Source of the DNA: Candidatus Pacebacteria bacterium UBA6180 | GTDB lineage: Bacteria > Patescibacteriota > Microgenomatia > UBA1400 > PJMF01 | DNA: 64,000 nt | Assembly: GCA_002422165.1 (NCBI GenBank) | Contig: DITQ01000001.1 | Span: 71,919-135,918, forward strand | Reading direction: 5' to 3' | Shown: positions 1 through 64,000 of the stretch, piece by piece | Layout of the letters: the number at the start of each line of letters is the position of its first letter | Numbering within the stretch: the first letter of the stretch is position 1 | Program-made: the position numbers and the translations under genes | The notes under the pieces: generated by a model | The model's input: the letters and a program-made list of their open reading frames with translations, nothing else | Told to the model about the DNA's origin: nothing | Databases searched by the model: none

Positions 1-9
1 ATCGAAGAC

Positions 10-774
10 ATGGACTTCAATGACGGAGCCTTTTTCTTAGCTGTCGACGAGCGCATTCCACATGCATCTTCTTGTGATGATCTGCGCATTACTCGTGGTA
101 ATAATTCTCGTGTACCAGCCAAGCTAACCTTTGTCGCCAAAGCTAGTGATAATTTGGGGTCAATCAAGGCCTACCGCTTCACTTTTGGCGATGGCGCGAC
201 GGTTGAGACCACTCACTCCGAAATTGATCACACTTACGAAAGTTCAGGTAGCTTCGATGCTTTTGTCGAAGTCAAAGATAGCAAAGATAATTGGCTCAAG
301 AGTGACAAATGCCAAGTGGTTGCCAAGGTCGCTCCGACCTCAATCGAAAGTCACAAGAGCGCATGTTCTTACTTGCAGATTGTCTCTGGCCAGAATAGTC
401 AAGCTCCGGCGTTAGTTAAGTTCAAGGTAGCAGGTTACGATAACAAAGGTGATATCAAGGCCTATCGCATCGATTACGGTGATGGTAACAAGGTCGAATC
501 TACGACTAATAATTTCGAATACAACTACGCTAAGCCAGGCACCTACAAAGTCAAAGCCGAGGTCAAAGACTCGACAGACACCTGGCGCAGTGACAGTAAA
601 TGCGAGCAAACTGTTTACGTCAGCACCGAGCCAATTAAAGAGCAGCCTTCAACCGGTACGCCAACTTGGATGTCGATAGTGGGATTAACTGGCGGCGCTT
701 TGGCTTTTGCCTATCCTTTCATCGAGGGGACCAAGAACATGAATAAGTCTCTAAGGAAAAAAGGCAAACGCTAG
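10..774 (+). CDS. Surface protein, 5'-truncated at the window edge, with two tandem PKD-like repeats and a C-terminal sorting-signal-like tail
   Basis: Two internal repeats of about 100 aa match the PKD fold pattern (KAYRF/IDYGDG...F.Y...G.Y.V...VKDS.D.W.SD.KC). The C-terminus is PSTGT followed by a hydrophobic helix and a K/R-rich tail. It lies immediately upstream of a sortase. Confidence 0.6.
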   Translation: MDFNDGAFFLAVDERIPHASSCDDLRITRGNNSRVPAKLTFVAKASDNLGSIKAYRFTFGDGATVETTHSEIDHTYESSGSFDAFVEVKDSKDNWLKSDKCQVVAKVAPTSIESHKSACSYLQIVSGQNSQAPALVKFKVAGYDNKGDIKAYRIDYGDGNKVESTTNNFEYNYAKPGTYKVKAEVKDSTDTWRSDSKCEQTVYVSTEPIKEQPSTGTPTWMSIVGLTGGALAFAYPFIEGTKNMNKSLRKKGKR

Positions 775-810
775 TGTTGCAAGGATTTTGCCAACAAGGA
801 GCCTACTAAA

Positions 811-1449
811 TTGAAAATTCGTCAATTGTTTCCTGCCCTGGTTTTAGTTGGATTTATAGCTTTTTTAGCATGGTTGTTTTTGGTTGTTTTGCCAGTTGTT
901 TTCGTGGAGGCGAAGTATCAGTTCAAAACTTTTTTTAGCTCACTGGGCTTTAGTAGTCCTAGTGCTTTGTTTCGCCCGAACTTCGAAAATTTTACTATTG
1001 TAGGTAACGCTTCCAAAAACAAAGATTACGGCATCATCATTCCCAAGCTCGGTCTGGATGAGCGAGTGGTGTTCAACGTCGATCCCAATGACACACAGCA
1101 GTACACGGCTGCTTTGAAAAAGGGTATTGCTCACGCCTCCAGCACCAGTTATCCAGATAGCAATGGACTCGGCTACTATTTCGCTCACTCTTCGAGTCCA
1201 GGTCTGCAAGTGCAGTACAACGCGGTGTTTTACTTGCTCAACAAGTTAGAAGCTGGTGACGAAATCTATATTTGGCACGAAGAGAAACGCTATCGCTACC
1301 TCGTGGAAAGCAAGCAAATCAACCAGCCAAGCGATGTTTCTTTTCTCTACGAAAATTATGACGGCGAGATGATTGTCTTGCAGACTTGCTGGCCGCCTGG
1401 CACTACTAAGGAAAGATTATTGGTGTTCGCCAGGCGGGCCAAAAAGTAA
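811..1449 (+). CDS. Sortase family transpeptidase
   Basis: N-terminal TM helix, an AHSS..G block, and the sortase TLxTC active-site motif (VLQTCWPPG) followed by an R-containing C-terminus. Adjacent to the candidate substrate. Confidence 0.75.
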   Translation: MKIRQLFPALVLVGFIAFLAWLFLVVLPVVFVEAKYQFKTFFSSLGFSSPSALFRPNFENFTIVGNASKNKDYGIIIPKLGLDERVVFNVDPNDTQQYTAALKKGIAHASSTSYPDSNGLGYYFAHSSSPGLQVQYNAVFYLLNKLEAGDEIYIWHEEKRYRYLVESKQINQPSDVSFLYENYDGEMIVLQTCWPPGTTKERLLVFARRAKK

Positions 1450-1522
1450 AAAAGTAATTGCAATTGTCGGTTTTTTTGCTAAGATGAAACTGAGTACAAA
1501 TTGATCTCATTTAGGAATTTTT

Positions 1523-2122
1523 ATGGCAGATTTAAACGACCTCATTGTTTCCAAAGTTAGAGTCAAGATGTTGACGCTTTTCTTCGAGAAGCCAAGTGAA
1601 ATGTTTTATGTGCGAGAAATCACTCGCTTGATCAAGGAGGAAATCAACGCCGTTCGTCGCGAACTCGACCGGATGCTCGAAACTGGCTTGCTCAAAAGCG
1701 AGCAGCGCGCCAACCGCCTTTACTATCAGCTCAACAAAAAATACCTCTACTTCCAGGAATTACAGCGCATCGTCATCAAGACCAGTGGTCTTGGCAAGAA
1801 GATCCGAAAGCTGCGGCGCAAACTTGGCGAACTAGACTACGTAGTTTTCACTGGCGCTTTCACTAACCAAGCCAAAGTTAATCGAGATGAGCTCGATGTC
1901 CTGGTGGTCGGAGCGGTAGTGTTGCCAGAACTGGAAGCTTTGATTAAGGCAGAAGAAAAAGTTTTTGGCCGTGAGATTAATTACGCAGTCATCGAAAAAG
2001 AAGAGTTTGAGTTCCGCAAGGCGCGCCGTGACCCCTTCATCATGGAGGTGATGTATGGTGTGCGAGTAATGGTGATTGGAGATGAGATTGAATTTTGTCA
2101 CAGAGAATTGCCTGGAGTTTAA
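1523..2122 (+). CDS. Winged-helix DNA-binding domain protein with a C-terminal nucleotidyltransferase-like region (hypothetical regulator)
   Basis: N-terminal wHTH-like segment (LTLFFEKPSEMFYVREITRLI...) followed by a small alpha/beta region. No catalytic motif could be verified. Confidence 0.4.
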   Translation: MADLNDLIVSKVRVKMLTLFFEKPSEMFYVREITRLIKEEINAVRRELDRMLETGLLKSEQRANRLYYQLNKKYLYFQELQRIVIKTSGLGKKIRKLRRKLGELDYVVFTGAFTNQAKVNRDELDVLVVGAVVLPELEALIKAEEKVFGREINYAVIEKEEFEFRKARRDPFIMEVMYGVRVMVIGDEIEFCHRELPGV

Positions 2123-2128
2123 GAAAAT

Positions 2129-3496
2129 ATGCACAAGAGATCTTTAGCGAAATCTTTATTTTTAGTTTTTTTCCTGACTCTGGTCGCGGGTTTTATCGCT
2201 TTGCCAAATCGGATTTTCAACTTCGACAAGCCAGCCATCGATTTCTATTTCCTCGGCAAACACGTCTACAAAGACTATCAACTGCGCCAAGGTCTCGACA
2301 TCCAGGGGGGAATGCAAGTGACTCTCGAAGCAGAAATGGAGACGATCGAGCCAGCTGACCGTTTGACGGCGCTTGAAGCTGCTCGGGAAATTATTGCTCG
2401 TCGAGTCGATCTTTATGGAATTAGTGAAGCCGTTATTCAAACGGCTCAGAAAGACAATAGTTACCGTTTACGAGTTGAATTACCAGGAATATCTGATCCA
2501 GCACAAGCCTTGGCGCTAGTAGGCCAGACTGCTGAGCTGGAATTCAAATTGCAGCAAGAGCTAAGTGAGGAGCAGTTCGCCGAAGCGACGATGTCACCTC
2601 AGATTTGGTTGGATTCCTTTGCTGTGACTGGTTTGACCGGTCAGCAACTTAAGCGAGCTCAAGCGCAGCTTGATCAACAATCTGGTCGTCCCGTTATTGC
2701 CCTGGAGATGAACGAGGCTGGTCGGGAGCTGTTTGCGACGATCACCAAGGAAAACGTTAATGAAGTTTTGGCGATTTTTGTTGACGGTTTCCCCATCATG
2801 AGTCCAGTGATTTCTACACCAATTCTAGATGGACGAGCGGTTATTAGTGGTGATTTCAGCATTGAAGAAGCCAAAAACTTAGCCATCCAGCTTAACGCTG
2901 GAGCGCTGCCGGTCAACATCAAAGTTTTGGAGCAAAAAAATATCGGTGCTAGTTTGGGCGAAGAATCAATCAGAAAAAGTGTTCAGGCAGGGGTAGTTGG
3001 TTTGGGCTTGGTCTTGCTGTTCATGATTCTTTACTATGGTTTCTTGGGCAGCGTGGCTAGCATCTCACTCTTGATCTATGCGACTTTGACCATTGCGCTC
3101 TACAAGGTGCTAGGCGTGGTGCTGACCTTGCCTGGGATTGCGGGCATGATTTTGACCATTGGCATGGCTGTGGATGCCAACATTTTAATTTTCGAAAGAA
3201 TGAAAGAAGAATTGCGCGCGGGTCATTTGCCAGAGCGAGCGATGGAGCTTGGGTTCGGGCGAGCTTGGGACAGCATCAAAGACGCCAACTTGGCGTCAAT
3301 TATTACCGCTCTAGTGCTGATCAATCCTTTGAATTTCAATTTCCTCAATACTAGCGGCGCAGTCAAAGGTTTTGGTCTGACTTTCTTGCTAGGGACTTTG
3401 CTTAGTTTATTTACGGGAGTGGTTATCAGTCGCTTGCTACTTAGGGCATTTTTGCCACTTTTCGCCAAGCGGTTGACGAGAGGAATCAAACCATGA
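2129..3496 (+). CDS. secD: Protein translocase subunit SecD
   Basis: N-terminal TM helix, a periplasmic domain containing GLDIQGG, and a C-terminal 6-TM SecD/SecF core. Its stop overlaps the secF start (ATGA). Confidence 0.9.
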   Translation: MHKRSLAKSLFLVFFLTLVAGFIALPNRIFNFDKPAIDFYFLGKHVYKDYQLRQGLDIQGGMQVTLEAEMETIEPADRLTALEAAREIIARRVDLYGISEAVIQTAQKDNSYRLRVELPGISDPAQALALVGQTAELEFKLQQELSEEQFAEATMSPQIWLDSFAVTGLTGQQLKRAQAQLDQQSGRPVIALEMNEAGRELFATITKENVNEVLAIFVDGFPIMSPVISTPILDGRAVISGDFSIEEAKNLAIQLNAGALPVNIKVLEQKNIGASLGEESIRKSVQAGVVGLGLVLLFMILYYGFLGSVASISLLIYATLTIALYKVLGVVLTLPGIAGMILTIGMAVDANILIFERMKEELRAGHLPERAMELGFGRAWDSIKDANLASIITALVLINPLNFNFLNTSGAVKGFGLTFLLGTLLSLFTGVVISRLLLRAFLPLFAKRLTRGIKP

Positions 3497-4365
3497 ATCT
3501 AATGCGCTATCGCAATCTTTACTTTGGCATTTCTCTGTTTTTCTTGATCCCTGGTCTGTTGTCTTTGTTGTTTTTTGGTTTGCGTCCGGCGATTGATTTC
3601 ACTGGCGGGTCGTCTTTGGAATTGTCATTTGTCGGACTCGGTGAAAACACCGAGCTGGCGCAGGATGAAGAGTTTCAGACGACTCTCGCGGCAAATTATG
3701 AATACAGTGTCCTGCAAAGTGCGGGTGAAAACAGAGTGCTAATCAAGGGTAAGGAAATTGACAATCAGGCGAAAGACGAACTAGTGCTGACCTTGGAGAA
3801 AAATTACGGTGCGATCGAAGTCTTGCAATTTGAGACGATTGGGCCGACGCTTGGCAGCGAGTTGCTTACCAAAACTCTGGTTGCTTTGCTTATCGTCGCT
3901 TCTGTGATCACTATTTATGTCTGGCGCCAATTCGATGAACTCAAGTATGGGGTTTGTGCGATTTTGGCGATGCTGCATGATTCTTTAATTTTGCTTGGCG
4001 TTTTTAGTTTGCTGGGGTATTTTTTCGCGGTAGAAGTAGATTTGCTCTTTGTCACTGCTCTGCTGACCACGATGTCATTTTCGGTCCACGACACGATTGT
4101 CGTCTATGACAGGATTCGTGAACTTAAGCGCAAGAATCCACGCATTGCTTTCGCTGATATCGCCAATGCGGCAGTGGTAGAGACTCTCAGTCGTTCGATC
4201 AATAATTCGATGACGATTATTATTATGCTGCTGAGCTTGGTAGTGTTGGGTGGCGAAAGCATTCGCTTATTTGCAGTGGCTTTATTGGTCGGCGCGGTGA
4301 CGGGGACCTACTCGAGCACTTTCACGGCGGTGCCACTGTTGCTGCTGTTTGAGAAGAAGAAGTAA
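3493..4365 (+). CDS. secF: Protein translocase subunit SecF
   Basis: SecF-type TM core. Translationally coupled to secD. Confidence 0.88.
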   Translation: MNLMRYRNLYFGISLFFLIPGLLSLLFFGLRPAIDFTGGSSLELSFVGLGENTELAQDEEFQTTLAANYEYSVLQSAGENRVLIKGKEIDNQAKDELVLTLEKNYGAIEVLQFETIGPTLGSELLTKTLVALLIVASVITIYVWRQFDELKYGVCAILAMLHDSLILLGVFSLLGYFFAVEVDLLFVTALLTTMSFSVHDTIVVYDRIRELKRKNPRIAFADIANAAVVETLSRSINNSMTIIIMLLSLVVLGGESIRLFAVALLVGAVTGTYSSTFTAVPLLLLFEKKK

Positions 4366-4368
4366 AAC

Positions 4369-5970
4369 TTAGCGGAACTGTTCAGAGATCTTCTTCGCTT
4401 CCTCCAGCAACTGACTTCTCTTATTCAACTCCGGTTTTTCCAGCACCAACTCCAAAAGTTTATCGAGAATTTGACCAAGCATGGGTCCTGGCTTTAGTTG
4501 CAATTCCTGCATTAGGTCATGACCATTGATATTGAGGTCATCTAGACCCATCGGTTGATTGAGTTGCTCGATGATGCGCTGCTTCATTTCTTCCAGGCGC
4601 CAACTGGTTTTACGGGCGCCACTGCCTAGGCGGTCGCCTTCGCGCAGGTCGAGAATGTCGTCGATGTTGTCGAAGCCAACTCGCCGAATGAAACGGCGAA
4701 TCGAGGCATCTGAGTGCTCTGGTTGGTAGTAAAACATGTGATAGCGCACGAGGATGAAGATGCGCTGGACGTCTTTTTTGGGTAGGCGCAGTCGGTTGGC
4801 GATTTTACTGGCGATGCGGGAACCCAAGATATCGTGACTGTAAAAAGTGATTTCCCCCTTTTCTTCCTTGTAAGTTAGAGGCTTACCGATGTCATGGAGC
4901 AAAGTCGCCAGGCGCACCACTGGATCTGGCGAAGGGCAGTGACGTAGGGCATCGAGACTGTGAGTCCAGACATCGCTGACGTGGTGGCCGCGTTGCTGCA
5001 TGCCGATTCCTTGGTAGAGTTCGGGAATGATGGCAGGCAAGAGGCCAGTTTGATCGAGTAGCTCGATGCCTCTGGCAGGATTAGCGCTGGCAAGAATTTT
5101 CAGCAGCTCATCACGAATCCGTTCGAAACTGACGAACTTGAGTGAATCCTTATGATACTTGATGGCGTAGTAAGTGTCAGTGTCGATATCCATGTCGAGT
5201 TGCACCGCCAAGCGGACGGCCCGGAGCATGCGCAGGGCATCCTCAGTGAAGCGTTGATCAGCTTTACCCACGGTGCGAATAATTTTTTTGTTTAAGTCTG
5301 CTTGCCCTTGATGTAGATCTATCAGCTTGAAATCTCGCTCTGTCAACTCATAAATGGCTTGCAGCTTTTTGTCAGCGAAGATTTTATGGAGAACTTCAGG
5401 CTCCACGCTGATCGCTAGGGCGTTGATGGTGAAGTCGCGTCGCTCTAGGTCGTCTGCCAGGCTTTGGCCAAAAGTGACGCTTTCTGGGCGGCGGTGATCG
5501 GTGTAATCACCATCGCTACGGTAAGTGGTAATTTCAAAAGGTGGAAATTGAACTAAATTTGTTACTCTGTCTTTGGTGCTTGCTTCACTCTGGATAGCTT
5601 TATCTTGCAGTGAAATGTGAATTTTCGAAGCATTTTTGAGATCGATAATGCGTTCAAGAGCAGGCTTTGTTTTTTTGGTCAAAGTGCCCAGATTGTCTGC
5701 TGGTGATTGATAATTTTTTGCCAGCTCTTCCAGTAGATTCTCAAGGGTGACGCTGACAGTGCCAAATTTGTTTTCGTAGAAGCTCTCAGGGAAAAGTGCC
5801 TGAATTTCCGCCGGACTAGCATCGCTAGTGAAATCATAATCCTCAATTTCCTGGAGTTTTTTACCCATGACTAGATCACGAACGGCTCCGCCTACTAAGA
5901 AAATTTGGTAATTTTGCTTGGTGAAGCGCTCTAAAATGTAACAAACCTCAACTGGTAAACTTAATTTCAT
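4369..5970 (-). CDS. cca: CCA-adding tRNA nucleotidyltransferase with a C-terminal HD domain
   Basis: Pol-beta NTase head motif FLVGGAVRDLVMGK, RxxR/DFT motifs, and an HD motif LLHDIGKP. Confidence 0.8.
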   Translation of the reverse strand: MKLSLPVEVCYILERFTKQNYQIFLVGGAVRDLVMGKKLQEIEDYDFTSDASPAEIQALFPESFYENKFGTVSVTLENLLEELAKNYQSPADNLGTLTKKTKPALERIIDLKNASKIHISLQDKAIQSEASTKDRVTNLVQFPPFEITTYRSDGDYTDHRRPESVTFGQSLADDLERRDFTINALAISVEPEVLHKIFADKKLQAIYELTERDFKLIDLHQGQADLNKKIIRTVGKADQRFTEDALRMLRAVRLAVQLDMDIDTDTYYAIKYHKDSLKFVSFERIRDELLKILASANPARGIELLDQTGLLPAIIPELYQGIGMQQRGHHVSDVWTHSLDALRHCPSPDPVVRLATLLHDIGKPLTYKEEKGEITFYSHDILGSRIASKIANRLRLPKKDVQRIFILVRYHMFYYQPEHSDASIRRFIRRVGFDNIDDILDLREGDRLGSGARKTSWRLEEMKQRIIEQLNQPMGLDDLNINGHDLMQELQLKPGPMLGQILDKLLELVLEKPELNKRSQLLEEAKKISEQFR

Positions 5971-6025
5971 ATTAAACTTGCGCGCTAGCGTGCCAAATAG
6001 CTAAATCTATTATAAGATAAGTCTC

Positions 6026-7690
6026 ATGAAATGGCACATTCAATCCAAGCTGCGGCCGAGTAATTTGTCAGAGTTGCGCGGGCTTTTGCTTGCGAATCGC
6101 CAAATTACAGACGAAGAGGCTTTTTTTAAGGGTGGCTCGCCACTGAATTTTTCACTTGAGGAATTGGGTTTTGATTTGCGCTCTTTGGCCAAAATCAAAG
6201 AGCGCCTCGCCAAGGCCAAGCAACATGAAGAAGAAATCGTCGTTTTTGGCGATTATGACGCTGACGGCATTTGTGCCACGGCGGTCTTGTGGCAAGTTTT
6301 GCACCAGGAGGGTTATAAGGTTTGGCCTTTTATTCCCCATCGTCTCAAGCATGGCTATGGCTTGTCAGTCAAAGCCCTCGAAGATTTGCTAGCGAAGCGA
6401 CCAGCGACCAGCCTAATTATCACAGTTGACAACGGTATCGTTGCCCACAAGGCTCTTTCTTACCTTGCGAAGAAAAAAATTGACGCGATCGTGACTGACC
6501 ATCACCAGCCTGATGGTAAGCCAATCAAAGCCCTGGCAGTTTTTCATTCTACGCAAATTTGTGGTTGCAGTGTGGCTTGGTTTTTGGCCCGGGAAATTTC
6601 TGCCGACCAGAGGCTTTTGACGGAGACCTTGGCTTTGGCAGCGATTGCGACGGTAACCGACCTCATGCCTTTGCTTGATTTTAATCGCTCAATCGTGCTT
6701 TATGGTTTGTTGATTTTGCGTTCGACTAAGCAAATTGGTCTGCGGACTTTGTTTGATTTGGTCAAAATTAATCAGGCCAAAATCGACACTTATACGCTCG
6801 GATTCCAGATCGGTCCGCGCCTCAACGCTATGGGTCGCTTGGCTGACGGCATGGATGCTTTGCGCTTGCTTTGTACTAGAGATCAGGCCAAAGCCAAGAG
6901 TTTAGCTGATCTTCTTGTGCAAACCAACCAAGATCGCCAGAATTTGACTTTTGACCTGAGCAATGCAGCTGAGGAGGTGGTCACAAGTGAGGCTGATGAA
7001 GCCTTGATTTTCCTCAGTTCTCCTGAATATCACGAGGGGATTATTGGTTTGATTGCGGGCAAAATGACTGAGAAGTTCAATAAGCCGAGTATCGTTATCA
7101 GCATTGGCCAGGAAGTCAGTAAAGCTTCAGCTCGTTCTCTACCTGGTTTCAATATTACCGAGTTTATCCGCTCTTTTCAGGATGATCTTTTGGAAATGGG
7201 CGGTCACCCTTTGGCGGCAGGTTTTGCCGTAGCGACTGACAAGATTGAGTTGGTCAAGCAAAAAATGCAAGCTAAGGCCAAGCAAATGCTTCATGGTCAA
7301 AGCCTTGAGAAAACTTTGGAAATTGACGCGGTTCTGCCTCTTGAGTTGCTTAATTTAGAAAGCAAAGCCATGATTGATGAGTTTGCGCCTTTTGGCCTGG
7401 CAAACCAAAAGCCTGCATTTGTCGTCGAGGGAGTCAAGCTTAAGAATTACCGCCTGATTGGTCAAGCAAGTGAACATCTTAAGCTTTTCGTGTCACTTGG
7501 CGACCAAGAATTTGAAGTTTTGGCTTGGGGTCAAGCAGCTCTTCTAGAGAAATTTGCACTGGGTGATCAGCTAGATTTGGCTTTTACTTTTGACGCTAAT
7601 TATTATCAGGGTCGTGATCGATTGCAGTTGATTTGCAAAGACATTAGACTTCTTAAGAAGAAGTCTATCAAAAAATCCCCCGACCGCTAG
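6026..7690 (+). CDS. recJ: Single-stranded-DNA-specific exonuclease RecJ
   Basis: DHH motifs (VFGDYDADGI, DHH at VTDHHQP) and a DHHA1 motif GGHPLAAGF. Confidence 0.85.
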   Translation: MKWHIQSKLRPSNLSELRGLLLANRQITDEEAFFKGGSPLNFSLEELGFDLRSLAKIKERLAKAKQHEEEIVVFGDYDADGICATAVLWQVLHQEGYKVWPFIPHRLKHGYGLSVKALEDLLAKRPATSLIITVDNGIVAHKALSYLAKKKIDAIVTDHHQPDGKPIKALAVFHSTQICGCSVAWFLAREISADQRLLTETLALAAIATVTDLMPLLDFNRSIVLYGLLILRSTKQIGLRTLFDLVKINQAKIDTYTLGFQIGPRLNAMGRLADGMDALRLLCTRDQAKAKSLADLLVQTNQDRQNLTFDLSNAAEEVVTSEADEALIFLSSPEYHEGIIGLIAGKMTEKFNKPSIVISIGQEVSKASARSLPGFNITEFIRSFQDDLLEMGGHPLAAGFAVATDKIELVKQKMQAKAKQMLHGQSLEKTLEIDAVLPLELLNLESKAMIDEFAPFGLANQKPAFVVEGVKLKNYRLIGQASEHLKLFVSLGDQEFEVLAWGQAALLEKFALGDQLDLAFTFDANYYQGRDRLQLICKDIRLLKKKSIKKSPDR

Positions 7691-7722
7691 GTCGAGGGAT
7701 TAATTTGCTAAATGAAGGGTTT

Positions 7723-8553
7723 TTAGAGGTGGTTGGCCAACATGACCTCAACTTGTTCGAAAGGCAAAGCGCCAGGGACTAGATCGAAGCCGCCTTTTTT
7801 ACTGACGATGATAGTGCCTGGAGTGCCGGTCACTCCAGCTTTGGTGCCGCCAGCTTGCGAGTCTTTGACTTTTTGACTCATTTCTTTGCTGTCGAGACAA
7901 GCTTTGACTTTTTGACCATTTGCTCCAGCCGCTTGAGCGATGGAAACCATCATGTCAACAGTAACTGTTTTGTTGGTAGAGTCTGTGCCATAAATGCTTC
8001 CGTCAGCCATTTTCTCGTAGACTTCGTCGCTAAATTTCCAGAAAGCATCACTACTTCCATAAGTGGCCACACATTCGCTGGCTTCAGCTAGTGGAGTAGC
8101 GTTGGGATGGAAAGACAGTGGGAAGTGGCGATAGACCCAGGCTACTTGATCGCCGTATTTTTCCATGACCTCTAACATGGTGGGATGGAATCTGTTACAG
8201 AAAGGACATTCAAAGTCTGAATATTCAATCATGACCACTTTGGCGTCTTTATTGCCGCGGTAGTGATCTTTGCTTGGATCAAAAACTGGAACTTCTTCTA
8301 GTTTTTTCTTTGCAGCCGCTGCGGCTGCAGCATCTGCCGCGCTAGTGTCAGCTGCAGCTAAATTGCCGCCTCCCAGGCCGCTGCGCAGCATCCTGTTTTC
8401 AGTCCAGAGTGATCCACCGAAAAAACCCAAGGCGAAAGCCAACACTAAAACGATGATGAGAGAAAAATTAGCATTGACGAATTCACTAAAAGTTTGAAAA
8501 GAGAACCTATTGTCGACTGGCATCGCTGCCTTAGTCGTTACTTTTTTTGCCAT
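7723..8553 (-). CDS. DsbA-like thiol:disulfide oxidoreductase, membrane-anchored
   Basis: N-terminal TM helix, an Ala-rich linker and a thioredoxin-fold CPFC active site (FECPFCNRFHP). Confidence 0.75.
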   Translation of the reverse strand: MAKKVTTKAAMPVDNRFSFQTFSEFVNANFSLIIVLVLAFALGFFGGSLWTENRMLRSGLGGGNLAAADTSAADAAAAAAAKKKLEEVPVFDPSKDHYRGNKDAKVVMIEYSDFECPFCNRFHPTMLEVMEKYGDQVAWVYRHFPLSFHPNATPLAEASECVATYGSSDAFWKFSDEVYEKMADGSIYGTDSTNKTVTVDMMVSIAQAAGANGQKVKACLDSKEMSQKVKDSQAGGTKAGVTGTPGTIIVSKKGGFDLVPGALPFEQVEVMLANHL

Positions 8554-8633
8554 AAAACCTTTCTGATGTTATTTATTTTAATTGACGCTTTATAATATGC
8601 CTGATTGTTTGTCATTTAGCAAGCTCAAATTTT

Positions 8634-9410
8634 ATGTCCGCACCTAGGAAATTGACCATTTACGAGCGCAACCAGTTACTTAAGTATAGCTTGAAAGAGA
8701 GCGACTTGCTTACCAAAGGTAACTTGCCGGTCGAATACCTAACTGGCTACGTGAATTTTTGCGGACTTGATGTGGCAGTCGATGCGAATGTGTTGATTCC
8801 GCGTGTTGAAACTGAAGAGTTGGTTGGTTACGTTTTGGACTTTGTTAAAAAGTTGGACAAGCCGCTGCGCTATTTGGAAGTTGGTACCGGCAGCGGAGCG
8901 ATTAGTTTGGCTGTTTTTGCTGCTTTGCAAAAAACTCGCAAGTCGCAGCCTGAAAAATTTATAGTGAGTGACGTTTCACCAGTGGCTTTGGAATTAGCCA
9001 AAAAAAATTTTCAATCGTTGTTTGATCTAGCGTCACTTCGTGAAATTGATTTCATAGTGAGCGATCTGTTGACAGAAATCACCCCACAAGCTTTCGATGT
9101 GATTGTGGCCAACTTGCCCTACATCCCATCTGGCGCTATGGAGAGTTTAGACGCTAGTGTCAAGGATTATGAGCCAGCCTTAGCACTTGATGGCGGGGAG
9201 ACTGGTTTCGAGCTGATCGCGCGAATGTTGAGGCAAATTATGGCGAGTGATTTTTTGGCCTTTGGTGGCAAAATTTTCTTGGAGGTGCATGAAACTCACA
9301 CCAAGGAGTTCGTGGAGCAGCACTTCGCAGACATTAATGCGAAGTTTACGCTTGAGGAGATCAAGGATCAGTTCGCCAGACAGCGTTTTTTAGTTTTGCA
9401 GAGCTTGTAG
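8634..9410 (+). CDS. prmC: HemK/PrmC-family (N5-glutamine) methyltransferase
   Basis: SAM motif I (LEVGTGSGAISL) and an NPPY-like motif (ANLPYIP). Confidence 0.6.
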   Translation: MSAPRKLTIYERNQLLKYSLKESDLLTKGNLPVEYLTGYVNFCGLDVAVDANVLIPRVETEELVGYVLDFVKKLDKPLRYLEVGTGSGAISLAVFAALQKTRKSQPEKFIVSDVSPVALELAKKNFQSLFDLASLREIDFIVSDLLTEITPQAFDVIVANLPYIPSGAMESLDASVKDYEPALALDGGETGFELIARMLRQIMASDFLAFGGKIFLEVHETHTKEFVEQHFADINAKFTLEEIKDQFARQRFLVLQSL

Positions 9411-10514
9411 GTAATTTTTGGCGACAGCGCCAATTTCGAATCGAGTGAGAAAATCAGCGCGAGCTTGCTTACCAAGCCTCTTTTGCAATTTGGAATCACA
9501 TAGCAGAAGGTCGATTTTGTGAGCCAGGTCAGCAATGTCTCGATCTTTGGCTAGGAGAGCGTTGCGCTCATTTGCTATGAGTTCATTGTAAGGTGCGCGG
9601 TCAAAAGCGATGATTGGTTTAGCCATGGCCATAGCTTCTGTCACTACTAGGCCGAAACCTTCTAGTTCCCAGACAGAGGGGCACAGGATGATGGCGCTTT
9701 CTGCCACTATTTCTGTGGTGTCTGTCACGTAGTCAATTAGCTCGATGCTTTTATCGCCCCTAGCCAGTTTTTGGAGAGTTGGATAGAAGTTGCCTCGACC
9801 AATGATTCGTAGGCGTGCGTCAGTAGGCTTGTCTTTGAGCAGCTGCCAAGCTTGGATAGCCAGGTCTTGACCCTTTCCCTTTTCCAAACGAGAGACAATA
9901 GTCACGGTGTGTTTTTTTATAGTTGGTTTGATTTGAGGCAAGCGGTCACGACTGCCACAGCGCACTAGTGTCAGTTGTTGTTTGGGAAAAACACTGCTCA
10001 GTGCTTCTTTAGTTTTTTCTGAAGAGACGATAATTTTCTTGGCAAATTGTTTGGCGAAGAAATATAGTTTCTTGGGTAAGCCAGCGAATTTAGCAAAGAG
10101 CGGTTCAAGCGGTCCGTATTCGATGAAGATGATGGGGATTTGGCAAAGGTGAGCGAGCGGAGCGAGCAATATTTTTTCGGAGAAGCCCGAACAGAGAATT
10201 ACCTGTGAAGATTTGCGATTTTTGATTTTTAGCAGGGTGCGCCAGTAGTAGACTGAAGCGAGCGGAGTCAGCAGTAGACTTTTGAGTAAGCCGCGGCGAT
10301 TACCGACGAAATCCAGGTGCAGTGGTAATCGCCGCACTTTTGGTTGTTGCTTGGCTGATAGCTCCTGCAGCAAAATAGGATTGTTGGTGTAGAGATATGT
10401 GTTTTCGCCAGTGCGCGCCAACTCAGTCAGCAAATCCAAAGCAAATTTTTCGGCACCGCCGAAATCTCGGCTTTGGAGAAAAAAATTAATCGTGAGCTGG
10501 CTATCTTTTGTCAT
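9390..10514 (-). CDS. Glycosyltransferase, GT4 (family 1) fold
   Basis: C-terminal EX7E-type motif EGFGLVVTEAMAMAKPIIA. Confidence 0.75.
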   Translation of the reverse strand: MTKDSQLTINFFLQSRDFGGAEKFALDLLTELARTGENTYLYTNNPILLQELSAKQQPKVRRLPLHLDFVGNRRGLLKSLLLTPLASVYYWRTLLKIKNRKSSQVILCSGFSEKILLAPLAHLCQIPIIFIEYGPLEPLFAKFAGLPKKLYFFAKQFAKKIIVSSEKTKEALSSVFPKQQLTLVRCGSRDRLPQIKPTIKKHTVTIVSRLEKGKGQDLAIQAWQLLKDKPTDARLRIIGRGNFYPTLQKLARGDKSIELIDYVTDTTEIVAESAIILCPSVWELEGFGLVVTEAMAMAKPIIAFDRAPYNELIANERNALLAKDRDIADLAHKIDLLLCDSKLQKRLGKQARADFLTRFEIGAVAKNYLQALQN

Positions 10515-10540
10515 TTTTTTTCGTTACAATTGGTTAGTAA

Positions 10541-12634
10541 ATGAGTTTAACTGCCCTCTTCTACCCGAGCTCGGTGGCTGTAATTGGCGCTTCTAGCGTT
10601 GAGAAGTCTGTGGGTAATGATATCGCTGAAAACTTGGTTAAGCAAGGTTTCGCTGGGCCAATTTACCTGATCAATCCCAAAATTACGGAACTGCATGGTC
10701 AGGCCACCTTTGCAAGTATTACCGATGTTCCTGGTGATGTTGACTTGTTAATTTTGGCAATTCCGGCGGCGGCAGTCAGTGCTGAAATTAGGAAAGCCGC
10801 TGCCAAAAAACCCAAGGCGGCCGTAGTCATTTCTGCCGGTTTCAAGGAAGTCGGTCAGAAAAAATTGGAAGAAGACTTGACTACCACCTGCGAGGAACTC
10901 GGCATCACCTTAGTGGGGCCCAACTGCTTGGGTGTCATTAATCCAGAGATCAAGATGAATGCTTCTTTTGCCAAGCTTATGCCGCCAGCTGGTGAAGTGG
11001 CTTTCATTTCTCAGAGTGGGGCGTTGTGCACGGCAATTCTCGATTACGCGATTGACCTGGGGATTGGCTTTTCCAAATTTTTGAGCATTGGCAATAAAGC
11101 CATGCTTGGTGAGCTGGAGCTGATTAAATACTTGCACGCCGACGAGCGTACTAAGGTAATTTGTATTTACGCTGAGTCGCTTCACGATGCGCCGACCATG
11201 ATTGCCACTTTACGCCAGCTCAATCTGTCTGGCAAGCCTAAACCAATTATCATTCTCAAATCTGGCAAAACGCAGGCTGGCATGGGTGCGGTTGCTTCTC
11301 ATACCGGTTCACTTAGTAGTAGCGACAGCGCTTATGAAGCTCTGTTTGCGCAGGCGGGTATGATTCGAGCGGCTAGCATTAATGAGCTGTTTGATTTAGT
11401 GCAGATTTTTACCAGCAACCAATTGCAGGCGGTGGAGCGGGTGGCGATTCTGACCAACGCTGGTGGTCCAGGAGTCTTGACGACCGACAGCGTGATTGAA
11501 AATGGCCTAAAACTAGCCGAGTTGGCAGCAGATATTAAACAGAAGCTTCAGGAAATTTTGCCCAAAGCAGCCAGCACCAAAAATCCAATTGATATTTTGG
11601 GCGATGCTAGTGGCGAGACTTATGAGCAAGCGCTACAACTAGTGGTCGCTGATGAGCAGGTTGATGCAGTCTTGGTCTTGTTGACGCCACAGTCGATGAC
11701 TGAACCAACTCAAGTCGCTCAAGCAGTTGTCAAAATTCGCCAACAAACCACCAAACCGCTAGTAGTCAGCCTGATGGGCAAGGCTTTGGTGGCAGAGGGG
11801 GTGGAAATTTTGCGCCATGGCAGCGTGGCGACCCTGGCTTTTCCAGAAGCTTCAGCCAAGGCTTTGGCTAAATTAGCTGAGTTTGCTAGTTGGTTGCAGG
11901 TAGCCGCAAAACCCAGTCGAATTCTATCTTATGACGATGTCGATCGCGATCGCGTGCGAGCAATTTTTGATCGTGCTAAAAAGCGCGGACAAACCAAATT
12001 TCCTGAAGCAGAAGCCCTAGAAATAATGCGTGCTTATGGTTTACCAACGCTTCAAAACTTTTTGGCACGCAACGCCAGCCAGTTGCTTGAGGGTATGAAA
12101 AGTTTTTCTAATCAAGTGGCTTTGAAAATTGTTTCGGCTGATATTTTACATAAGAGTGACATTGGTGGGGTGCGACTCAAGGTAGACTCTAATAATGTTT
12201 TGATGGAGAGCAAAGCCATGCTGGAGCAAGTCAAAAAATTGCGCCCAACCGCTGTAGTGGATGGCATTTTGTTGATGGAGATGGCTGGACCAGGTCAAGA
12301 ATTGATTTTAGGCATTAGTCGCAATCCCCTGGGCAGTCTAATTATGTGCGGACTGGGTGGTGTTTACGTAGAGGTTTTGGCGGATGTAAGTTTTGGTTTC
12401 GCCCCGCTTTCAGAGAGCGAAGCACAAAAGATGCTACAGAGTTTGCACAGTTACAAATTGCTGAAGGGGGTTCGTGGTCAAATTGGTGTCGATGAAGCAG
12501 CGATCATCGAAGCGCTGGGGCGTTTGTCACAGTTAGCTATGGATTTTCCAGAGATTGTAGAGCTTGACATCAATCCACTTCTATCGACTGCTGAGGGGGT
12601 TAAAGTCTTGGACGCGAGATTAGTGATAGAATAA
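10541..12634 (+). CDS. ADP-forming acetyl-CoA synthetase / acyl-CoA synthetase (NDP-forming), fused alpha-beta
   Basis: CoA-binding N-terminus (SVAVIGAS...GNDI), succinyl-CoA-synthetase-like ligase domain, and a C-terminal ATP-grasp domain. Confidence 0.8.
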   Translation: MSLTALFYPSSVAVIGASSVEKSVGNDIAENLVKQGFAGPIYLINPKITELHGQATFASITDVPGDVDLLILAIPAAAVSAEIRKAAAKKPKAAVVISAGFKEVGQKKLEEDLTTTCEELGITLVGPNCLGVINPEIKMNASFAKLMPPAGEVAFISQSGALCTAILDYAIDLGIGFSKFLSIGNKAMLGELELIKYLHADERTKVICIYAESLHDAPTMIATLRQLNLSGKPKPIIILKSGKTQAGMGAVASHTGSLSSSDSAYEALFAQAGMIRAASINELFDLVQIFTSNQLQAVERVAILTNAGGPGVLTTDSVIENGLKLAELAADIKQKLQEILPKAASTKNPIDILGDASGETYEQALQLVVADEQVDAVLVLLTPQSMTEPTQVAQAVVKIRQQTTKPLVVSLMGKALVAEGVEILRHGSVATLAFPEASAKALAKLAEFASWLQVAAKPSRILSYDDVDRDRVRAIFDRAKKRGQTKFPEAEALEIMRAYGLPTLQNFLARNASQLLEGMKSFSNQVALKIVSADILHKSDIGGVRLKVDSNNVLMESKAMLEQVKKLRPTAVVDGILLMEMAGPGQELILGISRNPLGSLIMCGLGGVYVEVLADVSFGFAPLSESEAQKMLQSLHSYKLLKGVRGQIGVDEAAIIEALGRLSQLAMDFPEIVELDINPLLSTAEGVKVLDARLVIE

Positions 12635-12638
12635 CGCC

Positions 12639-13787
12639 ATGAAATCAGCCATTTATGCCTTTTCTGGCGACCCGATTACCTTCGGACACTTGGACATTAT
12701 TGAGCGCAGTGCTGCGGTTTTTGATCGAGTGGTGGTGGCGATTGGCGTCAATCCAGCCAAAAAATACCTTTTTTCCCTTGAGGAGCGCACAGAAATGGCT
12801 CGCAGGTCGCTGCTTGCCTTTCAAAACGTCGAAGTCAAATCTTTTACTGGCATGCTGGTTGATTTTGCCTACGAAAATAACATCGATGTGATCGTCAAAG
12901 GGGTGCGTTCCAGTAAGGATTTCGAGTATGAGCAGAGTTTGCATAGTTTGGGTGACAGTCAGCGTTTAGGAATCGACACTTTTGTTTTATTTACCAAGCC
13001 TAGTTTGGCTCACATTAGCTCGAGCGCGGTCAAAGATATCCAGAAGGAGCAAGGTCTCATTCAGGACTATGTGCCGCCTTACGTCAAGCAGTGTCTGGAA
13101 GCAAAGCTCAGTGGTCAGTATATAGTCGGTTTAACTGGCGAGATTGGTTCAGGCAAATCTTACGTGGGCGAACAGCTGGTTGCATTGGCTCATAAAAGTG
13201 GCTTGAAGGCGCACAATGTTGAACTCGATCGCTTATCTTGGCAAATTCAAGAAGATTTGCAGGAAGAGAAATACGCTCTGGTGCGCCGACAAATCACTGA
13301 TGCTTTTGGAGCTGAAGTTGCTAATGCTGACGGCAGCATCAACCGCAAAGTCTTGGGGGAAATTGTTTTTGCTGATTCTGCCAAGTTGGCGCGCCTCAAC
13401 GAAATTATGGCCACGCCGATTCTGGTGCGCTTACGCCGCGAGCTGCAGGGCAAACAAGGTCTGATTTTACTCAATGCTGCTTTGCTGGTTGAAGCAGAAA
13501 TGAGTCAACTTGCTAATTACAACATGATTCTTTTGTCAGTAAGTGAAAAAGTGCAGCAGGCACGCTTGCTCGACAGAGGCCTTAGTCTAGAACAAATCAA
13601 ACGCCGGCTGGCAAGTCAGTATGATTTCGCTCACAAGAAAAAACATTTGGAGGCAGCAATTGCCAAGCACGGTCAAGGTCAACTGTGGGTGGTGAACAAT
13701 GATCAAGCTAGTGAGGCAGAGCTCGCCAAGCTTTTGCGAGATGTCACATCAACTCTCGGCCTCAAAAATGCAATTCAAGCGAAATAG
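12639..13787 (+). CDS. Bifunctional phosphopantetheine adenylyltransferase (CoaD) / dephospho-CoA kinase (CoaE) fusion
   Basis: N-terminal PPAT motif AIYAFSGDPITFGHLDII. Second half has the CoaE P-loop IVGLTGEIGSGKSYV. Confidence 0.8.
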   Translation: MKSAIYAFSGDPITFGHLDIIERSAAVFDRVVVAIGVNPAKKYLFSLEERTEMARRSLLAFQNVEVKSFTGMLVDFAYENNIDVIVKGVRSSKDFEYEQSLHSLGDSQRLGIDTFVLFTKPSLAHISSSAVKDIQKEQGLIQDYVPPYVKQCLEAKLSGQYIVGLTGEIGSGKSYVGEQLVALAHKSGLKAHNVELDRLSWQIQEDLQEEKYALVRRQITDAFGAEVANADGSINRKVLGEIVFADSAKLARLNEIMATPILVRLRRELQGKQGLILLNAALLVEAEMSQLANYNMILLSVSEKVQQARLLDRGLSLEQIKRRLASQYDFAHKKKHLEAAIAKHGQGQLWVVNNDQASEAELAKLLRDVTSTLGLKNAIQAK

Positions 13788-14529
13788 GGCAGTGATCGGA
13801 ACCCAAGACTTCAGGGTGAACGTCAGCTGCTTTTAGCTTGCTAAGTAAATTTTGACTGACGAAAAAGTAGTCAATCCTCCAGCCGACGTTACGTGCTCTG
13901 GCACCTGAGCGCTGACTCCACCAAGTGTATTGGTCTTTTACATCTGGATGAAAATGACGGAAACTGTCGATGAAGCCGGTTTTGAGCAGGGCATCGATCC
14001 AGGCGCGTTCTTCCTGCAGGAATCCAGAAATCTGCTCATTTTCTTTGGGTCTAGCTAGATCAATTGGCTGGTGGGCGGTGTTGACGTCGCCGCAAATGAT
14101 GAGGTTTTGTTCCGTCTTAAGCAATTTTTGGAGATATTCAAGCAAAAAAGCGTAGTACTCCATCTTATAGGCCAAGCGTTCTGGCGAGGCTTTGCCGTTT
14201 GGAAAATAGATGTTGAAGAGAGTGAAGTGCTCGTAGCGACTAATGATAGTGCGCCCTTCGCGATCAAATTTGCTCTCTCCCAAGCCAACTTGAGTGTTGA
14301 TCGGTTTAATTTTGCTGTAGGTAGCGACACCGCTGTAACCTTTTTTTTCAGCACTGGCGAAAATACTTTCGTAAGGTTCGATTTCAGTTAAATCAAAACC
14401 CAGTTGGTCAGGCGAAGCTTTGGTCTCTTGCAGACATAAGATGTCAGCTTCAGCCTGTTTGACGAAGTCGTGGAAACCTTTTTTGGCGACCGCGCGAATA
14501 CCATTTACGTTCCAAGAATAAATCTTCAT
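13762..14529 (-). CDS. xth: Exodeoxyribonuclease III (AP endonuclease, Xth family)
   Basis: N-terminus MKIYSWNVNGIRA, an EEP-fold catalytic pattern, and a C-terminal SDHCP motif. Confidence 0.85.
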   Translation of the reverse strand: MKIYSWNVNGIRAVAKKGFHDFVKQAEADILCLQETKASPDQLGFDLTEIEPYESIFASAEKKGYSGVATYSKIKPINTQVGLGESKFDREGRTIISRYEHFTLFNIYFPNGKASPERLAYKMEYYAFLLEYLQKLLKTEQNLIICGDVNTAHQPIDLARPKENEQISGFLQEERAWIDALLKTGFIDSFRHFHPDVKDQYTWWSQRSGARARNVGWRIDYFFVSQNLLSKLKAADVHPEVLGSDHCPISLELHF

Positions 14530-14564
14530 AATCTAGTAATTATAGCGTATATTGCTAGCTAGCA

Positions 14565-15434
14565 ATGACAACTTCTAAGCTTAGTGAATTGGATTTTTTA
14601 GTGCTGCAAACTCTTGCTTACAGTAGTTGCTTCAATTTTGCGCTGACTGCTGAGGAGGTTATTAAGCGTTTACCCTATTCGGAAAAATTCAAATTTTCGC
14701 GTCAAAAAATCAGAAATTCGCTCAAAAAATTGCTGCAGCAATCTTTGCTGCAAAGTGATAATCAGTATTTTTATTTGGCCAAGCGCGACTTACAAAATCG
14801 CCAGCAAAAAAGCAAGCATTTTGAACTCAAGCATGCAGAGGTGGCGAAGTTTGTCGCCTTGGCCAAGCAAATTCCCTTCATCAGAGCGGTAGTTTTGACT
14901 GGTTCGACAGCGGTCAATAATGCCGGGCGCAGTGATGATTTAGATTTTATGATCATTACACGCCGCAACACTCTCTGGTTGACTCGCATGCTCCTAATCG
15001 TACTGACCAAACTTAAAGGCAAAAGACCGCTTCGACATGCCAGTAATGCTTGGTGTTTCAATCTTTTACTTGATGAAGGTGATTTATCTTTGACCAGAGA
15101 GCGGCATAGTCTTTATGAGGCCTACGAGATTTTACAAATGCAATTCGTTTTGGATCGCGGTGAGCTGGAGCGAGCATTTCTCGATGCCAATTCTTGGTTG
15201 CGAGGGCAGTTGTTCTTTTATGCTAGCTATAAGTTTGGCCGTTACCAGAGTAAAAAGTCTTTCTCGCTACTTAATTACTTGCTTTTTATGTTGCAAAAAA
15301 CCTATAGACATCTAGTTTTTGGCCGAGAGAATTTTGCTTTAAATTTGACCCAAGCTTTTTTCAATGAGCTGGCATTTCGCGAGCAAATTTTCGCTAAATT
15401 GGAGAGGAAAATGAAAGGAATTTTGCCTTCCTAA
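14565..15434 (+). CDS. Hypothetical protein with a Pol-beta-type nucleotidyltransferase motif
   Basis: LTGSTAVNNAGRSDDLDFMII fits the GS...DxD minimal NTase motif. Confidence 0.4.
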   Translation: MTTSKLSELDFLVLQTLAYSSCFNFALTAEEVIKRLPYSEKFKFSRQKIRNSLKKLLQQSLLQSDNQYFYLAKRDLQNRQQKSKHFELKHAEVAKFVALAKQIPFIRAVVLTGSTAVNNAGRSDDLDFMIITRRNTLWLTRMLLIVLTKLKGKRPLRHASNAWCFNLLLDEGDLSLTRERHSLYEAYEILQMQFVLDRGELERAFLDANSWLRGQLFFYASYKFGRYQSKKSFSLLNYLLFMLQKTYRHLVFGRENFALNLTQAFFNELAFREQIFAKLERKMKGILPS

Positions 15435-15471
15435 AATTTATTTTTTTATATTCTCCTCGACAAATAGACTA

Positions 15472-16839
15472 ATGAATTTGATATGTAAGGTTTTACATTT
15501 TGAACAAGCCTGGTCAGAAGATAAGAAGAGAAAGAGCTATCTTTTAAACTTTATCAACTTTTCGCTCTTAGTCTTTCTATTATTTGTGATCGGAATTAGC
15601 ATATTTGGCAATTTCTCATCTGATATCAACGACAATCAAGAAAATCTTTGGTTTTTGTTAGCCATCGTTGTAGTATTATTACTTTTCATATTTTTGGTCA
15701 GAAAAGGTTTGGTACGTTTAGTTGCCTTAACTCTAATTTCCTTGCTTTTATTATCTTTACTCAAATGCAGCTTAACTTGGGGAATTGATTTATGCACTGT
15801 CGACATCATGTATTCTTTTATCATTTTGCTTAGTGCGATTTTAATTAACTCGCGCTTTTCTATGGTTATCTTGTTGGTGATTTGTCTATCTCTATCGGCA
15901 ATTTTTTTCTTGCATGAAAGCGAAATAATCATTCGAGATTCTGTTTGGCAAGCTTCTTTGCCAAGTTCAACAAATTTACTGATAGTTATTGTTATCTACA
16001 CTTTGATGACGGCACTTTCTTGGCTGTCTTCTTGTGAAATTGAAAAGTCTTTGCAAAAATCTAAAAAATTGGCTAAGCGGCTCCGTTTACAAAATGAAAA
16101 TCTCGAGAAAATTGTCGAGCAAAGAACCAAGGAGCTCAAAACTTTACAACTTAACCAATTAACCAGAATTGCTCCTCTGCTTGATTTGGGGAAACTGGCT
16201 GCCGGTTTAGTTCATGACGTTAGGCAGCCCTTGTCAGTACTTAATATGATTTTGGAGGAAGCCAAAAATAATAACAACAAGTTTGCTGATATCGACTTGG
16301 CTTTTGCTGCTATCAGACAAATTGACGATCTTTCCAACATTAGTGTTACTAAATTTTTTTGTCAGACGCAGCCAGAAATTTTTAGCTTAAACAAAGAAAT
16401 TACTAAACTTTTAAGCCTTTTTAAATACAAGGCTAGCAAGAAAAAAGTTCGCCTAATTTTTCAACCAAATTGCAAACTTGATCTGCATGCAGATCGTAAG
16501 AAACTTTTACAAGTTGTGGCTAATTTGATTATCAATGCCATCGAAGCTTATGAAGGTCTTGGCAAGATAGAGCAAAATGTTTTCATCAAGTTGCAGCGCA
16601 ACTCTCGTCACCTAGTTGTTACAGTCAAAGATTATGGGGTTGGGATTAGCAGACAAAATCTTACTTCAATTTTTAATCCCATTTTTTCACTTAAAAATCC
16701 TGAAAACTCACTAGGCTTAGGCCTTTATGTTAGTCAGGAAATAATGCAGAAATTTTTTGAAACGAATATCAAAGTAGGAAGTTCTCCCAAAGGCGGCACT
16801 AGTTTTAGTCTGCTTATCAAAAATAAATTTATTTTGTAA
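15472..16839 (+). CDS. Sensor histidine kinase (multi-TM sensor, HisKA plus HATPase_c); no cognate response regulator nearby
   Basis: About 6 N-terminal TM helices, a coiled coil, an H-box LAAGLVHDVRQPLS, and N/G boxes (NLIINAIEA, DYGVGIS, LGLGL). Confidence 0.7.
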   Translation: MNLICKVLHFEQAWSEDKKRKSYLLNFINFSLLVFLLFVIGISIFGNFSSDINDNQENLWFLLAIVVVLLLFIFLVRKGLVRLVALTLISLLLLSLLKCSLTWGIDLCTVDIMYSFIILLSAILINSRFSMVILLVICLSLSAIFFLHESEIIIRDSVWQASLPSSTNLLIVIVIYTLMTALSWLSSCEIEKSLQKSKKLAKRLRLQNENLEKIVEQRTKELKTLQLNQLTRIAPLLDLGKLAAGLVHDVRQPLSVLNMILEEAKNNNNKFADIDLAFAAIRQIDDLSNISVTKFFCQTQPEIFSLNKEITKLLSLFKYKASKKKVRLIFQPNCKLDLHADRKKLLQVVANLIINAIEAYEGLGKIEQNVFIKLQRNSRHLVVTVKDYGVGISRQNLTSIFNPIFSLKNPENSLGLGLYVSQEIMQKFFETNIKVGSSPKGGTSFSLLIKNKFIL

Positions 16840-17051
16840 AAAATTTCCCTTGACTCGGCTACAAAATTACCGCTTGCAATTGACTTTGATTCTTGTTAGT
16901 TTGGTCTTTGCTGTGGAACGCAGTGAAAATCTGCGACTGTGCCGCAACGGTGATTTCCTTTTTGGATCAAGTCCGATCTTCAGCAAAATTGCTAATCTTG
17001 ACGAGCATCGAGTAAGAATTTTTCTGTAGAGAAAAAATTTTGCCAGACGAT

Positions 17052-17074
17052 GCTCCCTCATAGGGAGCTTTTTT
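17052..17074 (+). terminator. Rho-independent terminator-like hairpin
   Basis: GCTCCCT-CATA-GGGAGC followed by TTTTTT, 210 nt downstream of the kinase stop. Confidence 0.5.
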
Positions 17075-17143
17075 GATCACCTGAAGAAACCACGGCAGTT
17101 AATTGATAGCTCAGGTTCATTAATTGAGCCAAGAAAGGTCGAT

Positions 17144-17887
17144 ATGTCAAGTAAAGAAACAGGAGGATCAGGAGCAAGACAAAAGAAACGCACGGCTGTG
17201 GAGATGGCTGCTAGTGTGGGGTCGTCCGTAGTTTTGCCAGATCAATTCTGGCAAGATTTCAGTCGTCTGGATCTGTCCACCGTCTTGCGTGATTTGGGCA
17301 AGGAGCTGGGCTTTAGTTGGCTTGAGTGGGCAGCGATCATCAATGGAGCGGGGATGTGGTTGGTGGAGAGTTTGGACAAAGCAGCTGCTAACTTGCAGGC
17401 GCAAGTCGTCGAGCAACAAACAGCCATCGAGCTGCGGCAAACCTTTGGTGTACCCCACAGTGATTTGGCACTGCCAGTTTTCATGGAGTTGGCAGTGATG
17501 GAAGCTGATGCTAGGCAGGCCCTGCAGCAAGGGGCAGCTTCGGTCGAAGCGATGTGGGCGCGGCTTAGAGAGCAAGTTTTTTATACCATACAGTTGTTTT
17601 TGGCTAATCGGATCAATCAAGTCGAGGAGGAAGAGCGGGCGAATAAGCAAGCTTTGATGGTGGCCAAGGAGCACGCCAAAGGTCACGAGCAGGTGTTGGC
17701 GCCGGAACGGACCGCGGTCGACGCTAGATTTAAGCAAACCCTGCGAGACTTGTCAACCAAGAAGGACGAGTTGATGCAGGCTTTTCGGCAATTAACTGGC
17801 GGTGCAGTCAGAGGAGTCGAGCGAGCGTTGGAGGCGACGGTTTTTCAGGCAAGTCGACAGTCGCTAGCGGTGACGCAGGTGGGGTGA
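17144..17887 (+). CDS. Hypothetical protein in a GC-elevated segment
   Basis: The + strand ORF is protein-like (helical, Q/A/E-rich) and has an AAAGG RBS. An antisense 189-aa ORF is a GC-driven shadow. Local GC is visibly higher than the flanks. Confidence 0.5.
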   Translation: MSSKETGGSGARQKKRTAVEMAASVGSSVVLPDQFWQDFSRLDLSTVLRDLGKELGFSWLEWAAIINGAGMWLVESLDKAAANLQAQVVEQQTAIELRQTFGVPHSDLALPVFMELAVMEADARQALQQGAASVEAMWARLREQVFYTIQLFLANRINQVEEEERANKQALMVAKEHAKGHEQVLAPERTAVDARFKQTLRDLSTKKDELMQAFRQLTGGAVRGVERALEATVFQASRQSLAVTQVG

Positions 17888-17979
17888 GGAGGGAAAGTCA
17901 AATTAAACACATTGCAATTCTATAAGTCTGGTGGTAACCTATCAGTTATCAATTTAAGCTTGCCCGTGGATTAACCATA

Positions 17980-19350
17980 ATGAGAGCAGAGTTTAGGCAG
18001 CGCAAATCAAACCTTTTCGATCAAAAATCTTTGCCGCCAATTGATGGAGATGAGGCAAAAATACATATTCCTTGGAGTTTTCGCGCGTTCAAACCTGATT
18101 TGTCCAGGCGACTTAGAAAACTTTATTCCCCCATTAGATTTCACAGTGCAGAATTTCCTAGCGGAATGCCATTGATATTGACAGGTAAAGCTAATCGTGT
18201 GGTGGCTCCCTTGGTTATGGATGGAGAAAATGTGACCGATGCGACTCAGGACTTATTTGAAATGGCTGCATTTACTCAGGTTCGAAAAAATTTGGGTCCA
18301 AATGTGGAAAGCCTAAGTGTTTTGGGTGTATTTAACGATGAAAGACAAGATAATCCATCGGTCAAGGAATTACCAGGCGAAATGATTGCGGCTATTTTGT
18401 CAGATATGGCTGAAGTAAGAGAAGAATTTATGCCGGTATCCTTAGTTTCAGCTCAAAGTAGTTGGACGTTATCCACGGTTGATTTAATGAAGATAGCTGG
18501 GGTAAAAACATACGTTGCCGTAGACAGGCACAGTTATAAAGCTGCTGAACAATATGAAGCTGCAGGTATCGAGACAGTCAATCTCACGACAGCCAAATTA
18601 ATGGTTGAGAATCTTCGTAAAAATCTTTTCTTAAAAGAAAACTTGAAAACAGTGATTGCTGGAGTGGATTTTGGCAATCTAGCTTTGGCAAAAAAGTTGA
18701 GCGAAGAAGAAGGCTTTGACTTAGCCATAATTCGCAAGCACAGAATTGCCACTCTTGACGGGACACCTTCTAAGACAGTTCACGAGTTAGTTTATGGTGA
18801 TGTTAGAGGAAAAAGAGTGCTTTTGATGGACGATATGATTGGTAGTGGAGGCACAATTTTTAATACGGTCGATGAATTATTGAAAAATGGTGCCGCGGAA
18901 GTTATTGTTTGCGCCTCGCAAGCCGTATTTGCTGGTAAAGAGTATTACGCTAAACTTCAGGAAATTTTGAAAAATGATAAAGTCAAACTAGTAATGACAA
19001 GCGATACCCTGCCTTTGGAAAGACCAACTAGAGGTAAGGACAGATCTTTGCCCTACATTCTCGTACCAGGCGGAAATGGCAGGCTTCAAAAGCGCGAAGT
19101 GGCTATGTTGGAGGTTGATGATTTCATCGCGTATATCGTCGGTGTGATGCTGCTTAACCCAACTGCTGATGGAGTTGCCAAAGCAATGGGTGAGCATGTT
19201 TTAGAGTTGAGTGATCCTTACGATTTATATTATCAAATTACTGGCAAAAAAGTGCCAAGACCGGTAATAACGCACGAATATTTGGAGGGCGGAAGGCATG
19301 CGCCTATAGAAAAAGTGCTAGCTGATTTGAAAAAGCCAAAACCTCGCTAA
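17980..19350 (+). CDS. Phosphoribosyltransferase-domain protein (Prs-like PRPP-binding motif) with an atypical N-terminal extension
   Basis: Type I PRTase PRPP loop VLLMDDMIGSGGTIFNTV. The N-terminal 130 aa do not resemble the Prs N-domain, so the start is uncertain. Confidence 0.55.
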   Translation: MRAEFRQRKSNLFDQKSLPPIDGDEAKIHIPWSFRAFKPDLSRRLRKLYSPIRFHSAEFPSGMPLILTGKANRVVAPLVMDGENVTDATQDLFEMAAFTQVRKNLGPNVESLSVLGVFNDERQDNPSVKELPGEMIAAILSDMAEVREEFMPVSLVSAQSSWTLSTVDLMKIAGVKTYVAVDRHSYKAAEQYEAAGIETVNLTTAKLMVENLRKNLFLKENLKTVIAGVDFGNLALAKKLSEEEGFDLAIIRKHRIATLDGTPSKTVHELVYGDVRGKRVLLMDDMIGSGGTIFNTVDELLKNGAAEVIVCASQAVFAGKEYYAKLQEILKNDKVKLVMTSDTLPLERPTRGKDRSLPYILVPGGNGRLQKREVAMLEVDDFIAYIVGVMLLNPTADGVAKAMGEHVLELSDPYDLYYQITGKKVPRPVITHEYLEGGRHAPIEKVLADLKKPKPR

Positions 19351-19439
19351 TGCATCTTTCGTACCAAGCGTCCGAAATTCGCTTTGCATCTTTCGTACCA
19401 AGTGTCCGAAATTCGCTCTGCATCTTTCGTACCAGCTGC
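19351..19439. repeat. Tandem direct repeat, 34-bp unit, about 2.6 copies
   Basis: TGCATCTTTCGTACCAAGCGTCCGAAATTCGCTT, then TGCATCTTTCGTACCAAGTGTCCGAAATTCGCTC, then TGCATCTTTCGTACCAGCTGC. Each unit contains an internal TTTCG...CGAAA inverted repeat. Confidence 0.85.
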
Positions 19440-19499
19440 TTTTTACAACGCATTATCATGCATTGTAAAAAGACAGGGTCCGAAATACAATCAAAGCAG

Positions 19500-19778
19500 A
19501 TGACCCAAACCAAAATTGTCGCAGGAGTAGTTCACGAAGTACCAGCAGATTTGCAGGTGGTTCTGCAAGCAAACGAAGACTTACTAGACAAGTGGGAGAA
19601 GCTCACCCCTCTAGCTCGCAACGAGTGGATTTGCTGGCTAACCATCGTCAAAAAAGCTGAAACGAGAGCAGAGCACCTAGTGCGCTTACAGGAAGAATTA
19701 CTTGAGGGGCAGCGTCGGCCTTGCTGTTGGCCAGGTTGCCCACACCGGCGCACAAGCGCCAAGAAGTGGTTTAAGTAA
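19500..19778 (+). CDS. YdeI/OmdA-domain small protein
   Basis: C-terminal ...LTPLARNEWICWLTIVKKAETRAEHLVRL matches the OmdA/YdeI pattern. The ORF-track start at 19350 would read through the tandem repeat, so the ATG at 19500 was chosen. Confidence 0.55.
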   Translation: MTQTKIVAGVVHEVPADLQVVLQANEDLLDKWEKLTPLARNEWICWLTIVKKAETRAEHLVRLQEELLEGQRRPCCWPGCPHRRTSAKKWFK

Positions 19779-19905
19779 TTTTATGAGGGTTTTTGCTATT
19801 CTTTGTTTGAGCAATTAATCATCCAGCAAATGCCAAATTTGTCCACGAAGAAGCCGAAGTAGCCGCCCTAGAACATGTCTTGCATCGCCATTTCGACTTT
19901 GCCAC

Positions 19906-20835
19906 CTAGAGAAGCTCGCCAAAAAGACGATCTGCCTCTGATATTTCTGACTGGTCCTCTGGGTGTGGAACCAAGTTATCATCACTAGGTTTTGTACCAA
20001 CAATGACAAACTCATAACCTAGCCACCTATTAGCGAGTCTTCTTTTATCATCAGGTAGAACCTTCATCAAACTTTCCACATTTTTACCGAGTGCTCTCAA
20101 AATTGGTAAATAAAAAGGGTGCTTAACTTTACCAGTTTTTAGATCAAATAAGTAAAATGAATCTAAAAAATACCCCGGTCTCCAACCGGCAAATTGTAAA
20201 TTTGTTAAGCCTATTTTTTTGTACTCTTTTGCCAAAGATCCAGTCATATCTGGGTAGAAAGGTTTTTCTGGATAATATCTAAAATTTCTACCTTGCAAAG
20301 CTAAAGCTATAGTTTGAGGAAGGTTTAGTAAATTTGGGACAGCTGTTGCGAGCTTACCGCCTGGCTTCAAGATTCTATTTGCTTCACTCAAAATCTCTCT
20401 CCAATTATAAAAATGTTCGATAACCCCCTCGCTCATGACGAGATCAAACGACTCTTCCCTAAATGGTTGATTAAACATATCTCCCTGGATAAAAGGCATC
20501 TTTTTTTCATTCAATTTATTTAATTTCAAAACTTCAAAAGAAATATCTAACCCCACACATAACTTAGCAATCATCCCAATTTCTTTTAAAACTCTTGCTT
20601 TGCCGCTGCCAAACTCCAAAACGCTGTCACCTTTTTTTACCATAAGTAGTGACTTTAATATTTCCATTTGCTCTCTCTCAAATTTAAGCCTTGCCTCAGT
20701 GGGAGCCACATCATGGTCTTCTTTAGCACCAAGTGCTTTGTAAAGCTCTTGTTTCCACCGTTCATTAAATGGATTTATTCTTTCTTTCATAAAATTATTT
20801 TGTTGCATCACAAACATGCAATTAAAAAGTTGCAT
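19906..20835 (-). CDS. Class I SAM-dependent methyltransferase (small-molecule type)
   Basis: Motif I VLEFGSGKARVL, an acidic residue after beta-2 (GLDIS), and motif post-I MSEGVIEHF. No DNA-MTase (D/N)PPY motif. AT-rich. Confidence 0.65.
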   Translation of the reverse strand: MQLFNCMFVMQQNNFMKERINPFNERWKQELYKALGAKEDHDVAPTEARLKFEREQMEILKSLLMVKKGDSVLEFGSGKARVLKEIGMIAKLCVGLDISFEVLKLNKLNEKKMPFIQGDMFNQPFREESFDLVMSEGVIEHFYNWREILSEANRILKPGGKLATAVPNLLNLPQTIALALQGRNFRYYPEKPFYPDMTGSLAKEYKKIGLTNLQFAGWRPGYFLDSFYLFDLKTGKVKHPFYLPILRALGKNVESLMKVLPDDKRRLANRWLGYEFVIVGTKPSDDNLVPHPEDQSEISEADRLFGELL

Positions 20836-20864
20836 TTACTATGGAAATACTGCGTCTGGCACAC

Positions 20865-20940
20865 GCTTCGACTCTCACAGCTAGTGCTTTAGCTAGCTCG
20901 CTTGACGGCGAAAAGCATGGGACGAAGTTGTAACTTTTTG
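20865..20940 (+). repeat. Intergenic repeat element, copy 1 (about 76 nt)
   Basis: GCTTCGACTCTCACAGCTAGTGCTTTAGCTAGCTCGCTTGACGGCGAAAAGCATGGGACGAAGTTGTAACTTTTTG. About 90% identical to copy 2 at 46564..46640. Confidence 0.8.
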
Positions 20941-20970
20941 CCACAATAAATAAAATTTATGGGATAAATT

Positions 20971-21321
20971 TTATCCAATTAATTGTATAAGTTCAGCAAC
21001 ATTTCTGTTAATTAAATCTGAATTATATCCAGTAGTTGAAGGATTTTGGCTTGCAATTTCGCTCAATAATTTAACTATTTGCTCTTTTTGACCACCAAAG
21101 TCTTCATTGCCAATAAGTGAATCATTTTCTTCAGCACCTATTATTTCTCCAATTTTCAACCTCATGCCTTTCAACCCATAGCCATCGTGTATTATAGAAC
21201 CTCCAGGTGCGTTTACAGAAATTATATTTTCGTTGGCTCTTTTTATATAGTCAATAACATCTAATAGTTGTTGTTTTAGAGCTTCTTTTCGAGATTCTTC
21301 ACCTGAACGATTTTCAATCAT
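20971..21321 (-). CDS. Hypothetical protein (116 aa)
   Basis: ORF only. AT-rich. No recognisable motif. Confidence 0.4.
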   Translation of the reverse strand: MIENRSGEESRKEALKQQLLDVIDYIKRANENIISVNAPGGSIIHDGYGLKGMRLKIGEIIGAEENDSLIGNEDFGGQKEQIVKLLSEIASQNPSTTGYNSDLINRNVAELIQLIG

Positions 21322-21467
21322 AGTTTTCCTTGATTATATTATTTTAATTAAATACTACCATATAAAATTAGATAAAAACAATTATTAGAGGCACTGTACT
21401 TTTCGAGTATACTCCTAAAGAGTACTTGCCACGCAAACTTCGTTTGCTTGGCGGGCGTTAGCCAGGC

Positions 21468-21540
21468 GCTTCGACCCTCGTAATTTGTGCTTTGGCTGGA
21501 TCGCTTGGCGGCAGGATTCTCACCTGGGTTCTCATGCTCC
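21468..21540 (+). repeat. Intergenic repeat element, diverged copy 3
   Basis: GCTTCGACCCTCGTAATTTGTGCTTTGGCTGGATCGCTTGGCGGCAGG... shares about 75% of the first 46 nt with copies 1 and 2, in the same orientation. Confidence 0.5.
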
Positions 21541-21592
21541 TTGCAAAGCCGCAACGCTAGCCAACTCTAGCTGCGCTAGGCTGTCTACCGTT

Positions 21593-21677
21593 GCGGAGGC
21601 ACTGGGATTCGAACCCAGGAACCGGAAAACCGGTCAGGTTTAGCAAACCTGTGCAATTGGCCACTATGCGATGCCTC
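21593..21677 (-). tRNA. tRNA-Ser (anticodon GCT)
   Basis: The minus-strand sequence is GGAGGCATCGCATAGTGGCCAATTGCACAGGTTTGCTAAACCTGACCGGTTTTCCGGTTCCTGGGTTCGAATCCCAGTGCCTCCG. It has a 7-bp acceptor stem, anticodon loop TTGCTAA, a long variable arm, and T-loop TTCGAAT. CCA is not encoded. Confidence 0.9.
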
Positions 21678-21756
21678 CTTGTTAAAAATACTCTTGGATT
21701 ATACCAGAAAACCAGATCTAGCAACTAGCTAAGGTTCAAGCCAGGCTAGATAGCTG

Positions 21757-23541
21757 CTAGTGCATCTCACTACTTCGCTCCTTGAGGAAGTTGCGCCAGT
21801 CTTCGACGATGGTGATGAAAGTGGAGAAAGGCAGATCGACCACGGCTGTGAAGAGAGCAGCGAAGACATTGTATTTTTTCCACTTGTTGGCGAACCACTG
21901 ACCAATTTTGGCCAAAGGTATGGAAAAAAGCTCTAATAAGAACTCCATGAAATTGCCGCGATCTTCGATGGTAATTTCTTTAGATTTTTGCTTAACAGCC
22001 ATAGCGGCAAAGACGACCATCGCTACGTTGACAGTGTCGATGTAGACGGAAGTCCAGGGGACGTGAGCGACCTCGAAAACCCAGAAGATAAAACGCATGC
22101 TGATCAGGCCACAAAAGATGGAAATACCAAGGAAAATGGTGTTCATGACCTTGTTCTTTTTGCGACTGAAGTCGATTTCGTAGACGTCTTCACTTTCTTG
22201 CTTGTGAATAATTTTGGCAATTTCTTTCTGTACGACCTTGAGATTAGCGTCTTTGGGCGGGCGAATGACGATAACTAGCAAGAACATCACTAAGCTTGGA
22301 ATAAGTAGATCGATAAACAGCGAGAACAAACTAAACTCCAGGCCAGCCAGACGGGCCACTGGACCTTCGAAAATGATGAAACTAGCAATTCCGGCCACGA
22401 AAATCGATAAAGTTGAGTAAATAGCGCTGCGCCAGAGACGACCTTTGAGGCTGGCCTTGCGACGGAAGTAAACTTCGCTGACTCGGCGCTTCAGTTCTTC
22501 AGGATTGGCGAGTTTTTCTCTGACCACTGTTGGAGTATTGTTGATACCGTCGAGGACGTCGCCGATGATGCGGTAGGCGGCGTCATATTTGCCAGCTAGT
22601 TTGTAGAAATGTTTACCCTCTTCACTGTTCAGGTCTTCTTCGATTTGCTGGCGAATTTCGTGAACTTGCTTGGTTACCTCGACTATGCTTTCTTCAGTTT
22701 CCTCGACCCAGAAAGGATAGCGAATCTTGATGACGTTGTAGGAGGTAATGGGGTCATCGAAGTTGTAGAGGTTGCGCATGTTGGCTATATAAATCTGAAC
22801 CATGCGATCTAGGTCGCTTAGTTGACTGCTGGGAATAATGCGGTTGCGTTGATAAATGACATTGGTCATTAGGTTTAGTAGGGCATTTTCCTTGAAAGCT
22901 GGAGCTAGAACTTCTTCAATTTCACAAGCAGCGATCTCTAGCATCCAGGTGTAAAACTCCATTTTGTTTTTGACGTGCTTCTTGGTGGGCGAAGAAGGTA
23001 GCTTGGAGTCACCAAGAATACGAATGTATTTACCAAGGATGTTTTCGACTTCCTTGATTTGCTTCTTGGCAATTTTACCGTTGTCGAAATAACCACTACG
23101 CATCAACTCTAGAATCATTGGTTCAGCCATTTCTCGAGCGTTGAGGTTGGGGAGAATGCTAATGCCGTAGAGTTCAGAAATGAGGCGCCTCTTGAGTATG
23201 CGCTCGATCGCACCTCGGCGCAGCAAATTCTCCTCTTTCCAGTCGATGACCTTGCGGACTTTCTCGTAAGCACCAGCGATTTTGGAGGCCAATTCATCAA
23301 CCTCGAGTGGAGCGATGATATTGCGGTGGTGATATTCCCAGTCTAGCTGGTACTGCTTAGTATATTCCTTGGCGTAAGTCGAGAGCTCCTTGAGCTCGAC
23401 AGCCTTTTCTGGTTCAGCTGGCGGCGCGTCAGTGGCAGTGGGGGCAGCAGCGACAGGCTTTTCTTCAGCTTTTGGAGTGGGAGGAGCAGGAGGTGTCGCG
23501 CCGACCAGTTGGTAGAGTTGATTCTTGTCGATAATATCCAT
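21757..23541 (-). CDS. Hypothetical membrane protein with a Pro/Ala-rich N-terminus and a C-terminal multi-TM region
   Basis: PAPPTPKAEEKPVAAAPTATDAPPAEP low-complexity N-terminus. At least 4 hydrophobic helices in the C-terminal third. Confidence 0.5.
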   Translation of the reverse strand: MDIIDKNQLYQLVGATPPAPPTPKAEEKPVAAAPTATDAPPAEPEKAVELKELSTYAKEYTKQYQLDWEYHHRNIIAPLEVDELASKIAGAYEKVRKVIDWKEENLLRRGAIERILKRRLISELYGISILPNLNAREMAEPMILELMRSGYFDNGKIAKKQIKEVENILGKYIRILGDSKLPSSPTKKHVKNKMEFYTWMLEIAACEIEEVLAPAFKENALLNLMTNVIYQRNRIIPSSQLSDLDRMVQIYIANMRNLYNFDDPITSYNVIKIRYPFWVEETEESIVEVTKQVHEIRQQIEEDLNSEEGKHFYKLAGKYDAAYRIIGDVLDGINNTPTVVREKLANPEELKRRVSEVYFRRKASLKGRLWRSAIYSTLSIFVAGIASFIIFEGPVARLAGLEFSLFSLFIDLLIPSLVMFLLVIVIRPPKDANLKVVQKEIAKIIHKQESEDVYEIDFSRKKNKVMNTIFLGISIFCGLISMRFIFWVFEVAHVPWTSVYIDTVNVAMVVFAAMAVKQKSKEITIEDRGNFMEFLLELFSIPLAKIGQWFANKWKKYNVFAALFTAVVDLPFSTFITIVEDWRNFLKERSSEMH

Positions 23542-23641
23542 ATTTTTTAAAAGAGATTTCTGTATTTTGCTTCAGTCCATTGAGCGAACGTAACAATTAT
23601 AGCAAATTTCCCACATAAAATATGTTAGACTTAAACCCATC

Positions 23642-24514
23642 ATGCCAGACAAATACACCGCCGTGTGGGTTTCTCACACTTCGATTAGCGATTTTCTACA
23701 ATGCCCAAGGGCTTATTACCTCAAGAATGTTTATAAAGATCCAAAAACCAAACATAAAATTCAATTAATGTCGCCACCCTTGGCCCTAGGGCAGGTGGTG
23801 CATGGTGTCCTCGAGTCGCTATCTGTTTTGCCTGGGCCAGAGCGCTTCAAAGAATCATTGATCGCCAAGTTTGAACGAGATTGGCAAGCTGTCTCTGGCA
23901 AACGAGGTGGTTTTTTTGACGAGCGGACGGAAAGTCAGTACAAAGAGCGTGGGCGAGAAATGCTCCAGAAAGTCATGGATAATCCAGGACCACTAACTGG
24001 CTTAGCAGTCAAAATCAAGGAAGAGCTGCCTCAATACTGGCTCTCTGAAGCCGACAACATCATTTTGTGCGGCAAAATCGATTGGCTCGAATATTTGCCA
24101 GAGGACGACAGCGTCAATATTATCGACTTTAAGACTAGCAAAAGTGAAGAAAATGAGAGCTCCCTACAGTTGCCCATTTATCATCTCCTGGTACACAACT
24201 GTCAGCACCGCCAAGTCAGCAAAGCCAGCTATTGGTATCTGGGGCTAGATAAAATCGTTGTCAAAGACTTACCGGATTTGGAAGCTGCTCACGAACAGAT
24301 TCTTAAAATTGCTAAAGAGATGAAGCTGGCTCGCCAGCTAGAGCGCTTCAAATGTCCGCATGGCGAGACTGGCTGTTTTGCCTGCAAGCCTTTTGAGAGA
24401 ATTCTGCAGGGTGAGGCTGAGTTTGTCGGTGAGAACGAGTATCGCAACGACGTCTACGTGCTAGAGCGCTCGGCCAAAGAATTGTCCAAGGAAGAGAAGA
24501 GTGAACTAATTTAA
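23642..24514 (+). CDS. PD-(D/E)xK nuclease, Cas4/RecB-like with a predicted Fe-S Cys cluster
   Basis: N-terminal Cys (LQCPRAYYL), a D...D/ExK core (GKIDWLE...IIDFKTSK), and a C-terminal Cys cluster FKCPHGETGCFACKPF. Confidence 0.6.
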   Translation: MPDKYTAVWVSHTSISDFLQCPRAYYLKNVYKDPKTKHKIQLMSPPLALGQVVHGVLESLSVLPGPERFKESLIAKFERDWQAVSGKRGGFFDERTESQYKERGREMLQKVMDNPGPLTGLAVKIKEELPQYWLSEADNIILCGKIDWLEYLPEDDSVNIIDFKTSKSEENESSLQLPIYHLLVHNCQHRQVSKASYWYLGLDKIVVKDLPDLEAAHEQILKIAKEMKLARQLERFKCPHGETGCFACKPFERILQGEAEFVGENEYRNDVYVLERSAKELSKEEKSELI

Positions 24515-24814
24515 TTATTTTTCAGGATCTAGTACTAATTCTTTGAAACGATCATCTTTAAGCAATAAGGCAATAATGCCGTAAACCGCGATATCTTGCC
24601 AGTTGTCTTTCATGCTTTCGTTGAGTGGGTCGCCAGCTTTGCCCATTAGATTTTGAATTCTACGCAACTTATCATTGACGCGAAAAACTATTCCTAACTC
24701 TCCATTGTCCAAAATGTTGTCTTTTCCGTAATCTTTGTGTTTTTTGATGAAAATTTGCAGTAGCTTACGCAGCTCATCGTCAAAAGCTTGGTCAAGATAT
24801 TTTTGTTTAGACAT
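24515..24814 (-). CDS. Hypothetical small helical protein (99 aa)
   Basis: ORF only. Convergent with the Cas4-like gene. Confidence 0.4.
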   Translation of the reverse strand: MSKQKYLDQAFDDELRKLLQIFIKKHKDYGKDNILDNGELGIVFRVNDKLRRIQNLMGKAGDPLNESMKDNWQDIAVYGIIALLLKDDRFKELVLDPEK

Positions 24815-24839
24815 ATAATTTTTAACTATAAATTAATTT

Positions 24840-26072
24840 TTATTTTAAGTGCCAGTAAATACTCATGTAATCTTCTTTATGAAAAATAAAAACACCATTG
24901 CCTCCATCGTTTAAACAGTTGCGACAGAAGTAAGCTTCACCATCTTCGACTGCTTTGACTGAAATATTACCGATTCCAACAATGTCTAGGGCTGGATGAG
25001 CTTTGCCTCCATACATCCAGTTATAACAGGTGTTGCTGCCATAATTTTGAGTGATACGCACGCTATCCATTGGCCATTGCCAGCTACCGTTACCACTGTT
25101 TTGTTGGCCACTTGGGTCATTGGCGCAGCCAGTGGACCAGGTTACTAATTTGTTTTCTAATTTATCTAGAGGATTGACGGTGTTGCTGTAATACCAGCCC
25201 CAACTGCCGGTTTTACTAAAGTCTTGTCTGGAATACTTATAGACGCCAAAGTGCAAGTGCGCCCCAGTTGAGAAGCCGGTGCTGCCCATGGTGCCAATTA
25301 CTTCGCCTTTTTTGACTATAACTCCATTACCTTCACGAATGACTGTGTTGGCGGCGCTGGAAATCTGACTCAATTCTTTGAGTGCTTCAGCCAGTTTTTG
25401 CTGATAAATAGATTCATTACTTTTGGTTTGTTTAAGTAAGTCATCCTTGTTGGCACGTTGTGAATCGAGGATGTTTTTTTGACTCTGAAGCTCCGAGCGC
25501 AACTTTTCTACTTCAGCTTGTTTGGTTTCCTTGAGTTCTTTTTGCTGGTTGTAGGTTAAGCGCTGTAACTCAGTTTTTTTCATCAAATCTAGGGTTTGAG
25601 CTTGAGCTAGATTGACATAGCGGTATTGACTGACGAAGTTGTTAAAAGATTCGGCAGCGAAGAGGTTATTTTTGTAGGGTAGGCGACTCTGTTTGTAGCT
25701 TTCACGAATTCTGGTGATCAGAGTACCGCTGAGACGATCGAGTGAGATCCCCAGGCCTTCAATGCGTTCCGAAAGGTTGGTGATATCTTTTTCTAACTGT
25801 TCGATTTCGGCGATGGTCTGAGAAATACGCAAGCTTTGGATGCGAATCTGTCCATTAATGATGTCGATGGCTGACTGGAGGGTGTTGGCTTCGGACCGAG
25901 TTTGATCGATCTGGCTCTGCCAACAATTTTTAAGATTATTAAGACAAGTAGAATAATTTTCATCGTCACTTTTGCATTTGTATTTTTCGTCACAACTCTG
26001 AGCTTTAGCCAAACCGATAAACAGCAACATTCCAAGTGGCAGCAACAAAAAGCTAAGTAGGATTTTTCTCAT
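24840..26072 (-). CDS. EnvC-like coiled-coil / M23 (LytM) domain murein hydrolase activator
   Basis: Signal peptide, long coiled coil, an M23 GSTGFSTGAHLHFGVY block, and a Cys-rich C-terminal extension. Immediately upstream of ftsX-ftsE. Confidence 0.7.
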   Translation of the reverse strand: MRKILLSFLLLPLGMLLFIGLAKAQSCDEKYKCKSDDENYSTCLNNLKNCWQSQIDQTRSEANTLQSAIDIINGQIRIQSLRISQTIAEIEQLEKDITNLSERIEGLGISLDRLSGTLITRIRESYKQSRLPYKNNLFAAESFNNFVSQYRYVNLAQAQTLDLMKKTELQRLTYNQQKELKETKQAEVEKLRSELQSQKNILDSQRANKDDLLKQTKSNESIYQQKLAEALKELSQISSAANTVIREGNGVIVKKGEVIGTMGSTGFSTGAHLHFGVYKYSRQDFSKTGSWGWYYSNTVNPLDKLENKLVTWSTGCANDPSGQQNSGNGSWQWPMDSVRITQNYGSNTCYNWMYGGKAHPALDIVGIGNISVKAVEDGEAYFCRNCLNDGGNGVFIFHKEDYMSIYWHLK

Positions 26073-26082
26073 GATTTCAAAA

Positions 26083-26952
26083 CTATCTTTTGAGCATACG
26101 TGAGACTGCGCTTTGGCTGGCCAAGATACCCAGGATTATAGCCAGGCCTAGTCCAGCGGCAAACTGGTAGGCAAAAAATTGCCAGGGGATCGGCATGGTG
26201 ACGATGCCATGAAGGAAGCTCTCTATCCAGGGATGAAGGTAAAGAATCATGGCGTAATAAAAGGCAAAGCCAAGCATACTGGACACCACGCTAACCACTA
26301 GCGCTTCAAATAAATAAGGTCGAGAGATGTAGGCATTGCTGGCACCGACAAATTTCATAATTTGGATGTTTTTGCGTTTGGCAGAAATTTTCATCGAGAT
26401 GGTGGTCATTACCATGAGGAAGGAAGTAACCAGGAGAGTGATGAGTAAAAACAAGCCAACCACGCGCATGGCGCCAGTCCAGCGGACTAGATTGTCGACG
26501 ACGTCCTCTTGTAAGACGACCTCTTCGACAGAATTTTCTGTCTCTAGATCTTTCTTGATGGCTTCGAGGCTTGTAGCTGTGTCGGCAGCAACTTCGACGC
26601 TGGCAGGCAAGATCTCTTCAGTGACTAATTCGAGCAAGAGAGGATCATTTTGGTTTTCCCTTTGGTAAATCTGCAGAGCTTCTTTTTGGGTAACGATTTT
26701 GACATCCTTGACGTAATCTTTGTCGCGCATCTTTTGACTGATTCTTTCCAAGTCGCTTTCTTGTGCCTCTAATTTGAGAAAAGCGATGACTTGCGGCTGA
26801 GTCTCAAAAAAAGAGAGAACTTTTTCGCTACCGATAGTAAGCAGGGAAAAACAATAGGCTATAAACAGAGTGATAGAAAGGATAAAAATGGTTAGAACAC
26901 TTTGATAAGGCGAACGACGAATCGCCACCAGGGCAGAGTTGAGTGCTTTCAT
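26083..26952 (-). CDS. ftsX: Cell-division ABC transporter permease FtsX
   Basis: TM1, a large extracellular loop, and 3 C-terminal TM helices. Overlaps ftsE. Confidence 0.8.
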   Translation of the reverse strand: MKALNSALVAIRRSPYQSVLTIFILSITLFIAYCFSLLTIGSEKVLSFFETQPQVIAFLKLEAQESDLERISQKMRDKDYVKDVKIVTQKEALQIYQRENQNDPLLLELVTEEILPASVEVAADTATSLEAIKKDLETENSVEEVVLQEDVVDNLVRWTGAMRVVGLFLLITLLVTSFLMVMTTISMKISAKRKNIQIMKFVGASNAYISRPYLFEALVVSVVSSMLGFAFYYAMILYLHPWIESFLHGIVTMPIPWQFFAYQFAAGLGLAIILGILASQSAVSRMLKR

Positions 26953-27746
26953 TTGTGTAAATCCTTTTTGTCTTTGTTTTTTTTGTCGATTGGTTTTTTT
27001 TCAGTTTGTTTTTTGTCAGTTATTTCTTTGGTTGGTTTGTCTTGTTTGACCTTGATCTTTTGATTGGCTTCGTCGCCTTGCTTGTCTGCTTGGGTTTGGT
27101 GTTTTTCCAGGTGGACGGTTTTAGCTTCTGCCAACTCCTTGAGCACTTCTTCGTCATGAGTGGCGAAGAGCAGGGTGGTACCAAGCTCGTTAATTTTCTT
27201 GAGCAACCTAGTTATCTTGAGGCTGGCTTCGCTGTCAAGATTGCCAGTGGGCTCATCAGCGAAGATTACTTTGGGGCCAGTAGCCAGGGCGCGAGCAATG
27301 CTGACGCGTTGAGCCTCTCCCCCAGAGAGTTGGCGGGGGAAATGTAGGGCCTTGTCGGCCAGGCCGATGAGGTTGAGAAGATCAGTGACTCTTGATTCGA
27401 TCTCTGCCTCCTTAGTGCCAGCGATGTAAAGGGGGAGAGCGATGTTCTCCCAGGCGTTCATTTCTTCGATAAGCTTATAATCTTGGAAAACTACTCCAAT
27501 TTGGCGGCGCAGCTTGGGAATTTCAGATTTTTTGAATTGTTCCAGAGGGCGATTGTCAAAAGTAATGCTCCCCTGACTGGGCGAGTACTCACGAATCAAG
27601 AGTTTCATCAAGGTGGTCTTGCCTGCTCCAGAGGGGCCAGTAATTACCACCAGATCACCTTCATTGACTTCTAAATTCAAATCGACGATGGCAGTTGGCT
27701 GATCGGCAAAAGATTTGCTGACAGATGAAAAAATTATCATGGACAC
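26949..27746 (-). CDS. ftsE: Cell-division ATP-binding protein FtsE with a Lys-rich C-terminal tail
   Basis: Walker A GPSGAGKTTL, ABC signature LSGGEAQRVSIARAL, and Walker B IFADEPTGNLD. Confidence 0.88.
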   Translation of the reverse strand: MSMIIFSSVSKSFADQPTAIVDLNLEVNEGDLVVITGPSGAGKTTLMKLLIREYSPSQGSITFDNRPLEQFKKSEIPKLRRQIGVVFQDYKLIEEMNAWENIALPLYIAGTKEAEIESRVTDLLNLIGLADKALHFPRQLSGGEAQRVSIARALATGPKVIFADEPTGNLDSEASLKITRLLKKINELGTTLLFATHDEEVLKELAEAKTVHLEKHQTQADKQGDEANQKIKVKQDKPTKEITDKKQTEKKPIDKKNKDKKDLHK

Positions 27747-27766
27747 TGCTGATTATTTAAGCACGT

Positions 27767-28339
27767 TTAGTCCAAAGTTTGAAGGGGAGCTTGAGCATTA
27801 ATCTCAACGACTTCAATTCGACCAACGTCCATGAACCAACCAGCTTTTTCAGCCTTGAAAGTTTCGCCGTAAATTTTGACTTCTGCTCCAACTAATTTAT
27901 CGAGATCGACAACGGACGAAGTCAAAGCGATAGTTTGAGTAACACCTCCTTCGCGGAGAAGTTTGTGAGAGCCTTCTCCTTCAACGCCTCCCCTCTCGAT
28001 GTAACCAATAGCTGAGTCAGAGAAAGTGTCTTTATCTTGCACCCCGAAGACATCGCCATTTTTTATTTTACTAGCGTCATCAATGGTTACATTCTCAACT
28101 GTTGCGACTGGACTACCATTTTTGAGCTTGAGCTTGTAGGCACCAAAGCCAGTCAAAGTGCCAGCTAGAACAGCGGCGACACAAATGAAGAGGAAAACTT
28201 TTTTGGACTTTTTGCTCATAAGGCTTTGATTTTGCCCCATTGGTGCAGATTCGTCAAGTTTGAATCCTCTATTGCTTGGGTTTTGAACTATATTTGGGTC
28301 GATTTGATTTTCCTGATCTTTAAGTTGGAGTTTGTACAT
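27767..28339 (-). CDS. Hypothetical membrane-anchored protein (190 aa)
   Basis: Single TM helix after a polar N-terminus. No motif. Confidence 0.4.
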   Translation of the reverse strand: MYKLQLKDQENQIDPNIVQNPSNRGFKLDESAPMGQNQSLMSKKSKKVFLFICVAAVLAGTLTGFGAYKLKLKNGSPVATVENVTIDDASKIKNGDVFGVQDKDTFSDSAIGYIERGGVEGEGSHKLLREGGVTQTIALTSSVVDLDKLVGAEVKIYGETFKAEKAGWFMDVGRIEVVEINAQAPLQTLD

Positions 28340-28346
28340 AATTAGT

Positions 28347-29396
28347 CTATTGTAGCCTATTAAAAGCCATGATGAAAGCGTCTAAGTCTCCGTCTAAAAC
28401 ATCACCACTTTGGCTAGTTTCGACTTGAGTGCGAGTGTCTTTGACCAGTTGGTAAGGGTGAAGGACGTAATTGCGAATTTGTGTTCCAAAACTAGCACTT
28501 TGGTGTTGACCCTTAGCCTGTTTGAGCTCTTGGCTAGAGCGCTCCTCCTCTATTTTGGCTAGCTTAGCCTTGAGCATTTTGAGAGCTCGTTCGCGATTTT
28601 GAATCTGACTGCGTTCTTCACGACATTTAACAGTAATTTGACTAGGCTCATGGGTGAGTTCGACAGCTGAGCTGGTTTTGTTAACTGATTGACCACCTGC
28701 TCCACCTGCTCTGGTGAAGTTCCAGGTCAAGTCGCTGTCTTTGATGACGATATCATTGTGTTGGTCTAAGATGGGCAAGACTTCAACCAAAGCAAAAGAA
28801 GTTTGGCGCAAATTGTCCGCGTTGAAGGGGCTTAATCTGACGAGGCGGTGAGTGCCTTGTTCACTCTTGAGGAAGCCGTAGGCGTAGTCTTCTTCAATTT
28901 CAAAGACGGCTTCTTTGATGCCGGCGTCTTCTCCCCTAATCTCGGAAACGAATTTGTAGCGCCAGCCCTTGCGCTCGAAATAGCGCTGATACATCCGCTT
29001 AACCATCTCGGCCCAATCCATCGCTTCAGTGCCGCCCTGACCAGAATGGACGGATAAAATTGCCTGACAGCGGTCGTATTTGCCGCTTAGATATTGTTTG
29101 AGTTCAGCTTCTTTGAAAAGTTTTTCTAGAATTTTGCCAATGGTTTCGACTTCTTCAGTTATGTTTAAGTCGAGGGCAGCCTGCAAATCTTGGCTGATTT
29201 GCTTGATTTTTTCAAGGGCTTTGACTTCTTTTTGTAGTCGGGAGAGGAGCTGCATGGTGGCTTGCGAGTTATCTCGCTGCCAGAAGTCAGCCGCTTCACT
29301 TTCTTTTTCGATAGTGGCGATTTGCTGTTTTTTGGCTGGCATGCCAGAATCTTTGAGTAGTTGCTGACAGTCTCTAATTAATTGCCTGTAGTCCAT
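28347..29396 (-). CDS. prfB: Peptide chain release factor 2
   Basis: GGQ motif (GGAGGQSVNKTSSA) and the RF2-specific SPF motif (RLSPFNA). The ORF is continuous, with no programmed frameshift. Confidence 0.9.
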   Translation of the reverse strand: MDYRQLIRDCQQLLKDSGMPAKKQQIATIEKESEAADFWQRDNSQATMQLLSRLQKEVKALEKIKQISQDLQAALDLNITEEVETIGKILEKLFKEAELKQYLSGKYDRCQAILSVHSGQGGTEAMDWAEMVKRMYQRYFERKGWRYKFVSEIRGEDAGIKEAVFEIEEDYAYGFLKSEQGTHRLVRLSPFNADNLRQTSFALVEVLPILDQHNDIVIKDSDLTWNFTRAGGAGGQSVNKTSSAVELTHEPSQITVKCREERSQIQNRERALKMLKAKLAKIEEERSSQELKQAKGQHQSASFGTQIRNYVLHPYQLVKDTRTQVETSQSGDVLDGDLDAFIMAFNRLQ

Positions 29397-29405
29397 AGGG
29401 GTATT

Positions 29406-30845
29406 CTAATCTAAGTCGAGAGATAGATCACTAAGCAGTTGCAGGTCTTGATTTTGACCTGCAAAAGTTAGCTGGTAGTCGACGGCGCTAAGGCCCGATT
29501 GTTTGTAGAGTACGAGGTGTTTTTTTTCTTCCATAGTAAGTTGGCTAGCTAGTTGAATTTCTAGTTGAGCTTGGTTCTGACTAAGCACGGGAGCCAAGAA
29601 GCCTAGCTCTAGCCAGTCTTGATTGTTGATCGTGACTAGGCGTTGGTCGAAATTTTCAAGTGTTTTGCCATTTAATTTGACGGACAGGAGCTTAGTTTCT
29701 GGATTGGTGTAGAGACGCTGGTAATTGACGTAAGCGAAGGGGTTGAAATTTTGCCAGTTGATGGTGATGAGCTCTTGCTGCTCCCTGATTTCTAGATTGA
29801 CTTGTCGTTCTACTAGGCGATTGGCTTTGTTGATGCCGACGTTACTTTCGACCAGGTAATAGGCGAGTCCCCTCTCGATTGGCATCATTTGTCCATCTAT
29901 TTGGTAGCGCTTAGCTATCTCTGTCAGTTCGCTGTCGCGACTATAAATTTGCAAATCTTTGCGCTTGGCGGCCTCAGCGATGAGCGCGAGCATTTCTTTG
30001 GGTTTGTCGGCGACAACTTTTTGTAGTTCGATTTTAAAAATGGTCAAGAAATGATTAAGAAAATTGATTTTTTCCTGGCTCCCTGGAAAGAATTCATCGC
30101 GATCTGCCCTAGCTAACTTAGCAAAATTGTCGTGATTGACGCTTTGTTGGTAATCTGGCAAGTAAACTTCTCCTGTTAGTCTAAGTAAATCTTCGATTAA
30201 GTGGAGATTGAGAGCGATGACTCCTTGGTAGTTTTGGTTTTCGACTTTTTCGATGAAAAAGAGAATTTGCTTGGCTGAGTCAGGGAAATTTGGCCACCAG
30301 TTGGCATCTGGGAGGCGCCAGCCTTTACCGGCGCTTAGATAATCATGTAGGCCGGCTGGCGCCTCTACCAAGCCTTGAAATTGACCATCTGGAACATAGA
30401 TGTCTTGAACTTGTGGGTTTTGCAATAGTCCATCTCGTGTCTCTAAGATAAAAAACGAACCCATGAAGCCGCCGGTGGCGCGCAGCTCATCACTGTTTTG
30501 TAAAATGACTAGATATTTTTGATCATTCTCTAGAAATTTTTTGGCGACAATTAGACCGTCGCTGCTAGCCTGCTGCAGAGGTTTTAAGCGCTTGAGATCA
30601 ATTTTATTTAATTTTCGATTAATTTTTGTCAAATCTTTTAGAATTTTTTCTGGCAGTTTGTCATCAATTTCTTGACCAGCGATGCTTTGAGTCAAGTAAC
30701 TTTGCAAGCTTCTTTGTAAATTGCGGGCGAGGAGGTAGTTTTGCAAAACCAAGAAAACAGCCAAAAAAGAAATTAGGGAAAGACTGATGCTAAAAAAAAG
30801 CATTTTTTTCATTTTTGTTTTTGAGTTGTATTGGTTTGAATACAT
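29406..30845 (-). CDS. Hypothetical membrane-anchored extracytoplasmic protein (possibly DUF4012-like)
   Basis: N-terminal TM helix and a large soluble domain. Lies next to glycosyltransferases. Family assignment is from memory only. Confidence 0.4.
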   Translation of the reverse strand: MYSNQYNSKTKMKKMLFFSISLSLISFLAVFLVLQNYLLARNLQRSLQSYLTQSIAGQEIDDKLPEKILKDLTKINRKLNKIDLKRLKPLQQASSDGLIVAKKFLENDQKYLVILQNSDELRATGGFMGSFFILETRDGLLQNPQVQDIYVPDGQFQGLVEAPAGLHDYLSAGKGWRLPDANWWPNFPDSAKQILFFIEKVENQNYQGVIALNLHLIEDLLRLTGEVYLPDYQQSVNHDNFAKLARADRDEFFPGSQEKINFLNHFLTIFKIELQKVVADKPKEMLALIAEAAKRKDLQIYSRDSELTEIAKRYQIDGQMMPIERGLAYYLVESNVGINKANRLVERQVNLEIREQQELITINWQNFNPFAYVNYQRLYTNPETKLLSVKLNGKTLENFDQRLVTINNQDWLELGFLAPVLSQNQAQLEIQLASQLTMEEKKHLVLYKQSGLSAVDYQLTFAGQNQDLQLLSDLSLDLD

Positions 30846-31810
30846 TGCAAATAAAGATCGGCTAGTTTTTGAAAATTATGCTCTTTGGCTAGTTGCAAAT
30901 TTTCAGAGAGTAGCTGTGGGCGAGCGCGCAACTTCTGCCACGCTTGATAGAGTTCTACTCCATTACCAGCGCTAGCGATCCTTGAGCCAAAGGGACTGTT
31001 AAGCAAATAATCCTTTTTGAGAGGGTTGTTGTAAGCACTTAGGACGAAGTTGCGAGCCGCCATCGCTTCCAGGATGCTTAGGTAGCCGCCGGCGAAGCAG
31101 TTTTCACTGCGCCTCAAATGCGACTGTGGATTGACGAAACCAAGTGTTTCGCCATAGGTGCTGCAAATTTTTCTGAGTTCGCCATCGCCACAAAAAGTTG
31201 CAGAAAAATCAACTTTTTTGGTCTTTAAAATTTCCAAGAACTCTAGAAAAATTGTCAGGCCAGTGTCTTTTTCTAAGCGCCCCAAAAAGAGAAAGGAGTT
31301 TTTTGTTTTTTGCGTCGATTTTTTAGCATCTGAGTTCAACTCAACTGCTCCATAACTAATGAAATTATTTTTGTCACTCAACTGATAGTACTTATTGATG
31401 TAGCTGCCAATGCTGATGGTACAAGCAGAAAATTTTTGAGCGAGCTGTTTGTAAAAAATGTTTTTGCGAGGGATAGGAAAAACTTTTTCATAACCATGAA
31501 AAGTGGTAATGATTTTTTTGTGGGGAAAAAGTAAGGCGAAGGGCCAGTAATAAATAAAAACATCGTGAACGAGAATGACTTCCGCAGCAGCGATCGACTT
31601 AATTTTTTTGGCTAACTGCCACCAAATTTGCAACAAAGTCAGATATTTGATTTGGTTTTTTTGTTTGAGTAAAGTTTTTCTACTAATAATTTCGACAGTT
31701 ACACCAGCTTTTTCAAGCCTCGGCAAAATTCCGGAGATATGCTTCTCCACACCACCTAGCCAAGGTAAATAAGACTCTGTGAGGAGTAGTGCGCGCATTT
31801 TGCTCATCAT
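30809..31810 (-). CDS. Glycosyltransferase, GT4 fold
   Basis: N-terminal GG..KH motif (LGGVEKHISG) and a C-terminal E..E motif. Confidence 0.65.
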   Translation of the reverse strand: MMSKMRALLLTESYLPWLGGVEKHISGILPRLEKAGVTVEIISRKTLLKQKNQIKYLTLLQIWWQLAKKIKSIAAAEVILVHDVFIYYWPFALLFPHKKIITTFHGYEKVFPIPRKNIFYKQLAQKFSACTISIGSYINKYYQLSDKNNFISYGAVELNSDAKKSTQKTKNSFLFLGRLEKDTGLTIFLEFLEILKTKKVDFSATFCGDGELRKICSTYGETLGFVNPQSHLRRSENCFAGGYLSILEAMAARNFVLSAYNNPLKKDYLLNSPFGSRIASAGNGVELYQAWQKLRARPQLLSENLQLAKEHNFQKLADLYLQCIQTNTTQKQK

Positions 31811-31834
31811 AACTTATAATTAAAGATTAGATAT

Positions 31835-32788
31835 ATGGTCAAACAATCTATTAAGTCTACTAATTATAAGAAACTCTCGGTGTCTTTGATAGCGACAGTT
31901 CTAAATGAATTGCAGAGCATCGAAGCTTTTCTGGATAGCTACAAACAACAAACTTTGCTAGCTTCGCAATTCATTATCGTTGACGCCGGCTCAACCGACG
32001 GCACGGCGCAACTGATAGAGAAGTTTGCTAAGAAAAATCGCTTACTCAAAATAGAGTTAGTTGTCCTCGAAAATTCCACTCGTGGACAGGCGCGCAATGC
32101 TGCTGTTGCTAAAGCAAAAGGTGAGTGGCTTGCTTTCACCGATGCTGGTTGTGTACTGGAATCTGATTGGCTTGAGCAATTAGTAATGGAGCAGGTGCAC
32201 AGTCAGCAGCAGGTAGTTGGAGGTTGGTTTAGGGGTTTAGCACAAAGCCGTCTGCAAGAGGCGATGGTCCCCTATTTTTTACAACTCCCCCGCCAGCTTA
32301 GTACCAAAAACTTTATTCCTACCTCCCGTTCGTTATTGATCTCTAAAAAAGCATTTGACACAGTCAGAGGATTCAAGGAGGAGCTTATCTTGAGCGAAGA
32401 CTATGATCTCATGCTGCGCCTTAGAGCAGAAAAAATTTCTTGGGCTTTGGCAAGGCGAGCAATTGTTAATTGGTTTCCGCCAAAGAATTACCGAACATTT
32501 TTGTGGAAAATTGCTGCTTTTGCAGCAAGTGATATCGAGGCCGGGATTGTGCGACCCAAAGTGCTGTCTATTTATGGCCGTTATCTAGTTTTTTTGACTG
32601 TTTCAATCTGGTCAATAAGTCTTGCTGTATTATTATTGTTACTCTATTTTTCCTGGAGTATTATCAAAAATTACCACAATTGTCCTGATGCTTGGTACTA
32701 CTTGCCATTTTTGCAATTTAGCACTGATATGGCGATCATGGTAGCGAGCTTATTTGCTATCAGAAACTTCAACTCAAGAGTTGCTTGA
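31835..32788 (+). CDS. Glycosyltransferase family 2 with a C-terminal TM segment
   Basis: VSLIATVLNE...IIVDAGSTDGT, a DAG/DxD-type GT2 signature. Confidence 0.7.
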   Translation: MVKQSIKSTNYKKLSVSLIATVLNELQSIEAFLDSYKQQTLLASQFIIVDAGSTDGTAQLIEKFAKKNRLLKIELVVLENSTRGQARNAAVAKAKGEWLAFTDAGCVLESDWLEQLVMEQVHSQQQVVGGWFRGLAQSRLQEAMVPYFLQLPRQLSTKNFIPTSRSLLISKKAFDTVRGFKEELILSEDYDLMLRLRAEKISWALARRAIVNWFPPKNYRTFLWKIAAFAASDIEAGIVRPKVLSIYGRYLVFLTVSIWSISLAVLLLLLYFSWSIIKNYHNCPDAWYYLPFLQFSTDMAIMVASLFAIRNFNSRVA

Positions 32789-33584
32789 TTGCGCTTAAAT
32801 TTTCAAGAGTGACTGCTTCACCAGTACTAATAACGCCTCTTTTGTTGATGAAGCCGGTAAAAGGATCAGAGAAAGATTTATTTTCAGTGATGTCTGGCTC
32901 GAGTGTAAAATCAGCTTCTTGACAGCTGTGTCTAGCCAAGTGGTACATCATTATTTGTGTGGTTTTGAGAATCGATTTAAAAGAACTCATTTTTTCAGCT
33001 TTGATGGGGAAGATGTTTTTATAGAGGTTGACGGCGATGACAACGTCGACCCCCATCTGACGGGCAGTTTTGACAGGAATAGGCACGGCACAGCCACCGT
33101 CAATTACTCGATGATCATTGTAACGCACAGGTTCGAAGACGAAAGGAATTGAGGTGCTGGCGCGAATAGCGGTGGCCAGATCACCTTCGCCAATTTCCAC
33201 CACTTCCCCACTTAGCAAATCCGTGCTGATGGCGCGAAAGGGAATACTCAGATTCTCAATTAAGTGTTTGCCAGCTAAATCTTCAAAAACTTTAGTGACT
33301 TTTTCACCTCGAAACATCCCCCAACTTGGCCAAGGGTCGGAAAAAGCGTAGAGTAAGCTTCGTTTGTTGATTTTTTCCCGGAAAGATTTTTCTAGCAACT
33401 CAATATCGCCAAGAGCGCAATAAGCACCGCCAACCATGGCCCCCGAACTGGTTCCAGCAATAGCGTCGATGCGAATACCATTATTAACCAGGGCTTTAAT
33501 CACTCCGATGTGAGCTTGGCCACGCCAGCCACCACTACCAAGTGCTAGCCCAAGTTTTTTAGTTTGTACGAATTTTTTAGTCAT
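32769..33584 (-). CDS. Patatin-like phospholipase
   Basis: GxGxxG oxyanion motif (GSGGWRG), GxSxG lipase motif (GTSSGA), and the catalytic-dyad DGG motif (VIDGG). Confidence 0.8.
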   Translation of the reverse strand: MTKKFVQTKKLGLALGSGGWRGQAHIGVIKALVNNGIRIDAIAGTSSGAMVGGAYCALGDIELLEKSFREKINKRSLLYAFSDPWPSWGMFRGEKVTKVFEDLAGKHLIENLSIPFRAISTDLLSGEVVEIGEGDLATAIRASTSIPFVFEPVRYNDHRVIDGGCAVPIPVKTARQMGVDVVIAVNLYKNIFPIKAEKMSSFKSILKTTQIMMYHLARHSCQEADFTLEPDITENKSFSDPFTGFINKRGVISTGEAVTLENLSAIKQLLS

Positions 33585-34833
33585 ATTTTTCTAGAGCCCC
33601 ACCATGATACTTGCTCTGTAGTTTGAAAGCGATTGGCAATAAAAAAATCACGCTGCAGGCACTCATGATCAGTAAAATGCTGCGGATCGCATCGCTGGAG
33701 TAGTGGTTGAGTAAAGCAAAAACACCCAAGCTGCCTAGATAGATTAGGCTGATTAGCATGCTGAGACTTGAGATAGCAGTAGCGCGATTTTTGGAACTGT
33801 AGCACTGGTTGCTGAGTTTGCCGAGGACGTTCCAGCGCATTGAGGAGCTCAGAAAGACCACGAAAATAATCGCTATTATAACGGGCACATTGTAAAAGTA
33901 GCTCAAGGGGAGAAAGACGCTTAACAAAATTGCTGGGAGCAGAAAAACCACTCGTAGATTTTTGAAGATTTTCTTTCTGATCAAGACGTGCAAAAGCTGT
34001 ACAGCAGCAAGCGACAAAATGGCAAAAATGAAACCCATGTTTTTTTCGCTAACACCCAGATCAACCAAAGCAAAATTTTTAAAACTAATTACAATTGGCC
34101 AAGTCAGGGCGCCGACTAAAATGTAAAACAAAGAGATGTCACGGGCTTGATGATTTTTCCATAACTCACGGAAACCCAAACGAGTTTGTAGTAAATAGTT
34201 GTGCAAAGTAAATTTCTCGCTGTCGATATCTGGCTCGATGAAGCGAGTGGAAATAAATCCTGCGATAGTAAAGGACAGGGCAGTCAGCAGCGAAGGTAAG
34301 TGATAGGAATAAGCAAATAGCAGGCCGCCAACCACAATAGCAAAGACAATGCTGTAATTAAAAATGAGCTGATTGCGGTTGTTAATTTCGGTAAATTCTT
34401 CTTCTCTACCGCTTTGTTTGAGGGTGTCAAAAACTAGTGCTTCCAAAGCGCCACTCAATAAAGCATCAGCTAAGCCAAAACCAAGGCCAGCGACCAAAAA
34501 CCACCAAAAACTATTTGCAAAGGCAAATAAAGTGTAAGTGGCGGCATAAACAAAAAAGGCAATGGCAATACTTTTTTTGCGGCCAATCAAGTCAGCCAAA
34601 GCCCCTGTGGGCAATTCTAGCAGCAGGCTGCTGCCAAGAATCACCATTTCGGTCAAGGCAATTTCGGTCAGACTGATGTATCTTAACTCCATCGACACCC
34701 AGACTGGGATGATGAAGAAAAGCGAGCGAAAAACACTCAAAAAGCGCAGCCAGTAGATATTGTTATGGTATAAATCTTGATCATGATCCCCAGTCTTCTC
34801 TGGTGGACGGATAACCTTACAGAAACTAAACAT
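33577..34833 (-). CDS. MFS transporter
   Basis: About 12 TM helices, a G(x)3D(R/K)xGRK-like loop (ADLIGRKKS). Confidence 0.7.
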   Translation of the reverse strand: MFSFCKVIRPPEKTGDHDQDLYHNNIYWLRFLSVFRSLFFIIPVWVSMELRYISLTEIALTEMVILGSSLLLELPTGALADLIGRKKSIAIAFFVYAATYTLFAFANSFWWFLVAGLGFGLADALLSGALEALVFDTLKQSGREEEFTEINNRNQLIFNYSIVFAIVVGGLLFAYSYHLPSLLTALSFTIAGFISTRFIEPDIDSEKFTLHNYLLQTRLGFRELWKNHQARDISLFYILVGALTWPIVISFKNFALVDLGVSEKNMGFIFAILSLAAVQLLHVLIRKKIFKNLRVVFLLPAILLSVFLPLSYFYNVPVIIAIIFVVFLSSSMRWNVLGKLSNQCYSSKNRATAISSLSMLISLIYLGSLGVFALLNHYSSDAIRSILLIMSACSVIFLLPIAFKLQSKYHGGALEKYD

Positions 34834-34874
34834 CCGATAATTTTAACAGATTTGCTATGATGTATGATGACTAA

Positions 34875-35264
34875 ATGTTAAAAAAATTTAAGCAAGATTT
34901 TCAGTTAAAAGGTAAAGTAATTAAGGGTTTGGGTAATGGCAGCACTCAAGCTTTTGCCACTATCAATCTCGATCCAGCAATTTGGCCTGCTAAGTTGGAG
35001 AGAGGCATTTACGCAGCCTGGGTGTTTGTTGGAGGGCAAAGATATCTGGGTGCTTTGTTTTTCGGACCACGCGTGGTCATCGATGAAGAAACCGACGTTT
35101 TGGAAATTCACTTATTAGACTTCACAGGCAATATCTACGGTCAAGAAATTGCCTTTAGTGTCGAGGACTATATTCGTCCGGTTAGACCCTTTACCTCTTT
35201 TGCTGATCTCAAACAGCAGATCGCAGCCGACATTGCTGAAGTTAGGCAGCGTTTAACCGACTAA
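34875..35264 (+). CDS. Riboflavin kinase (monofunctional, RibF C-terminal-domain type)
   Basis: GxGxG, LEIHLLDFTGNIYGQEI...F...E.L..QI..D pattern. Confidence 0.7.
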   Translation: MLKKFKQDFQLKGKVIKGLGNGSTQAFATINLDPAIWPAKLERGIYAAWVFVGGQRYLGALFFGPRVVIDEETDVLEIHLLDFTGNIYGQEIAFSVEDYIRPVRPFTSFADLKQQIAADIAEVRQRLTD

Positions 35265-36129
35265 CTCGATACATGGCGTACAAAAGCACCAAGCCAGCTA
35301 GGTATTGACTACCAGTTAAGAAGTGCTGATAGAGGAACATGTCGACCACAATCGCCAAGAGCGGCAAGGTCATTTCCATAATTGTTGCTACTTTAGCCTC
35401 GGTTTTCTTGAGCCCCTTGTAGTAAATAATCATCGCCAAAAGACCGGTGCTAAGGGCAATATAGACCAGACCGAGGAAATCTCTTTCAACCAAAGTATCG
35501 AGGCTATTTTGTGAGCCTAGCAGGAAAACGGCCACAAAAGCCAAAACTGTCGATAGGTAGAAGCGCAGAATGGTGGCGCTGGTGCTGCTTTTGACTTGAT
35601 TGAGCAGTAATTTGGACAAAGTCGTGCCAAGTCCCCAACAAGCCGCTGCCCCCAAGGCGTATAAGGCAGCTAAGATCGTTTCAGTGCCAGTGTCTAGATT
35701 GACGCTACCATTTGGGAAAGTCACGAAAAAAACGGCAACGATCGCTAAAGCAGCCCAACGCAGATATTTTTTGTTGATTTTTTCACCGAGCAAAAAGCCA
35801 GCACTGACGATGGCGAAGAGCGGCTGAATCTTCTGAATCAAGAAAATGACACTAAAGGAAATGTAATTGACCTTCAAAAGGGCGGTGGTGATAAAAAGCG
35901 TACCGAGTAGGCCGCCAAATAAAGCCACTACTAGCGCGGTTAGCAGCAGACGGCTCGTGAAAACCTCTTGTTTGAGAGTGCGAAGAACGATTGGCAAAAG
36001 AATCAGTGAGCCGATCAAGTGTTCGTAAAAAACGATTGTCACCGGTGGCAAGTGATAGAGTCCGCGGCGGACGACGCCATCCAGAGCCCAGAGAGCAGCT
36101 GCTAGCGCAATGAGTAAGGGACCAGACAT
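35242..36129 (-). CDS. EamA/DMT-family transporter
   Basis: 10 TM helices in a two-repeat arrangement. Confidence 0.65.
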   Translation of the reverse strand: MSGPLLIALAAALWALDGVVRRGLYHLPPVTIVFYEHLIGSLILLPIVLRTLKQEVFTSRLLLTALVVALFGGLLGTLFITTALLKVNYISFSVIFLIQKIQPLFAIVSAGFLLGEKINKKYLRWAALAIVAVFFVTFPNGSVNLDTGTETILAALYALGAAACWGLGTTLSKLLLNQVKSSTSATILRFYLSTVLAFVAVFLLGSQNSLDTLVERDFLGLVYIALSTGLLAMIIYYKGLKKTEAKVATIMEMTLPLLAIVVDMFLYQHFLTGSQYLAGLVLLYAMYRVSRLNAA

Positions 36130-36152
36130 AAGACCTTTCTGCTCGTTTTATA

Positions 36153-36935
36153 TCACAGAAGTGTCAGGAGGATAAGCCCTAGCGCCAAGCGGTAGTAGCC
36201 AAAAATTGTTAGGCTGTTGGTTTGTAAGTAGCGAATTAACCAGCGTAGAACAATCAAGGCGACAGCGAAGGAAACGGCAAAGCCCACTCCAACTAAAAGT
36301 ATTTCTTGCGAAGAAATTTGGAGATCTGCTTGAGTTTTGAGCAGGTCAAATCCGGCTGTGCCTAAAATAGTGGGTACAGCTAGCAAAAAGGAATATTTAG
36401 CAGCTTCAGTTCGTTTTTGCCCAAGCATCATCATAGCGAGGATGACGACGCCCGCCCTAGAAACTCCAGGTAAAACTGCCAGAGCTTGTGCCAAGCCAAT
36501 CAATAAACTTTGTTGCCAACTCAGACTGGCAATATCTTGAGTTTGTACTTGCTTGTTTTTTTGTAGTAGCCACTCGTAGATAATGAAAATTAAGCCAAAA
36601 ATCATGAAAACTGCTAGCATTAATAAGTTATTTTCAAAGAAAAATCCTTTAATTAGTTTGTAGAATGCAAACCCAAAAATAGCGGTAGGGATGAAGGAGA
36701 GTAAAACTTTTTTTGTCAGATGGCGGTTGGTCCACAACTCACGACCATAAAGTGATAAGACTGCCAAAATGCCTCCAGCCTGAATAAAAACAGTGAAGAA
36801 CTTGAGGAACTCCGTCTGCTCAAGACCGAGAATTTGTTCAGCGAAGATTAAGTGAAAAGTTGAAGAGATAGGTAAAAATTCAGTAATACCTTCAATAATG
36901 CCAAGTAAGACTGCTTGATAAATTTCCATAAACAA
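36153..36935 (-). CDS. uppP: Undecaprenyl-diphosphatase
   Basis: GIIEGITEFLPISSTFHL and PGVSRAG motifs. Confidence 0.85.
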   Translation of the reverse strand: MFMEIYQAVLLGIIEGITEFLPISSTFHLIFAEQILGLEQTEFLKFFTVFIQAGGILAVLSLYGRELWTNRHLTKKVLLSFIPTAIFGFAFYKLIKGFFFENNLLMLAVFMIFGLIFIIYEWLLQKNKQVQTQDIASLSWQQSLLIGLAQALAVLPGVSRAGVVILAMMMLGQKRTEAAKYSFLLAVPTILGTAGFDLLKTQADLQISSQEILLVGVGFAVSFAVALIVLRWLIRYLQTNSLTIFGYYRLALGLILLTLL

Positions 36936-36995
36936 TAGTATAGCAATATGCTTGATTTAATACGCAATCAAAAAAAATTCTGTTTTCACAAAAAG

Positions 36996-37067
36996 TGCCT
37001 CCGGAGGGAATCGAACCCTCATTTTAAGTTCCGGAAACTCATGTCCTATCCATTGAACGACAGAGGC
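36996..37067 (-). tRNA. tRNA-Arg (anticodon CCG)
   Basis: The minus-strand sequence is GCCTCTGTCGTTCAATGGATAGGACATGAGTTTCCGGAACTTAAAATGAGGGTTCGATTCCCTCCGGAGGCA. Anticodon loop TTCCGGA, T-loop TTCGATT. Confidence 0.85.
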
Positions 37068-37175
37068 GTTTTGAGTGCATTATAAATCAATCTCAACCGC
37101 TTGTTTCTATAATTTTGTTTTAGTACGCGAACATTGGCGATTTAGTGATATTTTGATATAATTTGACATCTTGTT

Positions 37176-40100
37176 ATGGTAGAGAAAAGTTCTATTAAGA
37201 AAAAATTTCTCGAGACCGAGCATGCTCTTGCTCAGCCTGAACGTTGGCGAGCCAACCAGTTGTTTCAATTAGTTGAAAATAACCTGAGAAAATCAGAAAA
37301 AATTGATAGAAAAATCAAGATAATTTCTGGTGCTGCGGCAAATTCTTTTGCCACGCGTATCCTCAGAAATCATCGAGAGCAATTCCAGAGAGAAGGCAGT
37401 AAAGAGCTTGCTTCTCCTATTCCAGAAAAACAGGCTGATGAAGAAGTCTTCAGTGAAGTTTTAGTAGTCGATGAGAAATATTTGATAGAAATCTCGCTAA
37501 ATGTGAGGAGAAAAGGAAGCTATACAGATGAGAAAAATATTTCCTTGCCTGTTTTTTTAAATGACAAAGTTTACGTTATGAGGACGGCCACTGGCCAGCT
37601 ATACGTAGCTTTTGATCATGAAGATTCTTTTTTAGCTCATAAGGAAACTTACCAAACTATTGAGAAAGAAGAAGTTGATCCATATAGTGCATTTATTCAG
37701 GTTTTAAAATATTTTTCTTGTTCTGGTAAAAATAGTCAGCAATTTTTGATGGAGCATCAAAAAATGGCAGAATCAGTTGGTTTGGATTTGGGAATCAATT
37801 CAAATCACTACGGCTATCACGGTCAAGCACGCCTACACATTTACCTAGCTGGGCACCAACCTCCTTCAGATAGTTTTGCAGATGATTTGTTGGTTGGAGC
37901 AGCACTGCGGAAGGGATTTCATTTAAATGAAAAACATGAAAATGTTCAAGAAGAAGCTGCTCTTAATAATCAATTGTGGGAACAGTTTTGGGAGGGTTTG
38001 CAAGGAGATGTTGTCTTGAAGTCTTTAATGAGAATGGACGTCAACTATTTACCAGGTTTGTATGATTCAAAAAGTGTGAAGCAATTAGTTGCTAAAGTGG
38101 CGATTGCGCAAGTTTATGGTCGTACCAGTGACCTACAAGAAATAATTCCCGTGCCTAGAAAACTTGTTTTTTCACTAAAAGCAATTGCTGAATATGTTGT
38201 ACGCCTTTTGTACTTGGAGAGTTGGGAAAAAGCTGAAGGTTTGGATGAGTTATTTTTTAGTAAGCCGACATCGTATCGTGTTAAACAAATTGCATTTGGA
38301 TTATTTTCCATATATGACAAAATTGGTTTTTCAAGCATCGACGAGGCTTTAAATTTCCTTTTTCAGTATCATCAAATTACTGAATTAGAGAGAGATGAGC
38401 TGAAAAATTGCTTGGACTTAGAACAGCAAGTCGCCAGTCTTCCTCGTTTAAAAGAAGATCAGGCCTTATCTAGAGAAGCGGCTGATTTTTTAGGTATATA
38501 CGGTGTTAATGAAAATTTATTCAACTCAACTTCATTGCTTGCTTTTCAGTTAGATGCAGATGCTTTGGGTGCACCCAGAACATATTTATCAGTAAAAAGA
38601 GATAGCTCTCTTACTGGGTTTGGTTTGCGCTTAGAGCATTTATCTCAATCTATAACAAATCACTTTCCTAGTTATAAATTTCGTGTCAAGAACGATCGCT
38701 CTTTTCTTAGAGATAGACGAGCTCCATTTTGGTCAGTTCTTTTTGGTCATGAACTGGGGCTATATAGGCATGATGAGTTTGATTTGAAACAAATGCTGAT
38801 TGAATTTCAAACTGCTTTGCAAGTTTTGAAGAGTTATGAATTGATTCCCCATGAGATGGCTTTGACGATTATTAGTTTTTGGAAAAATATTGTAGATAGA
38901 TTAAACATATCTTCAGAGACAGAGATAGATTCTGGAAATAGTGCCAAAGAATTACTTTACAAATTAGAAAAAAGAATAACTAAAACCCATTTAGCTCATC
39001 ATGCACATGCTGGTGAACATCTGAAATTTTGGCTTTCTTCTTCAGTTTTCCTAGAAAGAATGCGTTACTTTTGGCAAAAAATTAGAGCTAATGGATATCC
39101 TTTGGCGGCTCACCTAGAGCAAGCTCCAGCTCATGGTGGTCTAGAATCTAGTGCTAAAAATTTACCACTTCACCTGGTAACTGACAGAACTACTCGTTTT
39201 GATAAGGAACTCATTAATCTTAAATTTTATATGAAAAAAGCCAAAGAATTAGATAAAAATTCTTCTGCTCATATTGCGGTGCGCATGGCAGCCATTCGTC
39301 AATATCCAAGTCGGGTGCATTGTCGAGACCATCGCTATGAAGATAATTATTCTAGAACAGTGTGGTTTGAATGGGAAGTTTCAGCATTTACCAAAAGATG
39401 GATTGCAGAACATTGGCAAGAAATAGTTGGAGAAGAAGAAGTTTCTTATTTTAAAAATGCAACTGAAATTGGAGAGAGAATTTATGGAATTATCAATCAG
39501 GAAATTGAAGATTTGCTGGCACAGGCTTTTCAAGAAAACAATCAAGCTCGTCGAACTCGCATTTTGCTTCATGCTTATCGTTTGGCAACGACAATTTATG
39601 AATTTGACAGAATTTGGGAGAAACCAAGGGTTGATGAGCGCGTTAATTTAAATATTTGTGCGTGGAGTGACAACTATAATCAAATCAGAGATAGTTTACG
39701 AAAAATGATTGACATTGCCAGTAAAGAAAGAGTTAAGCCTCCAGGGGAAATTAAAATTAAGCCTGGGCAAGTTCACTGTTTGTTGGGACCCAATATGGGT
39801 GGCAAAAGCACTGTTATGCGACAACTTGGCTTTGGAATTTTAGCTCACAACCAAGGTCTGCCTCAAGTTGGAGGAGGGTTTAGCGCTGCAGATGATATTT
39901 TTTTGAGTAGTCCTGTGGGTAGTGAACGGCAAATGGCTGGTGAAAGCTTGTTTACACAGGGAGCCAAAGAATTGGGAGACATTATTGAAGCAAAGCAAAT
40001 AGGGAGGCACAAGTATTTGTGGATGCTTGATGAATTTGGTCGCCGGACCAATGCTCGTTATGGACAGGCAAACATGATGACAGCAAGCATAGTTGCTGCA

Positions 40101-41768
40101 GCTTATGAAGAGACCCCCAAAGATATGGCTCTTATGGCAACTCATTATCAATCAATGGTTCGTTATCAACCCTTTTTTCAAGCTCTGGGTTTGGAATTGG
40201 TTTTTTGGAAAGTGGAAGACTTTAAACTCAAGAGGCTTGAACCTGATGAAGAGGTAAAAAGTTTAGCTATTCAAGCGATTGCTAAGCATCTGCCACTGAG
40301 TGAATATGAAGATTGGCCTGATAAGGAAGATGCTCAGCATGCAAAAAATTCTATTGGAACAAAAGAAAAACCAGTTTTAAAATCTTTGAGTCGAGAACAA
40401 ATTGCAGCTGCGACAAGAGATGATCTAATGGGAGCCAGCATGCGGGAAAAAATTGAGTTTCTATCAAATCGTTATAACATGACAGTTGTGGAAGCTAAAA
40501 TTTTTCTAGCTCGCTATTTGGTTCCAAAAGAGGTAGAAGAGAAACAAAAAATTGTCGCTGCTGTACTTGCTCATCCGCAACTAACTGAACACTTAAAAAT
40601 CTTAAAAGAAATTCAAGAAATTACCTCTTTTCATAAAAGACTGCTAGAAGTTGATTGGAAACAGCGTACGGCAATGAGAAGGAATTTTTATAAACACTTT
40701 GATTTAAAAAAGATTGATTATAACGCCAATATAGATGTTTTTAATAAACAAGTAGAGGTTTTTTTGAATCAGCTAGTAAAAAAAGCCAACAAAACCATGC
40801 GTTTTGGAAAAAAACTCATTAATGACGTTGTTCCTAACTGGCTTGATGGTAAAGGAACTACCTATACTATTGTAAATGATATTTTAAGCGGAAATCTTAA
40901 CAGAGGAATTTATGAGTTAGGAGCAGTTTTTTCTTATGCTTCTCAAATCAAAAGCAAACGAGAAAATGGCTTTGGTTATGCTCAAGCTGAATTTAGAGAT
41001 GAGGCAGTTTTTGCGGCAGAAGAGGCGTGGAACCCAAATTTGCGTGAGGAAAAAATCGTTACCAATTCATTTAATTATGATTTTAGAGATGGGAGAGCAG
41101 GAGTGGTTACTACTGGTGAAAATGGTTCTGGAAAGAGCAATCATCAAATTACTGTTGGTCAAATAGGTATAGAGGCAACATGCTTGGGTTTTGGTCCTGC
41201 AACAAAAATTATCGCCCCAAAGAATTTACAAGTACTTGCTCTCACTCAGCCAGTTAGTGATACTCTCAAAGAGAGCTCAATGGGTCAAGAAGTAGTTCGT
41301 CGGATAAGTAAAGCAGTGGCAGTAGCGAAACATAGTAAAAACCCAACTCTAGTTCTGCTTGACGAGCCTGGCGCTCCCACCTCAGAGACTGATGCACACA
41401 AAATCATTGTGTGGCTATTTCATAAATTTTTGAAAAACACTAACACTAAATTGGAAGTGTCCACGCATTGCGATGGTTTGGTGGATGCTCTAAAAGATAA
41501 AGTCTACTTCCAAGCGTTTCGCTTGTTGAGTGATCAGCCGTTTAAAGCCTTTGTGGGAACAGCAGACAGCAACGCTTTGGAGGTTGCCAAGTTTTATGGT
41601 ATGGATGAGACATTTTATGACATTGCCAAAATTGTGCACGAGTTTATTGTTTTTACTCAGTCAGACAAAAATTTAATAAAGCTTCATGCACAAGTTTTTG
41701 CAGATAGAATTAAAGAAATATTGGTGAAGAGAGTGTTTGTGGCTGAAGCGCAAGCCCAGGTTGTTTAG
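37176..41768 (+). CDS. Giant protein (1530 aa) with two tandem MutS-family ABC ATPase domains and a large unknown N-terminal region
   Basis: Domain 1 at about aa 865 to 1030: GPNMGGKSTVMRQLGFGILAHNQGLPQ...SLFTQG...LWMLDEFGRRTNARYGQANMMTASIVAA. Domain 2 at about aa 1320 to 1470: TGENGSGKSNHQITVGQIGIEATCLGFGPA...SSMGQE...LVLLDEPGAPTSETDAHKII...STHCDGL. Confidence 0.6.
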   Translation: MVEKSSIKKKFLETEHALAQPERWRANQLFQLVENNLRKSEKIDRKIKIISGAAANSFATRILRNHREQFQREGSKELASPIPEKQADEEVFSEVLVVDEKYLIEISLNVRRKGSYTDEKNISLPVFLNDKVYVMRTATGQLYVAFDHEDSFLAHKETYQTIEKEEVDPYSAFIQVLKYFSCSGKNSQQFLMEHQKMAESVGLDLGINSNHYGYHGQARLHIYLAGHQPPSDSFADDLLVGAALRKGFHLNEKHENVQEEAALNNQLWEQFWEGLQGDVVLKSLMRMDVNYLPGLYDSKSVKQLVAKVAIAQVYGRTSDLQEIIPVPRKLVFSLKAIAEYVVRLLYLESWEKAEGLDELFFSKPTSYRVKQIAFGLFSIYDKIGFSSIDEALNFLFQYHQITELERDELKNCLDLEQQVASLPRLKEDQALSREAADFLGIYGVNENLFNSTSLLAFQLDADALGAPRTYLSVKRDSSLTGFGLRLEHLSQSITNHFPSYKFRVKNDRSFLRDRRAPFWSVLFGHELGLYRHDEFDLKQMLIEFQTALQVLKSYELIPHEMALTIISFWKNIVDRLNISSETEIDSGNSAKELLYKLEKRITKTHLAHHAHAGEHLKFWLSSSVFLERMRYFWQKIRANGYPLAAHLEQAPAHGGLESSAKNLPLHLVTDRTTRFDKELINLKFYMKKAKELDKNSSAHIAVRMAAIRQYPSRVHCRDHRYEDNYSRTVWFEWEVSAFTKRWIAEHWQEIVGEEEVSYFKNATEIGERIYGIINQEIEDLLAQAFQENNQARRTRILLHAYRLATTIYEFDRIWEKPRVDERVNLNICAWSDNYNQIRDSLRKMIDIASKERVKPPGEIKIKPGQVHCLLGPNMGGKSTVMRQLGFGILAHNQGLPQVGGGFSAADDIFLSSPVGSERQMAGESLFTQGAKELGDIIEAKQIGRHKYLWMLDEFGRRTNARYGQANMMTASIVAAAYEETPKDMALMATHYQSMVRYQPFFQALGLELVFWKVEDFKLKRLEPDEEVKSLAIQAIAKHLPLSEYEDWPDKEDAQHAKNSIGTKEKPVLKSLSREQIAAATRDDLMGASMREKIEFLSNRYNMTVVEAKIFLARYLVPKEVEEKQKIVAAVLAHPQLTEHLKILKEIQEITSFHKRLLEVDWKQRTAMRRNFYKHFDLKKIDYNANIDVFNKQVEVFLNQLVKKANKTMRFGKKLINDVVPNWLDGKGTTYTIVNDILSGNLNRGIYELGAVFSYASQIKSKRENGFGYAQAEFRDEAVFAAEEAWNPNLREEKIVTNSFNYDFRDGRAGVVTTGENGSGKSNHQITVGQIGIEATCLGFGPATKIIAPKNLQVLALTQPVSDTLKESSMGQEVVRRISKAVAVAKHSKNPTLVLLDEPGAPTSETDAHKIIVWLFHKFLKNTNTKLEVSTHCDGLVDALKDKVYFQAFRLLSDQPFKAFVGTADSNALEVAKFYGMDETFYDIAKIVHEFIVFTQSDKNLIKLHAQVFADRIKEILVKRVFVAEAQAQVV

Positions 41769-41785
41769 AAGGTTGACTCTATCTC

Positions 41786-42832
41786 TTACAAAACCTGCAC
41801 AATGTTGAAAGCTAAGTAAATGACGTAGAGGCCGATTAGTCCTAGCCCAGCGCGGCGGCCAATTGTCCAGTGCCTGGCGATCAAGATGAAAAGAATGGCC
41901 AAGACAGTGGCGAAGAGCAAAAAGACGCTGCTCATCAAGTTTTCCGTGTTAACCTCGATCGTGCCTTTGTTCCAGAGTAAGACGATTAGCCAAGGAAAAC
42001 CCAACCCAAAGAGAATGTCAAAAATGTTGGAGCCGACAGCGTTGCTGACCGCCATGTCGCCTCGGCCTTGTTTGGCGACGATGATTGAAGACAAGAGGTC
42101 AGGGATGGAGGTGCCGGCAGCTAAGACAGTCAAAGCAATGATGGTGGGGTTGATGTGCAAAATGTGACCGATGTTGACAGCCGATTCAACCAAGACATAA
42201 CTGAGGCCAGCGATTAGCACAATTGCCACCACGAAAGTGTAGACGAATTGGTTGTTTTTCTCGAGCGGTTTGGGGATCAGTAAATTGAGGATTTTGCGGG
42301 AAGCTTTAGCCAGTTTATTGCGTTTAGTTTCTGTGACCACGATGTCTAGTGGATCGATGTCTTTGTAAGGCAAAATTTTCTTCCACTGCGTGACCAGAAT
42401 GATGTAGACCACGTATAGGCCGATAAAAAGCAGGGCTTCATGGAGCACTACTTGACCATCGCGAAAAGTGAAAAGTAAGGCGATGATGGTGAGTACGTAG
42501 AAAATTAGATCACGGAAAACTGGCTGCCAAGTGAGTTTGGCTTGGCGAAAAGTTGCCGCCGCGCCAGTGATGACTAAAATGTTGAAAATGGCTGAGCCAA
42601 CGATGGTGCCGGCGCCGATATTTGAGTGGCTGCCAGCGCGCAGCACTGCGAAGAGTGAAGTGAAAAGCTCTGGCGCGCTGGAGCCAACCGCCATCAGGGT
42701 GGCGCCGGCCACGTCAGAGGGTAGTTTGAGGCGGCTAGAAATTTTGTCCAAAGCGACCACGAAATAGTCTTCGCAGATCACAGCCAAGAGGTAAAAGGAG
42801 GCGAGCAGTAGGAGGATGGAGAAAATTAACAT
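41786..42832 (-). CDS. Na+/Ca2+ exchanger (CaCA family, YrbG-like)
   Basis: Two alpha-repeats with GSSAPELFTS and GTSIPDLLSS motifs. Confidence 0.8.
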   Translation of the reverse strand: MLIFSILLLLASFYLLAVICEDYFVVALDKISSRLKLPSDVAGATLMAVGSSAPELFTSLFAVLRAGSHSNIGAGTIVGSAIFNILVITGAAATFRQAKLTWQPVFRDLIFYVLTIIALLFTFRDGQVVLHEALLFIGLYVVYIILVTQWKKILPYKDIDPLDIVVTETKRNKLAKASRKILNLLIPKPLEKNNQFVYTFVVAIVLIAGLSYVLVESAVNIGHILHINPTIIALTVLAAGTSIPDLLSSIIVAKQGRGDMAVSNAVGSNIFDILFGLGFPWLIVLLWNKGTIEVNTENLMSSVFLLFATVLAILFILIARHWTIGRRAGLGLIGLYVIYLAFNIVQVL

Positions 42833-42902
42833 GAAAGTAGTGTAAAAGTTGAGGAGGTCGAGCGCAAGTTAAGTTTTTTGGTGGATATGCTATATTTTAA
42901 AC

Positions 42903-44627
42903 ATGCCTCACTTCTTGACCAATAAGCTCAATTGGCTTCTGCTTCTCATTTTTTGTTTAGCTTTGGTTTTGCGGCTCTGGCAACTAGAAACCCTACCGGC
43001 TACTTTTTTTGTCGATGAAGTTTTGAGTGGCTATCTTGGTCGCTACCTTTGGGTCAATGGAGTCGACCTGTACGGGAACACTTGGCCGCTGCTTTATTTC
43101 AACAAATTTGGTGATTATTACATTATTTTACCGATGTATCTGGATGGTTTAAGCACTTTTCTTTTCGGGGTGACTCGTTTCGCTACTCGCTTTCCCACAG
43201 CCTTGATTGGAGCGCTGGCGGTTTTTCCTCTTTATGGCATCACGCGCTTTGTCTTTCAAGCCAAAAGAGTTGCTTACCTGAGCGCGTTGCTTTTGGCGAT
43301 TGCCCCTTGGCACATTGTCTTGGCCAGAGCGACCACCGAAAGCGTTTTAGAAATGACGGTGCTTTTAATTGCAGTTTGGCTGTTGCTTAGCTCGGTGAAA
43401 AATAAATCTCCAAGACGAATGTTTTTAGCCATGGTTGTTTCGGCCTTTAGCTATCTGATTTATCACACGGCGCGAATCATCACTCCACTTATTTGGCTCG
43501 GTTTCGTGATTATTTTTTTCAAACAGCTGCAGTTAAATAAAAAATTGTTCAGCGCAGCAGTTTTAGGTTTGGTGTTGCTGTTTACCATGACTTTCACAAT
43601 TAGTCAGACGCCGTGGGGCAAAGGTCGTTTCGAACAGACTTCAATTTTTTCAGTTCAATCTGGTGTTTCAATTCGCATGCAGGAGATGACTTACAACTTG
43701 GGAAACAGTAGTGTGTTGATGGCCAGAATTTTTCACAACAAAGTAGTTGGTTATGGTCGGGAATTTATCAACCAATACTTGAGCTACTTTTCACCGTTAT
43801 TTTTATTTGCCGACGACGCTTGGTCGCATTCCAGATATTTTGTTCCTGAGTTTGGCCCACTTTATCTTGCTGTTTTACTGATGTTGCTTTCATATTTGCT
43901 GTCTGCCGTGACAGCACGGAAAGCAAATAATCAATATTTACTTTTTATTTTATGGTTACTTTTGATCGTTCCTGTTCCTAGTTCTCTGACCGTGATCGAA
44001 TCGCCAAGCGTCAGGCGAAGCCTCTTCATGCTGGTGCCCTTGGTGATTCTGGCTGCAGGTGGTTGGAAGCGAGCCTTTTCAGTTTCCTGGAAAAAAATCA
44101 CCCTTGGTCACGGCATTGCTCTTTTACTAGCGATTGAGCTGATTTTCTTTTCTTACTTGTATGTGAAGCAAAGCGATGCTCAAGATGCACTTTACAGATC
44201 AGATGGTTTGCCTGAAATTGCTGAATACATTGTGAGTCGTGAAGCTGAAAATAGGGATTTTATGGTGTTTGATGCTTATGATTTTCCACTTTACTACCTT
44301 TTTGCTAAGCAAGATTTTGGAGCAGAGTGGAGTCAGCAGTTCCAAGAAAAACTTACCATAGAATCTATGTACGGTGTCAAGCCAACACTTACCAAATGTG
44401 CTAGAGAATTACTGTCTGACTCGCTAGTTCTTGATTCAGCAGACACTCTCTACATTGAGCCCTCACGTTGTAAAGTCAACAGCTGTTTATTTGAGGAAGT
44501 TGATCAGATTTATGGTGTTAATAAACTTATCTATTTTAGAGTTTTAAAGCGGAAGCAGCTTCCGCCAACTGAACCGGAGTGTTTGTCGCTGTTGCCGTTT
44601 GAGGGTGGAGAGCAAGGGAGGTTTTAA
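42903..44627 (+). CDS. PMT/ArnT-like (GT-C, family 39/83) membrane glycosyltransferase
   Basis: Multi-TM protein with an N-terminal DE motif (FFVDEVLSGY) in the first loop. Confidence 0.65.
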   Translation: MPHFLTNKLNWLLLLIFCLALVLRLWQLETLPATFFVDEVLSGYLGRYLWVNGVDLYGNTWPLLYFNKFGDYYIILPMYLDGLSTFLFGVTRFATRFPTALIGALAVFPLYGITRFVFQAKRVAYLSALLLAIAPWHIVLARATTESVLEMTVLLIAVWLLLSSVKNKSPRRMFLAMVVSAFSYLIYHTARIITPLIWLGFVIIFFKQLQLNKKLFSAAVLGLVLLFTMTFTISQTPWGKGRFEQTSIFSVQSGVSIRMQEMTYNLGNSSVLMARIFHNKVVGYGREFINQYLSYFSPLFLFADDAWSHSRYFVPEFGPLYLAVLLMLLSYLLSAVTARKANNQYLLFILWLLLIVPVPSSLTVIESPSVRRSLFMLVPLVILAAGGWKRAFSVSWKKITLGHGIALLLAIELIFFSYLYVKQSDAQDALYRSDGLPEIAEYIVSREAENRDFMVFDAYDFPLYYLFAKQDFGAEWSQQFQEKLTIESMYGVKPTLTKCARELLSDSLVLDSADTLYIEPSRCKVNSCLFEEVDQIYGVNKLIYFRVLKRKQLPPTEPECLSLLPFEGGEQGRF

Positions 44628-44700
44628 TTCAATTTTTTTAGTTGCGAAGCTCCGCTTTTTCTAACTCCAGCTTGAACCAGTGAGTTCGTGGGTGTAATAT

Positions 44701-45021
44701 ATGAATATGAATTCATATAACTGTTGCTCAAGTTCCACTAGTGAAAGTCAGCAAGTGGCCGCCCTTTCTGCTCTGCTCAAAGTCGTCGCGGAGCCTTCCC
44801 GTCTCAAGCTGCTCTGCGTTTTGGGTCAGGGTGAGCATTGCGTTTGTGAAATCATGGAGCATGTCGATTTTTCCCAAAGCCTAGTTTCTCATCACCTCAG
44901 AGATCTACGCGAAATCGGTGTGGTTAGTGATGAAAAAAGAGGTCAGCGAGTCTACTACTCCCTATCTAAAAAAGGTCGACATATTACTGAAAACTTATTT
45001 CAAATTATCAGAGAAAGGTAA
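44701..45021 (+). CDS. ArsR-family transcriptional regulator
   Basis: HTH ...CVCEIMEHVDFSQSLVSHHLRDLREIGVV. Confidence 0.8.
   Translation: MNMNSYNCCSSSTSESQQVAALSALLKVVAEPSRLKLLCVLGQGEHCVCEIMEHVDFSQSLVSHHLRDLREIGVVSDEKRGQRVYYSLSKKGRHITENLFQIIRER
44705..44718. promoter_or_regulatory. Perfect 14-bp palindrome ATATGAATTCATAT overlapping the arsR start codon (candidate ArsR operator)
   Basis: Seen directly. ArsR-family repressors commonly autoregulate through inverted repeats. Confidence 0.35.
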
Positions 45022-45027
45022 ACAATT

Positions 45028-45273
45028 ATGAAAATTCAAGTACTGGGTTCCGGTTGTCCCACCTGTCAGAAATTACACCAAGTAGTGCTTCAGGCCGCCA
45101 AAGAACTCCAGCTCGACAAACAGGTGGAGTACTTATCTGGCAGCGAGGGTATTAGTAAAATTATGGAGTTAGGGGCGATGAGTAGCCCCGTGTTAGCGAT
45201 TGACGACCAGGTCGTGATGACTGGTTTCAGCGGCGACGTGAATAAAATTAAAACTCTGCTGAGCAAAATATGA
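45028..45273 (+). CDS. Thioredoxin-fold redox-active disulfide protein 2
   Basis: MKIQVLGSGCPTCQKL, a CxxC small thioredoxin-like protein. Confidence 0.75.
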   Translation: MKIQVLGSGCPTCQKLHQVVLQAAKELQLDKQVEYLSGSEGISKIMELGAMSSPVLAIDDQVVMTGFSGDVNKIKTLLSKI

Positions 45274-46160
45274 ATATTTTTACGCCAATTCAACAGTTCG
45301 CCGACCTAGTGACCTACCAGTGGCTAGACATTGCCCTACACACTTATTTGGGTGACAGCGTTAATTTTTTCATTTACGACGTGATCAAAATTGGCTTGCT
45401 GATGTTGATCATCAACACTGTGGTCACAATAACCGAATATTATTTCCCGATGGAAAAAGTGCGCGATATTCTCACCAAAAGGCGATTGTATGGTCTGGAT
45501 TATTTAGTTGCTGCTTTGCTTGGCGTGATTACCCCCTTTTGTTCTTGTTCGTCGATACCGCTTTTCATCGGTTTCATCTCTGCCAAAATTCCATTGGGAG
45601 TGACTTTTGCTTTTTTGATTAGTTCGCCACTGGTCAATGAGGCTTCGCTTTATCTTTTTCCGAGTATTTTTGGTCTGCAAGTGACTTTGCTCTACAACGG
45701 TGTGGGAATTTTGATTGCTATGTTGGGCGGCCTGTTGATTCAAAAAATGAAAATGGACAAATACATTCGTCCAGAATTTTTGAGGTTTAAATCGAGAAAG
45801 CAAATGCAAGCGGAATATGCAGGTGCCAAAGTGCCTTTAAAGGATTTGGTGCAATTATGGCGTTCTCAGGTGTGGGCAATCACTCAAAAAATTTTCCCCT
45901 ATGTTTTGCTTGGCGTAGGCGTAGGCGCTTTGATTCATGGTTTCGTGCCAGAATCTTTGGTGGCCAACTATTTGACGAGCAAAGCTTGGTGGGCGGTGCC
46001 GACGGCGGTGCTTCTCGGTACCCCTCTCTACACTAACTCCATCGGCGTGGTGCCAGTGGTCGAGGCGATTATCAATAAGGGTGTGCCAAATGGGTACGGC
46101 GCTGGCTTTCATGACGGCTGCGACTACTCTGTCCATTCCTTCTGGTTTAATGTTGGCTAA
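45270..46160 (+). CDS. Permease (DUF318/ArsP-like), C-terminus probably frameshifted
   Basis: Multi-TM with a CSCSSIP motif. The +1 frame continues as a conserved-looking C-terminus to 46250 (see findings). Confidence 0.65.
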   Translation: MNIFTPIQQFADLVTYQWLDIALHTYLGDSVNFFIYDVIKIGLLMLIINTVVTITEYYFPMEKVRDILTKRRLYGLDYLVAALLGVITPFCSCSSIPLFIGFISAKIPLGVTFAFLISSPLVNEASLYLFPSIFGLQVTLLYNGVGILIAMLGGLLIQKMKMDKYIRPEFLRFKSRKQMQAEYAGAKVPLKDLVQLWRSQVWAITQKIFPYVLLGVGVGALIHGFVPESLVANYLTSKAWWAVPTAVLLGTPLYTNSIGVVPVVEAIINKGVPNGYGAGFHDGCDYSVHSFWFNVG

Positions 46161-46308
46161 GTTGATGAAAAAAGAATTACTGCTCGCCTTCTTTGGCATT
46201 ACCGTGGCAGGGATAATTCTAATGGGGTATTTGTTTAATGCGGTTTTGTAGGAAGAAATATGACGAGCGTTTGTGGCAGTTTTGCCGTGCAGTACGCTGG
46301 ACACTTCG

Positions 46309-46497
46309 CTAAAATTTGACGAAACGATTGACTAGCCAAACCAAGATTGCGAAAAAACTAAAGGCTAGGAGTGCGGCTTGTAGGCTTAGTTTGATTGGCA
46401 TCTTTTTAGAAGTGTAGTGATGTTCATATTCACCATAAGTAATGAGAAAAGCAGCCAATCCAGCAATTGAGGCAAAGATAATTCCAATGATGAACAT
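46309..46497 (-). CDS. Hypothetical small membrane protein (62 aa, 2 TM)
   Basis: ORF only. Confidence 0.3.
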   Translation of the reverse strand: MFIIGIIFASIAGLAAFLITYGEYEHHYTSKKMPIKLSLQAALLAFSFFAILVWLVNRFVKF

Positions 46498-46563
46498 GAG
46501 GCTATTTTAGCTCCTTTTTTAGGTTGGTGCGAAGGCGCCTCGCCCTTCGGGCATTACCCAGGA

Positions 46564-46640
46564 GCTTCGATTCTCACAGCTAGTGCTTGAGTTAACTCGC
46601 TTGACGGCGGGGAGCATGGGATGAAGTTGGAACTTTTTTC
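46564..46640 (+). repeat. Intergenic repeat element, copy 2 (about 76 nt)
   Basis: GCTTCGATTCTCACAGCTAGTGCTTGAGTTAACTCGCTTGACGGCGGGGAGCATGGGATGAAGTTGGAACTTTTTT. Confidence 0.8.
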
Positions 46641-46671
46641 GCTCGATAAATTAAGGCTTATAAATTAGTAA

Positions 46672-46992
46672 TTAGCTTATTTCGATATTGTTAACTTCCT
46701 CAGGATAGAAATCAGTGCGCCCATCTTCATGTTTGAGAATTAATACTCCACATGGCCTTCCATATTCTATACGAGTTACTCTTAGATAATTATCATCATT
46801 AATTTTCACAGTTATTTCTTTCCCTTGAGAAGGAGCATATTGCAGGTAATGACTGCTTTTAAAATTTTCTGGCCACTCACCACCTATGAGAAGACCTTTT
46901 TTCATAGCAGTTAAAATTTCTCTTCTAATGCGATTCACTCCTAATTTAGCTGCTTCTAAGTTTTCCTCAGAAAAGTATTCATTTTCATTCAT
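46672..46992 (-). CDS. Hypothetical protein (106 aa)
   Basis: ORF only. The first gene inside the AT-rich segment. Confidence 0.4.
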   Translation of the reverse strand: MNENEYFSEENLEAAKLGVNRIRREILTAMKKGLLIGGEWPENFKSSHYLQYAPSQGKEITVKINDDNYLRVTRIEYGRPCGVLILKHEDGRTDFYPEEVNNIEIS

Positions 46993-47226
46993 AAAACTAT
47001 AATATCACTACTATCAATTAAAGTTAGATTTGAAGATATCAGAAGTGCTTTAATCATCCCTATGGTTTCTTTTGCGGAGCACCTGGGTCTGGAACCCGTG
47101 CGTCGTTATAACTGTCCCATTCCAGAATCGAGATTCCAGGGTAATTTTAGCAAAAATGGGACAAATGGGACACTATAAAAAGGGTGTGTCTTGTTTTTGT
47201 TAATGATGTATTTTGATATATTAATA

Positions 47227-48777
47227 TCAAATCCAACCTTGAGCACTACTGTACATGATAAGAGAGAACATTCTTGCTATTATCTCTCCCGAGAGATTAA
47301 AAATATTGTGATTTTGAAACTCAAAATTATGGCCTGTAAAGTTTCTAACACATGTAGTAATTCTAGCGTTAGCGAAATTCACATCTGTGGTATTAGATAC
47401 AGCGCTGTTAATTTTTGTTTCTAATTCAGTTAAACTGCTTGCAGCCGTATATTCACCTCTAGTTGAATTAATTGGTGTACTAAAAAGTGTTTGCAGCATA
47501 TCGCCAAGAGTCCCACTTAGACTTGAATTCTTTCTTTTCAGCTCATCTTCATACCACAGCGCAAGTTCAGATAGAGATCTTAAAATTTCACCTCTGTTCA
47601 CAGGATTACTCAGCTCAGAATTCAAGCTATAGGAAAAAGAAAACCGATAGAGAGTTATGAATAAAAGAATTTTCTTTTCAGGCGAAAGTGATAAAACATA
47701 TGATTTAAAATCACCTTCTGATAAAGTCGTTGAAAAAACTTGAATATTCTTACTAAGAATGTCTTGGAAGAAGTTCGATATCTGTATATTTTCAAATTGG
47801 GTATATAGATCACTGGTTGGCAAATCTTTCTCTGGATCTATGGTGACTCCAGATAAATGGGCTAAACAACTCCTATCATTATCGTAAGCCTTATAAAGAT
47901 TAAATAACCCTTCTATCACTTTCCCCTGGGCTAGTTGGGAAACACCTAAATTTGCCAGTGAAATGCCTCTGTTTACATTTTTATTATCAGTTTTATTAAA
48001 GTTAACAATCTCACTATCAATATTTGCCCAATAACTTTCTGACACACCATATAATCCACGATTTAGTAGCCAAGTTCCCATCATCTGAGTGTAGCCATCA
48101 ATCGGCTTATTCTTGTCCTCATAAGTATTAATTTCGAAGTCCGATACCTTCATTTGACTTAAACGTTCTCTAAGGCCGATTCTTCCGAGCTCAACCAGGT
48201 AGGCGATATCTCGATGAACTCTGTCAACAATATCACCGCCATTTCCAGGAGTTGTTGCTAATAAGTCATACTTTGAGTCAAATTCAGTAGTGTCAGTTGG
48301 GAGTTCAGACAACTTCTTCACAGCCACTTCAGAATCTGAAATCAACTTTTTTATTTCATCTAAACTACTTTGAAATTTGCCTTCTAATGCAGATGCATTA
48401 AATAGTAGCGGAACAGTAAAAATTAAATCGAAACTTCCCAAAATGCCACTTGGCATTACTTTGAATAGATAATCATTCTGCACTGATAAAGAAGTTGGTT
48501 TCGTGTTGAATAAAAAGTAGTAGGCTAAGACAACATTTGGAATAGGATCTCTATCAGGAATTAAATTTCTGCATCTTTTTGCTAAAAATAGGAATTCACT
48601 TCTTAAAAAATCTGCTTTCCTTAATCCCTCTTTGATCCAGTTCGTATATTGCTCAGAGTTGTTATCTGTAAACCCTTGCTGTGGGATACCAAATCTGTGT
48701 CTATATTCTCGCACTAACAAAATAAACATTGGGTGATTTACAAGGCTCTCAAAAGAGAGATTTATTTTGTCGTACAT
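47227..48777 (-). CDS. Hypothetical protein (516 aa), 4th gene of an AT-rich four-gene operon
   Basis: Overlaps the upstream gene by 16 nt. No recognisable motif. Very AT-rich. Confidence 0.5.
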   Translation of the reverse strand: MYDKINLSFESLVNHPMFILLVREYRHRFGIPQQGFTDNNSEQYTNWIKEGLRKADFLRSEFLFLAKRCRNLIPDRDPIPNVVLAYYFLFNTKPTSLSVQNDYLFKVMPSGILGSFDLIFTVPLLFNASALEGKFQSSLDEIKKLISDSEVAVKKLSELPTDTTEFDSKYDLLATTPGNGGDIVDRVHRDIAYLVELGRIGLRERLSQMKVSDFEINTYEDKNKPIDGYTQMMGTWLLNRGLYGVSESYWANIDSEIVNFNKTDNKNVNRGISLANLGVSQLAQGKVIEGLFNLYKAYDNDRSCLAHLSGVTIDPEKDLPTSDLYTQFENIQISNFFQDILSKNIQVFSTTLSEGDFKSYVLSLSPEKKILLFITLYRFSFSYSLNSELSNPVNRGEILRSLSELALWYEDELKRKNSSLSGTLGDMLQTLFSTPINSTRGEYTAASSLTELETKINSAVSNTTDVNFANARITTCVRNFTGHNFEFQNHNIFNLSGEIIARMFSLIMYSSAQGWI

Positions 48778-49961
48778 ATTCTTATCCTTATCATTTTTCT
48801 CCCCATCACATCTGGGTTCTTAGGTAAAATAGTGGCCTCTACTATATTTTCAATAGAAATCTTGTATTCTTTGGCAAAATGTTTCTTTAAGTTTTGAATA
48901 AGTTTGGTTTTATTTGTTTCTATAGTGTGATAATACAGTTGATTTCTAAATGTAGATCCAAATTGGTCAATCTCATAAACCTCAATTAATGATCCTTCGG
49001 TTCTGTTTTCCTCTGGGTCAAAGACCTCAATGGTGTACACACTTTTCTTATACTTATAATATTTCAGCAGGATACTTGGAGATACATTGTCAAAAGAAGC
49101 TCCTGTGTACCAAGTATTGCCTGGTAAAGGGAATTGGTTGGGATAAGTCTCCGATCGGTCAAAATTAGCTGGATGAGCTACATCACCAAAAGTCGATCTT
49201 TCATCCCAAAATCTTTTTATAACATTTTTTTCATCATCATCTATTTCAATTTTGGAAGCAACCTCTTCAAGTCTATCTTTGAACTTAGGTTTATTCGATA
49301 GAGAGTTCACAATAATTTCTATCGATTTGAAGTGGTCAAGAGCTCTTTTCTCATCACTATCAAAAATTAAGTATCCCATTGATGCTCTGTAAAGATATTT
49401 CAAAGCTCTTTCAAATATTGCATCACGAAATTCTAGTGAATCATTCAAAAAAGTTTCTGTTAGTTCACTCATCCATTGATTTCTTTCGGGACGATCAGGT
49501 AAATATATATGACCACTCTCCAGTTTGAAATCGACTTCTGATTCATTTCCTTCCTCATCTAAAGAATAAATCTTATTAACTTGATAAATGTATGGTTGAA
49601 AACTACCTCTGTTTTCACCGTGTTTCAGTTTCAGATCTTTAAGATTTGCCAGAGATAAAAACCGTGCCACTCTATCGATTGCACGAATTGCTCCACCTAC
49701 GGCTGATCTAGTATTTTCTTCTTCAATGTCATAGTAAATGACATACTCAGATTTAATTTTTATGGGGTCAAAATATGGTAAAGATGTAACATAAGTCTTG
49801 TGAAAGTTGTTTACATCAGAATCGGAAAACACACTTTTGATTGGGGCGAAGTTCCTTTTTTCTTGCTCTTCAAAAGTCATTTTCCTTATAAAGCACTTTT
49901 CAATCTCTCTTTCTGAGAGAGTCTGACCATGGATTAGTGCATAAATTCTATATTTACTCAT
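48762..49961 (-). CDS. Hypothetical protein (399 aa), 3rd gene of the operon
   Basis: Overlaps neighbours on both sides. Contains RFWDERSTFGDVAH, which is HEPN-like (R-x7-H) but not canonical. Confidence 0.5.
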   Translation of the reverse strand: MSKYRIYALIHGQTLSEREIEKCFIRKMTFEEQEKRNFAPIKSVFSDSDVNNFHKTYVTSLPYFDPIKIKSEYVIYYDIEEENTRSAVGGAIRAIDRVARFLSLANLKDLKLKHGENRGSFQPYIYQVNKIYSLDEEGNESEVDFKLESGHIYLPDRPERNQWMSELTETFLNDSLEFRDAIFERALKYLYRASMGYLIFDSDEKRALDHFKSIEIIVNSLSNKPKFKDRLEEVASKIEIDDDEKNVIKRFWDERSTFGDVAHPANFDRSETYPNQFPLPGNTWYTGASFDNVSPSILLKYYKYKKSVYTIEVFDPEENRTEGSLIEVYEIDQFGSTFRNQLYYHTIETNKTKLIQNLKKHFAKEYKISIENIVEATILPKNPDVMGRKMIRIRICTTK

Positions 49962-51747
49962 GATTTTTAAAATAGGCTGTAAATTTTTCTACTAGTAATT
50001 TGTATAAAAAATCAAATAAAGGAGTATCTGAATATATCAAGTCACATTCTCCTTCAGTCCAGGTACTAACTTTATATTTATTTCCTCGCAACTCAACCTG
50101 ATTAAAATTAGAGTTTTTCAAAAGCAACTTTTCATCTTCTGTAAGCTCCACAACTCTCGTTGTTTTTGTATGATTTATTCCCTCCAAATAGAAAGTGTGT
50201 AGTTTAGGAATATCAAATCCTTTATATACATCTTTGGTTTCGATTGAAAATGCTATGACTTCTGGAAGACTTAATTCTTTTGCTAAAGATGGAAAATTAT
50301 TAAGTACAACTTGGTTGTAAGCTTCAACAAGTGATGATTGAAAGACATGGAAGTTGTTAGCAACATCCTCTTTTGAGAGGGTATTCCAGATTAAGTTAGA
50401 TTCTAACTTTGAAAGTCTCTCAAAACTTTTTCTAATATATGGTCTTTTAATCTCACCTGTTTGATTTTTAAGGTAAGTTAGTAGCTCAACGAAAATACCA
50501 AAAGGAAATTTTTCATTACCAACTAGTATCCTTGGTAGAGATTTGTCTTTCTTTGAGAGTGTAGTTATTGTTAGCCTATTTACCTTAGCTAGTTCTTCAG
50601 TATTTAATGAAGATAATACATCTGGATCAAGGTAACTCCTATTAGGAATATCGTTCTTCTTTATTAAGACCTTATATGCGTTTATTGTCCACCATGGTAG
50701 GAAATTATAAAAAGCAAACTCCACCTCTTCTAACGAATATTTATCTTTTTTATCTAAACCAAGCTGAATCTTGAACTTATCGACAAAGGCAAAAATGAAT
50801 TCTTTTGCTAGATCTTTGTTCCCAGCATGATTTAGCAACTTTTTATATAGAACATTTAATACTTTCTCACGAATAATATCTCTAGAATACTTTTTATGAT
50901 CTTTGAGTATTGGGTTTTGCGTACTAAAGCCTCTAAACTCCAAACCCTCATTTCTTAATTGCTCATGCAATGCTTTTGTTGCTTCTTTAATCTGGACGTC
51001 GTTTTTTGTGAGTGAAATTGGATATAGTGCATAAGATAAGTTATTTTGAGAAAACTCATAGTAAGTCAACCCAATTTTCCAAGCATCAGGATAATATATC
51101 CTTTTTACCAACTTAAACTCATTTTCCAATAGGCTATTTAGCTCATCTAAGAACAAATGAATAAATTCATACCTTTCGTCAATTGCTCCCAATGCCGGTG
51201 TAATTGTTTCAGAAATAAGTGCATATGCATTCTTATATTTTTCAAACTCTTCAGCTTTATACCTATACAAATCAATTATTTTCGACCATTCATCAATAAA
51301 TTCTTTGCTACCATTTTTTATAACTTTTAATTTATCAAAATGAATTGTTTTACTAGTTCCTAGATTATCTACAAAACTTTTATCAATCTGAATCCAATAA
51401 GCCTCTTTTGGATCATCAAGTCTGACCCCAATGAGAATTTTCGGTATCCAATTATTGGAGTCTTTACAATAAGACAAAAATTTATCATCGTTAAAGCTAT
51501 ATTTGGGGGGATTAATATTTTTTGAAGGCAACTTTTTGATCTGAACTTCAAGCTTCCCAATTGGAAAGCCTTCTTTGTCAGTTACCTCAATATAACCATC
51601 AATATTAGGCCAAGTATCATTTGATTTAATATCTGGCATTGCTCTTTGAGTTTCTGACAGCCAGGCACTAACATAACTTACAGCTTGTTGGTCAAAAAAA
51701 CTTGTTTTGAAATGTTTTGCTGATTTTGACTTTTTTCCTTTAGACAT
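49954..51747 (-). CDS. Hypothetical protein (597 aa) with an N-terminal DUF4365-like PD-(D/E)xK motif, 2nd gene of the operon
   Basis: WPNIDGYIEVTDKEGFPIGKLEVQIKK gives a D-G-x-I-E...V-Q-I-K pattern typical of DUF4365/REase-like folds. Family assignment is from memory. Confidence 0.5.
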   Translation of the reverse strand: MSKGKKSKSAKHFKTSFFDQQAVSYVSAWLSETQRAMPDIKSNDTWPNIDGYIEVTDKEGFPIGKLEVQIKKLPSKNINPPKYSFNDDKFLSYCKDSNNWIPKILIGVRLDDPKEAYWIQIDKSFVDNLGTSKTIHFDKLKVIKNGSKEFIDEWSKIIDLYRYKAEEFEKYKNAYALISETITPALGAIDERYEFIHLFLDELNSLLENEFKLVKRIYYPDAWKIGLTYYEFSQNNLSYALYPISLTKNDVQIKEATKALHEQLRNEGLEFRGFSTQNPILKDHKKYSRDIIREKVLNVLYKKLLNHAGNKDLAKEFIFAFVDKFKIQLGLDKKDKYSLEEVEFAFYNFLPWWTINAYKVLIKKNDIPNRSYLDPDVLSSLNTEELAKVNRLTITTLSKKDKSLPRILVGNEKFPFGIFVELLTYLKNQTGEIKRPYIRKSFERLSKLESNLIWNTLSKEDVANNFHVFQSSLVEAYNQVVLNNFPSLAKELSLPEVIAFSIETKDVYKGFDIPKLHTFYLEGINHTKTTRVVELTEDEKLLLKNSNFNQVELRGNKYKVSTWTEGECDLIYSDTPLFDFLYKLLVEKFTAYFKNHE

Positions 51748-51776
51748 ATTTGTTCATATTAATTATAGCTTTGATT

Positions 51777-53387
51777 TTATTGTATATTTCCTGAAAACCC
51801 CTCATTCTCACTCACCAAAAAAATCGTCCAGTAAACATACCCGCTGGCATCTTTTAAATCTCTTCCAGTCAGAACACCTTCCCGTCTCAATTTTTTGATC
51901 GATGATGGTTTTACGCCTCGTTTTTCAACGTCATATTTATCAAAATGTTCTTTCTCCCACCACTCCTTATCCAGATCAAGCACAGGGACCACACCTTCCT
52001 GGATATTTCTCCAGCAATCACGGCATCTCAAGCCATCTGGCCGCCACCAAATGTCCTCACCGTTGTGGGATCTTCTGCAAATTCCACAAGTGTAACCTCT
52101 ACCACCATCATTGAGAAAGAAACCATTTGGTTCATCTTTTAGCCTGCGAGTCCTAATACGTTTGGTTGCAATGTATTCAGCGTCCATTCTGGCTAGCTGT
52201 ACGAGGTTGTGGTGTTCATATTTAGCTCTGAAATCTGGATCAAGCTTGGATTTAGGCTTCTTTGGTTCTTCTTTACCAAACAGCTTAAGCAAGTCGTCTT
52301 CTGATTCATATCCTTTGAGCTTGCCACTGAGAAATCCCAACCGATAACTCATCAGGTCTTTCGGTGCTCGCCAGTTGGTGTCCTTGAGTGTTGTTTTCAG
52401 TAAGTCGTATAAATCAGAGATGCTTTCTCGGTCACGTCGCTTAGGCTTAGTTTCTTGAAGAGTAAATGGCACTAATACGTGACGATCCATATTAGGCTCA
52501 CCAATAGATAGGCGGGTAAAACCACTTTCTTCAAGTGCTTTATTGATCAAAGTTTCTAGGTCTGTGATGGCGATTTTATTTACCGATAACAGCTTTTCAT
52601 GAGCTGGCGTATCGAGTTCAGCGAGAACTTCCTCTTTTACTTCATGAGCAACCTCCAGAGCTTCAAGCGTTTCTACATATTCTTTGCCTTTTTCATCAGA
52701 TAAACAAAACTCTGCTCGATACTTCACCAATAGTTGTTTGTCTTCTAGCTCTTCTTTTGCATGTTCTTCCTGCCACTTTTTATGCTCCTCATCGCTTTTC
52801 TTCAGATCCCAAATCTCTTTATTTGAGTAGCCACAGTTTTTGCACTTGTAGCGGGTGGTAATGACCTCATCTTTCTTACTACTTTTTCTCTCTAGCTTTT
52901 GTTTGCAGTCAGGACAAAAGTCAGACTTAGAAACATAGATCTCGCCATCGTCATACGCACCTTGTCGCTTTTTACATTTTGGACAGTTGAAGGTGAATAG
53001 CACCCTCATGGGTTTACCATCATCCCAATCAACTAAGTGGTGAGAACCATCGTCAGTCATAGCACTCCCACATTCAGGGCAATTGGCTCTGGGAGCTGGA
53101 GTATTGTCTTGCTTGTCCTGTTTAAGGCGATCAGACTCAAGCCACTCAGCGATAGTTGAAGCTCTGTGTTTGTGTCTTTGAGCTTGGATGAGAAAGAGCA
53201 TCCTGCCTCTGAGCAATCCCATGTTTCGTTCTTGTTCAGATTCTGGGTAATTTTGGAACTTTGGTTCCTGTTTCATTTTCTCGCCAATAGAATTGACCAT
53301 CTCCAAAGTCTTCAGACACTCTCTGATAGTGCCAACATCGTAGCGATCTTCATACTCTTGTTGTGGTTTTAGGTATTGAAACGACAT
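51777..53387 (-). CDS. Multi-zinc-ribbon protein (536 aa), 1st gene of the operon
   Basis: Three CxxC...CxxC pairs: CPECGS...CPKCKK, CPDCKQ...CKNCGY, CGICRR...CRDCWR. No NTPase motif. Somewhat higher GC than the downstream genes. Confidence 0.5.
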   Translation of the reverse strand: MSFQYLKPQQEYEDRYDVGTIRECLKTLEMVNSIGEKMKQEPKFQNYPESEQERNMGLLRGRMLFLIQAQRHKHRASTIAEWLESDRLKQDKQDNTPAPRANCPECGSAMTDDGSHHLVDWDDGKPMRVLFTFNCPKCKKRQGAYDDGEIYVSKSDFCPDCKQKLERKSSKKDEVITTRYKCKNCGYSNKEIWDLKKSDEEHKKWQEEHAKEELEDKQLLVKYRAEFCLSDEKGKEYVETLEALEVAHEVKEEVLAELDTPAHEKLLSVNKIAITDLETLINKALEESGFTRLSIGEPNMDRHVLVPFTLQETKPKRRDRESISDLYDLLKTTLKDTNWRAPKDLMSYRLGFLSGKLKGYESEDDLLKLFGKEEPKKPKSKLDPDFRAKYEHHNLVQLARMDAEYIATKRIRTRRLKDEPNGFFLNDGGRGYTCGICRRSHNGEDIWWRPDGLRCRDCWRNIQEGVVPVLDLDKEWWEKEHFDKYDVEKRGVKPSSIKKLRREGVLTGRDLKDASGYVYWTIFLVSENEGFSGNIQ

Positions 53388-53458
53388 AACTCCTTTCGCT
53401 AACTATCACTTAGCAATAGTATATTCGTTTTCTGAGAAGTTACCTATATAATAGAAAG

Positions 53459-55312
53459 TTGATGAAACAAGCAAATAAGACAAAAACTAACTCTGATAAA
53501 AGAAAATCTTTTTTAAGACATAAGTTTACCTTAAAATCAGCGACAATCTTTTTTGGATCTCTATGGTTAATGACGATGCTGTTTTTCTTGGCAATAGTGA
53601 TAGTAGGAACAAATTTCTTTCAAACGACTGTTGATAAGGGCCCACTGCAGGGAGATATCTGGGGCATTGTGATGGTGCTGGATATACTTGGTGGAATCGG
53701 ATTCTTTTTAATTTTTTCTATGCTTCTGACTGCATTATCTATGAGATCAAATGACCCTGATAAAAAGAAGTCTTCATTCCTAAGGAAGTTAATCAATTTT
53801 TTCCTCTTTTTCATTTATCTGGGAATTCTTCCTTTGTATTTATTACTCAGAGTATGGCAACCAAAAAAATGGTTCGTCTGGTTAACAAATATCAAGAACA
53901 GTTCCAATAAAATCGCACTCAAATCCCTTGGTAAAAAATTAGCAATATCTTTACCGATACTACTGTTTTTACTTCCAGTTTGGGCAGTCGGATATTTTTC
54001 TGTGGGAACAATCGTTGCTGACGAACTTGGTTTAGTTCCATACCAAATGGATATTGTTGGCACAGGATCAATGCACCCGACTTTTCCAAAGGGAGATGGT
54101 AAAGATCCAAAAGAACTTGCGAAACAAGTTGTTGGCCGTCAAAACATGTTTAATTATCCAAATGGCTTCGTGTTTTCAGGAAAACGATATTTTGGTCACA
54201 CCATAACTCGTGGTGACATTATCACAGTAGAAGATGAAAAGACGAGAAAAGCTACTGAGGAAACATATGGAGATCCATCAGGTTGGCTGAAACGAGTTGT
54301 GGCAGTTGCTGGAGACACTTTGGAGTTGAGAGATGGTATTTTCTACCTCAATGGCGAACCCCAAAAGGAGCCATATGTAGCTAGAGCACGATCAACATTC
54401 GGTCAGTCATTTCTGCAGGAATGTCAGCAAGTAACCGTTCCAGATAATTCTATATTTATCATGGGAGACAACCGCACTGGGAGTCGAGACTCCAGAGACG
54501 TAGGTTTCTTTAGCATAAATGATATTAAGTCAGTTTATCCGTTCACCAAACAAGCAGAAAACCTCAGTAAAAACTGGCATGACACGACAAATGATCTAGA
54601 AGAATCTGCCAGAATTAAACTCAATAAAGAAGAATACGTTGAAAAACTCAATCAGAAACGTGAAGAAGAAGGTCTAAAACCGCTCAAATATAATGAAAAA
54701 TTAGAGCTTTCTGCAGAAAAAAGAGGTGCCAAAATTCTTGAACACAATGACTTCTCTTTTGAGGCAACTGCAAGTGGTTATACGATGGAGAAAGCTATCA
54801 GAGAGGTCGGTTATTATAATACTTTTTGGGGAGAGGCACCAAGCAATGGTTATTACGAAGCAAGTGAACTGCTAGATTATCAGCTTGAGTTTCCTGAATC
54901 TAAAACATTCGTTTTCGACAAGCGTTTTCAAGAAATCGGTATTGCTGAAGTACAAGGTGAGATCAATGGTTGTCCAGCACATGTGATTGTGCAACATTTT
55001 GGAGGCTATGTGCCACCAAACTATTCTGCATCAGACATTCAATCATGGGAAGATGCACTAGGATCATTAAGAAACATTCAACCTAGTTGGAATAACTTAA
55101 AGAATTCCGGTGATTTTTATAATCGTCATAAGGAGAAAGTTGATCGGTTAAATCAAATTATCGATATTAGAATTAACAGAATGACTGATATTGTTGGGAC
55201 AATGAAAGCAAATAGATGGCTAAATGCTGAACAAAATGCATTTGCTAATTCAGGTGACATGGCTTTGTATAAAGAACAGGAAGAACTCGCTACGTTCCTT
55301 AACAGCCAATGA
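53459..55312 (+). CDS. Multi-TM signal peptidase I (S26) domain fused to a C-terminal CAP/SCP (YkwD-like) domain
   Basis: About 5 N-terminal TM helices. SPase I Ser box GTGSMHPTFP, Lys box KRVVAVAGD, and GDNRTGSRDSRDVGFF. The C-terminus matches the CAP pattern LKPLKYNEKLELSAEKRGAKILEHNDFSF...GY...GE. Confidence 0.55.
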   Translation: MMKQANKTKTNSDKRKSFLRHKFTLKSATIFFGSLWLMTMLFFLAIVIVGTNFFQTTVDKGPLQGDIWGIVMVLDILGGIGFFLIFSMLLTALSMRSNDPDKKKSSFLRKLINFFLFFIYLGILPLYLLLRVWQPKKWFVWLTNIKNSSNKIALKSLGKKLAISLPILLFLLPVWAVGYFSVGTIVADELGLVPYQMDIVGTGSMHPTFPKGDGKDPKELAKQVVGRQNMFNYPNGFVFSGKRYFGHTITRGDIITVEDEKTRKATEETYGDPSGWLKRVVAVAGDTLELRDGIFYLNGEPQKEPYVARARSTFGQSFLQECQQVTVPDNSIFIMGDNRTGSRDSRDVGFFSINDIKSVYPFTKQAENLSKNWHDTTNDLEESARIKLNKEEYVEKLNQKREEEGLKPLKYNEKLELSAEKRGAKILEHNDFSFEATASGYTMEKAIREVGYYNTFWGEAPSNGYYEASELLDYQLEFPESKTFVFDKRFQEIGIAEVQGEINGCPAHVIVQHFGGYVPPNYSASDIQSWEDALGSLRNIQPSWNNLKNSGDFYNRHKEKVDRLNQIIDIRINRMTDIVGTMKANRWLNAEQNAFANSGDMALYKEQEELATFLNSQ

Positions 55313-56733
55313 AACTAACAAAATCACTCTTCTTAAGCTATCTGGAATCACCACTGCACATGTGGTTGTCAGTTCATAGTGATACTCCACCAAAACCACC
55401 ATCCTTGTACGACCAACATACGATGAAGCAAGGGTACAGTGTTGAAAAATTAGCGAAAGATTTTTTACAGCGGAAAGTCGCTACACAGTATCCTACTGGC
55501 ACGACACTCACCTTTGAAGCCACTCTAACTGATGGCAATTATGAGTCGCGCATTGACGCTCTCGTTCATAACACTGTGAACAACACCTATGATCTGTATG
55601 AAATCAAAAGTAGCACCACTATTCATACTGAGCATAAATATGACGTGACGTTCCAGTATCTAGTGGGTAAAGCCACACTGCCTATCAACAAAGTCTACTT
55701 AGTGCGAGTCAACAGTGACTATCAACGAGCTGGGGAGATTGATATCAATGAACTCTTCATCGTGGAAGACATGACTGACCACATCGCCAAAAAAGAAGAT
55801 GAGGTGTATCAATTGAGATCTGAAGCATGGGGAGTGATGCGACTTGAACAAGAACCAAGTGACGAGCATTGTTTTAATCCTGGTACCTGTACCTATCCTG
55901 ACCACTGTTTCCCCAATCTACCCGATGGTTCGATCTATGAACTAGGCAGAGCCAGCAAAAAACAATATGGTGAGTTGCTTGATATGGGGATAGAGCACGT
56001 CAAAGACATTCCTGACACTTTCACCAGCAACTATAAGCAGAGACTGCAAATTCAATCAGCCAGACAAAACCAGCCAATAATTGATCACGAATCCATTGCT
56101 CAGGAATTGAGTCAACTGAAATACCCAGTCTACTTCTTAGACTACGAAACCTATGGTGAGGCACTGCCCATGTACGATGGCTACAAGCCGTATCAACAGG
56201 CAGTCACACAGTTTTCCATCCACGTTGCCAGAAATCCTGAAAGTGATGAGTTCGAACATTATGAATGTCTAGCAACGGAAGCTGGTGATCCAGCTCGGCA
56301 TCTTGCTACAGAGCTATGCAAGGTCATTGGTGAAACAGGCTCAGTTATTGTCTGGAACAAAGGTTTTGAGTGTGGCAGAAATGATGAATTGGCTGTTTTA
56401 TGTACTGATTTAGCTCTGCAACTGCAAAGCATCAATGAACGAGTCTATGACTTGATGGATGTGTTCAAAAATGGTTTGTATGTTGACCACCGTTTTCATG
56501 GCAGTGCTTCAATCAAAAAAGTCTTGCCCGTCTTATGCCCAGAGCTGAGCTACAAAGAACTAGAAATTGGTGAGGGAACCAAAGCTATGCTTGCTTGGCA
56601 TGAGATGGTCTATGGAGCTATAACTGCGGAAGAAAAAGAACAAATTAAACAAAACCTACTGACTTACTGCAAGCTGGATACTTGGGCGATGGTGGAGATT
56701 TGGAAATTTCTCATAGACATAATAAAAAGGTAA
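55309..56733 (+). CDS. DUF2779-like protein: Cas4-type PD-(D/E)xK nuclease with a DnaQ/RNase-H-like C-terminal half
   Basis: YDLYEIKSST (D..EIK), a Cys cluster CFNPGTCTYPDHCF, and an FLDYETYGE (DxE) exonuclease-like motif. Start overlaps the upstream stop (ATGA). Family name is from memory. Confidence 0.45.
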   Translation: MKLTKSLFLSYLESPLHMWLSVHSDTPPKPPSLYDQHTMKQGYSVEKLAKDFLQRKVATQYPTGTTLTFEATLTDGNYESRIDALVHNTVNNTYDLYEIKSSTTIHTEHKYDVTFQYLVGKATLPINKVYLVRVNSDYQRAGEIDINELFIVEDMTDHIAKKEDEVYQLRSEAWGVMRLEQEPSDEHCFNPGTCTYPDHCFPNLPDGSIYELGRASKKQYGELLDMGIEHVKDIPDTFTSNYKQRLQIQSARQNQPIIDHESIAQELSQLKYPVYFLDYETYGEALPMYDGYKPYQQAVTQFSIHVARNPESDEFEHYECLATEAGDPARHLATELCKVIGETGSVIVWNKGFECGRNDELAVLCTDLALQLQSINERVYDLMDVFKNGLYVDHRFHGSASIKKVLPVLCPELSYKELEIGEGTKAMLAWHEMVYGAITAEEKEQIKQNLLTYCKLDTWAMVEIWKFLIDIIKR

Positions 56734-56735
56734 AG

Positions 56736-57482
56736 ATGAATCTTTTCAATTTATTTAAACAAAAAAAGCCTGATTTTTTTGCAAAAAACCAACTTGTCAA
56801 TCAAACTGAATGTCCATACTGCAAAAGCCAATTGGATAAAGTCCCGTCTAGAAAAACAAAATGTACTAATTGTAACGAATACATCTATGTAAGGACTAGA
56901 CCTTCAGATAGGGCAAAAATATTAGTCACAAAACAACAAGCAGAGAAAATAGAGGAACAATGGAATGAGTATCATGAGAAAAAACAACTCGATGAAATTG
57001 ACCCAAGCGTTTTTGAAAAAGAAAGAGAACAGCTCAGATCTGATTTTCATGGGCAAGAGCCGTCAGAATATGATATTAGATGGAGATTGCTTGCCAAAGA
57101 ATCTTTGGAACATGCAAAAAATAATAATTGGGGGTTGTACAGAAATACCCAACTCAAAAAAGCTGTTCAGTTAAAAGTTGAGAAGAAATATTTAGATGCC
57201 TTGGATTTTTATCTTGACCTTTGTTATCTAGATTTGAATGGTCCAAACAATGGAGGTAAGATTGGAACTGAATACTTGCCTTTTGATCCAAGAAATGGGA
57301 ATGGTTTTCTAGCTCCGGGAATAATTGAAGAAATTAAACAAATTATCTCCAAGCTTAGTTTAAAGCAAAGTGCAGTTGAAACGAGGTTTTTGAAACGCAC
57401 TCAGATTATTTTTAAATCAATGAAGTTGCCTCTTGATCCAGAAGAATGTTGGATAAAGCTTAAACAAGCTATTTTGAGGTAA
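56736..57482 (+). CDS. Hypothetical protein with an N-terminal zinc ribbon
   Basis: CPYCKS...CTNCNE. The ATG at 56736 is 2 nt after the upstream stop. The ORF-track start at 56682 is rejected as overlapping. Confidence 0.45.
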   Translation: MNLFNLFKQKKPDFFAKNQLVNQTECPYCKSQLDKVPSRKTKCTNCNEYIYVRTRPSDRAKILVTKQQAEKIEEQWNEYHEKKQLDEIDPSVFEKEREQLRSDFHGQEPSEYDIRWRLLAKESLEHAKNNNWGLYRNTQLKKAVQLKVEKKYLDALDFYLDLCYLDLNGPNNGGKIGTEYLPFDPRNGNGFLAPGIIEEIKQIISKLSLKQSAVETRFLKRTQIIFKSMKLPLDPEECWIKLKQAILR

Positions 57483-57493
57483 GAACTTACAAT

Positions 57494-58129
57494 TTAAAAC
57501 TGTCCATCTAGAATATTTTCAACGCAGAGCTCATGCAGGTATGCCTCATCATTCTTCTCGATGAGCTGATAATAGATTCTTGCTTTGTGTGCTTCGTAAC
57601 CATTAATAACTATTTCAGAGACAGAATTACCTTTTATTGAATCAAGATATCTTTGATTATCTGATTTAGGGTTCAGAACGAGTAGATTGCTATTCAAATT
57701 AAATGACAAACCTTCACTAACTTGATGATCTATTGATGGTTCGTATATAACAATGCCACCTGAGATTGCATCAACAATAGCAAATCCCTGACATTCGGTA
57801 CCACATCCCCAAGTTGCTACAGTGTAATGTCCTGCAAAGTTTGGACCATCAGCTGATTGGTGCATTATGGTAGTGCTAAATAACTTCGCTTCAGGAAATG
57901 AATCAAAATTAACTGAGGCTGGTTTTTCTGAGAAAATCTCAACAGCTGAACTGTCTACTTTTGAGAGTACTTCGTCGCAAACAGAAATAGAACTTAATTT
58001 TGAAGATACAATCTGACTTTCGATTCCAACAAATTTTGAATATTTTGCTCCAAAATAAAATGATATTATTGTGGCTAAAATTAATAATAAGCAACTTCTA
58101 ATAATTTTCATAATAAGTAATAGAAACAT
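57494..58129 (-). CDS. Hypothetical secreted/membrane-anchored protein (211 aa)
   Basis: N-terminal hydrophobic signal or anchor. Its ATG immediately follows the stop of the WYL gene. Confidence 0.45.
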   Translation of the reverse strand: MFLLLIMKIIRSCLLLILATIISFYFGAKYSKFVGIESQIVSSKLSSISVCDEVLSKVDSSAVEIFSEKPASVNFDSFPEAKLFSTTIMHQSADGPNFAGHYTVATWGCGTECQGFAIVDAISGGIVIYEPSIDHQVSEGLSFNLNSNLLVLNPKSDNQRYLDSIKGNSVSEIVINGYEAHKARIYYQLIEKNDEAYLHELCVENILDGQF

Positions 58130-58789
58130 TTAGTAATATTTTCTAAAATTCTTAGCATTTTCTATTTGTGAATCTGACTTATTTATGTAATCATAATTAA
58201 CAGAAAAATTTTCACCCAACTTAATGTTCTTCATTCTATCTAACCTAAACGTTCTCAAGTCATTTCTATAGGTACAATAGGCAACACAATAAGTGCTGTT
58301 TACGTTATATGGATGAATTGTTCTGCTAAAGCCCTTGTAGTTGATTGTGGCTTCCCTGTGCTCTTTGACAGCTATTGCAATGATTTCCTGATTTGTTTGA
58401 CCACTGACTTTAGTGGAATTCTTTTCCTTTATTTTTTCGTCTCTAAGTCTCCAAAGAAAAGTACTATCAATTTCGCACTGATCCTTTAAAGATCCATATA
58501 AAAGACTGTTTACAATAGATCTCTCTAAGCCAAGTTTAGATGCTATATCTTTGGCTTTAATACCATCACTTTCCTCAATTATTTTCAAAACCCTTGTCTT
58601 CAATGAAACTTTTGTCTTGTTAGCCAGACCACTTTGGCTTAATGGGTGCCACCCATAATTTTCATCCTTGTAACAACGTCCTTTGAGTTTTTCAATTAAG
58701 ATGTTGTAAGTAATTAAGTAATTTTGAAAAGCCTTTTTCGCAATTTCTTGACCAGTTAGTCCAGGATAGTTGCTTACTATTTCAAGCAC
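58130..58789 (-). CDS. wHTH-WYL domain regulator module; GTG start with an open upstream frame through a Zn ribbon (possible C-terminal module of the helicase)
   Basis: Two HTH-like segments and a WYL-domain signature ...IHPYNVNSTYCVAYCTYRNDLRTFRLDRMKNIKL. There is no ATG start, and the frame is stop-free for 116 codons upstream. Confidence 0.55.
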   Translation of the reverse strand: MLEIVSNYPGLTGQEIAKKAFQNYLITYNILIEKLKGRCYKDENYGWHPLSQSGLANKTKVSLKTRVLKIIEESDGIKAKDIASKLGLERSIVNSLLYGSLKDQCEIDSTFLWRLRDEKIKEKNSTKVSGQTNQEIIAIAVKEHREATINYKGFSRTIHPYNVNSTYCVAYCTYRNDLRTFRLDRMKNIKLGENFSVNYDYINKSDSQIENAKNFRKYY

Positions 58790-59088
58790 AACCTCCTCTG
58801 GAGTTTTTGAATACTCAGTGCCTTTGTTGTTTTTTACACCTGATTTTCCATCTGAATTAGCTATTGGTTCTTGTCTCTTAAAATACTTATTTCTGTATTT
58901 ATTTAATTCGTCAAAGCTGAGACTAGATCTAAATTTATGAAGCCTCGTGTGTCTGTCTTCTTCATAACAAAATAAGCAAAAGTCTATATTCTTGAATGGG
59001 AAAGCATAACTTGCATAAATATTTTCACATTTTTCACAAGTTCTATCTTCTTTATTAATCAGTTTTTCTATCTGTCTATGGAAATCTT

Positions 59089-62000
59089 CTAAAACATCAG
59101 GGTTTTTGACTTTTTTTTTACGATGTTGGTTAATCGTTCATCAAGAGTTTGGATAGGATCTTTGCCAATATTAAACTTATTAATCCTTAAGAATTTATAA
59201 CCATAACCTTCAAGAACCTTCTGCCTATAAATGTCGTTTTCATTCATGTAATACTCATAATTATATTGATCAACGTCGGATATATTTTCGCTAAAGTGTT
59301 CTTTGAAACCATCGTATTCAATAATAATCTTCTCGTCTTTATACATTAATAAAAAGTCAACTTTATATTTAGGATGAATATAGTTGCCATCAAGTTGCTG
59401 GAGATAATCACCTAATGGAAACTGAGGTTTGAGCTCAATGAATTCTTTGTTTTGTTTGTAAAAATTTGTTTGTTCAAAATAATGTTTTATTTTATCTTCC
59501 ATCGGGGAGTTTGGATCAGTTTGTCCAAGAGTTTTACCTCTTCCAACTTCTAATTCATTTTTATAGTGAAGAAGTGCATTCTTAATCTCTCCTTTAAATT
59601 CTTCTGGTTGTTTACTCAAAATGAAGTGCATGCAATTTTTTGCACGACTAAAACCAACATTAAGTCTTTGAGATTTAACTGTTCCGTCAACCTCATCACT
59701 CAGTTTTGCTAAATCGATGGGAAAAATCCAATTAAGCCTGTCCTTTTCTTTAGTGGCAACCATTGAATAGAAAATACAATCTCTTTCTTCTCCCTGACAT
59801 GTGTCAAATGTCATGATTTTTAGTTTACATTTGCCAAAAAGCCAATCTCTTTCTTGAAGTTCGTTAATTTTGTCAAATAAGAGAGTCACTTGCTCACGAT
59901 GTGGAGTAATTATTCCAAGAGTCTGTTCTGTGCCAGCATCATGAAACTTCTTTAATTGTTTGATAATATGATTTACTTCCATCTCGTTTGTATTTTTTAA
60001 TTCATCAAATTTACCATCATGATCAATAACATCAAACTTTATAACATCATCAATGGGAACACCCCTTACTTTCATGCATTGGAGCGAATCAGCGTAGAAA
60101 TATTTATCTGAAAATGAAATAATTTCTGGATAGCATCTAAAATGTTTTTTTAATTGGCATTCATAGTTTCTTATGAATCTCATGAACTTTAAAATTGAAT
60201 TTTTAACATCAAAGTTTTCTTGTACTTTGGTTAACCAACCATAGTTTGATTCTTCTTTACCTTTCTCCAATAGAAAAGCTTCTTGAACTTTCTTCTTCAG
60301 TTCTTGATTCGTAACTTTGCTAGCATTATTAGCTTTAACATTGGAAAACTGCTTATCATCACCTAAAACAACGATTTGTTTTCCTCTTATTAGTGCAGGT
60401 AAAGATTGAGCAATGCTTACTTGTGAAGCCTCATCAATGATAATTAAGTCAAACAAATCTTTCTCAAGTGGAATATACTCAGCATAATCTCTAATTCCAG
60501 CCAATATGCAGGGAAAAGCTTTTTTTAGATTTCTGAATAATTCTTTAGGGAATTTCTGTTTTTTTCTTAATATATTTTTGAGAGTATTGACGTCACCAGC
60601 AAAGCTACTTGTGTACTCGATGATTCGTTTATCTAAGAAGTAAGTCATTTGAGCAGTAACAAGATGTTCAATTGTTGTAACTCCCTCTGAGTAGAAACCA
60701 TTTTCTTGAATTCCGAATTGGTCTTCAAGTTTTCGCTCTATTTCCTTATATTCAAGATAAGTATTAATTTCTTCTTCTGAATGTTTCTCGATCTCACTGT
60801 TAATGTCTTTGAGATAATTAAAATCACTGTGCAATTTAATCTGATCTGACAGTTTAGGATATTTGTTTCTGAAATCTTTAACAAATTGAATATCATCAAA
60901 TAGTTCTAGTACTTTCTTGAAATCTGCAATTATTGTTTCAACTCTTTGAATAGAGGCGTCAAAATTTTGTGTAGTTAACTTTTCTACATCAATTTCAACA
61001 CCAAGAGTATTTAAGAAACTAATTTGCAAGTCGTAGTTATTCACCTCGTTTATAAGGTTCACGACCTCAATTGCTAACTCAGTTTGCCTTAGTTCTTCTA
61101 AATTCTTAATTGCATAGTCAGGATAATCTTCACAAAAACCAATCAGTTTTTTGCTTGACTTAGCCAAACTGGTTGGGAAATTTAGGTCCATATCTTGTTG
61201 TAAACAATTAAATATAAATTTGAATTCTTCGTCCCCTAATGAGTTATTAGCGATTTTTTCGTTTAAAATTTCCAGAACGTTTAGCACTTCCAAGATTCGT
61301 TGAAAGTTTTTATCTGGATTTTCAATGTTGAAATAGTGGAAGCTTTTTTTAATTGATCTTGTTAAATCATTGACTTGGTTTCCACTTAGCAAAAATCCAA
61401 TCAAAGGCTTCTTTAATTTTTGAAGGTTTATGCAATATTGTTTCAGCTCAGAAAGTGACTCTTTAACAGATTGTTCTTTTGGGACCACAAAATTTGCCAA
61501 AAAGTCTTTATCTCGTAAATTACTACTAAGAATACGATCAGATTCGTTATAGATGCCCCTAAGTAATTCATATTTGCTTACATTATCTTGTAGTTTCTGA
61601 ATATTATCTTTATGATCAAATTTTAGTGCTTCCTCATTAATTGTGATCTCTATTAAACTTTGCATCTCTTCTAGAACATCACTTATTGTTTTTGAAAAAT
61701 TAAGTAACCATTTTTTATTTTGATTTTTAAGCTCTGAGTATGAAAACTTAGAAGATAATTTTTCTTTTGAGGTCTTGATTCCGATCAATAAATCATACAA
61801 ATCTTTAAGTTTTTCTAAATTTTCTTCTGATACATTCTCTAGTGAAATTCGAATTTTATAGTTCTCCGTAATTTTTTCAATCGATGTTTTTAGGCTGGGT
61901 AAATCAGTGCTTAGATCAGAGAGATTTTCTGAGGAAATCCAATTGATTTTTTCAAAATTTTCAGCATGATGAAAGTAATATTCAATGTCCTTGATTGAGA

Positions 62001-63771
62001 TGCCTTCAAAATAATTAATATTATCTTTTATATTGTTTTTTAAGTTATTTACAGCTTCAGTTCTGATCTGATCGTACTCATCTTTTCTTGCCTTATAAGC
62101 CTGATAGTGTTCTCGAATTTTTTGAATAGTTTGACCTTGAACAATTTTATAGAATTTATTGCCAGACTTTCCCAGTCTTAAAATTGGATTTTGAAAATCA
62201 TCTTCGTGCCTAATTTTGTTAAGTGTTTGAGAAATCTTATCTTCAACAACATCCAACGCTTCTTTTTTATCAGATAAAACCAATACAGACTTTTCTTCTA
62301 GTAATGCCTTACAAATAACAGCGGTAATTGTATGACTTTTCCCAGTTCCAGGTGGTCCTTCCAATACTAGAAATTTACAGTCTGGCTTTTCAAGAGCCAT
62401 CAGCACTTGTTTCTGTTCGTCGTTAAGTGGAATTGGACTATCAAATACAAGTTTGTTGGGTATTTCTTTTTCTAGCCATTCATCATCTATTTCTAAAGTA
62501 AAATCTTTCGGATTTTCTTCTATGAAACTCTTCAACAGTTCATCAAACTTAGCGAGCAACAATCCTTTATCATTTAATATTTCTTCATAATCATTAATGA
62601 GTGACTCATCAGACTTATCAAATAAATAAAAGTAGGATTTGTTTGATAATGAAGCAATTAAATTAATTCCTTTTTGTGGAGCTGAGTCTTGAATATTAAT
62701 GTTTCTGTTTAATTCAAAGAAGTTCTCAATCTTCTTAATTGTTGACTCTAGTTGTCCTTGAAAGTTTTCGTGCTCATTAAGATATATTATTCTTTCAAAC
62801 TCACCAGCTAAGGTTGCTTGTCTTTTAACTTGTAGGTTGTACTCTTGAACAACGAATTCAACTGCTTTCGTATTGATGAAAATTCTGCTATCAAACTTCA
62901 GGATAAAATTGTTATCTTGTTTTTCGATAGATAGGGGTAGATAAAAAACTGGAAACTTCTCATTGCCAAGCGAAATTTCATAAAAATAAAGATAAAGCTC
63001 AGTTTTGTCTATTAATTTATTATTTCTAAACAACTGATAGAAATCATAAAATGCGTCACTGACTGCAAAATTATGAAAGAAATTTAATAGATTACCTTTT
63101 ATTTCAGATAATATTATTGATTTCTTTAACTCCTTTTTTATATCGAACGACTTAAGATCCTGAGAATAGTTCTGTAATAGATCATGAAGGCTGGCTTCAA
63201 AGGAAGAAAATAACGCATCAACAATGTCAACTTCTAGTTGGTATTTGCTATTTTCATCGGCAAGCTCTAGGTTTTCTAATGGTTTATCTAGCTCATCTAA
63301 AAAAGGAAGAATAAGCTTCTTTGCGACTAACTTCTTTGTCCCTTCTTTCGTCTCCTCAAGAAACTTGTCGTGCTCCTTTTTAAATAGGAGGTAGTTTTCT
63401 TGAACCAATGCTTCAATATCTTGGAATAAATCTTTGAGATCATCTTGTTTTAGTTGATCAATTTTCTTTGAAATAAGTTCAATGAGCGAGCTTGGAATAT
63501 TGGTAGTGTAAGCTCCTTTTTTCAATAAAAATTCCTCTTTTGGAAAACCTTTATTTAGGGAACCTATTAGGAACTTTTTTAATGAGTCATACTTATCTAA
63601 ATCAATAGCTACCTTTAAGCCATTCTGAACCTTTTGAATAGTGTTTCTTTTGGGAATTCTTCTTTTTTTAAAATCAGTTTCCAAGAAATTCATGAAGTAC
63701 TTAGCCACCTCTTTAACAAAAGAGGAGACTTGATGATCTTGTTTATTTTGGTTTTCACCTGAATCACTCAC
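59089..63771 (-). CDS. SF1B (Upf1/AAA_11-AAA_12-like) helicase with a C-terminal DUF559/Vsr-like endonuclease domain (Hhe-like architecture)
   Basis: Walker A LVLEGPPGTGKSH, motif II IIDEASQ, VLGDDKQ, motif VI-like TCQGEERD. C-terminal IIIEYDGFKEH...GYKFLRINKF matches the DUF559/REase pattern. N-terminal 450 aa are unknown. Confidence 0.7.
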   Translation of the reverse strand: MSDSGENQNKQDHQVSSFVKEVAKYFMNFLETDFKKRRIPKRNTIQKVQNGLKVAIDLDKYDSLKKFLIGSLNKGFPKEEFLLKKGAYTTNIPSSLIELISKKIDQLKQDDLKDLFQDIEALVQENYLLFKKEHDKFLEETKEGTKKLVAKKLILPFLDELDKPLENLELADENSKYQLEVDIVDALFSSFEASLHDLLQNYSQDLKSFDIKKELKKSIILSEIKGNLLNFFHNFAVSDAFYDFYQLFRNNKLIDKTELYLYFYEISLGNEKFPVFYLPLSIEKQDNNFILKFDSRIFINTKAVEFVVQEYNLQVKRQATLAGEFERIIYLNEHENFQGQLESTIKKIENFFELNRNINIQDSAPQKGINLIASLSNKSYFYLFDKSDESLINDYEEILNDKGLLLAKFDELLKSFIEENPKDFTLEIDDEWLEKEIPNKLVFDSPIPLNDEQKQVLMALEKPDCKFLVLEGPPGTGKSHTITAVICKALLEEKSVLVLSDKKEALDVVEDKISQTLNKIRHEDDFQNPILRLGKSGNKFYKIVQGQTIQKIREHYQAYKARKDEYDQIRTEAVNNLKNNIKDNINYFEGISIKDIEYYFHHAENFEKINWISSENLSDLSTDLPSLKTSIEKITENYKIRISLENVSEENLEKLKDLYDLLIGIKTSKEKLSSKFSYSELKNQNKKWLLNFSKTISDVLEEMQSLIEITINEEALKFDHKDNIQKLQDNVSKYELLRGIYNESDRILSSNLRDKDFLANFVVPKEQSVKESLSELKQYCINLQKLKKPLIGFLLSGNQVNDLTRSIKKSFHYFNIENPDKNFQRILEVLNVLEILNEKIANNSLGDEEFKFIFNCLQQDMDLNFPTSLAKSSKKLIGFCEDYPDYAIKNLEELRQTELAIEVVNLINEVNNYDLQISFLNTLGVEIDVEKLTTQNFDASIQRVETIIADFKKVLELFDDIQFVKDFRNKYPKLSDQIKLHSDFNYLKDINSEIEKHSEEEINTYLEYKEIERKLEDQFGIQENGFYSEGVTTIEHLVTAQMTYFLDKRIIEYTSSFAGDVNTLKNILRKKQKFPKELFRNLKKAFPCILAGIRDYAEYIPLEKDLFDLIIIDEASQVSIAQSLPALIRGKQIVVLGDDKQFSNVKANNASKVTNQELKKKVQEAFLLEKGKEESNYGWLTKVQENFDVKNSILKFMRFIRNYECQLKKHFRCYPEIISFSDKYFYADSLQCMKVRGVPIDDVIKFDVIDHDGKFDELKNTNEMEVNHIIKQLKKFHDAGTEQTLGIITPHREQVTLLFDKINELQERDWLFGKCKLKIMTFDTCQGEERDCIFYSMVATKEKDRLNWIFPIDLAKLSDEVDGTVKSQRLNVGFSRAKNCMHFILSKQPEEFKGEIKNALLHYKNELEVGRGKTLGQTDPNSPMEDKIKHYFEQTNFYKQNKEFIELKPQFPLGDYLQQLDGNYIHPKYKVDFLLMYKDEKIIIEYDGFKEHFSENISDVDQYNYEYYMNENDIYRQKVLEGYGYKFLRINKFNIGKDPIQTLDERLTNIVKKKSKTLMF

Positions 63772-63866
63772 AAGTATTTACTTTCAATATTATTTGTCTG
63801 ATGTCACTTAATTATAGACCATAAACTCTTACCTTGGATTATCAATATTAGTGAAAGTAACAGTAC

Positions 63867-63920
63867 GTGCTTCTATGTCAACGCATATGCGTTTATATGC
63901 TTCTATGTGTGCATATATAC
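63867..63920. promoter_or_regulatory. Direct repeats TGCTTCTATGT-N4/5-GCATAT (x2, 30-bp spacing) with CATATG palindromes, 100 to 150 bp upstream of the helicase start
   Basis: Seen directly. A candidate operator, for example for the downstream WYL regulator. Confidence 0.3.
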
Positions 63921-64000
63921 ATTGAAATATCAATCTAATTTTCAATTTTGCTAGTTGCAATTACGTAGTAAGGGAGCTAGAGTAAAGCTACTCGCAAGAG

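What the first reader, a model, noticed from the sequence alone, without database searches (positions are those of the whole stretch)
20865..20940. Family of about 76-nt intergenic elements (3 copies, same orientation), each upstream of a minus-strand gene start
Copy 1 (20865-20940) and copy 2 (46564-46640) are about 90% identical (GCTTCGAYTCTCACAGCTAGTGCTTKAG...CTCGCTTGACGGCG...AGCATGGGAYGAAGTTGKAACTTTTT). Both contain a GCTAG...CTAGC hairpin and end in AAGTT-N-AACTT plus a T-run. A diverged third copy sits at 21468-21540 next to tRNA-Ser.

All three lie 30 to 140 nt upstream of the start of a minus-strand gene (the methyltransferase, a 116-aa ORF and a 62-aa membrane ORF). One copy marks the edge of the AT-rich island.

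They may be a small structured RNA, a REP/MITE-like repeat, a promoter or leader cassette, or recombination scars. I could not assign them to a known RNA family by eye.
Basis: seen in the sequence. Interest (0 to 1): 0.55.

Follow-up and report, generated by a model that had tools for sequence, protein, structure and literature searches.

The report
tRNA-flank repeats marking inserted gene blocks
The three roughly 76-base repeats are real, but they are most likely leftover junction sequences copied from the end and downstream flank of a serine tRNA gene, marking where foreign gene blocks were spliced into this uncultured Patescibacteria genome; this is a well-known kind of scar, not a new RNA.

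Summary
The window holds exactly three same-orientation copies: c1 20865-20954, c2 46548-46654 and c3 21452-21515. They have a modular layout: c2 = L+O+R, c1 = O+R, c3 = L+O.

They match no Rfam family. They show no significant fold on either strand and no conserved structure, and they have no shared promoter, terminator or terminal inverted repeats.

They make most sense read on the minus strand, co-directional with tRNA-Ser(GCU). In a related Pacebacteria genome (L047), the core begins exactly at the 3' end of a second serine tRNA gene, tRNA-Ser(ACU). In the window, c3 follows a decayed tRNA-like stretch. The R arm of c2 weakly resembles a serine-tRNA T-arm plus acceptor.

Both loci are tRNA-linked hot spots. 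The region after tRNA-Ser(GCU) carries different genes in each of seven relatives. At the c2 site, relatives have tRNA-Arg(GCG) and tRNA-Ser(CGA). One relative (L051) repeats its own tRNA-Ser 3' end plus trailer four times between gene blocks.

The best reading is att-type junction scars of integrative DNA at serine-tRNA genes. No integrase was found, so they are probably fossil. This is a known kind of feature and of low interest.

The parts
20865..20954 (-). Copy c1 = R' (20910-20954, weakly tRNA-3'-end-like) + O' (20865-20909, core). It lies between the 116-aa ORF and the methyltransferase ORF and lacks the L' arm.
   Evidence: On the minus strand it reads ...TCCCATGCTTTTCG|CCGTCAAGCGAGCTAGC...
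46548..46654 (-). Copy c2 = R' (46610-46654) + O' (46564-46609) + L' (46548-46563). It is the only full-length copy and sits at the border between the AT-rich defence-like island and the ArsP-like operon.
   Evidence: R' against the 3' 40 nt of tRNA-Ser(GCU) gives p~0.012, and against tRNA-Ser(ACU) p~0.018.
21452..21515 (-). Copy c3 = O' + L' (diverged, about 75% identity to c1/c2). It is embedded in the composite trailer of tRNA-Ser(GCU).
21502..21592 (-). Probable decayed tRNA-Ser(ACU)-like pseudogene between tRNA-Ser(GCU) and the core of c3.
   Evidence: Global alignment to the relatives' tRNA-Ser(ACU) scores 47 against shuffles of 34.6 +/- 4.9, with 34 of 2000 shuffles as good. ARAGORN at a relaxed threshold draws a degenerate cloverleaf at 21581-21502. 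It is not detected at default thresholds.
21593..21678 (-). Intact tRNA-Ser(GCU), the anchor of the hypervariable integration hot spot.
   Evidence: It is syntenic in seven relatives.
21377..21441 (-). Trailer 'D-block' containing hairpins. It ends in CAGTGCCTC (21396-21388), a partial repeat of the tRNA-Ser(GCU) 3' end.
   Evidence: It is homologous to the trailers of tRNA-Ser(GCU) in L047 and L049 and of tRNA-Ser(ACU) in L047. Those trailers end in a repeat of the tRNA 3' end of 14, 12 and 8 nt respectively.
20971..21321 (-). 116-aa orphan ORF (32% GC), an inserted module lying between c3 and c1.
   Evidence: No family match was found.
19906..20835 (-). Class I SAM methyltransferase ORF (36% GC), an accessory module downstream of c1.
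   Evidence: It is absent from this position in the relatives.
46672..46992 (-). 106-aa orphan ORF (34% GC), the last gene of the AT-rich island before c2.
46309..46497 (-). 62-aa predicted membrane ORF downstream of c2. It occupies the place where relatives have tRNA-Arg(GCG), a different small ORF and tRNA-Ser(CGA).

Best explanation
The three elements are direct repeats derived from the 3' end and immediate downstream flank of a serine tRNA gene. They are attachment-site-type junctions (attL/attR or internal P-core-P' junctions) left by site-specific integration of foreign DNA at tRNA-Ser genes in a Patescibacteria (Pacebacteria-like) genome.

**Anatomy, read on the minus strand**
- R' is a decayed or imperfect copy of the tRNA T-arm plus acceptor 3' strand.
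- O' (plus L') is the DNA that directly follows the tRNA. This is either the arm of the integrating element or the native trailer.

**How such repeats arise (established knowledge)**
- Integration by a recombinase that crosses over inside the tRNA 3' part duplicates that part.
- Repeated integration of related elements at the same tRNA leaves one 'tRNA-3'-end + arm' unit at each boundary between modules.

**The three copies under this model**
- c3 is the unit next to a decayed tRNA-Ser(ACU) copy just downstream of tRNA-Ser(GCU).
- c1 separates the 116-aa module from the methyltransferase module.
- c2 separates the AT-rich defence-like island from the chromosome, at a site where relatives carry tRNA genes.

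**Status of each step**
- Shown: the repeat architecture; the coincidence of the core's start with a tRNA 3' terminus in a relative; the hypervariability of both loci; and the same architecture in another relative.
- Inferred: that a site-specific recombinase produced them; which copy derives from attB and which from attP; and that the copies are now inactive fossils, since no integrase is nearby.
For: 1. **The core starts at a tRNA 3' end.** In relative L047 the sequence CCGTCAAGCGAG..., which is the start of O' on the minus strand, begins immediately after the discriminator base of an intact tRNA-Ser(ACU).
   - Local alignments of that tRNA end plus trailer to c1, c2 and the c3 region score 32-36, against a shuffle maximum of 25-28; 0 of 300 shuffles were as good.
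   - A second block of the L047 trailer matches the window just downstream of c3.
2. **c3 follows a decayed tRNA.** It is preceded by a stretch that aligns to tRNA-Ser(ACU) with p~0.017. ARAGORN draws this stretch as a degenerate cloverleaf at a relaxed threshold.
3. **The R' arm of c2 resembles serine tRNA ends.** It matches the 3' 40 nt of the serine tRNAs (p~0.012 and 0.018) but not the arginine tRNAs.
4. **The tRNA-Ser(GCU) locus is a hot spot.**
   - In relatives L047, L049, L051, L053, L055, L059 and L060, the genes after tRNA-Ser(GCU) differ in every genome.
   - In five of them the variable stretch ends at tRNA-Ser(ACU).
   - The DNA immediately after tRNA-Ser(ACU) differs in each lineage, starting right at the tRNA terminus.
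5. **The c2 locus is also tRNA-linked.** At the orthologous site, relatives have tRNA-Arg(GCG), a small ORF and tRNA-Ser(CGA). The window has none of these.
6. **Relatives show the same architecture.**
   - L051 repeats its own tRNA-Ser(GCU) T-arm/acceptor plus a ~110-nt trailer four times, each copy lying between gene modules.
   - L047, L049 and L055 repeat 14, 12 and 17 nt of the tRNA 3' end 110-135 nt downstream of the tRNA.
7. **Composition fits inserted DNA.** The flanking modules have 31-36% GC, against 41% for the window and 44-62% for the elements. They include defence-like genes.
8. **The kind is documented.** Partial tRNA genes produced by integration of genetic elements are described in PMC9897764.
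Against: - No integrase or recombinase family hit was found among window ORFs of 120 aa or more, or in the relatives' variable regions.
- The tRNA-likeness of R' is weak. Rfam's tRNA model and default ARAGORN do not see it. One test was not significant.
- No intact parent tRNA with this trailer exists in the window.
- No exact 'empty site' or excision junction was recovered.
- The core O' is better conserved between c1 and c2 (about 91%) than R' (about 78%). Simple neutral decay of one duplicated segment does not predict this.
- The window's elements are not significantly similar in sequence to the L051 units, so that parallel is one of architecture only.
- Copy number in the rest of the genome is unknown.
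Confidence: 0.6

Rival explanations
1. The units are active recombination sites of a cassette system anchored at tRNA-Ser, analogous to an integron. Each small accessory module would carry its own 'tRNA-3'-end mimic plus conserved arm' site and be moved by a recombinase encoded elsewhere.
For: - c1 and c2 each start 17-18 nt after the stop codon of an unrelated small orphan ORF.
- The core is more conserved than the tRNA-like arm, both in the window and in L051.
- A two-base change keeps the hexamer palindromic: GCTAGC in c1, GTTAAC in c2.
- No integrase lies in cis.
- L051 has four to five units between modules.
Against: - There are only three copies.
- c3 and c2 lose similarity shortly after L'. 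Copies of one attP family would be expected to stay similar further.
- No recombinase candidate was found.
- No circular junction or population variant was recovered.
- The integron core sites GTTRRRY/RYYYAAC are absent (sequence inspection).
Confidence: 0.12
2. The elements are a small non-autonomous selfish repeat (MITE/REP-like) that happens to land in intergenic DNA.
For: They are short, intergenic and multi-copy, and richer in GC than their surroundings. c1 is flanked by an 11-nt imperfect inverted repeat (I4).
Against: - c2, the full copy, has no terminal inverted repeats.
- There are no target-site duplications.
- All copies face the same way as the tRNA.
- Only three copies occur in 64 kb.
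- Pattern scans of genome, metagenome and viral collections gave only chance matches.
Confidence: 0.08
3. The elements are a structured small RNA or a 5' leader that regulates the downstream minus-strand genes.
For: - Each copy lies 30-150 nt upstream of a minus-strand ORF start.
- GAA-triloop hairpins with differing but complementary stems recur in the trailers.
- Two c1/c2 substitutions in the long-range plus-strand stem are G-C to G-U changes.
Against: - No Rfam hit was found.
- Fold energies are no better than shuffles on either strand.
- The consensus structure is negligible on the minus strand and is penalised by covariation on the plus strand.
- The downstream genes are unrelated to one another.
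Confidence: 0.07
4. The repeats come from ordinary homologous recombination, or from transformation-mediated replacement that uses conserved tRNA flanks as anchors, without any site-specific recombinase.
For: - The variable region in relatives is bracketed by two similar tRNA-Ser genes, 86-88% identical over 44-50 nt (D1).
- No integrase was found.
- The repeat units are long (60-130 nt).
Against: - Flank-anchored replacement does not by itself create extra internal copies of the tRNA 3' end plus trailer between modules.
- Sequence divergence among relatives begins exactly at the tRNA 3' terminus. That is the signature of crossover inside the tRNA.
Confidence: 0.12

Closest known systems
tRNA-gene-targeting genomic islands and integrative elements, with direct repeats of the tRNA 3' end (attL/attR) and tandem arrays at one tRNA
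   Same: - The repeats are direct and co-oriented with a tRNA.
- The core begins at a tRNA 3' terminus in a relative.
- The repeats lie at boundaries of low-GC, strain-variable gene blocks that include defence genes.
- Several units sit in series downstream of one tRNA.

Partial tRNA genes created by element integration are documented (PMC9897764). The general model is from established knowledge of tyrosine-integrase islands.
   Different: - No integrase is present.
- The repeated unit is mostly downstream flank (about 45-65 nt), with only a degenerate tRNA part.
- One copy (c2) is 25 kb from the nearest serine tRNA, at a site that has lost the tRNAs relatives carry.
- The modules are very small (one or two genes).
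Integron attC sites and gene cassettes
   Same: Each unit directly follows a small promoter-less-looking ORF of unrelated function. The units sit in series in one orientation. The architecture is consistent with a circular 'ORF + site' intermediate.
   Different: - There is no integron integrase or attI.
- There are no R''/R' core sites.
- The centre of the unit is conserved rather than the ends.
- No significant single-strand hairpin forms.
REP/MITE-type intergenic repeats
   Same: They are short intergenic repeats richer in GC than their surroundings.
   Different: They have no terminal inverted repeats or palindromic REP stem. The copy number is low, the orientation is fixed, and they are associated with tRNA genes.

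Membership tests
tRNA-associated att-site repeats (integration scars) | Direct repeats in the same orientation as the target tRNA gene | tested here: met
   All three copies lie on one strand. Their minus-strand reading is co-directional with tRNA-Ser(GCU).
tRNA-associated att-site repeats (integration scars) | The repeat contains or abuts the 3' part of a tRNA gene | tested here: inconclusive
   - The core starts exactly at the 3' end of tRNA-Ser(ACU) in relative L047; 0 of 300 shuffles scored as well.
- c2's R' against serine tRNA 3' ends gives p~0.01-0.02.
- The stretch before c3 is tRNA-like at p~0.017.
- However, Rfam's tRNA model and default ARAGORN see nothing, and one search was not significant.
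tRNA-associated att-site repeats (integration scars) | The repeats delimit DNA that varies between relatives and is compositionally atypical | tested here: met
   Gene content after tRNA-Ser(GCU) differs in every relative. Relatives have tRNAs and RarA where the window has c2 plus the island. The modules have 31-36% GC against 41% for the window.
tRNA-associated att-site repeats (integration scars) | An integrase or recombinase gene lies next to one junction | tested here: not met
   No integrase or recombinase Pfam family was found among ORFs of 120 aa or more across the window.
tRNA-associated att-site repeats (integration scars) | An empty site or excised circular junction can be observed | not testable with these tools
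   This needs read-level metagenome data. All contigs recovered for this organism were 100% identical at the elements.
Known structured RNA family (Rfam) | A match to a covariance model, or conserved covarying structure | tested here: not met
   There was no hit at E <= 10. Fold z-scores range from -1.1 to +1.1. RNAalifold gives 3 pairs (minus strand) or a positive covariation term (plus strand).
MITE / REP element | Terminal inverted repeats or a palindromic stem, target-site duplication, and many dispersed copies | tested here: not met
   c2 has no inverted repeats. The window holds three copies. Public collections gave none.
Integron attC | R''/R' core sites (RYYYAAC ... GTTRRRY), a bulged single-strand hairpin, and an IntI integrase | tested here: not met
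   The core sites are absent on inspection. There is no significant hairpin and no integrase.
Intrinsic terminator or sigma-70 promoter cassette | A GC-rich stem plus U-run, or -35/-10 hexamers, inside the shared sequence | tested here: not met
   No terminator-like sites were found at either locus. The promoter-like hits fall outside the shared part and differ between copies.

The most novel reading that the evidence does not exclude
Pacebacteria-like Patescibacteria build their accessory-gene regions as cassette arrays anchored at serine tRNA genes. Each one- or two-gene module would carry its own recombination site, made of an imperfect tRNA-3'-end mimic plus a conserved 50-110-nt arm. A recombinase encoded elsewhere would act on these sites. 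This would be an integron-like system that uses tRNA-derived sites.
Probability: 0.12. Interest if true: 0.6.

Novelty: new member of a known kind. Interest (0 to 1): 0.27.

Why it matters
If the reading is right, the elements are useful landmarks rather than a new function. They mark the boundaries of laterally acquired modules (a methyltransferase, orphan ORFs and a defence-like island) in a tiny, uncultured Patescibacteria genome. They also show that serine-tRNA genes are the main insertion hot spots in this lineage.

This helps in annotating such genomes, because it separates tRNA fragments from real tRNAs and explains some contig breaks. It also helps in tracing how symbiotic, reduced genomes still acquire defence genes. 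It would matter more only if the units proved to be active cassette sites.

Tried and rejected
- **Rfam.** Searches at the gathering threshold and at E <= 10 found nothing on the elements.
- **Single-sequence folding.** Both strands fold no better than shuffles.
- **Consensus folding.** No conserved structure emerged.
- **Promoter and terminator scans.** Nothing is shared between copies.
- **Coding remnant idea.** A minus-strand frame gives similar peptides (...ALAVR[IV]EAPG*) in c2 and c3. However, the c1/c2 substitutions fall on first codon positions and there is no start codon, so this was dropped.
- **Pattern scans of public collections.** Every hit was a chance match with no similarity in the flanks:
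  - GTDB genomes, 11 hits.
  - JGI metagenomes, 6 hits.
  - IMG/VR, 8, 16 and 0 hits.
  - Even the source organism was not recovered, so copy number outside the window could not be measured.
- **Strict attB x attP reconstruction.** I tested c3 = attL, c1 = attR and c2 = attP-like. It was rejected as stated, because c3 plus its downstream D-block is contiguous with the trailer seen after tRNA-Ser(ACU) in L047, and c2/c3 similarity stops 16 nt after the core.
- **Homology between the window's elements and the L051 units.** Not significant.
- **tRNA body against the elements.** Local alignment was not significant.
- **76-nt stretch of c2 ending in CACCA.** It does not fold as a cloverleaf, and ARAGORN finds nothing even at 70% thresholds.
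- **Extending beyond the right end of the window.** This failed because the contig ends.

Full report

Yes. The sequences at 20865-20940, 46564-46640 and 21468-21540 are clearly related and lie on the same strand.

- A degenerate 26-nt core pattern matches exactly these three places, and none in 100 shuffles.
- An HMM of the three copies finds nothing else in the 64 kb; the next best hit has E = 0.15.
- c1/c2 is the longest direct repeat in the window, 75 nt at 88% identity.

Pairwise alignment shows a modular layout:

- c1 20865-20954 aligns with c2 46564-46654.
- c2 46548-46611 aligns with c3 21452-21515.
- So c2 = L+O+R, c1 = O+R and c3 = L+O.

**2. What the elements are not**

- **Not a known or structured RNA.** No Rfam family matches, even at E <= 10. 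Neither strand folds better than shuffled sequence, with z-scores from -1.1 to +1.1. A consensus fold gives 3 invariant pairs on the minus strand. On the plus strand it gives a structure with many broken pairs and a positive covariation term.
- **Not a shared promoter or terminator.** No terminator-like site and no shared -35/-10 pair lies in the conserved part.
- **Not a MITE.** The full copy c2 has no terminal inverted repeats.
- **Not a shared gene context.** The small ORFs next to the copies are unrelated orphans.

**3. The organism and the limits of the search**

Exact-protein look-ups place the window in an uncultured bacterium assembled in ENA ERZ27315062, Logan SRR5323109 and JGI 3300001605. 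All of these are 100% identical at the elements. Homologues of the neighbouring 594-aa protein are annotated as Candidatus Pacebacteria, Patescibacteria or Woesebacteria.

Pattern scans of GTDB genomes, JGI metagenomes and IMG/VR returned only chance matches. Copy number beyond the window is therefore unknown.

**4. The key lead: the minus strand and serine tRNAs**

In relative L047 (82% protein identity) the element HMM hits one place. That place overlaps the 3' end of a second serine tRNA, tRNA-Ser(ACU).

- Read on the window's minus strand, the core begins CCGTCAAGCGAG. In L047 exactly this sequence starts immediately after the discriminator base of the tRNA.
- Alignments of that tRNA end plus trailer to c1, c2 and the c3 region beat all 300 shuffles. 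A second block of the L047 trailer matches the window just downstream of c3.
- In the window, the 81 nt between tRNA-Ser(GCU) and the core of c3 align to tRNA-Ser(ACU), with 34 of 2000 shuffles as good. ARAGORN draws them as a degenerate cloverleaf when its threshold is relaxed.
- The R' arm of c2 resembles the last 40 nt of the serine tRNAs (p~0.012 and 0.018) but not the arginine tRNAs.
- This tRNA-likeness is weak. Default detectors do not see it, and another test was not significant.

**5. Both loci are tRNA-linked hot spots**

*The tRNA-Ser(GCU) locus*

- In L047, L049, L051, L053, L055, L059 and L060 the upstream genes and tRNA-Ser(GCU) are conserved. The genes that follow differ in every genome.
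- In five of the relatives the variable stretch ends at a conserved tRNA-Ser(ACU).
- The DNA directly after tRNA-Ser(ACU) differs between lineages, starting at the tRNA terminus. This is what crossover inside the tRNA gene predicts.

*The c2 locus*

- At the site orthologous to c2, relatives L063 and L066 have RarA, tRNA-Arg(GCG), a small ORF, tRNA-Ser(CGA) and then the convergent ArsP-like gene.
- The window instead has the AT-rich island, the 106-aa ORF, c2 and the 62-aa ORF, with no tRNA.

*Composition*

- The flanking modules have 31-36% GC. The window as a whole has 41% and the elements themselves 44-62%.
- The island carries a defence-like helicase-nuclease and a WYL protein.

**6. The same architecture in relatives**

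- L051 repeats the T-arm/acceptor of its tRNA-Ser(GCU) plus a ~110-nt trailer four times (11825, 13580, 18606, 19965). Each copy lies between gene modules. The tRNA-like part is more diverged than the trailer.
- L047, L049 and L055 repeat 14, 12 and 17 nt of the tRNA 3' end 110-135 nt downstream. The window repeats CAGTGCCTC at 21396-21388.
- The L051 units are not significantly similar in sequence to the window's elements. The parallel is architectural, not sequence homology.

**7. Mechanism**

From established knowledge of tRNA-targeting integrative elements, crossover within the tRNA 3' part gives attL = tRNA + P' arm and attR = P arm + tRNA 3' fragment + old trailer. Serial integration of related elements then leaves internal 'tRNA fragment + P' arm' units between modules. 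The window's R'+O'(+L') units fit this model.

- R' would be the imperfect copy of the tRNA end supplied by attP.
- O'/L' would be the arm or trailer.
- I could not decide which copy derives from attB and which from attP. A strict attL/attR/attP assignment failed.
- No integrase was found in the window or in the relatives' variable regions. I therefore take the copies to be fossil junctions.

Partial tRNA genes produced by integration of genetic elements are documented (PMC9897764).

**8. Unexplained residue**

- The core is better conserved between c1 and c2 (about 91%) than R' (about 78%).
- Two substitutions convert the palindrome GCTAGC in c1 to GTTAAC in c2.
- c1 and c2 each start 17-18 nt after an orphan ORF's stop codon.
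- GAA-triloop hairpins with different complementary stems recur in the trailers.

These points keep open a more interesting reading, an active tRNA-anchored cassette system, at about 12%.

**9. Verdict**

The repeat family is real. It is best explained as serine-tRNA-flank-derived junction scars at integration hot spots (confidence about 0.6). This is a lineage-specific instance of a known phenomenon, and its interest is low to moderate.

Noticed in passing
L047 17949-18035; L053 16879-16964; L055 14673-14758; L059 6870-6957; L060 15713-15798: Five relatives carry a conserved serine tRNA that ARAGORN reads with anticodon ACT (A at position 34). This is unusual for bacteria and redundant with tRNA-Ser(GCU). 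It always sits at the far end of the variable region. The window has no intact copy.
   Followed up: partly
L051 11825-11972, 13580-13727, 18606-18753, 19965-20048 (and partial copy 17497-17577): A relative (GCA_964637295.1) repeats its tRNA-Ser(GCU) 3' end plus a ~110-nt trailer four to five times between gene modules. The trailer is more conserved than the tRNA-like part.
   Followed up: partly
window 46081-46251 (+) versus 45270-46160 (+): The ArsP/YraQ-like permease is frameshifted. Relatives have 326 aa, whereas the window ORF stops at 296 aa. The last 55 residues (85% identical to P0122) are encoded in another frame.
   Followed up: yes
window 16888-17023 (+): An AdoCbl (B12) riboswitch matches at the Rfam gathering threshold (53 bits).
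   Followed up: no
window 19351-19418: A 34-nt tandem duplication (94% identity) sits at the junction between the stop of the phosphoribosyltransferase gene and the start of the OmdA-like ORF.
   Followed up: no
window 20892-20897 (c1) and 46591-46596 (c2): Two of the four core substitutions between c1 and c2 convert one palindrome, GCTAGC, into another, GTTAAC. The palindrome extends to 8 nt in c1 and 10 nt in c2. L047 has ATCGAT one base out of register. This could be a dyad protein-binding site or a coincidence.
   Followed up: partly
window 21448-21434, 21411-21399, about 46553-46543; L047 12045-12100, 18100-18120; L049 12100-12150: Short hairpins with GAA (or GAAA/GCA) loops recur in the tRNA trailers. 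Their stems differ but stay complementary (GCAAAC/GTTTGC, GCCC/GGGC, GTACTC/GAGTGC, GTCCTC/GAGGGC), and some include G-T pairs that work only on the tRNA strand.
   Followed up: partly
window 47227-53387 and 57494-63771: Two AT-rich blocks (31-35% GC) carry defence-like genes. One is a 1560-aa SF1 helicase with a C-terminal nuclease-like domain (PADLOC PDC-S37/MkoA-like). Others are a WYL/HTH protein and a protein with a weak REase-like hit. The methyltransferase next to c1 resembles PADLOC mad2.
   Followed up: partly
L014 (JGI 3300001605 contig end), L058 (GCA_030154545.1 contig end), ENA k141_1688555 end at window ~47214: Several assemblies break at or near these loci. One breaks 74 nt beyond c1, one inside tRNA-Ser(GCU), and one just inside the island next to c2. 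The JGI contig spanning c2 may also lack the 211-aa gene at 57.5 kb: the look-up for that protein returned only one contig, from Logan. Together these hint at population heterogeneity.
   Followed up: no
L063 9045-9129 and 9437-9512; L066 11698-11781 and 12122-12197: Relatives carry tRNA-Ser(CGA) and tRNA-Arg(GCG) between the ArsP-like gene and RarA. Both tRNAs, and RarA/BipA, are missing from the corresponding part of the window, so they must have moved elsewhere in this genome.
   Followed up: partly

What the first reader, a model, noticed from the sequence alone, without database searches (positions are those of the whole stretch)
37176..41768. 1530-aa protein with two tandem MutS-type ATPase domains (intramolecular pseudo-dimer?) beside tRNA-Arg
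Two separate segments each carry the full MutS domain-V signature. The first has GPNMGGKST-x-RQ, the STF-like SLFTQG, LWMLDEFGRRTN...G.A. The second has GENGSGKS, SSMGQE, LVLLDEPGAPTSETDA, STHCDGL. The 850 residues in front are unrecognisable.

MutS proteins normally form dimers with composite ATP sites, so a single chain with two ATPase cassettes would be a covalent pseudo-heterodimer. That is an unusual architecture: it has no Smr domain and no obvious mismatch-binding domain I.

The gene is more AT-rich than its neighbours and abuts the 5' side of tRNA-Arg(CCG), so it may have been horizontally acquired. Its function (repair, recombination control or defence) is open.
Basis: partly seen in the sequence, partly recalled or inferred. 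Interest (0 to 1): 0.7.

Follow-up and report, generated by a model that had tools for sequence, protein, structure and literature searches.

The report
Single-chain double MutS ATPase protein
This gene of an uncultured Patescibacteria (CPR) bacterium encodes a rare, uncharacterised 1530-residue protein that carries two different MutS-type ATPase domains in one chain, predicted to pack against each other the way two separate MutS subunits normally do, behind a 790-residue front part that resembles nothing known.

Summary
ORF 37176..41768 (+) encodes 1530 aa with two MutS domain V cassettes (aa ~856-1060 and ~1266-1480). Each has Walker A, a signature serine, Walker B Asp-Glu, a His-loop and the C-terminal helix-turn-helix.

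It is not an assembly chimera. Eight full-length homologs (1434-1536 aa, 19-66% identity) from independent assemblies keep both cassettes in one frame.

The first 790 residues match no Pfam, PDB or MutS domain I-IV profile. No Smr or nuclease domain was found.

The host is a Patescibacteria (Woesebacteria-like) bacterium. The gene is compositionally foreign (GC3 0.28 vs 0.40-0.63) and is missing from the same syntenic site in close relatives. The tRNA-Arg adjacency is not conserved.

Tandem MutS_V chains recur in other unnamed families (30 of the 152 best hits, including this family).

Verdict: a real new variant of the MutS family. The function is inferred only.

The parts
37176..41768 (+). 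Complete ORF of the tandem-MutS protein (1530 aa plus stop).
   Evidence: ORF list and translation. Full-length homologs of 1434-1536 aa.
37134..37162 (+). Promoter-like site (TTGGCG-17-TATAAT with an extended TG). It ends 14 nt before the ATG, which would give a very short leader.
   Evidence: Consensus scan only. The number of sites in the region is not above the shuffled expectation, so this is weak evidence.
37176..39542 (+). N-terminal region, aa 1-789. No recognisable domain. Alignable across the family with few invariant residues (for example D147 in 'DHEDSFL').
   Evidence: No Pfam hit. No PDB hit with the family profile. hhalign against MutS1 domains I-IV gives probability 0.1%. Family alignments. 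The first AF2 model, which covered aa 331-1530 (only part of this region), was unusable at pLDDT 39.9.
39543..39740 (+). Two long basic helices (aa ~790-855, pI 9.9) leading into cassette 1.
   Evidence: AF2 model helices H10-34 and H48-69, where model residue n corresponds to ORF residue n+780. Charge analysis.
39741..40355 (+). MutS domain V cassette 1 (aa ~856-1060). Walker A is GPNMGGKST 871-879. Signature is SLF 924-926. Walker B is DEFGRR 952-957. His-loop is ATHY 988-991. A beta hairpin plus helix-turn-helix covers 1009-1060.
   Evidence: Pfam MutS_V 49 bits. PDB MSH6/MutS E 1.7e-8. Motif coordinates. Residues invariant in 8 homologs: G871 N873 G876 K877 S878 S924 D952 E953 T958. AF2 pLDDT mostly above 90.
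40356..40970 (+). All-helical, basic linker domain (aa ~1061-1265, 9 helices, pI 9.65, net charge +11). Its last ~90 residues align with the C-terminal part of the MutS core (domain III).
40971..41615 (+). MutS domain V cassette 2 (aa ~1266-1480). It has the N-terminal strands with 'AWNPNL...VTNSF', the counterpart of MutS 'GRHPVVE...FVPND'. Walker A is GENGSGKS 1314-1321. Signature is SSM 1367-1369. Walker B is DEPGAP 1396-1401, with no arginine at the position of the Arg in the MutS1 DE-x-GRGT motif. His-loop is STHC 1429-1432. A helix-turn-helix follows.
   Evidence: Pfam MutS_V 23.4 bits. Family profile against PDB MutS/MutS2 E 1e-8. hhalign probability 98.5%. Invariant G1314 E1315 G1319 K1320 S1367 M1369 E1372 D1396 E1397 P1398 T1402 S1403. 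pLDDT above 90.
41616..41765 (+). C-terminal helices (aa 1481-1530).
   Evidence: AF2 helices H698-714, H718-740 and H743-747. Conserved 'IAKIV.E(F/Y)I' motif.

Best explanation
The gene encodes a self-contained, single-chain member of the MutS ATPase superfamily.

Shown or predicted structure: two anciently diverged MutS domain V cassettes are joined by a basic helical domain that resembles the MutS core. They are predicted to fold back on each other into the head-to-tail ABC-type dimer that separate MutS subunits normally form. That arrangement would create two composite and non-equivalent ATP sites. In each site, the Walker A/B and His-loop come from one cassette and the signature serine comes from the other. 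Cassette 1 keeps the MutS 'DE-x-GR' arginine. Cassette 2 has 'DEPGAP' instead.

Inferred mechanism: by analogy with MutS, MSH heterodimers and MutS2, ATP binding and hydrolysis at these sites would open and close the attached helical arms. These arms are the basic linker, the basic pre-cassette helices and the unknown 790-aa N-terminal region. They would grip a nucleic-acid or nucleoprotein substrate, most likely DNA.

What it is probably not: there is no mismatch-binding domain I, no Smr and no other nuclease domain. The protein is therefore more likely an ATP-driven sensor, clamp or remodeller than a mismatch-repair initiator or a nuclease.

Genomic status: it is a stand-alone accessory gene of some Patescibacteria, probably gained horizontally.

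Status of each step:
- Shown: the two cassettes, their conserved motifs, the single ORF, the rarity, and the accessory and compositional status.
- Predicted: the pseudo-dimer packing.
- Inferred: the substrate and the biological role.
For: Two MutS-type cassettes.

Catalytic and signature residues of both cassettes are invariant across 8 homologs at about 20% identity.

One uninterrupted ORF in all homologs.

The AF2 model of aa 781-1530 has pLDDT 90.5 and pTM 0.87.

Foldseek: the top 50 PDB hits are all MutS, MSH or MutS2.

- ABCF proteins align 287-307 residues at 3.5-4.0 A.

The two cassettes are more distant from each other (0.99) than from single-cassette MutS proteins (0.89-0.90). They are therefore a heterodimer-like pair, not a recent repeat.

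The linker and pre-cassette helices are basic (pI 9.65 and 9.9).

MutS proteins are known to work as dimers with trans composite ATP sites (PMC12292046, read).

The gene is flanked by unrelated or opposite-strand genes in every locus seen, with no conserved partner.

GC3 is 0.283 against 0.40-0.63 in the neighbours.

The gene is absent from the syntenic BacA-side position in relatives with 78-80% identical PrfB.

Against: Cassette 2 alone is below the Pfam gathering score (23.4 vs 30.2 bits).

The His-loop histidine is not conserved in every homolog. Cassette 1 of P0008 and P0009 and cassette 2 of P0005 are affected.

Nothing shows nucleic-acid binding. The whole protein is near neutral (pI 7.3) and several homologs are acidic (pI 4.7-6.5).

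The N-terminal half is completely uninterpreted.

The best NCBIfam match is KamC, an ATPase named as an enzyme reactivase (76 bits against a 300-bit cut-off). MutS_V ATPases therefore need not act on DNA.
Confidence: 0.6

Rival explanations
1. It is a single-gene anti-phage or anti-plasmid defence protein. In this reading, an ABC-type ATPase sensor uses the tandem MutS cassettes to detect foreign DNA or replication and recombination intermediates. The unknown N-terminal region would act as sensor or effector.
For: The gene is accessory and compositionally foreign.

The same window holds other AT-rich islands, including an SF1 helicase with a restriction-endonuclease-like tail.

In locus L005 the homolog lies about 5 kb from a serine recombinase and a Phage_rep_O gene.

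There is a weak PADLOC match of cassette 2 to 'mad3' (24 bits, E 6e-6).

Many known defence systems use ABC or SMC-type ATPases (my own knowledge).
Against: No PADLOC model matches beyond a partial ATPase segment.

No nuclease, protease, TIR, Sir2 or other effector domain was detected. Only about ten residues are invariant in the N-terminal alignment and they form no recognisable catalytic motif.

There is no conserved partner gene.

No relatives occur in phage or plasmid collections.

Other homolog loci are surrounded by housekeeping genes such as gyrA/gyrB, murein ligases and Ddl.
Confidence: 0.2
2. It is a MutS2-like translation quality-control factor. In this reading, the fused ATPase pair clamps and splits stalled or collided ribosomes, as shown for B. 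subtilis MutS2.

For: The cassette 2 profile hits MutS2 chains at E 1.4e-8.

Like MutS2, the protein lacks domains I and II.

MutS2 splits collided ribosomes (abstract of PMC10897456, listed).
Against: No KOW or Smr domain was found. According to that paper's abstract, these domains recruit MutS2 to collisions.

The NCBIfam mutS2 score is 21 bits against a cut-off of 400.

A core translation factor would not be expected to be missing from close relatives.
Confidence: 0.08
3. It is a protein-directed ATPase, a chaperone or reactivase like KamC, unrelated to nucleic acids.
For: The best NCBIfam hit is KamC, the lysine 5,6-aminomutase reactivase ATPase (76 bits, aa 802-1007). The same holds for several other tandem proteins. 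An AdoCbl riboswitch is present elsewhere in the window.
Against: The score is far below the 300-bit cut-off. No aminomutase or B12-enzyme genes are adjacent in any locus. The riboswitch is 20 kb away. I found no literature on KamC to define its features.
Confidence: 0.05
4. It is an artefact: two adjacent mutS-like genes fused by misassembly or sequencing error, or a decaying pseudogene.
For: None was found beyond the unusual length.
Against: Eight independent full-length homologs of 1434-1536 aa align end to end, and the close homologs are 57-66% identical. There are no internal stops. Catalytic motifs are conserved in both cassettes. The folded model of the region spanning both cassettes is confident.
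Confidence: 0.01

Closest known systems
MutS2 (bacterial; core plus clamp plus ATPase, no domains I/II)
   Different: MutS2 has one cassette per chain and forms homodimers. It carries C-terminal KOW and Smr modules that are absent here. The TIGR01069 score is 21 bits against a cut-off of 400. This protein also has a 790-aa unknown N-terminus.
Eukaryotic MSH heterodimers (MSH2-MSH6, MSH2-MSH3, MSH4-MSH5)
   Different: In MSH complexes the two domains sit on two polypeptides. Here they are on one. Domains I-IV are not detectable by sequence. This is a bacterial (CPR) accessory gene.
MutS1 (bacterial mismatch-repair MutS)
   Same: Cassette 1 has the canonical GPNMGGKST, S-x-F, DE-x-GR-x-T and THY motifs. 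hhalign gives 98.5% probability for ORF 1180-1487 against MutS1 489-811.
   Different: No domain I (Phe-x-Glu) and no detectable domains II-IV. TIGR01070 scores 40 bits against a cut-off of 642. One chain carries two cassettes.
Single-chain tandem-NBD ABC proteins (UvrA, ABCF/EttA, ABCE1)
   Different: These are a different branch of the ABC superfamily. ABC_tran scores only 17.6 bits, below its 25-bit cut-off. There are no UvrA zinc modules and no ABCF linker. The cassettes here carry MutS-specific features: the N-terminal strands and the C-terminal helix-turn-helix.
Other unnamed two-cassette MutS_V proteins from metagenomes
   Same: Examples are P0011/P0014/P0015/P0016/P0036, P0012/P0017/P0023/P0059/P0072, P0129 from Candidatus Saganbacteria and P0294 from Sediminibacterium. 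They share the overall idea of two MutS_V cassettes in one chain. Group P0011-P0036 has the same order of cassette types.
   Different: They are only about 16-21% identical to this protein. They are 900-1330 aa long with different N-termini and linker lengths. In several groups the two cassettes are closest to each other, which suggests independent duplications. All are annotated as hypothetical, or auto-named MutS2.

Membership tests
MutS superfamily (Pfam PF00488, MutS domain V) | Sequence match to the MutS_V profile above the gathering score. | tested here: met
   The whole protein scores 66.8 bits against 30.2. Cassette 1 alone scores 49.0 bits. Cassette 2 alone scores 23.4 bits, which is below the threshold. 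Cassette 2 is rescued by its family profile: PDB MutS at E 1e-8 and hhalign probability 98.5%.
MutS superfamily (Pfam PF00488, MutS domain V) | Walker A, signature S-x-F/M, Walker B DE and His-loop motifs, plus the C-terminal helix-turn-helix. | tested here: met
   All motifs are present in both cassettes. Walker A Lys, signature Ser and Walker B Asp-Glu are invariant in 8 homologs. The His is variable in 3 of 16 cassettes.
MutS superfamily (Pfam PF00488, MutS domain V) | MutS-like fold: helical core segment plus ABC-type ATPase. | tested here: met
MutS superfamily (Pfam PF00488, MutS domain V) | Dimeric ATPase with trans composite sites (here intramolecular). | tested here: inconclusive
MutS1 (mismatch-repair MutS) | N-terminal mismatch-binding domain I (PF01624, Phe-x-Glu) and domains II-IV. 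| tested here: not met
   No Pfam hit in aa 1-855 at E up to 10. hhalign of the N-terminal family profile against a MutS1 alignment gives probability 0.1%.
MutS1 (mismatch-repair MutS) | NCBIfam equivalog score (TIGR01070 at 641.7 or more; NF003810 at 480 or more). | tested here: not met
   40.4 and 47.2 bits.
MutS2 | C-terminal Smr (PF01713) and KOW modules; TIGR01069 at 400 or more. | tested here: not met
   No Smr or KOW hit in any of 8 family members. TIGR01069 scores 21.2 bits.
KamC (lysine 5,6-aminomutase reactivase ATPase, NF052383) | Equivalog score of 300 or more, and neighbourhood with aminomutase genes. | tested here: not met
   76 bits. No aminomutase genes in the window neighbourhood or in homolog loci.
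Tandem-NBD ABC proteins (UvrA / ABCF / ABCE1) | ABC_tran-type NBDs and family-specific inserts (UvrA zinc modules, ABCF P-site tRNA interaction motif, ABCE1 FeS domain). | tested here: not met
Known anti-phage defence systems (PADLOC-DB 2.0) | Match to a defence protein model over most of its length, with the system's partner genes nearby. | tested here: not met
   Only a partial hit: mad3, 24 bits, aa 1365-1444. No conserved neighbours.

The most novel reading that the evidence does not exclude
Single-chain 'fused-dimer' MutS proteins are an unrecognised class of the MutS family that arose several times independently. This CPR family, with its unique 790-aa N-terminal module, is a self-contained ATP-driven DNA-surveillance or anti-mobile-element machine. 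It would work without MutL, Smr or any partner protein.
Probability: 0.25. Interest if true: 0.7.

Novelty: new variant of a known kind. Interest (0 to 1): 0.55.

Why it matters
MutS proteins are the textbook case of an ATPase that needs two subunits to build its active sites. The asymmetry between the two sites is central to how MutS and the MSH heterodimers signal.

A natural chain that hard-wires two different MutS ATPase domains together would be a ready-made system for studying that asymmetry. Each site can be mutated separately without mixing subunits.

The protein would also extend the 'fused NBD' theme of UvrA, ABCF and ABCE1 to the MutS branch.

The family is confined to poorly known, small-genome bacteria and has a large front half with no recognisable relatives. 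It may therefore mark a DNA- or RNA-handling activity that has not been described.

The practical limit is that nothing yet shows what substrate it acts on.

Tried and rejected
1. First AlphaFold2 run. It used aa 331-1530 with a 3-sequence alignment and gave pLDDT 39.9. It was unusable and was not interpreted.

2. Genome collection scans. Both scans of the GTDB species-representative genomes, one with the single protein and one with alignment A1, found no relative.

3. Metagenome contig scan. It fell back on generic Walker A/B patterns and returned only ordinary MutS genes at 24-35% identity. It therefore says nothing about family size.

4. Word-indexed protein search with the 8-sequence profile. 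It was swamped by MutS1 proteins and did not even recover P0005-P0009.

5. Conserved downstream partner. I suspected one because ~190-aa genes follow the homologs in L003, L004 and L005. They are unrelated to each other, apart from two paralogs within L003. The idea was rejected.

6. tRNA-targeted island. The tRNA's 3' end points away from the gene. No att-like direct repeat was found. Homolog loci L001 and L002 have no tRNA nearby. The idea was rejected.

7. N-terminal region. It was tested against Pfam, PDB sequences and a MutS1 profile. Nothing was found.

8. Phage and plasmid collections. Only generic cassette 1 matches to ordinary mutS genes were found.

9. Alignment design for the second model. 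MAFFT always stacked single-cassette MutS fragments onto cassette 2, never onto cassette 1. In the final alignment, cassette 1 is therefore supported by the 28 two-cassette rows only.

10. Structure libraries. The AFDB Foldseek library was not available. The BFVD search gave only giant-virus MutS7/MutS8 and ABC proteins, with no tandem form.

11. Literature. Searches for tandem or fused MutS ATPases and for KamC found nothing relevant.

Full report
**What is there.** The window carries one uninterrupted ORF at 37176..41768 on the + strand. It starts with ATG and encodes 1530 aa. Cassette 1 has GPNMGGKST at 871-879, SLFTQG at 924-929, LWMLDEFGRRTN at 948-959 and ATHYQ at 988-992. Cassette 2 has GENGSGKS at 1314-1321, SSMGQE at 1367-1372, LVLLDEPGAPTSETDA at 1392-1407 and STHCDGL at 1429-1435. 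A 103-aa ORF on the opposite strand inside the gene (39840..40151) has no support and I regard it as spurious.

**Are both cassettes MutS-type?** Pfam MutS_V matches the protein in two stretches, with 66.8 bits in total against a gathering score of 30.2.
- Scanned separately, cassette 1 scores 49.0 bits (E 9e-13). Cassette 2 scores 23.4 bits (E 6e-5), which is significant but below the curated threshold.
- I therefore tested cassette 2 with a profile built from seven family members. Its best PDB hits are all MutS, MutS2 and MSH3 (E 1.2e-8 to 1e-5). ABC-transporter NBDs appear only above E 0.009.
- A profile-profile comparison of the family with a MutS1 alignment gives 98.5% probability (E 3.5e-15). 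It aligns ORF 1180-1487 with MutS1 489-811, which is the end of the core domain plus all of domain V with its helix-turn-helix.
- Cassette 1 hits MSH6 and MutS directly, at E 1.7e-8.
- The two cassettes share only about 22% identity over 98 residues. In a distance analysis of 179 cassettes they are further from each other (0.99) than either is from single-cassette MutS proteins (0.89-0.90). They are an old, heterodimer-like pair, not a recent tandem repeat.

**Not an artefact.** The word-indexed search of 5.8 billion protein clusters found only two close relatives: P0002 (66% identity, 1529 aa) and P0003 (57%, 1536 aa). Both are full-length.
- The exhaustive HMM search of 1.84 billion cluster representatives used aa 331-1530. 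It added P0005-P0009 (1434-1507 aa, E 1e-50 to 1e-82) and the fragment P0004.
- All of these align end to end with the query and come from different samples.
- Across these eight sequences, at about 20% identity, the following are invariant in both cassettes: the Walker A Gly and Lys, the signature Ser and the Walker B Asp-Glu. This is the pattern expected if both ATP sites and both trans-acting signature motifs are functional.
- The His-loop histidine is less constant. Cassette 1 of P0008 and P0009 and cassette 2 of P0005 are affected.
- Cassette 1 keeps the arginine of the MutS 'DE-x-GR-x-T' motif. Cassette 2 has 'DEPGAPTS' in nearly all members. The two sites are therefore not equivalent.

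**Structure.**
- A first model of aa 331-1530 with three sequences was useless (pLDDT 39.9).
- I then assembled a 58-row alignment for aa 781-1530. It holds 28 proteins that each carry two cassettes plus 29 short single-cassette proteins. I checked locally that both Walker A and Walker B columns were in register.
- The second model is confident, with mean pLDDT 90.5, pTM 0.87 and 575 of 750 residues above 90.
- Its order of elements is as follows:
  - two long helices (ORF ~790-849);
  - cassette 1;
  - an all-helical domain of nine helices (ORF ~1073-1263);
  - cassette 2 with the MutS-typical N-terminal strands;
  - C-terminal helices.
- In Foldseek against the PDB, the top 50 hits are all MutS, MSH or MutS2. 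Global TM-scores are low (0.26-0.36), as expected when one chain is compared with a two-cassette model.
  - ABCF proteins (LsaA, VmlR, EttA, YbiT, Uup, YheS) align 287-307 residues at 3.5-4.0 A.
  - UvrA aligns 321 residues.
- Aligning about twice a single NBD at similar rmsd is what is expected if both cassettes superpose at once on a head-to-tail NBD sandwich. Together with the high pTM, I take this as indirect support for the intramolecular pseudo-dimer.
- I could not inspect coordinates or residue-level alignments, so this remains a prediction.

**The rest of the protein.**
- Residues 1-789 give no Pfam hit even at E 10, and none in any of the eight family members.
- There is no PDB sequence hit with the family profile and no profile similarity to MutS1 domains I-IV.
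- The region is alignable across the family, but the alignments contain few invariant residues (one search lists ten; for example D147 in 'DHEDSFL') and they form no recognisable catalytic motif. This argues for a binding or scaffold role rather than an enzyme.
- The helical linker (pI 9.65, net +11) and the helices before cassette 1 (pI 9.9) are basic. The cassettes are acidic. This is compatible with nucleic-acid contact but does not prove it.
- No Smr, KOW or nuclease domain is present.
- NCBIfam names nothing. The best match is KamC at 76 bits against a cut-off of 300. MutS1 models score 40-47 bits and MutS2 scores 21 bits.
- PADLOC gives only a partial 24-bit match, and PHROGs gives only an unannotated MutS-like family.

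**Organism and genomic setting.**
- The PrfB encoded at 28350-29396 (- strand) is 77-78% identical to proteins named Candidatus Woesebacteria and Patescibacteria group bacterium. The window therefore comes from a CPR bacterium.
- Neighbours are ordinary:
  - upstream lie a riboflavin kinase gene, EamA, BacA and tRNA-Arg(CCG), with EamA, BacA and the tRNA on the opposite (- strand);
  - downstream lie a convergent Na/Ca exchanger gene and a PMT_2 glycosyltransferase gene.
- The gene stands out in composition, with GC 0.376 and GC3 0.283. Flanking genes have GC3 of 0.40-0.63. The gene resembles the AT-rich islands elsewhere in the window.
- Relatives with 78-80% identical PrfB keep the block PrfB-DUF4012-glycosyltransferases-MFS-BacA; L007/L008 also keep Patatin, the flavokinase gene and EamA, which L009 lacks. 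None has this gene beyond BacA (L007/L008 and L009 from GCA_018817305.1).
- In L001 the ortholog sits about eight genes further from BacA.
- More distant homologs lie next to unrelated genes, with no conserved partner:
  - gyrB/gyrA in L006;
  - murein and D-Ala ligase genes in L004;
  - a serine recombinase and a Phage_rep_O gene in L005.
- The tRNA adjacency is not conserved. The gene lies on the tRNA's 5' side. No att-like repeats flank it.
- No relatives occur in the phage or plasmid collections, nor in one-genome-per-species GTDB representatives with the patterns used.
- The gene is thus a rare, stand-alone, probably horizontally moving accessory gene.

**How unusual is the architecture?**
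- Among the 152 best representatives, 30 have two MutS_V-like cassettes in one chain, including the nine members of this family.
- The others fall into several groups of 900-1330 aa.
- In one group (P0011, P0014, P0015, P0016, P0036) the first cassette matches only the cassette 1 profile and the second only the cassette 2 profile. This group probably shares the ancestral fusion.
- In other groups the two cassettes are each other's nearest relatives, which suggests independent duplications.
- None reaches any NCBIfam cut-off.
- The few that carry names are 'hypothetical protein' (Sediminibacterium sp.; Candidatus Saganbacteria) or an automatic 'MutS2' label.
- A recent review of the family describes eight subfamilies that work as homo- or heterodimers with trans composite ATP sites. 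The passages I retrieved from it do not mention a fused form (PMC12292046).
- My other literature searches found none either.

**Interpretation.**
- The best-supported reading is a single-chain MutS-family machine. Two non-equivalent composite ATP sites are formed between cassette 1 and cassette 2. They would drive movements of the basic helical linker and the N-terminal region around a substrate, most likely DNA.
- What is shown:
  - the two cassettes and their conserved motifs;
  - the single ORF;
  - the rarity of the family;
  - the accessory status of the gene.
- What is predicted: the pseudo-dimer packing.
- What is inferred by analogy: the substrate and the biological role.
- The main rival is a defence-type sensor, favoured by the accessory and foreign character of the gene but lacking any effector or system context.
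- A MutS2-like ribosome-rescue role and a KamC-like protein-directed role are less likely.
- Misassembly is excluded.

**Verdict.** It is a new variant of a known kind: the MutS family with a fused heterodimer-like ATPase pair and a novel N-terminal half. It belongs to a very small CPR-restricted family within a wider, unnamed set of tandem-MutS proteins. Interest is moderate to good (0.55). It would be clearly notable to MutS and ABC-ATPase specialists and offers a useful natural 'linked heterodimer', but no function has been demonstrated.

Noticed in passing
window 59089-63771 (-): A second giant ORF (1560 aa) in a 30% GC region. Pfam finds AAA_11/AAA_12 (Upf1/Dna2-like SF1 helicase) and a weak REase_MTES_1575 restriction-endonuclease-like C-terminus. 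It looks like a helicase-nuclease of a defence or mobile island.
   Followed up: partly
window 47227-53387 (-): Four consecutive ORFs of 516, 399, 597 and 536 aa. GC is 31-35% for the two I measured (47227-48777 and 49954-51747). None has a Pfam hit. This is an AT-rich island of unknown function about 5.5 kb downstream of the MutS-like gene.
   Followed up: partly
window 16888-17023 (+): AdoCbl (cobalamin) riboswitch, 53 bits against a gathering score of 50. It lies upstream of the ORF at 17144-17887.
   Followed up: no
window 36995-37067 (-): tRNA-Arg(CCG), divergent from the MutS-like gene and 108 bp from its start codon. The adjacency is not conserved in homolog loci.
   Followed up: yes
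window 53459-55312 (+) and 55309-56733 (+): A 617-aa protein combining a signal peptidase S26 domain with a CAP (cysteine-rich secretory protein) domain, followed by a DUF2779 protein.
   Followed up: no
L005 30-2376 and L005 7172-11695: In one distant homolog locus, a large serine recombinase (Resolvase + Recombinase + Zn_ribbon_recom) and a Phage_rep_O gene lie about 5 kb upstream of the tandem-MutS gene. Small unknown ORFs lie in between. This copy may sit at the edge of an integrated element.
   Followed up: no
L003 8215-8393 (-): Two tRNA-Leu genes (GAG, CAG) lie directly at the 3' end of the homolog P0005 gene. The first overlaps the annotated stop by about 20 nt.
   Followed up: no
L007 3478-4548 (-): In close relatives the riboflavin kinase gene next to EamA is fused to a DNA_alkylation repair domain (356 aa). 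In the window it is a 129-aa flavokinase only.
   Followed up: no

What the first reader, a model, noticed from the sequence alone, without database searches (positions are those of the whole stretch)
46564..63771. About 17 kb AT-rich accessory island packed with nuclease, helicase and Zn-ribbon genes and no mobility genes
From about 46.6 kb to the Hhe-like gene, nearly every gene is AT-rich relative to the left 46 kb and encodes unknown, nuclease-like, Zn-ribbon or WYL functions. No integrase or transposase is visible. The left edge coincides with copy 2 of the 76-nt repeat element (46564-46640). Structured intergenic DNA with GTCCCAT...ATGGGACA AATGGGACA repeats lies at 47114-47172. The right boundary lies beyond the window at 64000. 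The organisation resembles a defence island.
Basis: partly seen in the sequence, partly recalled or inferred. Interest (0 to 1): 0.6.

Follow-up and report, generated by a model that had tools for sequence, protein, structure and literature searches.

The report
Defence-gene cargo of a tRNA-Ser mobile element
The AT-rich stretch is real, but it is the variable cargo half of a roughly 26-kb mobile element inserted at a serine tRNA gene in a probable ultra-small (CPR/Patescibacteria) bacterium; its recombinase lies just past the window's end, and related elements carry known anti-phage systems in the same slot.

Summary
The compositional observation holds. GC is 0.347 for 46564-63771, against at least 0.415 for any equal-sized window to the left, and GC3 is 0.30 against 0.45. 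The gene content is roughly as described.

The claim of no mobility genes is an artefact of the window end. An identical metagenome contig continues 9.45 kb further. It carries ParB-methyltransferase, methyltransferase, small and large terminase, and a large serine recombinase.

The same 8-nt core, TTGCGGAG, sits at both ends (window 47072-47079 and 9.45 kb past the window end). The left end carries a conserved pseudo-tRNA arm. The right end runs into a tRNA-Ser-like 3' end.

Among 64 related recombinase loci, 56 have a tRNA just downstream, and 41 of those are tRNA-Ser. Nearly all named genomes are Patescibacteria.

The methyltransferase-terminase-recombinase backbone recurs in 44-45 of 79 genomes and 64 of 80 IMG/VR contigs. 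No capsid genes were found.

The window's AT-rich part is the variable cargo slot. In relatives this slot holds type I/III/IIG restriction-modification, Shedu and SMODS genes. Here it holds:
- a WYL-linked helicase-nuclease (PDC-S37/Hhe-like);
- a DUF4365/DREN-like nuclease protein;
- a CPR-specific gene pair with no known fold.

Defence function is inferred, not shown.

The parts
46564..46638 (.). Copy 2 of a 75-nt repeat family. Other copies are at 20865-20939 and, degenerate, at 21447-21515. It lies outside the element, about 430 nt left of the att core.
   Evidence: It is not found at the ends of related elements; nhmmer against 79 loci gave one weak hit.
46672..46992 (-). 106-aa AT-rich ORF (GC 0.34, GC3 0.22) with no family match. 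It sits between the 75-nt repeat and the att core, outside the present element.
47072..47079 (.). Left junction core TTGCGGAG (CTCCGCAA in tRNA orientation). It is identical to the core at the right junction, 9.45 kb beyond the window end.
   Evidence: A megahit contig of an independent assembly starts exactly at 47074 and overlaps the chromosomal contig by k = 141.
47074..47105 (-). Pseudo-tRNA 3' fragment GACGCACGGGTTCCAGACCCAGGTGCTCCGC (T-arm-like plus acceptor-like). Compare the real tRNA-Ser(GCT) end CCTGGGTTCGAATCCCAGTGCCTCCGC.
   Evidence: GGGTTCCAGAC is invariant in 11 aligned units from other genomes.
47074..47223 (-). Conserved 'left unit', the element-side att arm. It consists of block 1 (AAAAACAAGACAC.CCCTTTTTATAGTGTCCCATTTGTCCCATTT), a variable spacer, and the pseudo-tRNA block.
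   Evidence: Paired units occur in 9 other loci, at 83-93% identity in L013, L056 and L073.
47227..48777 (-). A516: a 516-aa all-alpha protein of a Patescibacteria-only family. It has no Pfam, NCBIfam, PADLOC or PHROG match and no fold match. R478-N-x3-H483 is invariant.
48762..49961 (-). B399: a 399-aa protein and the conserved upstream partner of A516 (16-nt overlap). It has at least 163 homologues, mostly from CPR. R255/H263 are invariant.
49954..51747 (-). C597: a 597-aa protein with an N-terminal DUF4365/DREN-like PD-(D/E)XK nuclease domain and a long uncharacterised C-terminal part.
   Evidence: Its neighbours elsewhere vary.
51777..53387 (-). D536: a 536-aa multi-Zn-ribbon protein and the first gene of the D-C-B-A operon. 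It recurs in the cargo slot of related elements.
53459..55312 (+). 617-aa membrane protein: multi-TM N-terminus, signal peptidase S26 domain and CAP domain.
   Evidence: It is 96% identical in L059.
55309..56733 (+). 474-aa DUF2779 protein. Its N-terminal part is weakly Cas4/RecB-like.
   Evidence: It is 91% identical in L059 and 29-40% identical in IMG/VR loci.
56682..57482 (+). 266-aa protein with a CxxC...CxxC Zn-ribbon and no family match.
57494..58129 (-). 211-aa protein with an N-terminal hydrophobic segment and no family match. It abuts the WYL gene.
58130..58789 (-). 219-aa winged-helix (MarR-like) + WYL domain protein, a candidate ligand-sensing regulator. It lies downstream of the helicase on the same strand.
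59089..63771 (-). 1560-aa Upf1-like SF1 helicase (AAA_11/AAA_12) with a roughly 440-aa unknown N-terminus and a C-terminal Vsr/DUF559-type endonuclease-like domain. The best match is PADLOC candidate PDC-S37.
63874..64000 (+). Start of the conserved element backbone. DNA similarity to the related element L004 begins here. The backbone continues beyond the window: ParB-MTase, MTase, TerS, TerL, XRE, a 378-aa PD-(D/E)XK-like protein, a 136-aa protein, DUF7638/7639, an 80-aa protein, the large serine recombinase and DUF2726.

Best explanation
Window 47072-64000 is the distal, variable 'cargo arm' of an integrative mobile element of about 26.4 kb. The element runs from window 47072 to about 9.45 kb past the window end.

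Integration. The element was inserted by its own large serine recombinase into the extreme 3' end of a tRNA-Ser gene. The crossover lies within CTCCGCAA, which is the last five tRNA bases plus three bases downstream. The tRNA-proximal end carries the recombinase. The distal end, inside the window, carries an element-borne arm that mimics the tRNA T-arm and acceptor.

Backbone. ParB-methyltransferase, methyltransferase, small terminase, large terminase, an 80-aa protein (possible directionality factor) and the recombinase form a backbone. It is shared by a large family of elements in Patescibacteria and has no capsid, portal, tail or lysis genes. The inference is that the element excises, is cut and packaged by its own terminase into a helper phage's capsids (satellite-like), and is methylated against restriction.

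Cargo. The AT-rich genes in the window occupy a hotspot for exchangeable cargo. In related elements this hotspot holds restriction-modification, Shedu and SMODS genes. Here it most likely holds anti-phage functions:
- a helicase-nuclease, possibly controlled by the adjacent WYL regulator;
- a DREN-like nuclease protein;
- a two-gene module (B399-A516) whose conserved R...H motifs suggest RNase-type toxins.

Shown: composition, gene content, continuation of the sequence, identical att core, conserved end units, tRNA association in relatives, backbone/cargo partition, defence content of the slot in relatives.

Inferred: the intact tRNA next to this copy, excision, packaging, the methylation role, and any defence activity.
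For: Continuation and mobility genes:
- Contig ERZ27315062:k141_343330 is 100% identical to window 49089-64000 and extends 9454 nt further.
- The extension encodes a large serine recombinase with Resolvase, Recombinase and Zn_ribbon_recom domains (PHROG integrase, 1.6e-63). It also encodes TerL (phrog_38, 2.8e-72), TerS, and two N6/N4 methyltransferases, one of them fused to ParB_N.

Ends:
- The core TTGCGGAG is identical at both junctions.
- The left unit is conserved in other genomes at the far end of their cargo.
- The right unit abuts tRNA-Ser in relatives. Our contig's first 9 nt, TCACCTCCG, align with the tRNA-Ser(TGA) 3' end of L008.

tRNA association:
- Of 64 related loci with enough downstream sequence, the first tRNA within 5 kb of the recombinase always faces it.
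- It is tRNA-Ser in 41 loci, tRNA-Glu in 12, another tRNA in 3, and absent in 8.
- All 12 relatives at 70% identity or more have tRNA-Ser.

Backbone against cargo:
- ParB-MTase, MTase, TerS and TerL occur in 44-45 of 79 genome loci and in 58-64 of 80 IMG/VR loci. Cargo genes are rarely shared.
- DNA similarity to L004 starts at position 63874.
- The TerL Walker A, Walker B and nuclease acidic residues are invariant across 30 sequences, down to 29% identity.

Mobility of the cargo:
- L059 has the S26-CAP protein, the DUF2779 protein, the WYL protein and the helicase at 83-96% identity. They sit next to a recombinase only 57% identical to ours.
- The helicase's 90% cluster has 13 members, while 8 chromosomal proteins are singletons.
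- An independent assembly breaks with k-mer overlaps exactly at the left core.

Defence context:
- A census of 86 cargo ORFs from 34 related loci found N6_Mtase 13, HsdM_N 10, HsdS 8, ResIII 8, Eco57I 6, HSDR_N 4, SduA_C 3, SMODS 2 and PLDc_2 2.
- A second slot, between TerL and the recombinase, holds a type III Mod in L133.
- The B-A pair is terminal cargo beside a type ISP restriction enzyme and Mrr in L097. In L095 it sits beside type I RM and an AAA_15/21 ATPase.
- The helicase matches PDC-S37 at 7e-47 and MkoA at 7e-41.
- C597 matches DUF4365 and DREN-APAZ.

No phage structural family was found in the cargo or among the listed (25 most frequent of 59) families of the census.
Against: - The intact tRNA next to this copy was not seen. 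The only contig that continues past the window stops 9 nt into the tRNA-like end. The 145-kb NCBI contig could not be fetched, and the metagenome scan found no identical copy.
- No empty site or circular junction was observed, so excision competence is unproven.
- No replication module was recognised in the element.
- No complete known defence system is present in the window. All cargo assignments are weak domain hits or association.
- Two cargo genes (D536 and the DUF2779 gene) have host-like GC.
- The S26-CAP membrane protein has no obvious defence role.
- The block B399-A516 + left unit also occurs at 90.5% identity in another genome with no element backbone within 7-8 kb. The simple one-element model does not explain this.
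- Host assignment to Patescibacteria rests on relatives' names. Many related MAG records carry the title 'uncultured Pseudomonadales/Gammaproteobacteria'.
Confidence: 0.8

Rival explanations
1. Decayed prophage remnant. The terminase, methyltransferases and recombinase are what is left of a once-complete temperate phage. The element no longer moves, and the AT-rich genes are later insertions or morons.
For: TerL, TerS, ParB-MTase and a serine integrase are typical phage genes. IMG/VR classifies many relatives as viral. No replication or structural genes were found in this copy.
Against: The same capsid-less gene order, ParB-MTase - MTase - TerS - TerL - (80 aa) - recombinase, recurs in 44-45 of 79 genomes and most of 80 IMG/VR contigs, down to about 30% protein identity. 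The ORFs are intact and the TerL catalytic residues are invariant. A complete bounded element of only 9.5 kb exists in L013. Independent decay would not give one conserved minimal architecture.
Confidence: 0.25
2. Static chromosomal defence island. In this view it is a non-mobile accessory region built up by piecemeal gene gain, bounded on the left by the 75-nt repeat.
For: No mobility gene lies inside the window part. The AT-rich composition begins near the repeat at 46564.
Against: The recombinase and terminase lie just beyond the window on identical DNA. An identical 8-nt core and conserved end units bound a 26.4-kb segment. The repeat is not found at the ends of related elements.
Confidence: 0.04
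3. Assembly chimera. The left unit is a repeat shared by several elements in the community, so the assembler may have joined this chromosome to the wrong element's cargo.
For: An independent megahit assembly of the same population breaks at both ends of the element with k = 141 overlaps. This shows that the end units occur in more than one context in that sample. The genome is a MAG.
Against: The window is contiguous across the junction. Protein look-ups place island proteins on a 145-kb NCBI contig, which is much longer than the element. The junction has exactly the structure expected of an att site: a pseudo-tRNA arm, then the core, then non-element DNA. A close relative (L005, 74-85% protein identity over most syntenic genes, 45-66% for two) carries an element with a 97%-identical recombinase at its tRNA-Ser(GCT).
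Confidence: 0.07
4. The cargo is not defence. The AT-rich genes serve the element itself (replication, regulation, exclusion of competing elements) or the cell envelope (S26 peptidase-CAP, 211-aa protein).
For: No complete known defence system was detected. D536 recurs next to the backbone in about 10% of elements, like an element function. B399-A516 is repeatedly the last gene pair before the att arm. S26/CAP proteins are envelope proteins.
Against: The same slot in relatives is dominated by restriction-modification and other established defence genes. The helicase-nuclease matches defence-candidate models strongly. The C597 family sits beside HEPN (ApeA, AbiV), Schlafen-AlbA and KwaB-like genes elsewhere.
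Confidence: 0.25

Closest known systems
Phage satellites that carry defence cargo. Examples are Vibrio cholerae PLE, which uses a large serine recombinase (PMC6002521), and PICI and P4-like satellites with defence hotspots (the latter from my own knowledge).
   Same: It is a small integrative element with an integrase at one end. It has no capsid, tail or lysis genes. It carries its own packaging gene(s). It has exchangeable anti-phage cargo at fixed hotspots.
   Different: - It encodes both TerS and TerL, plus two DNA methyltransferases, as the conserved core.
- No replication module or helper-sensing gene was recognised.
- It targets tRNA genes with a serine (not tyrosine) recombinase.
- The host range appears to be Patescibacteria.
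- Helper dependence is entirely inferred.
- The library searches run here found no paper describing such elements.
tRNA-integrated genomic islands and prophages (classically using tyrosine integrases)
   Same: It is inserted at the 3' end of a tRNA gene, with the integrase gene next to the tRNA. The far end carries a tRNA-like fragment. Tandem arrays and relics occur next to the tRNA.
   Different: The recombinase is a large serine recombinase. The identical core is only 8 nt. The tRNA-like fragment at the far end (GGGTTCCAGACCC T-arm) is element-borne and conserved between elements. It is not a duplicated piece of the host tRNA.
PADLOC candidate PDC-S37, and Hhe and Mokosh MkoA helicase-nucleases
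   Same: It is a single large protein with an Upf1-like SF1 helicase core and a C-terminal Vsr/DUF559-type endonuclease-like domain. It matches PDC-S37 at 7e-47 over 533-1395 and MkoA at 7e-41. A JGI record names a member of its 90% cluster 'very-short-patch-repair endonuclease'.
   Different: The Hhe model matches only the C-terminal helicase lobe (1086-1390, 1e-21). The N-terminal 440 residues match nothing. The endonuclease hits are below Pfam cut-offs (MTES_1575 20.2 bits against 38.2; DUF559 16.7 against 20.6). It is accompanied by a WYL regulator. PDC-S37 is itself only a computational candidate (my own knowledge).
DUF4365 / DREN nuclease domains of short-Argonaute partner proteins (DREN-APAZ, PDB 9jsb; DUF4365 protein 9qbq)
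   Same: The N-terminal roughly 75-100 residues of C597 match this PD-(D/E)XK nuclease domain. The evidence is a profile against PDB (E = 0.0067 and 0.035), PADLOC Aga_REase (2.3e-5), and PF14280 precomputed on most homologues.
   Different: There is no APAZ domain and no Argonaute nearby. The remaining 480 or so residues are uncharacterised. Neighbouring genes vary between genomes.

Membership tests
Integrative element using a large serine recombinase | A gene with Resolvase catalytic domain + Recombinase domain + zinc-ribbon domain lies at one end of the segment | tested here: met
   L001 673-1971 (432 aa): PF00239 1.3e-20, PF07508 1.2e-16, PF13408 1e-7; phrog_95 integrase 1.6e-63. It lies beyond the window on DNA identical to it.
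Integrative element using a large serine recombinase | A short identical core is present at both junctions (attL/attR) | tested here: met
   TTGCGGAG at window 47072-47079 and at the right junction 9.45 kb past the window end.
tRNA-targeting genomic island | One end abuts an intact tRNA gene | tested here: inconclusive
   The only extending contig ends 9 nt into a tRNA-Ser-like 3' end (TCACCTCCG). In relatives, 41 of 64 loci have tRNA-Ser and 12 have tRNA-Glu facing the recombinase.
tRNA-targeting genomic island | Present/absent polymorphism: an empty site is seen in relatives or in the population | tested here: inconclusive
   No empty site was recovered. Indirect support: the assembly graph branches at both ends. 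The close relative L005 has its element at a different tRNA-Ser.
Complete prophage | Portal, major capsid, tail and lysis genes | tested here: not met
   PHROG and Pfam scans gave no structural family for 20 of the 22 proteins of the 26.4-kb element (the helicase and the WYL protein were scanned with Pfam and PADLOC only; the 80-aa protein with Pfam only). None appeared among the listed (25 most frequent of 59) families of 86 cargo ORFs of relatives.
Phage satellite (PICI/PLE-like) | Integrase, own packaging function, lack of virion genes | tested here: met
   The recombinase, TerS and TerL are present and virion genes are absent. The architecture is conserved in 44-45 of 79 genome loci and in 58-64 of 80 viral-collection loci.
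Phage satellite (PICI/PLE-like) | Replication module, and helper-phage-dependent induction and packaging | not testable with these tools
   No primase or replication-initiator domain was detected. Induction and packaging need experiments or virome read data.
Defence island | A cluster of recognised defence systems | tested here: not met
   PADLOC HMMs find no complete known system in the window. They find only the candidate PDC-S37/MkoA/Hhe-like helicase, WYL, and weak REase and Cas4 hits.
Defence island | The locus is a hotspot that holds known defence systems in related genomes | tested here: met
   Type I, III and IIG restriction-modification, Shedu (SduA_C), SMODS and PLD genes occur among 86 cargo ORFs of 34 related elements. 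A type ISP enzyme and Mrr occur in L097. A KwaB-like gene occurs in L093.
Hhe (helicase + Vsr-type endonuclease single-gene defence) | Match to the family model over the whole protein | tested here: not met
   The Hhe HMM aligns only 1086-1390 (1e-21). PDC-S37 aligns 533-1395 (7e-47).
Hhe (helicase + Vsr-type endonuclease single-gene defence) | C-terminal Vsr/DUF559-type endonuclease domain | tested here: inconclusive
   MTES_1575 has E = 6.5e-4 (20.2 bits, cut-off 38.2). DUF559 has E = 7e-3 (16.7 bits, cut-off 20.6). A JGI record names a cluster member a Vsr endonuclease.
HEPN-domain RNase toxins (for A516 and B399) | Conserved R-x4-6-H motif | tested here: inconclusive
   In A516, R478-N-F-T-G-H483 is invariant in 31 sequences and fits the motif. 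In B399, R255 and H263 are invariant but spaced by 7 residues.
HEPN-domain RNase toxins (for A516 and B399) | HEPN four-helix fold, or profile similarity to a HEPN family | tested here: not met
DUF4365 / DREN nuclease (for C597) | N-terminal PD-(D/E)XK domain matching PF14280 | tested here: met
   PF14280 is precomputed on the query cluster and on most of the 78 homologues. It is listed as a weak hit. A profile against PDB hits 9qbq (0.0067) and DREN-APAZ (0.035). D50 and G51 are invariant.

The most novel reading that the evidence does not exclude
The window shows one member of an undescribed, very widespread family of capsid-less, terminase-encoding integrative elements (phage-satellite-like) specific to Patescibacteria. 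They insert at tRNA-Ser or tRNA-Glu genes through a large serine recombinase whose attP arm mimics a tRNA 3' end. They serve as the main exchange platform for anti-phage genes in these tiny genomes. The cargo includes new systems such as the B399-A516 pair and the D-C-B-A operon.
Probability: 0.35. Interest if true: 0.8.

Novelty: new variant of a known kind. Interest (0 to 1): 0.6.

Why it matters
Patescibacteria have genomes of about 1 Mb, are mostly uncultured epibionts, and are thought to be poor in known defence systems and mobile elements.

A single, easily recognised element family would give a concrete handle on how these organisms acquire and exchange immunity genes. Its signature is ParB-methyltransferase, methyltransferase, TerS, TerL and a serine recombinase next to a tRNA gene.
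- The IMG/VR scan found 370 terminase relatives.

The family would also give a defined hotspot in which to mine new defence genes.

A serine integrase with a compact, tRNA-based att site could interest genome engineers working on organisms that currently have no genetic tools.

For the finding as written, the practical lesson is that 'no mobility gene' was an edge-of-window effect.

Tried and rejected
- Extending past the element's right end. The metagenome scan with the DUF2726 protein found only relatives at 94% or less. The helicase look-up returned only 26-kb and 8-kb contigs. The intact tRNA was therefore not reached.
- The 75-nt repeat as island boundary. It is absent from the ends of related elements, and the att core lies 430 nt to its right. 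Rejected as the element edge.
- The left unit as a known RNA. Rfam finds nothing at gathering threshold in the window apart from two tRNAs and an AdoCbl riboswitch. Nothing credible was found around the joined unit in L013.
- D-C-B-A as one conserved four-gene system. Neighbours of C597 homologues differ in every context examined. L095 has D-B-A without C. B-A alone occurs in L096, L097 and L179. Only B-A is a fixed pair.
- A single-sequence TerL scan of IMG/VR found nothing. The alignment-based scan worked.
- Organism name.
- Literature. Six searches found no description of this element family, of CPR phage satellites, or of tRNA-Ser-targeting serine recombinases in CPR. PMC12455944 reports genomic islands and prophages in Patescibacteria only in general terms.

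Full report
**Observation**

A 2-kb sliding profile shows GC falling from about 0.42-0.48 over most of the first 46 kb to 0.30-0.40 from 46.5 kb to the window end.
- No 17.2-kb window inside the left part goes below 0.415.
- Pooled GC3 of the ten genes is 0.301 against 0.452 for 42 genes on the left (Mann-Whitney p = 4e-5).

The deviation is uneven.
- The 536-aa gene and the DUF2779 gene have GC 0.425-0.427.
- The left 46 kb has smaller AT-rich patches at 14.5-16.9, 19.9-21.4 and 37-41.8 kb.

The other sequence features are also present.
- The 75-nt repeat copy at 46564-46638 is 88% identical to 20865-20939. A third, degenerate copy lies at 21447-21515.
- The GTCCCAT / ATGGGACA AATGGGACA motifs are present at 47114-47177.

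**Gene content of the window part**

A co-directional, partly overlapping operon lies on the minus strand.
- D536 (51777-53387) has multiple Zn-ribbons and only sub-threshold Zn-ribbon hits.
- C597 (49954-51747) has an N-terminal DUF4365/DREN-type nuclease domain. The evidence is PADLOC Aga_REase 2.3e-5, a family profile against PDB 9qbq at 0.0067 and against DREN-APAZ at 0.035, and PF14280 precomputed on most homologues.
- B399 (48762-49961) and A516 (47227-48777) match nothing in Pfam, NCBIfam, PADLOC or PHROGs.

A second operon lies on the plus strand: a multi-TM signal-peptidase-S26 + CAP protein, a DUF2779 protein (weakly Cas4-like) and a 266-aa Zn-ribbon protein.

The minus strand then carries three more genes.
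- A 1560-aa Upf1-like SF1 helicase has a C-terminal Vsr/DUF559-like region. It matches PDC-S37 at 7e-47, MkoA at 7e-41 and Hhe at 1e-21, the last over the helicase lobe only.
- It is followed by a wHTH-WYL protein and a 211-aa protein.

No recombinase or transposase domain lies in this interval.

**What lies beyond the window**

An exact-protein look-up of the helicase returned ENA contig ERZ27315062:k141_343330 (26,381 bp). It is 100% identical to window 49089-64000 and runs 9,454 nt further.

That extension encodes, in order:
- a ParB_N-N6/N4 methyltransferase;
- a second methyltransferase;
- a small terminase;
- a large terminase (phrog_38, 2.8e-72);
- an XRE regulator;
- a 378-aa protein with a D...ExK motif;
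- a 136-aa membrane protein;
- a DUF7638/7639 protein;
- an 80-aa protein;
- a 432-aa large serine recombinase (Resolvase + Recombinase + Zn-ribbon; phrog_95 integrase, 1.6e-63);
- a convergent DUF2726 gene.

The statement 'no mobility genes' therefore reflects only where the window was cut.

**Ends of the element**

In the same ENA assembly, the 224.8-kb chromosomal contig ends at window 47214. The 26.4-kb contig starts at 47074. The overlap is exactly the assembler's k of 141. This means the end sequence occurs in more than one context in that sample.

The two junctions share the 8-nt core TTGCGGAG, at window 47072-47079 and 9.45 kb past the window end. Read in the tRNA's orientation they are:
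- right junction: ...TCAC-CTCCGCAA-CAGTTGAAAAGTTCTGATAGACCCGTC (element);
- left junction: (element) GACGCACGGGTTCCAGACCCAGGTG-CTCCGCAA-AAGAAACCATAGG (chromosome).

The left-junction arm imitates a tRNA T-arm and acceptor strand. For comparison, the window's own tRNA-Ser(GCT) ends CCTGGGTTCGAATCCCAGTGCCTCCG, followed by CAA.

**Relatives**

The named ones are almost all Patescibacteria: Woese-, Pace-, Shapiro-, Gottesman-, Roizman-, Beckwith- and Saccharibacteria. Many TPA records carry 'uncultured Pseudomonadales/Gammaproteobacteria' titles.

The end units are conserved in these relatives.
- The 150-nt left unit (47074-47223) recurs at 83-93% identity in L013, L056 and L073, and in part elsewhere.
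- The 135-nt right unit recurs in at least 15 loci.
- An alignment of 11 left units shows two conserved blocks separated by a variable spacer. Block 1 is AAAAACAAGACAC.CCCTTTTTATAGTGTCCCATTTGTCCCATTT. Block 2 is GTTATAACGACGCAyGGGTTCCAGACCC-N3-4-TGCTCCGCA.
- Because the pseudo-T-arm is conserved between elements and differs from real tRNA-Ser T-arms, it belongs to the element (attP-derived). It is not a displaced piece of host tRNA.

The right unit abuts a tRNA-Ser gene in relatives, and our contig's first nine bases align with the 3' end of L008's tRNA-Ser(TGA).

A local ARAGORN census covered 64 loci with at least 1.5 kb downstream of the recombinase.
- The first tRNA within 5 kb was always on the strand facing the recombinase.
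- It was tRNA-Ser in 41 loci, tRNA-Glu in 12, and Asp, Pro or Lys in one each. Eight loci had none.
- All twelve relatives at 70% identity or more have tRNA-Ser.

L013 shows a complete 9.5-kb element with the same two ends.

**Backbone and cargo**

tblastn of all island proteins against the 79 genome loci gave the following counts.
- ParB-MTase, MTase, TerS and TerL occur in 44-45 loci.
- XRE occurs in 37 loci and the 80-aa protein in 17.
- The window's cargo proteins occur in 0-4 loci each.

DNA similarity to L004 (recombinase 97% identical) starts at 63874, just right of the helicase start codon.

An alignment-based scan of IMG/VR with TerL found 370 relatives. Of the best 80 loci, 64 carry ParB-MTase, 58 carry TerS and 43 carry the recombinase in the same order.

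TerL ORFs are intact in 39 of the 40 loci examined (one, L020, has two in-frame stop codons). The Walker A (G-S-x-K-S-T), Walker B (D-D-x-E) and nuclease aspartates are invariant across the 30 sequences aligned, down to 29% identity.

No capsid, portal, tail or lysis family appeared in the element. None appeared among the listed (25 most frequent of 59) families of 86 cargo ORFs.

This is a conserved, capsid-less architecture rather than random prophage decay. I read it as satellite-like: excision by the recombinase, cutting and packaging by its own terminase into a helper's capsids, and methylation to evade restriction. These steps are inferred.

**Is the cargo 'defence'?**

Directly, only weakly. 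The helicase-nuclease with a WYL partner and the DREN-like protein resemble defence components, but no complete known system is present.

By context, strongly.
- The 86 ORFs of at least 150 aa upstream of ParB-MTase in 34 related loci include N6_Mtase (13), HsdM_N (10), HsdS (8), ResIII (8), Eco57I (6), SWI2/SNF2 (5), HSDR_N (4), Shedu SduA_C (3), SMODS (2) and PLD (2).
- A second slot, between TerL and the recombinase, carries a type III Mod in L133.

The cargo is also mobile in its own right.
- L059 has the S26-CAP protein, the DUF2779 protein, the WYL protein and the helicase at 83-96% identity. Its recombinase is only 57% identical to ours and no terminase module lies between.
- The helicase's 90%-identity cluster has 13 members on different contigs. 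Eight chromosomal proteins of the window are singletons.

**The unknown operon**

C597 belongs to a family of at least 78 full-length homologues at 26-47% identity. The family's neighbours change from genome to genome:
- ApeA-HEPN plus a 391-aa protein;
- AbiV-HEPN plus a 288-aa protein;
- a Schlafen/AlbA_2 protein;
- or, in L093, a KwaB-like gene, a D536-like gene and the ParB-MTase-TerS-TerL-recombinase backbone.

The B399-A516 pair is the only fixed unit.
- A516 has at least 66 homologues, all of 513-521 aa and 44-87% identical. All named ones are Patescibacteria.
- B399 has at least 163 homologues.
- The two are adjacent with the same 16-nt overlap in L095, L096, L097 and L179.
- L095 has D-B-A without C, next to type I restriction-modification and an AAA_15/21 ATPase.
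- L097 has B-A as the last cargo of the same element type, beside a type ISP enzyme and Mrr.

Structure prediction did not identify either protein.
- The AlphaFold model of A516 (pLDDT 84.6) is all-alpha with no significant match in PDB or BFVD.
- The model of B399 (pLDDT 77.4, pTM 0.79) has alpha/beta end domains around a helical bundle. It gives only non-significant HEPN hits.
- Invariant R478-N-x3-H483 in A516 and R255/H263 in B399 suggest HEPN-like RNase sites. This is a lead only.

**An observation the simple model does not explain**

A Logan contig (L179) shares 2,894 nt at 90.5% identity with window 49961-47070. That span runs exactly from the B399 start codon through A516 and the whole left unit. 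In L179 it sits among ordinary sugar-metabolism and NUDIX genes, with no backbone within 7-8 kb.

Several other loci show arrays of end units.
- L016 has three right units spaced 1.2-1.8 kb apart.
- L056 has two left units.
- In L013 a right-unit fragment is fused to the left unit.

These fit tandem insertions next to tRNA genes followed by decay. They could also mean that small cassettes travel with an att arm.

**Host**

The host is inferred to be a patescibacterium.
- Named relatives of the recombinase and of A516 and B399 are CPR lineages.
- L005 shares nine syntenic genes with window 21757-30845 (seven at 74-85% protein identity, two at 45-66%). It carries an element with a 97%-identical recombinase at its tRNA-Ser(GCT), the counterpart of the tRNA at window 21593-21678.

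**Verdict**

- The interpretation 'accessory, defence-like island' is right in spirit.
- The object is the cargo arm of a tRNA-Ser-integrated element with a serine recombinase and a terminase pair, from a large family in Patescibacteria.
- My literature searches did not find this family described.
- In concept it is a known kind: a satellite or island with defence hotspots. The novelty lies in the lineage, the backbone, the tRNA-mimicking serine-recombinase att site and the uncharacterised cargo families.

Noticed in passing
window 36995-41768: tRNA-Arg(CCG) at 36995-37067 is immediately followed by an AT-rich (GC 0.376, GC3 0.283) 1530-aa protein with a MutS domain V ATPase and a weak PADLOC mad3 hit. 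It looks like a second foreign, possibly defence-type gene next to a tRNA.
   Followed up: no
window 19906-21678: An AT-rich islet (GC 0.35) lies downstream of tRNA-Ser(GCT). A 116-aa ORF with GC3 0.17 is flanked by two copies of the 75-nt repeat (21447-21515 and 20865-20939), and a 309-aa low-GC gene is present. The tRNA's 3' end contains the same CTCCGCAA core. In the close relative L005 this tRNA carries a full element.
   Followed up: partly
window 14565-17023: Two AT-rich genes (GC 0.41 and 0.34) sit just upstream of an AdoCbl riboswitch at 16888-17023 (Rfam 53 bits). The riboswitch precedes a GC-rich 247-aa gene.
   Followed up: no
window 19351-19418: A perfect-register tandem duplication of a 34-nt unit (94% identical) lies at the end of the 456-aa gene and the start of the 142-aa gene.
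   Followed up: no
L179 7294-10186 (also L180): B399-A516 plus the complete left att unit occurs as a 2.9-kb block, 90.5% identical to window 49961-47070. It sits inside ordinary metabolic genes with no element backbone nearby.
   Followed up: partly
L016 4709-7867; L007; L056 17166-19625; L013 2205-2382: Several end units occur in series next to the tRNA. L016 has three right units 1.2-1.8 kb apart. L013 has a right-unit fragment fused to a left unit. This suggests tandem insertions and relics, or cassette-like accretion.
   Followed up: partly
L027-L048, L082 (recombinase 60-64% identical): A sub-group of the recombinase family has tRNA-Glu (CTC/TTC) in 12 loci, usually 180-192 nt downstream instead of tRNA-Ser, and tRNA-Lys in one. 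This is an apparent switch of target tRNA.
   Followed up: no
L064 3546-4932; L026 5317-7045: Homologues of the window's ArsR-thioredoxin-ArsP cluster (44701-46160, just outside the left junction) lie immediately downstream of related recombinases in two other genomes. The cluster may itself be, or have been, element cargo.
   Followed up: no
L103/L104 (IMGVR_UViG_3300032737_000190), L139/L140, L118/L129: Single IMG/VR contigs carry two copies of the ParB-MTase-TerS-TerL-recombinase module, 37.5, 28 and 16.8 kb apart. They are either tandem elements or concatemers. L104 also has a helicase 42-48% identical to the window's.
   Followed up: no
L004-L082 record titles: Dozens of TPA MAG records titled 'uncultured Pseudomonadales/Gammaproteobacteria bacterium' carry this CPR-type element. 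One of them (L005) is syntenic with the window. The titles look like placeholders or mislabels.
   Followed up: no
B399 residues 238-263 and L088 6770-7945 residues 235-260: B399 reads FWDERSTFGDVAH. The unrelated-looking 391-aa neighbour of a C597 homologue reads YWRGTRSIQSH. Both carry a similar W-x-x-R-S...H stretch at the same position in proteins of the same length. The hhalign result is not significant.
   Followed up: partly
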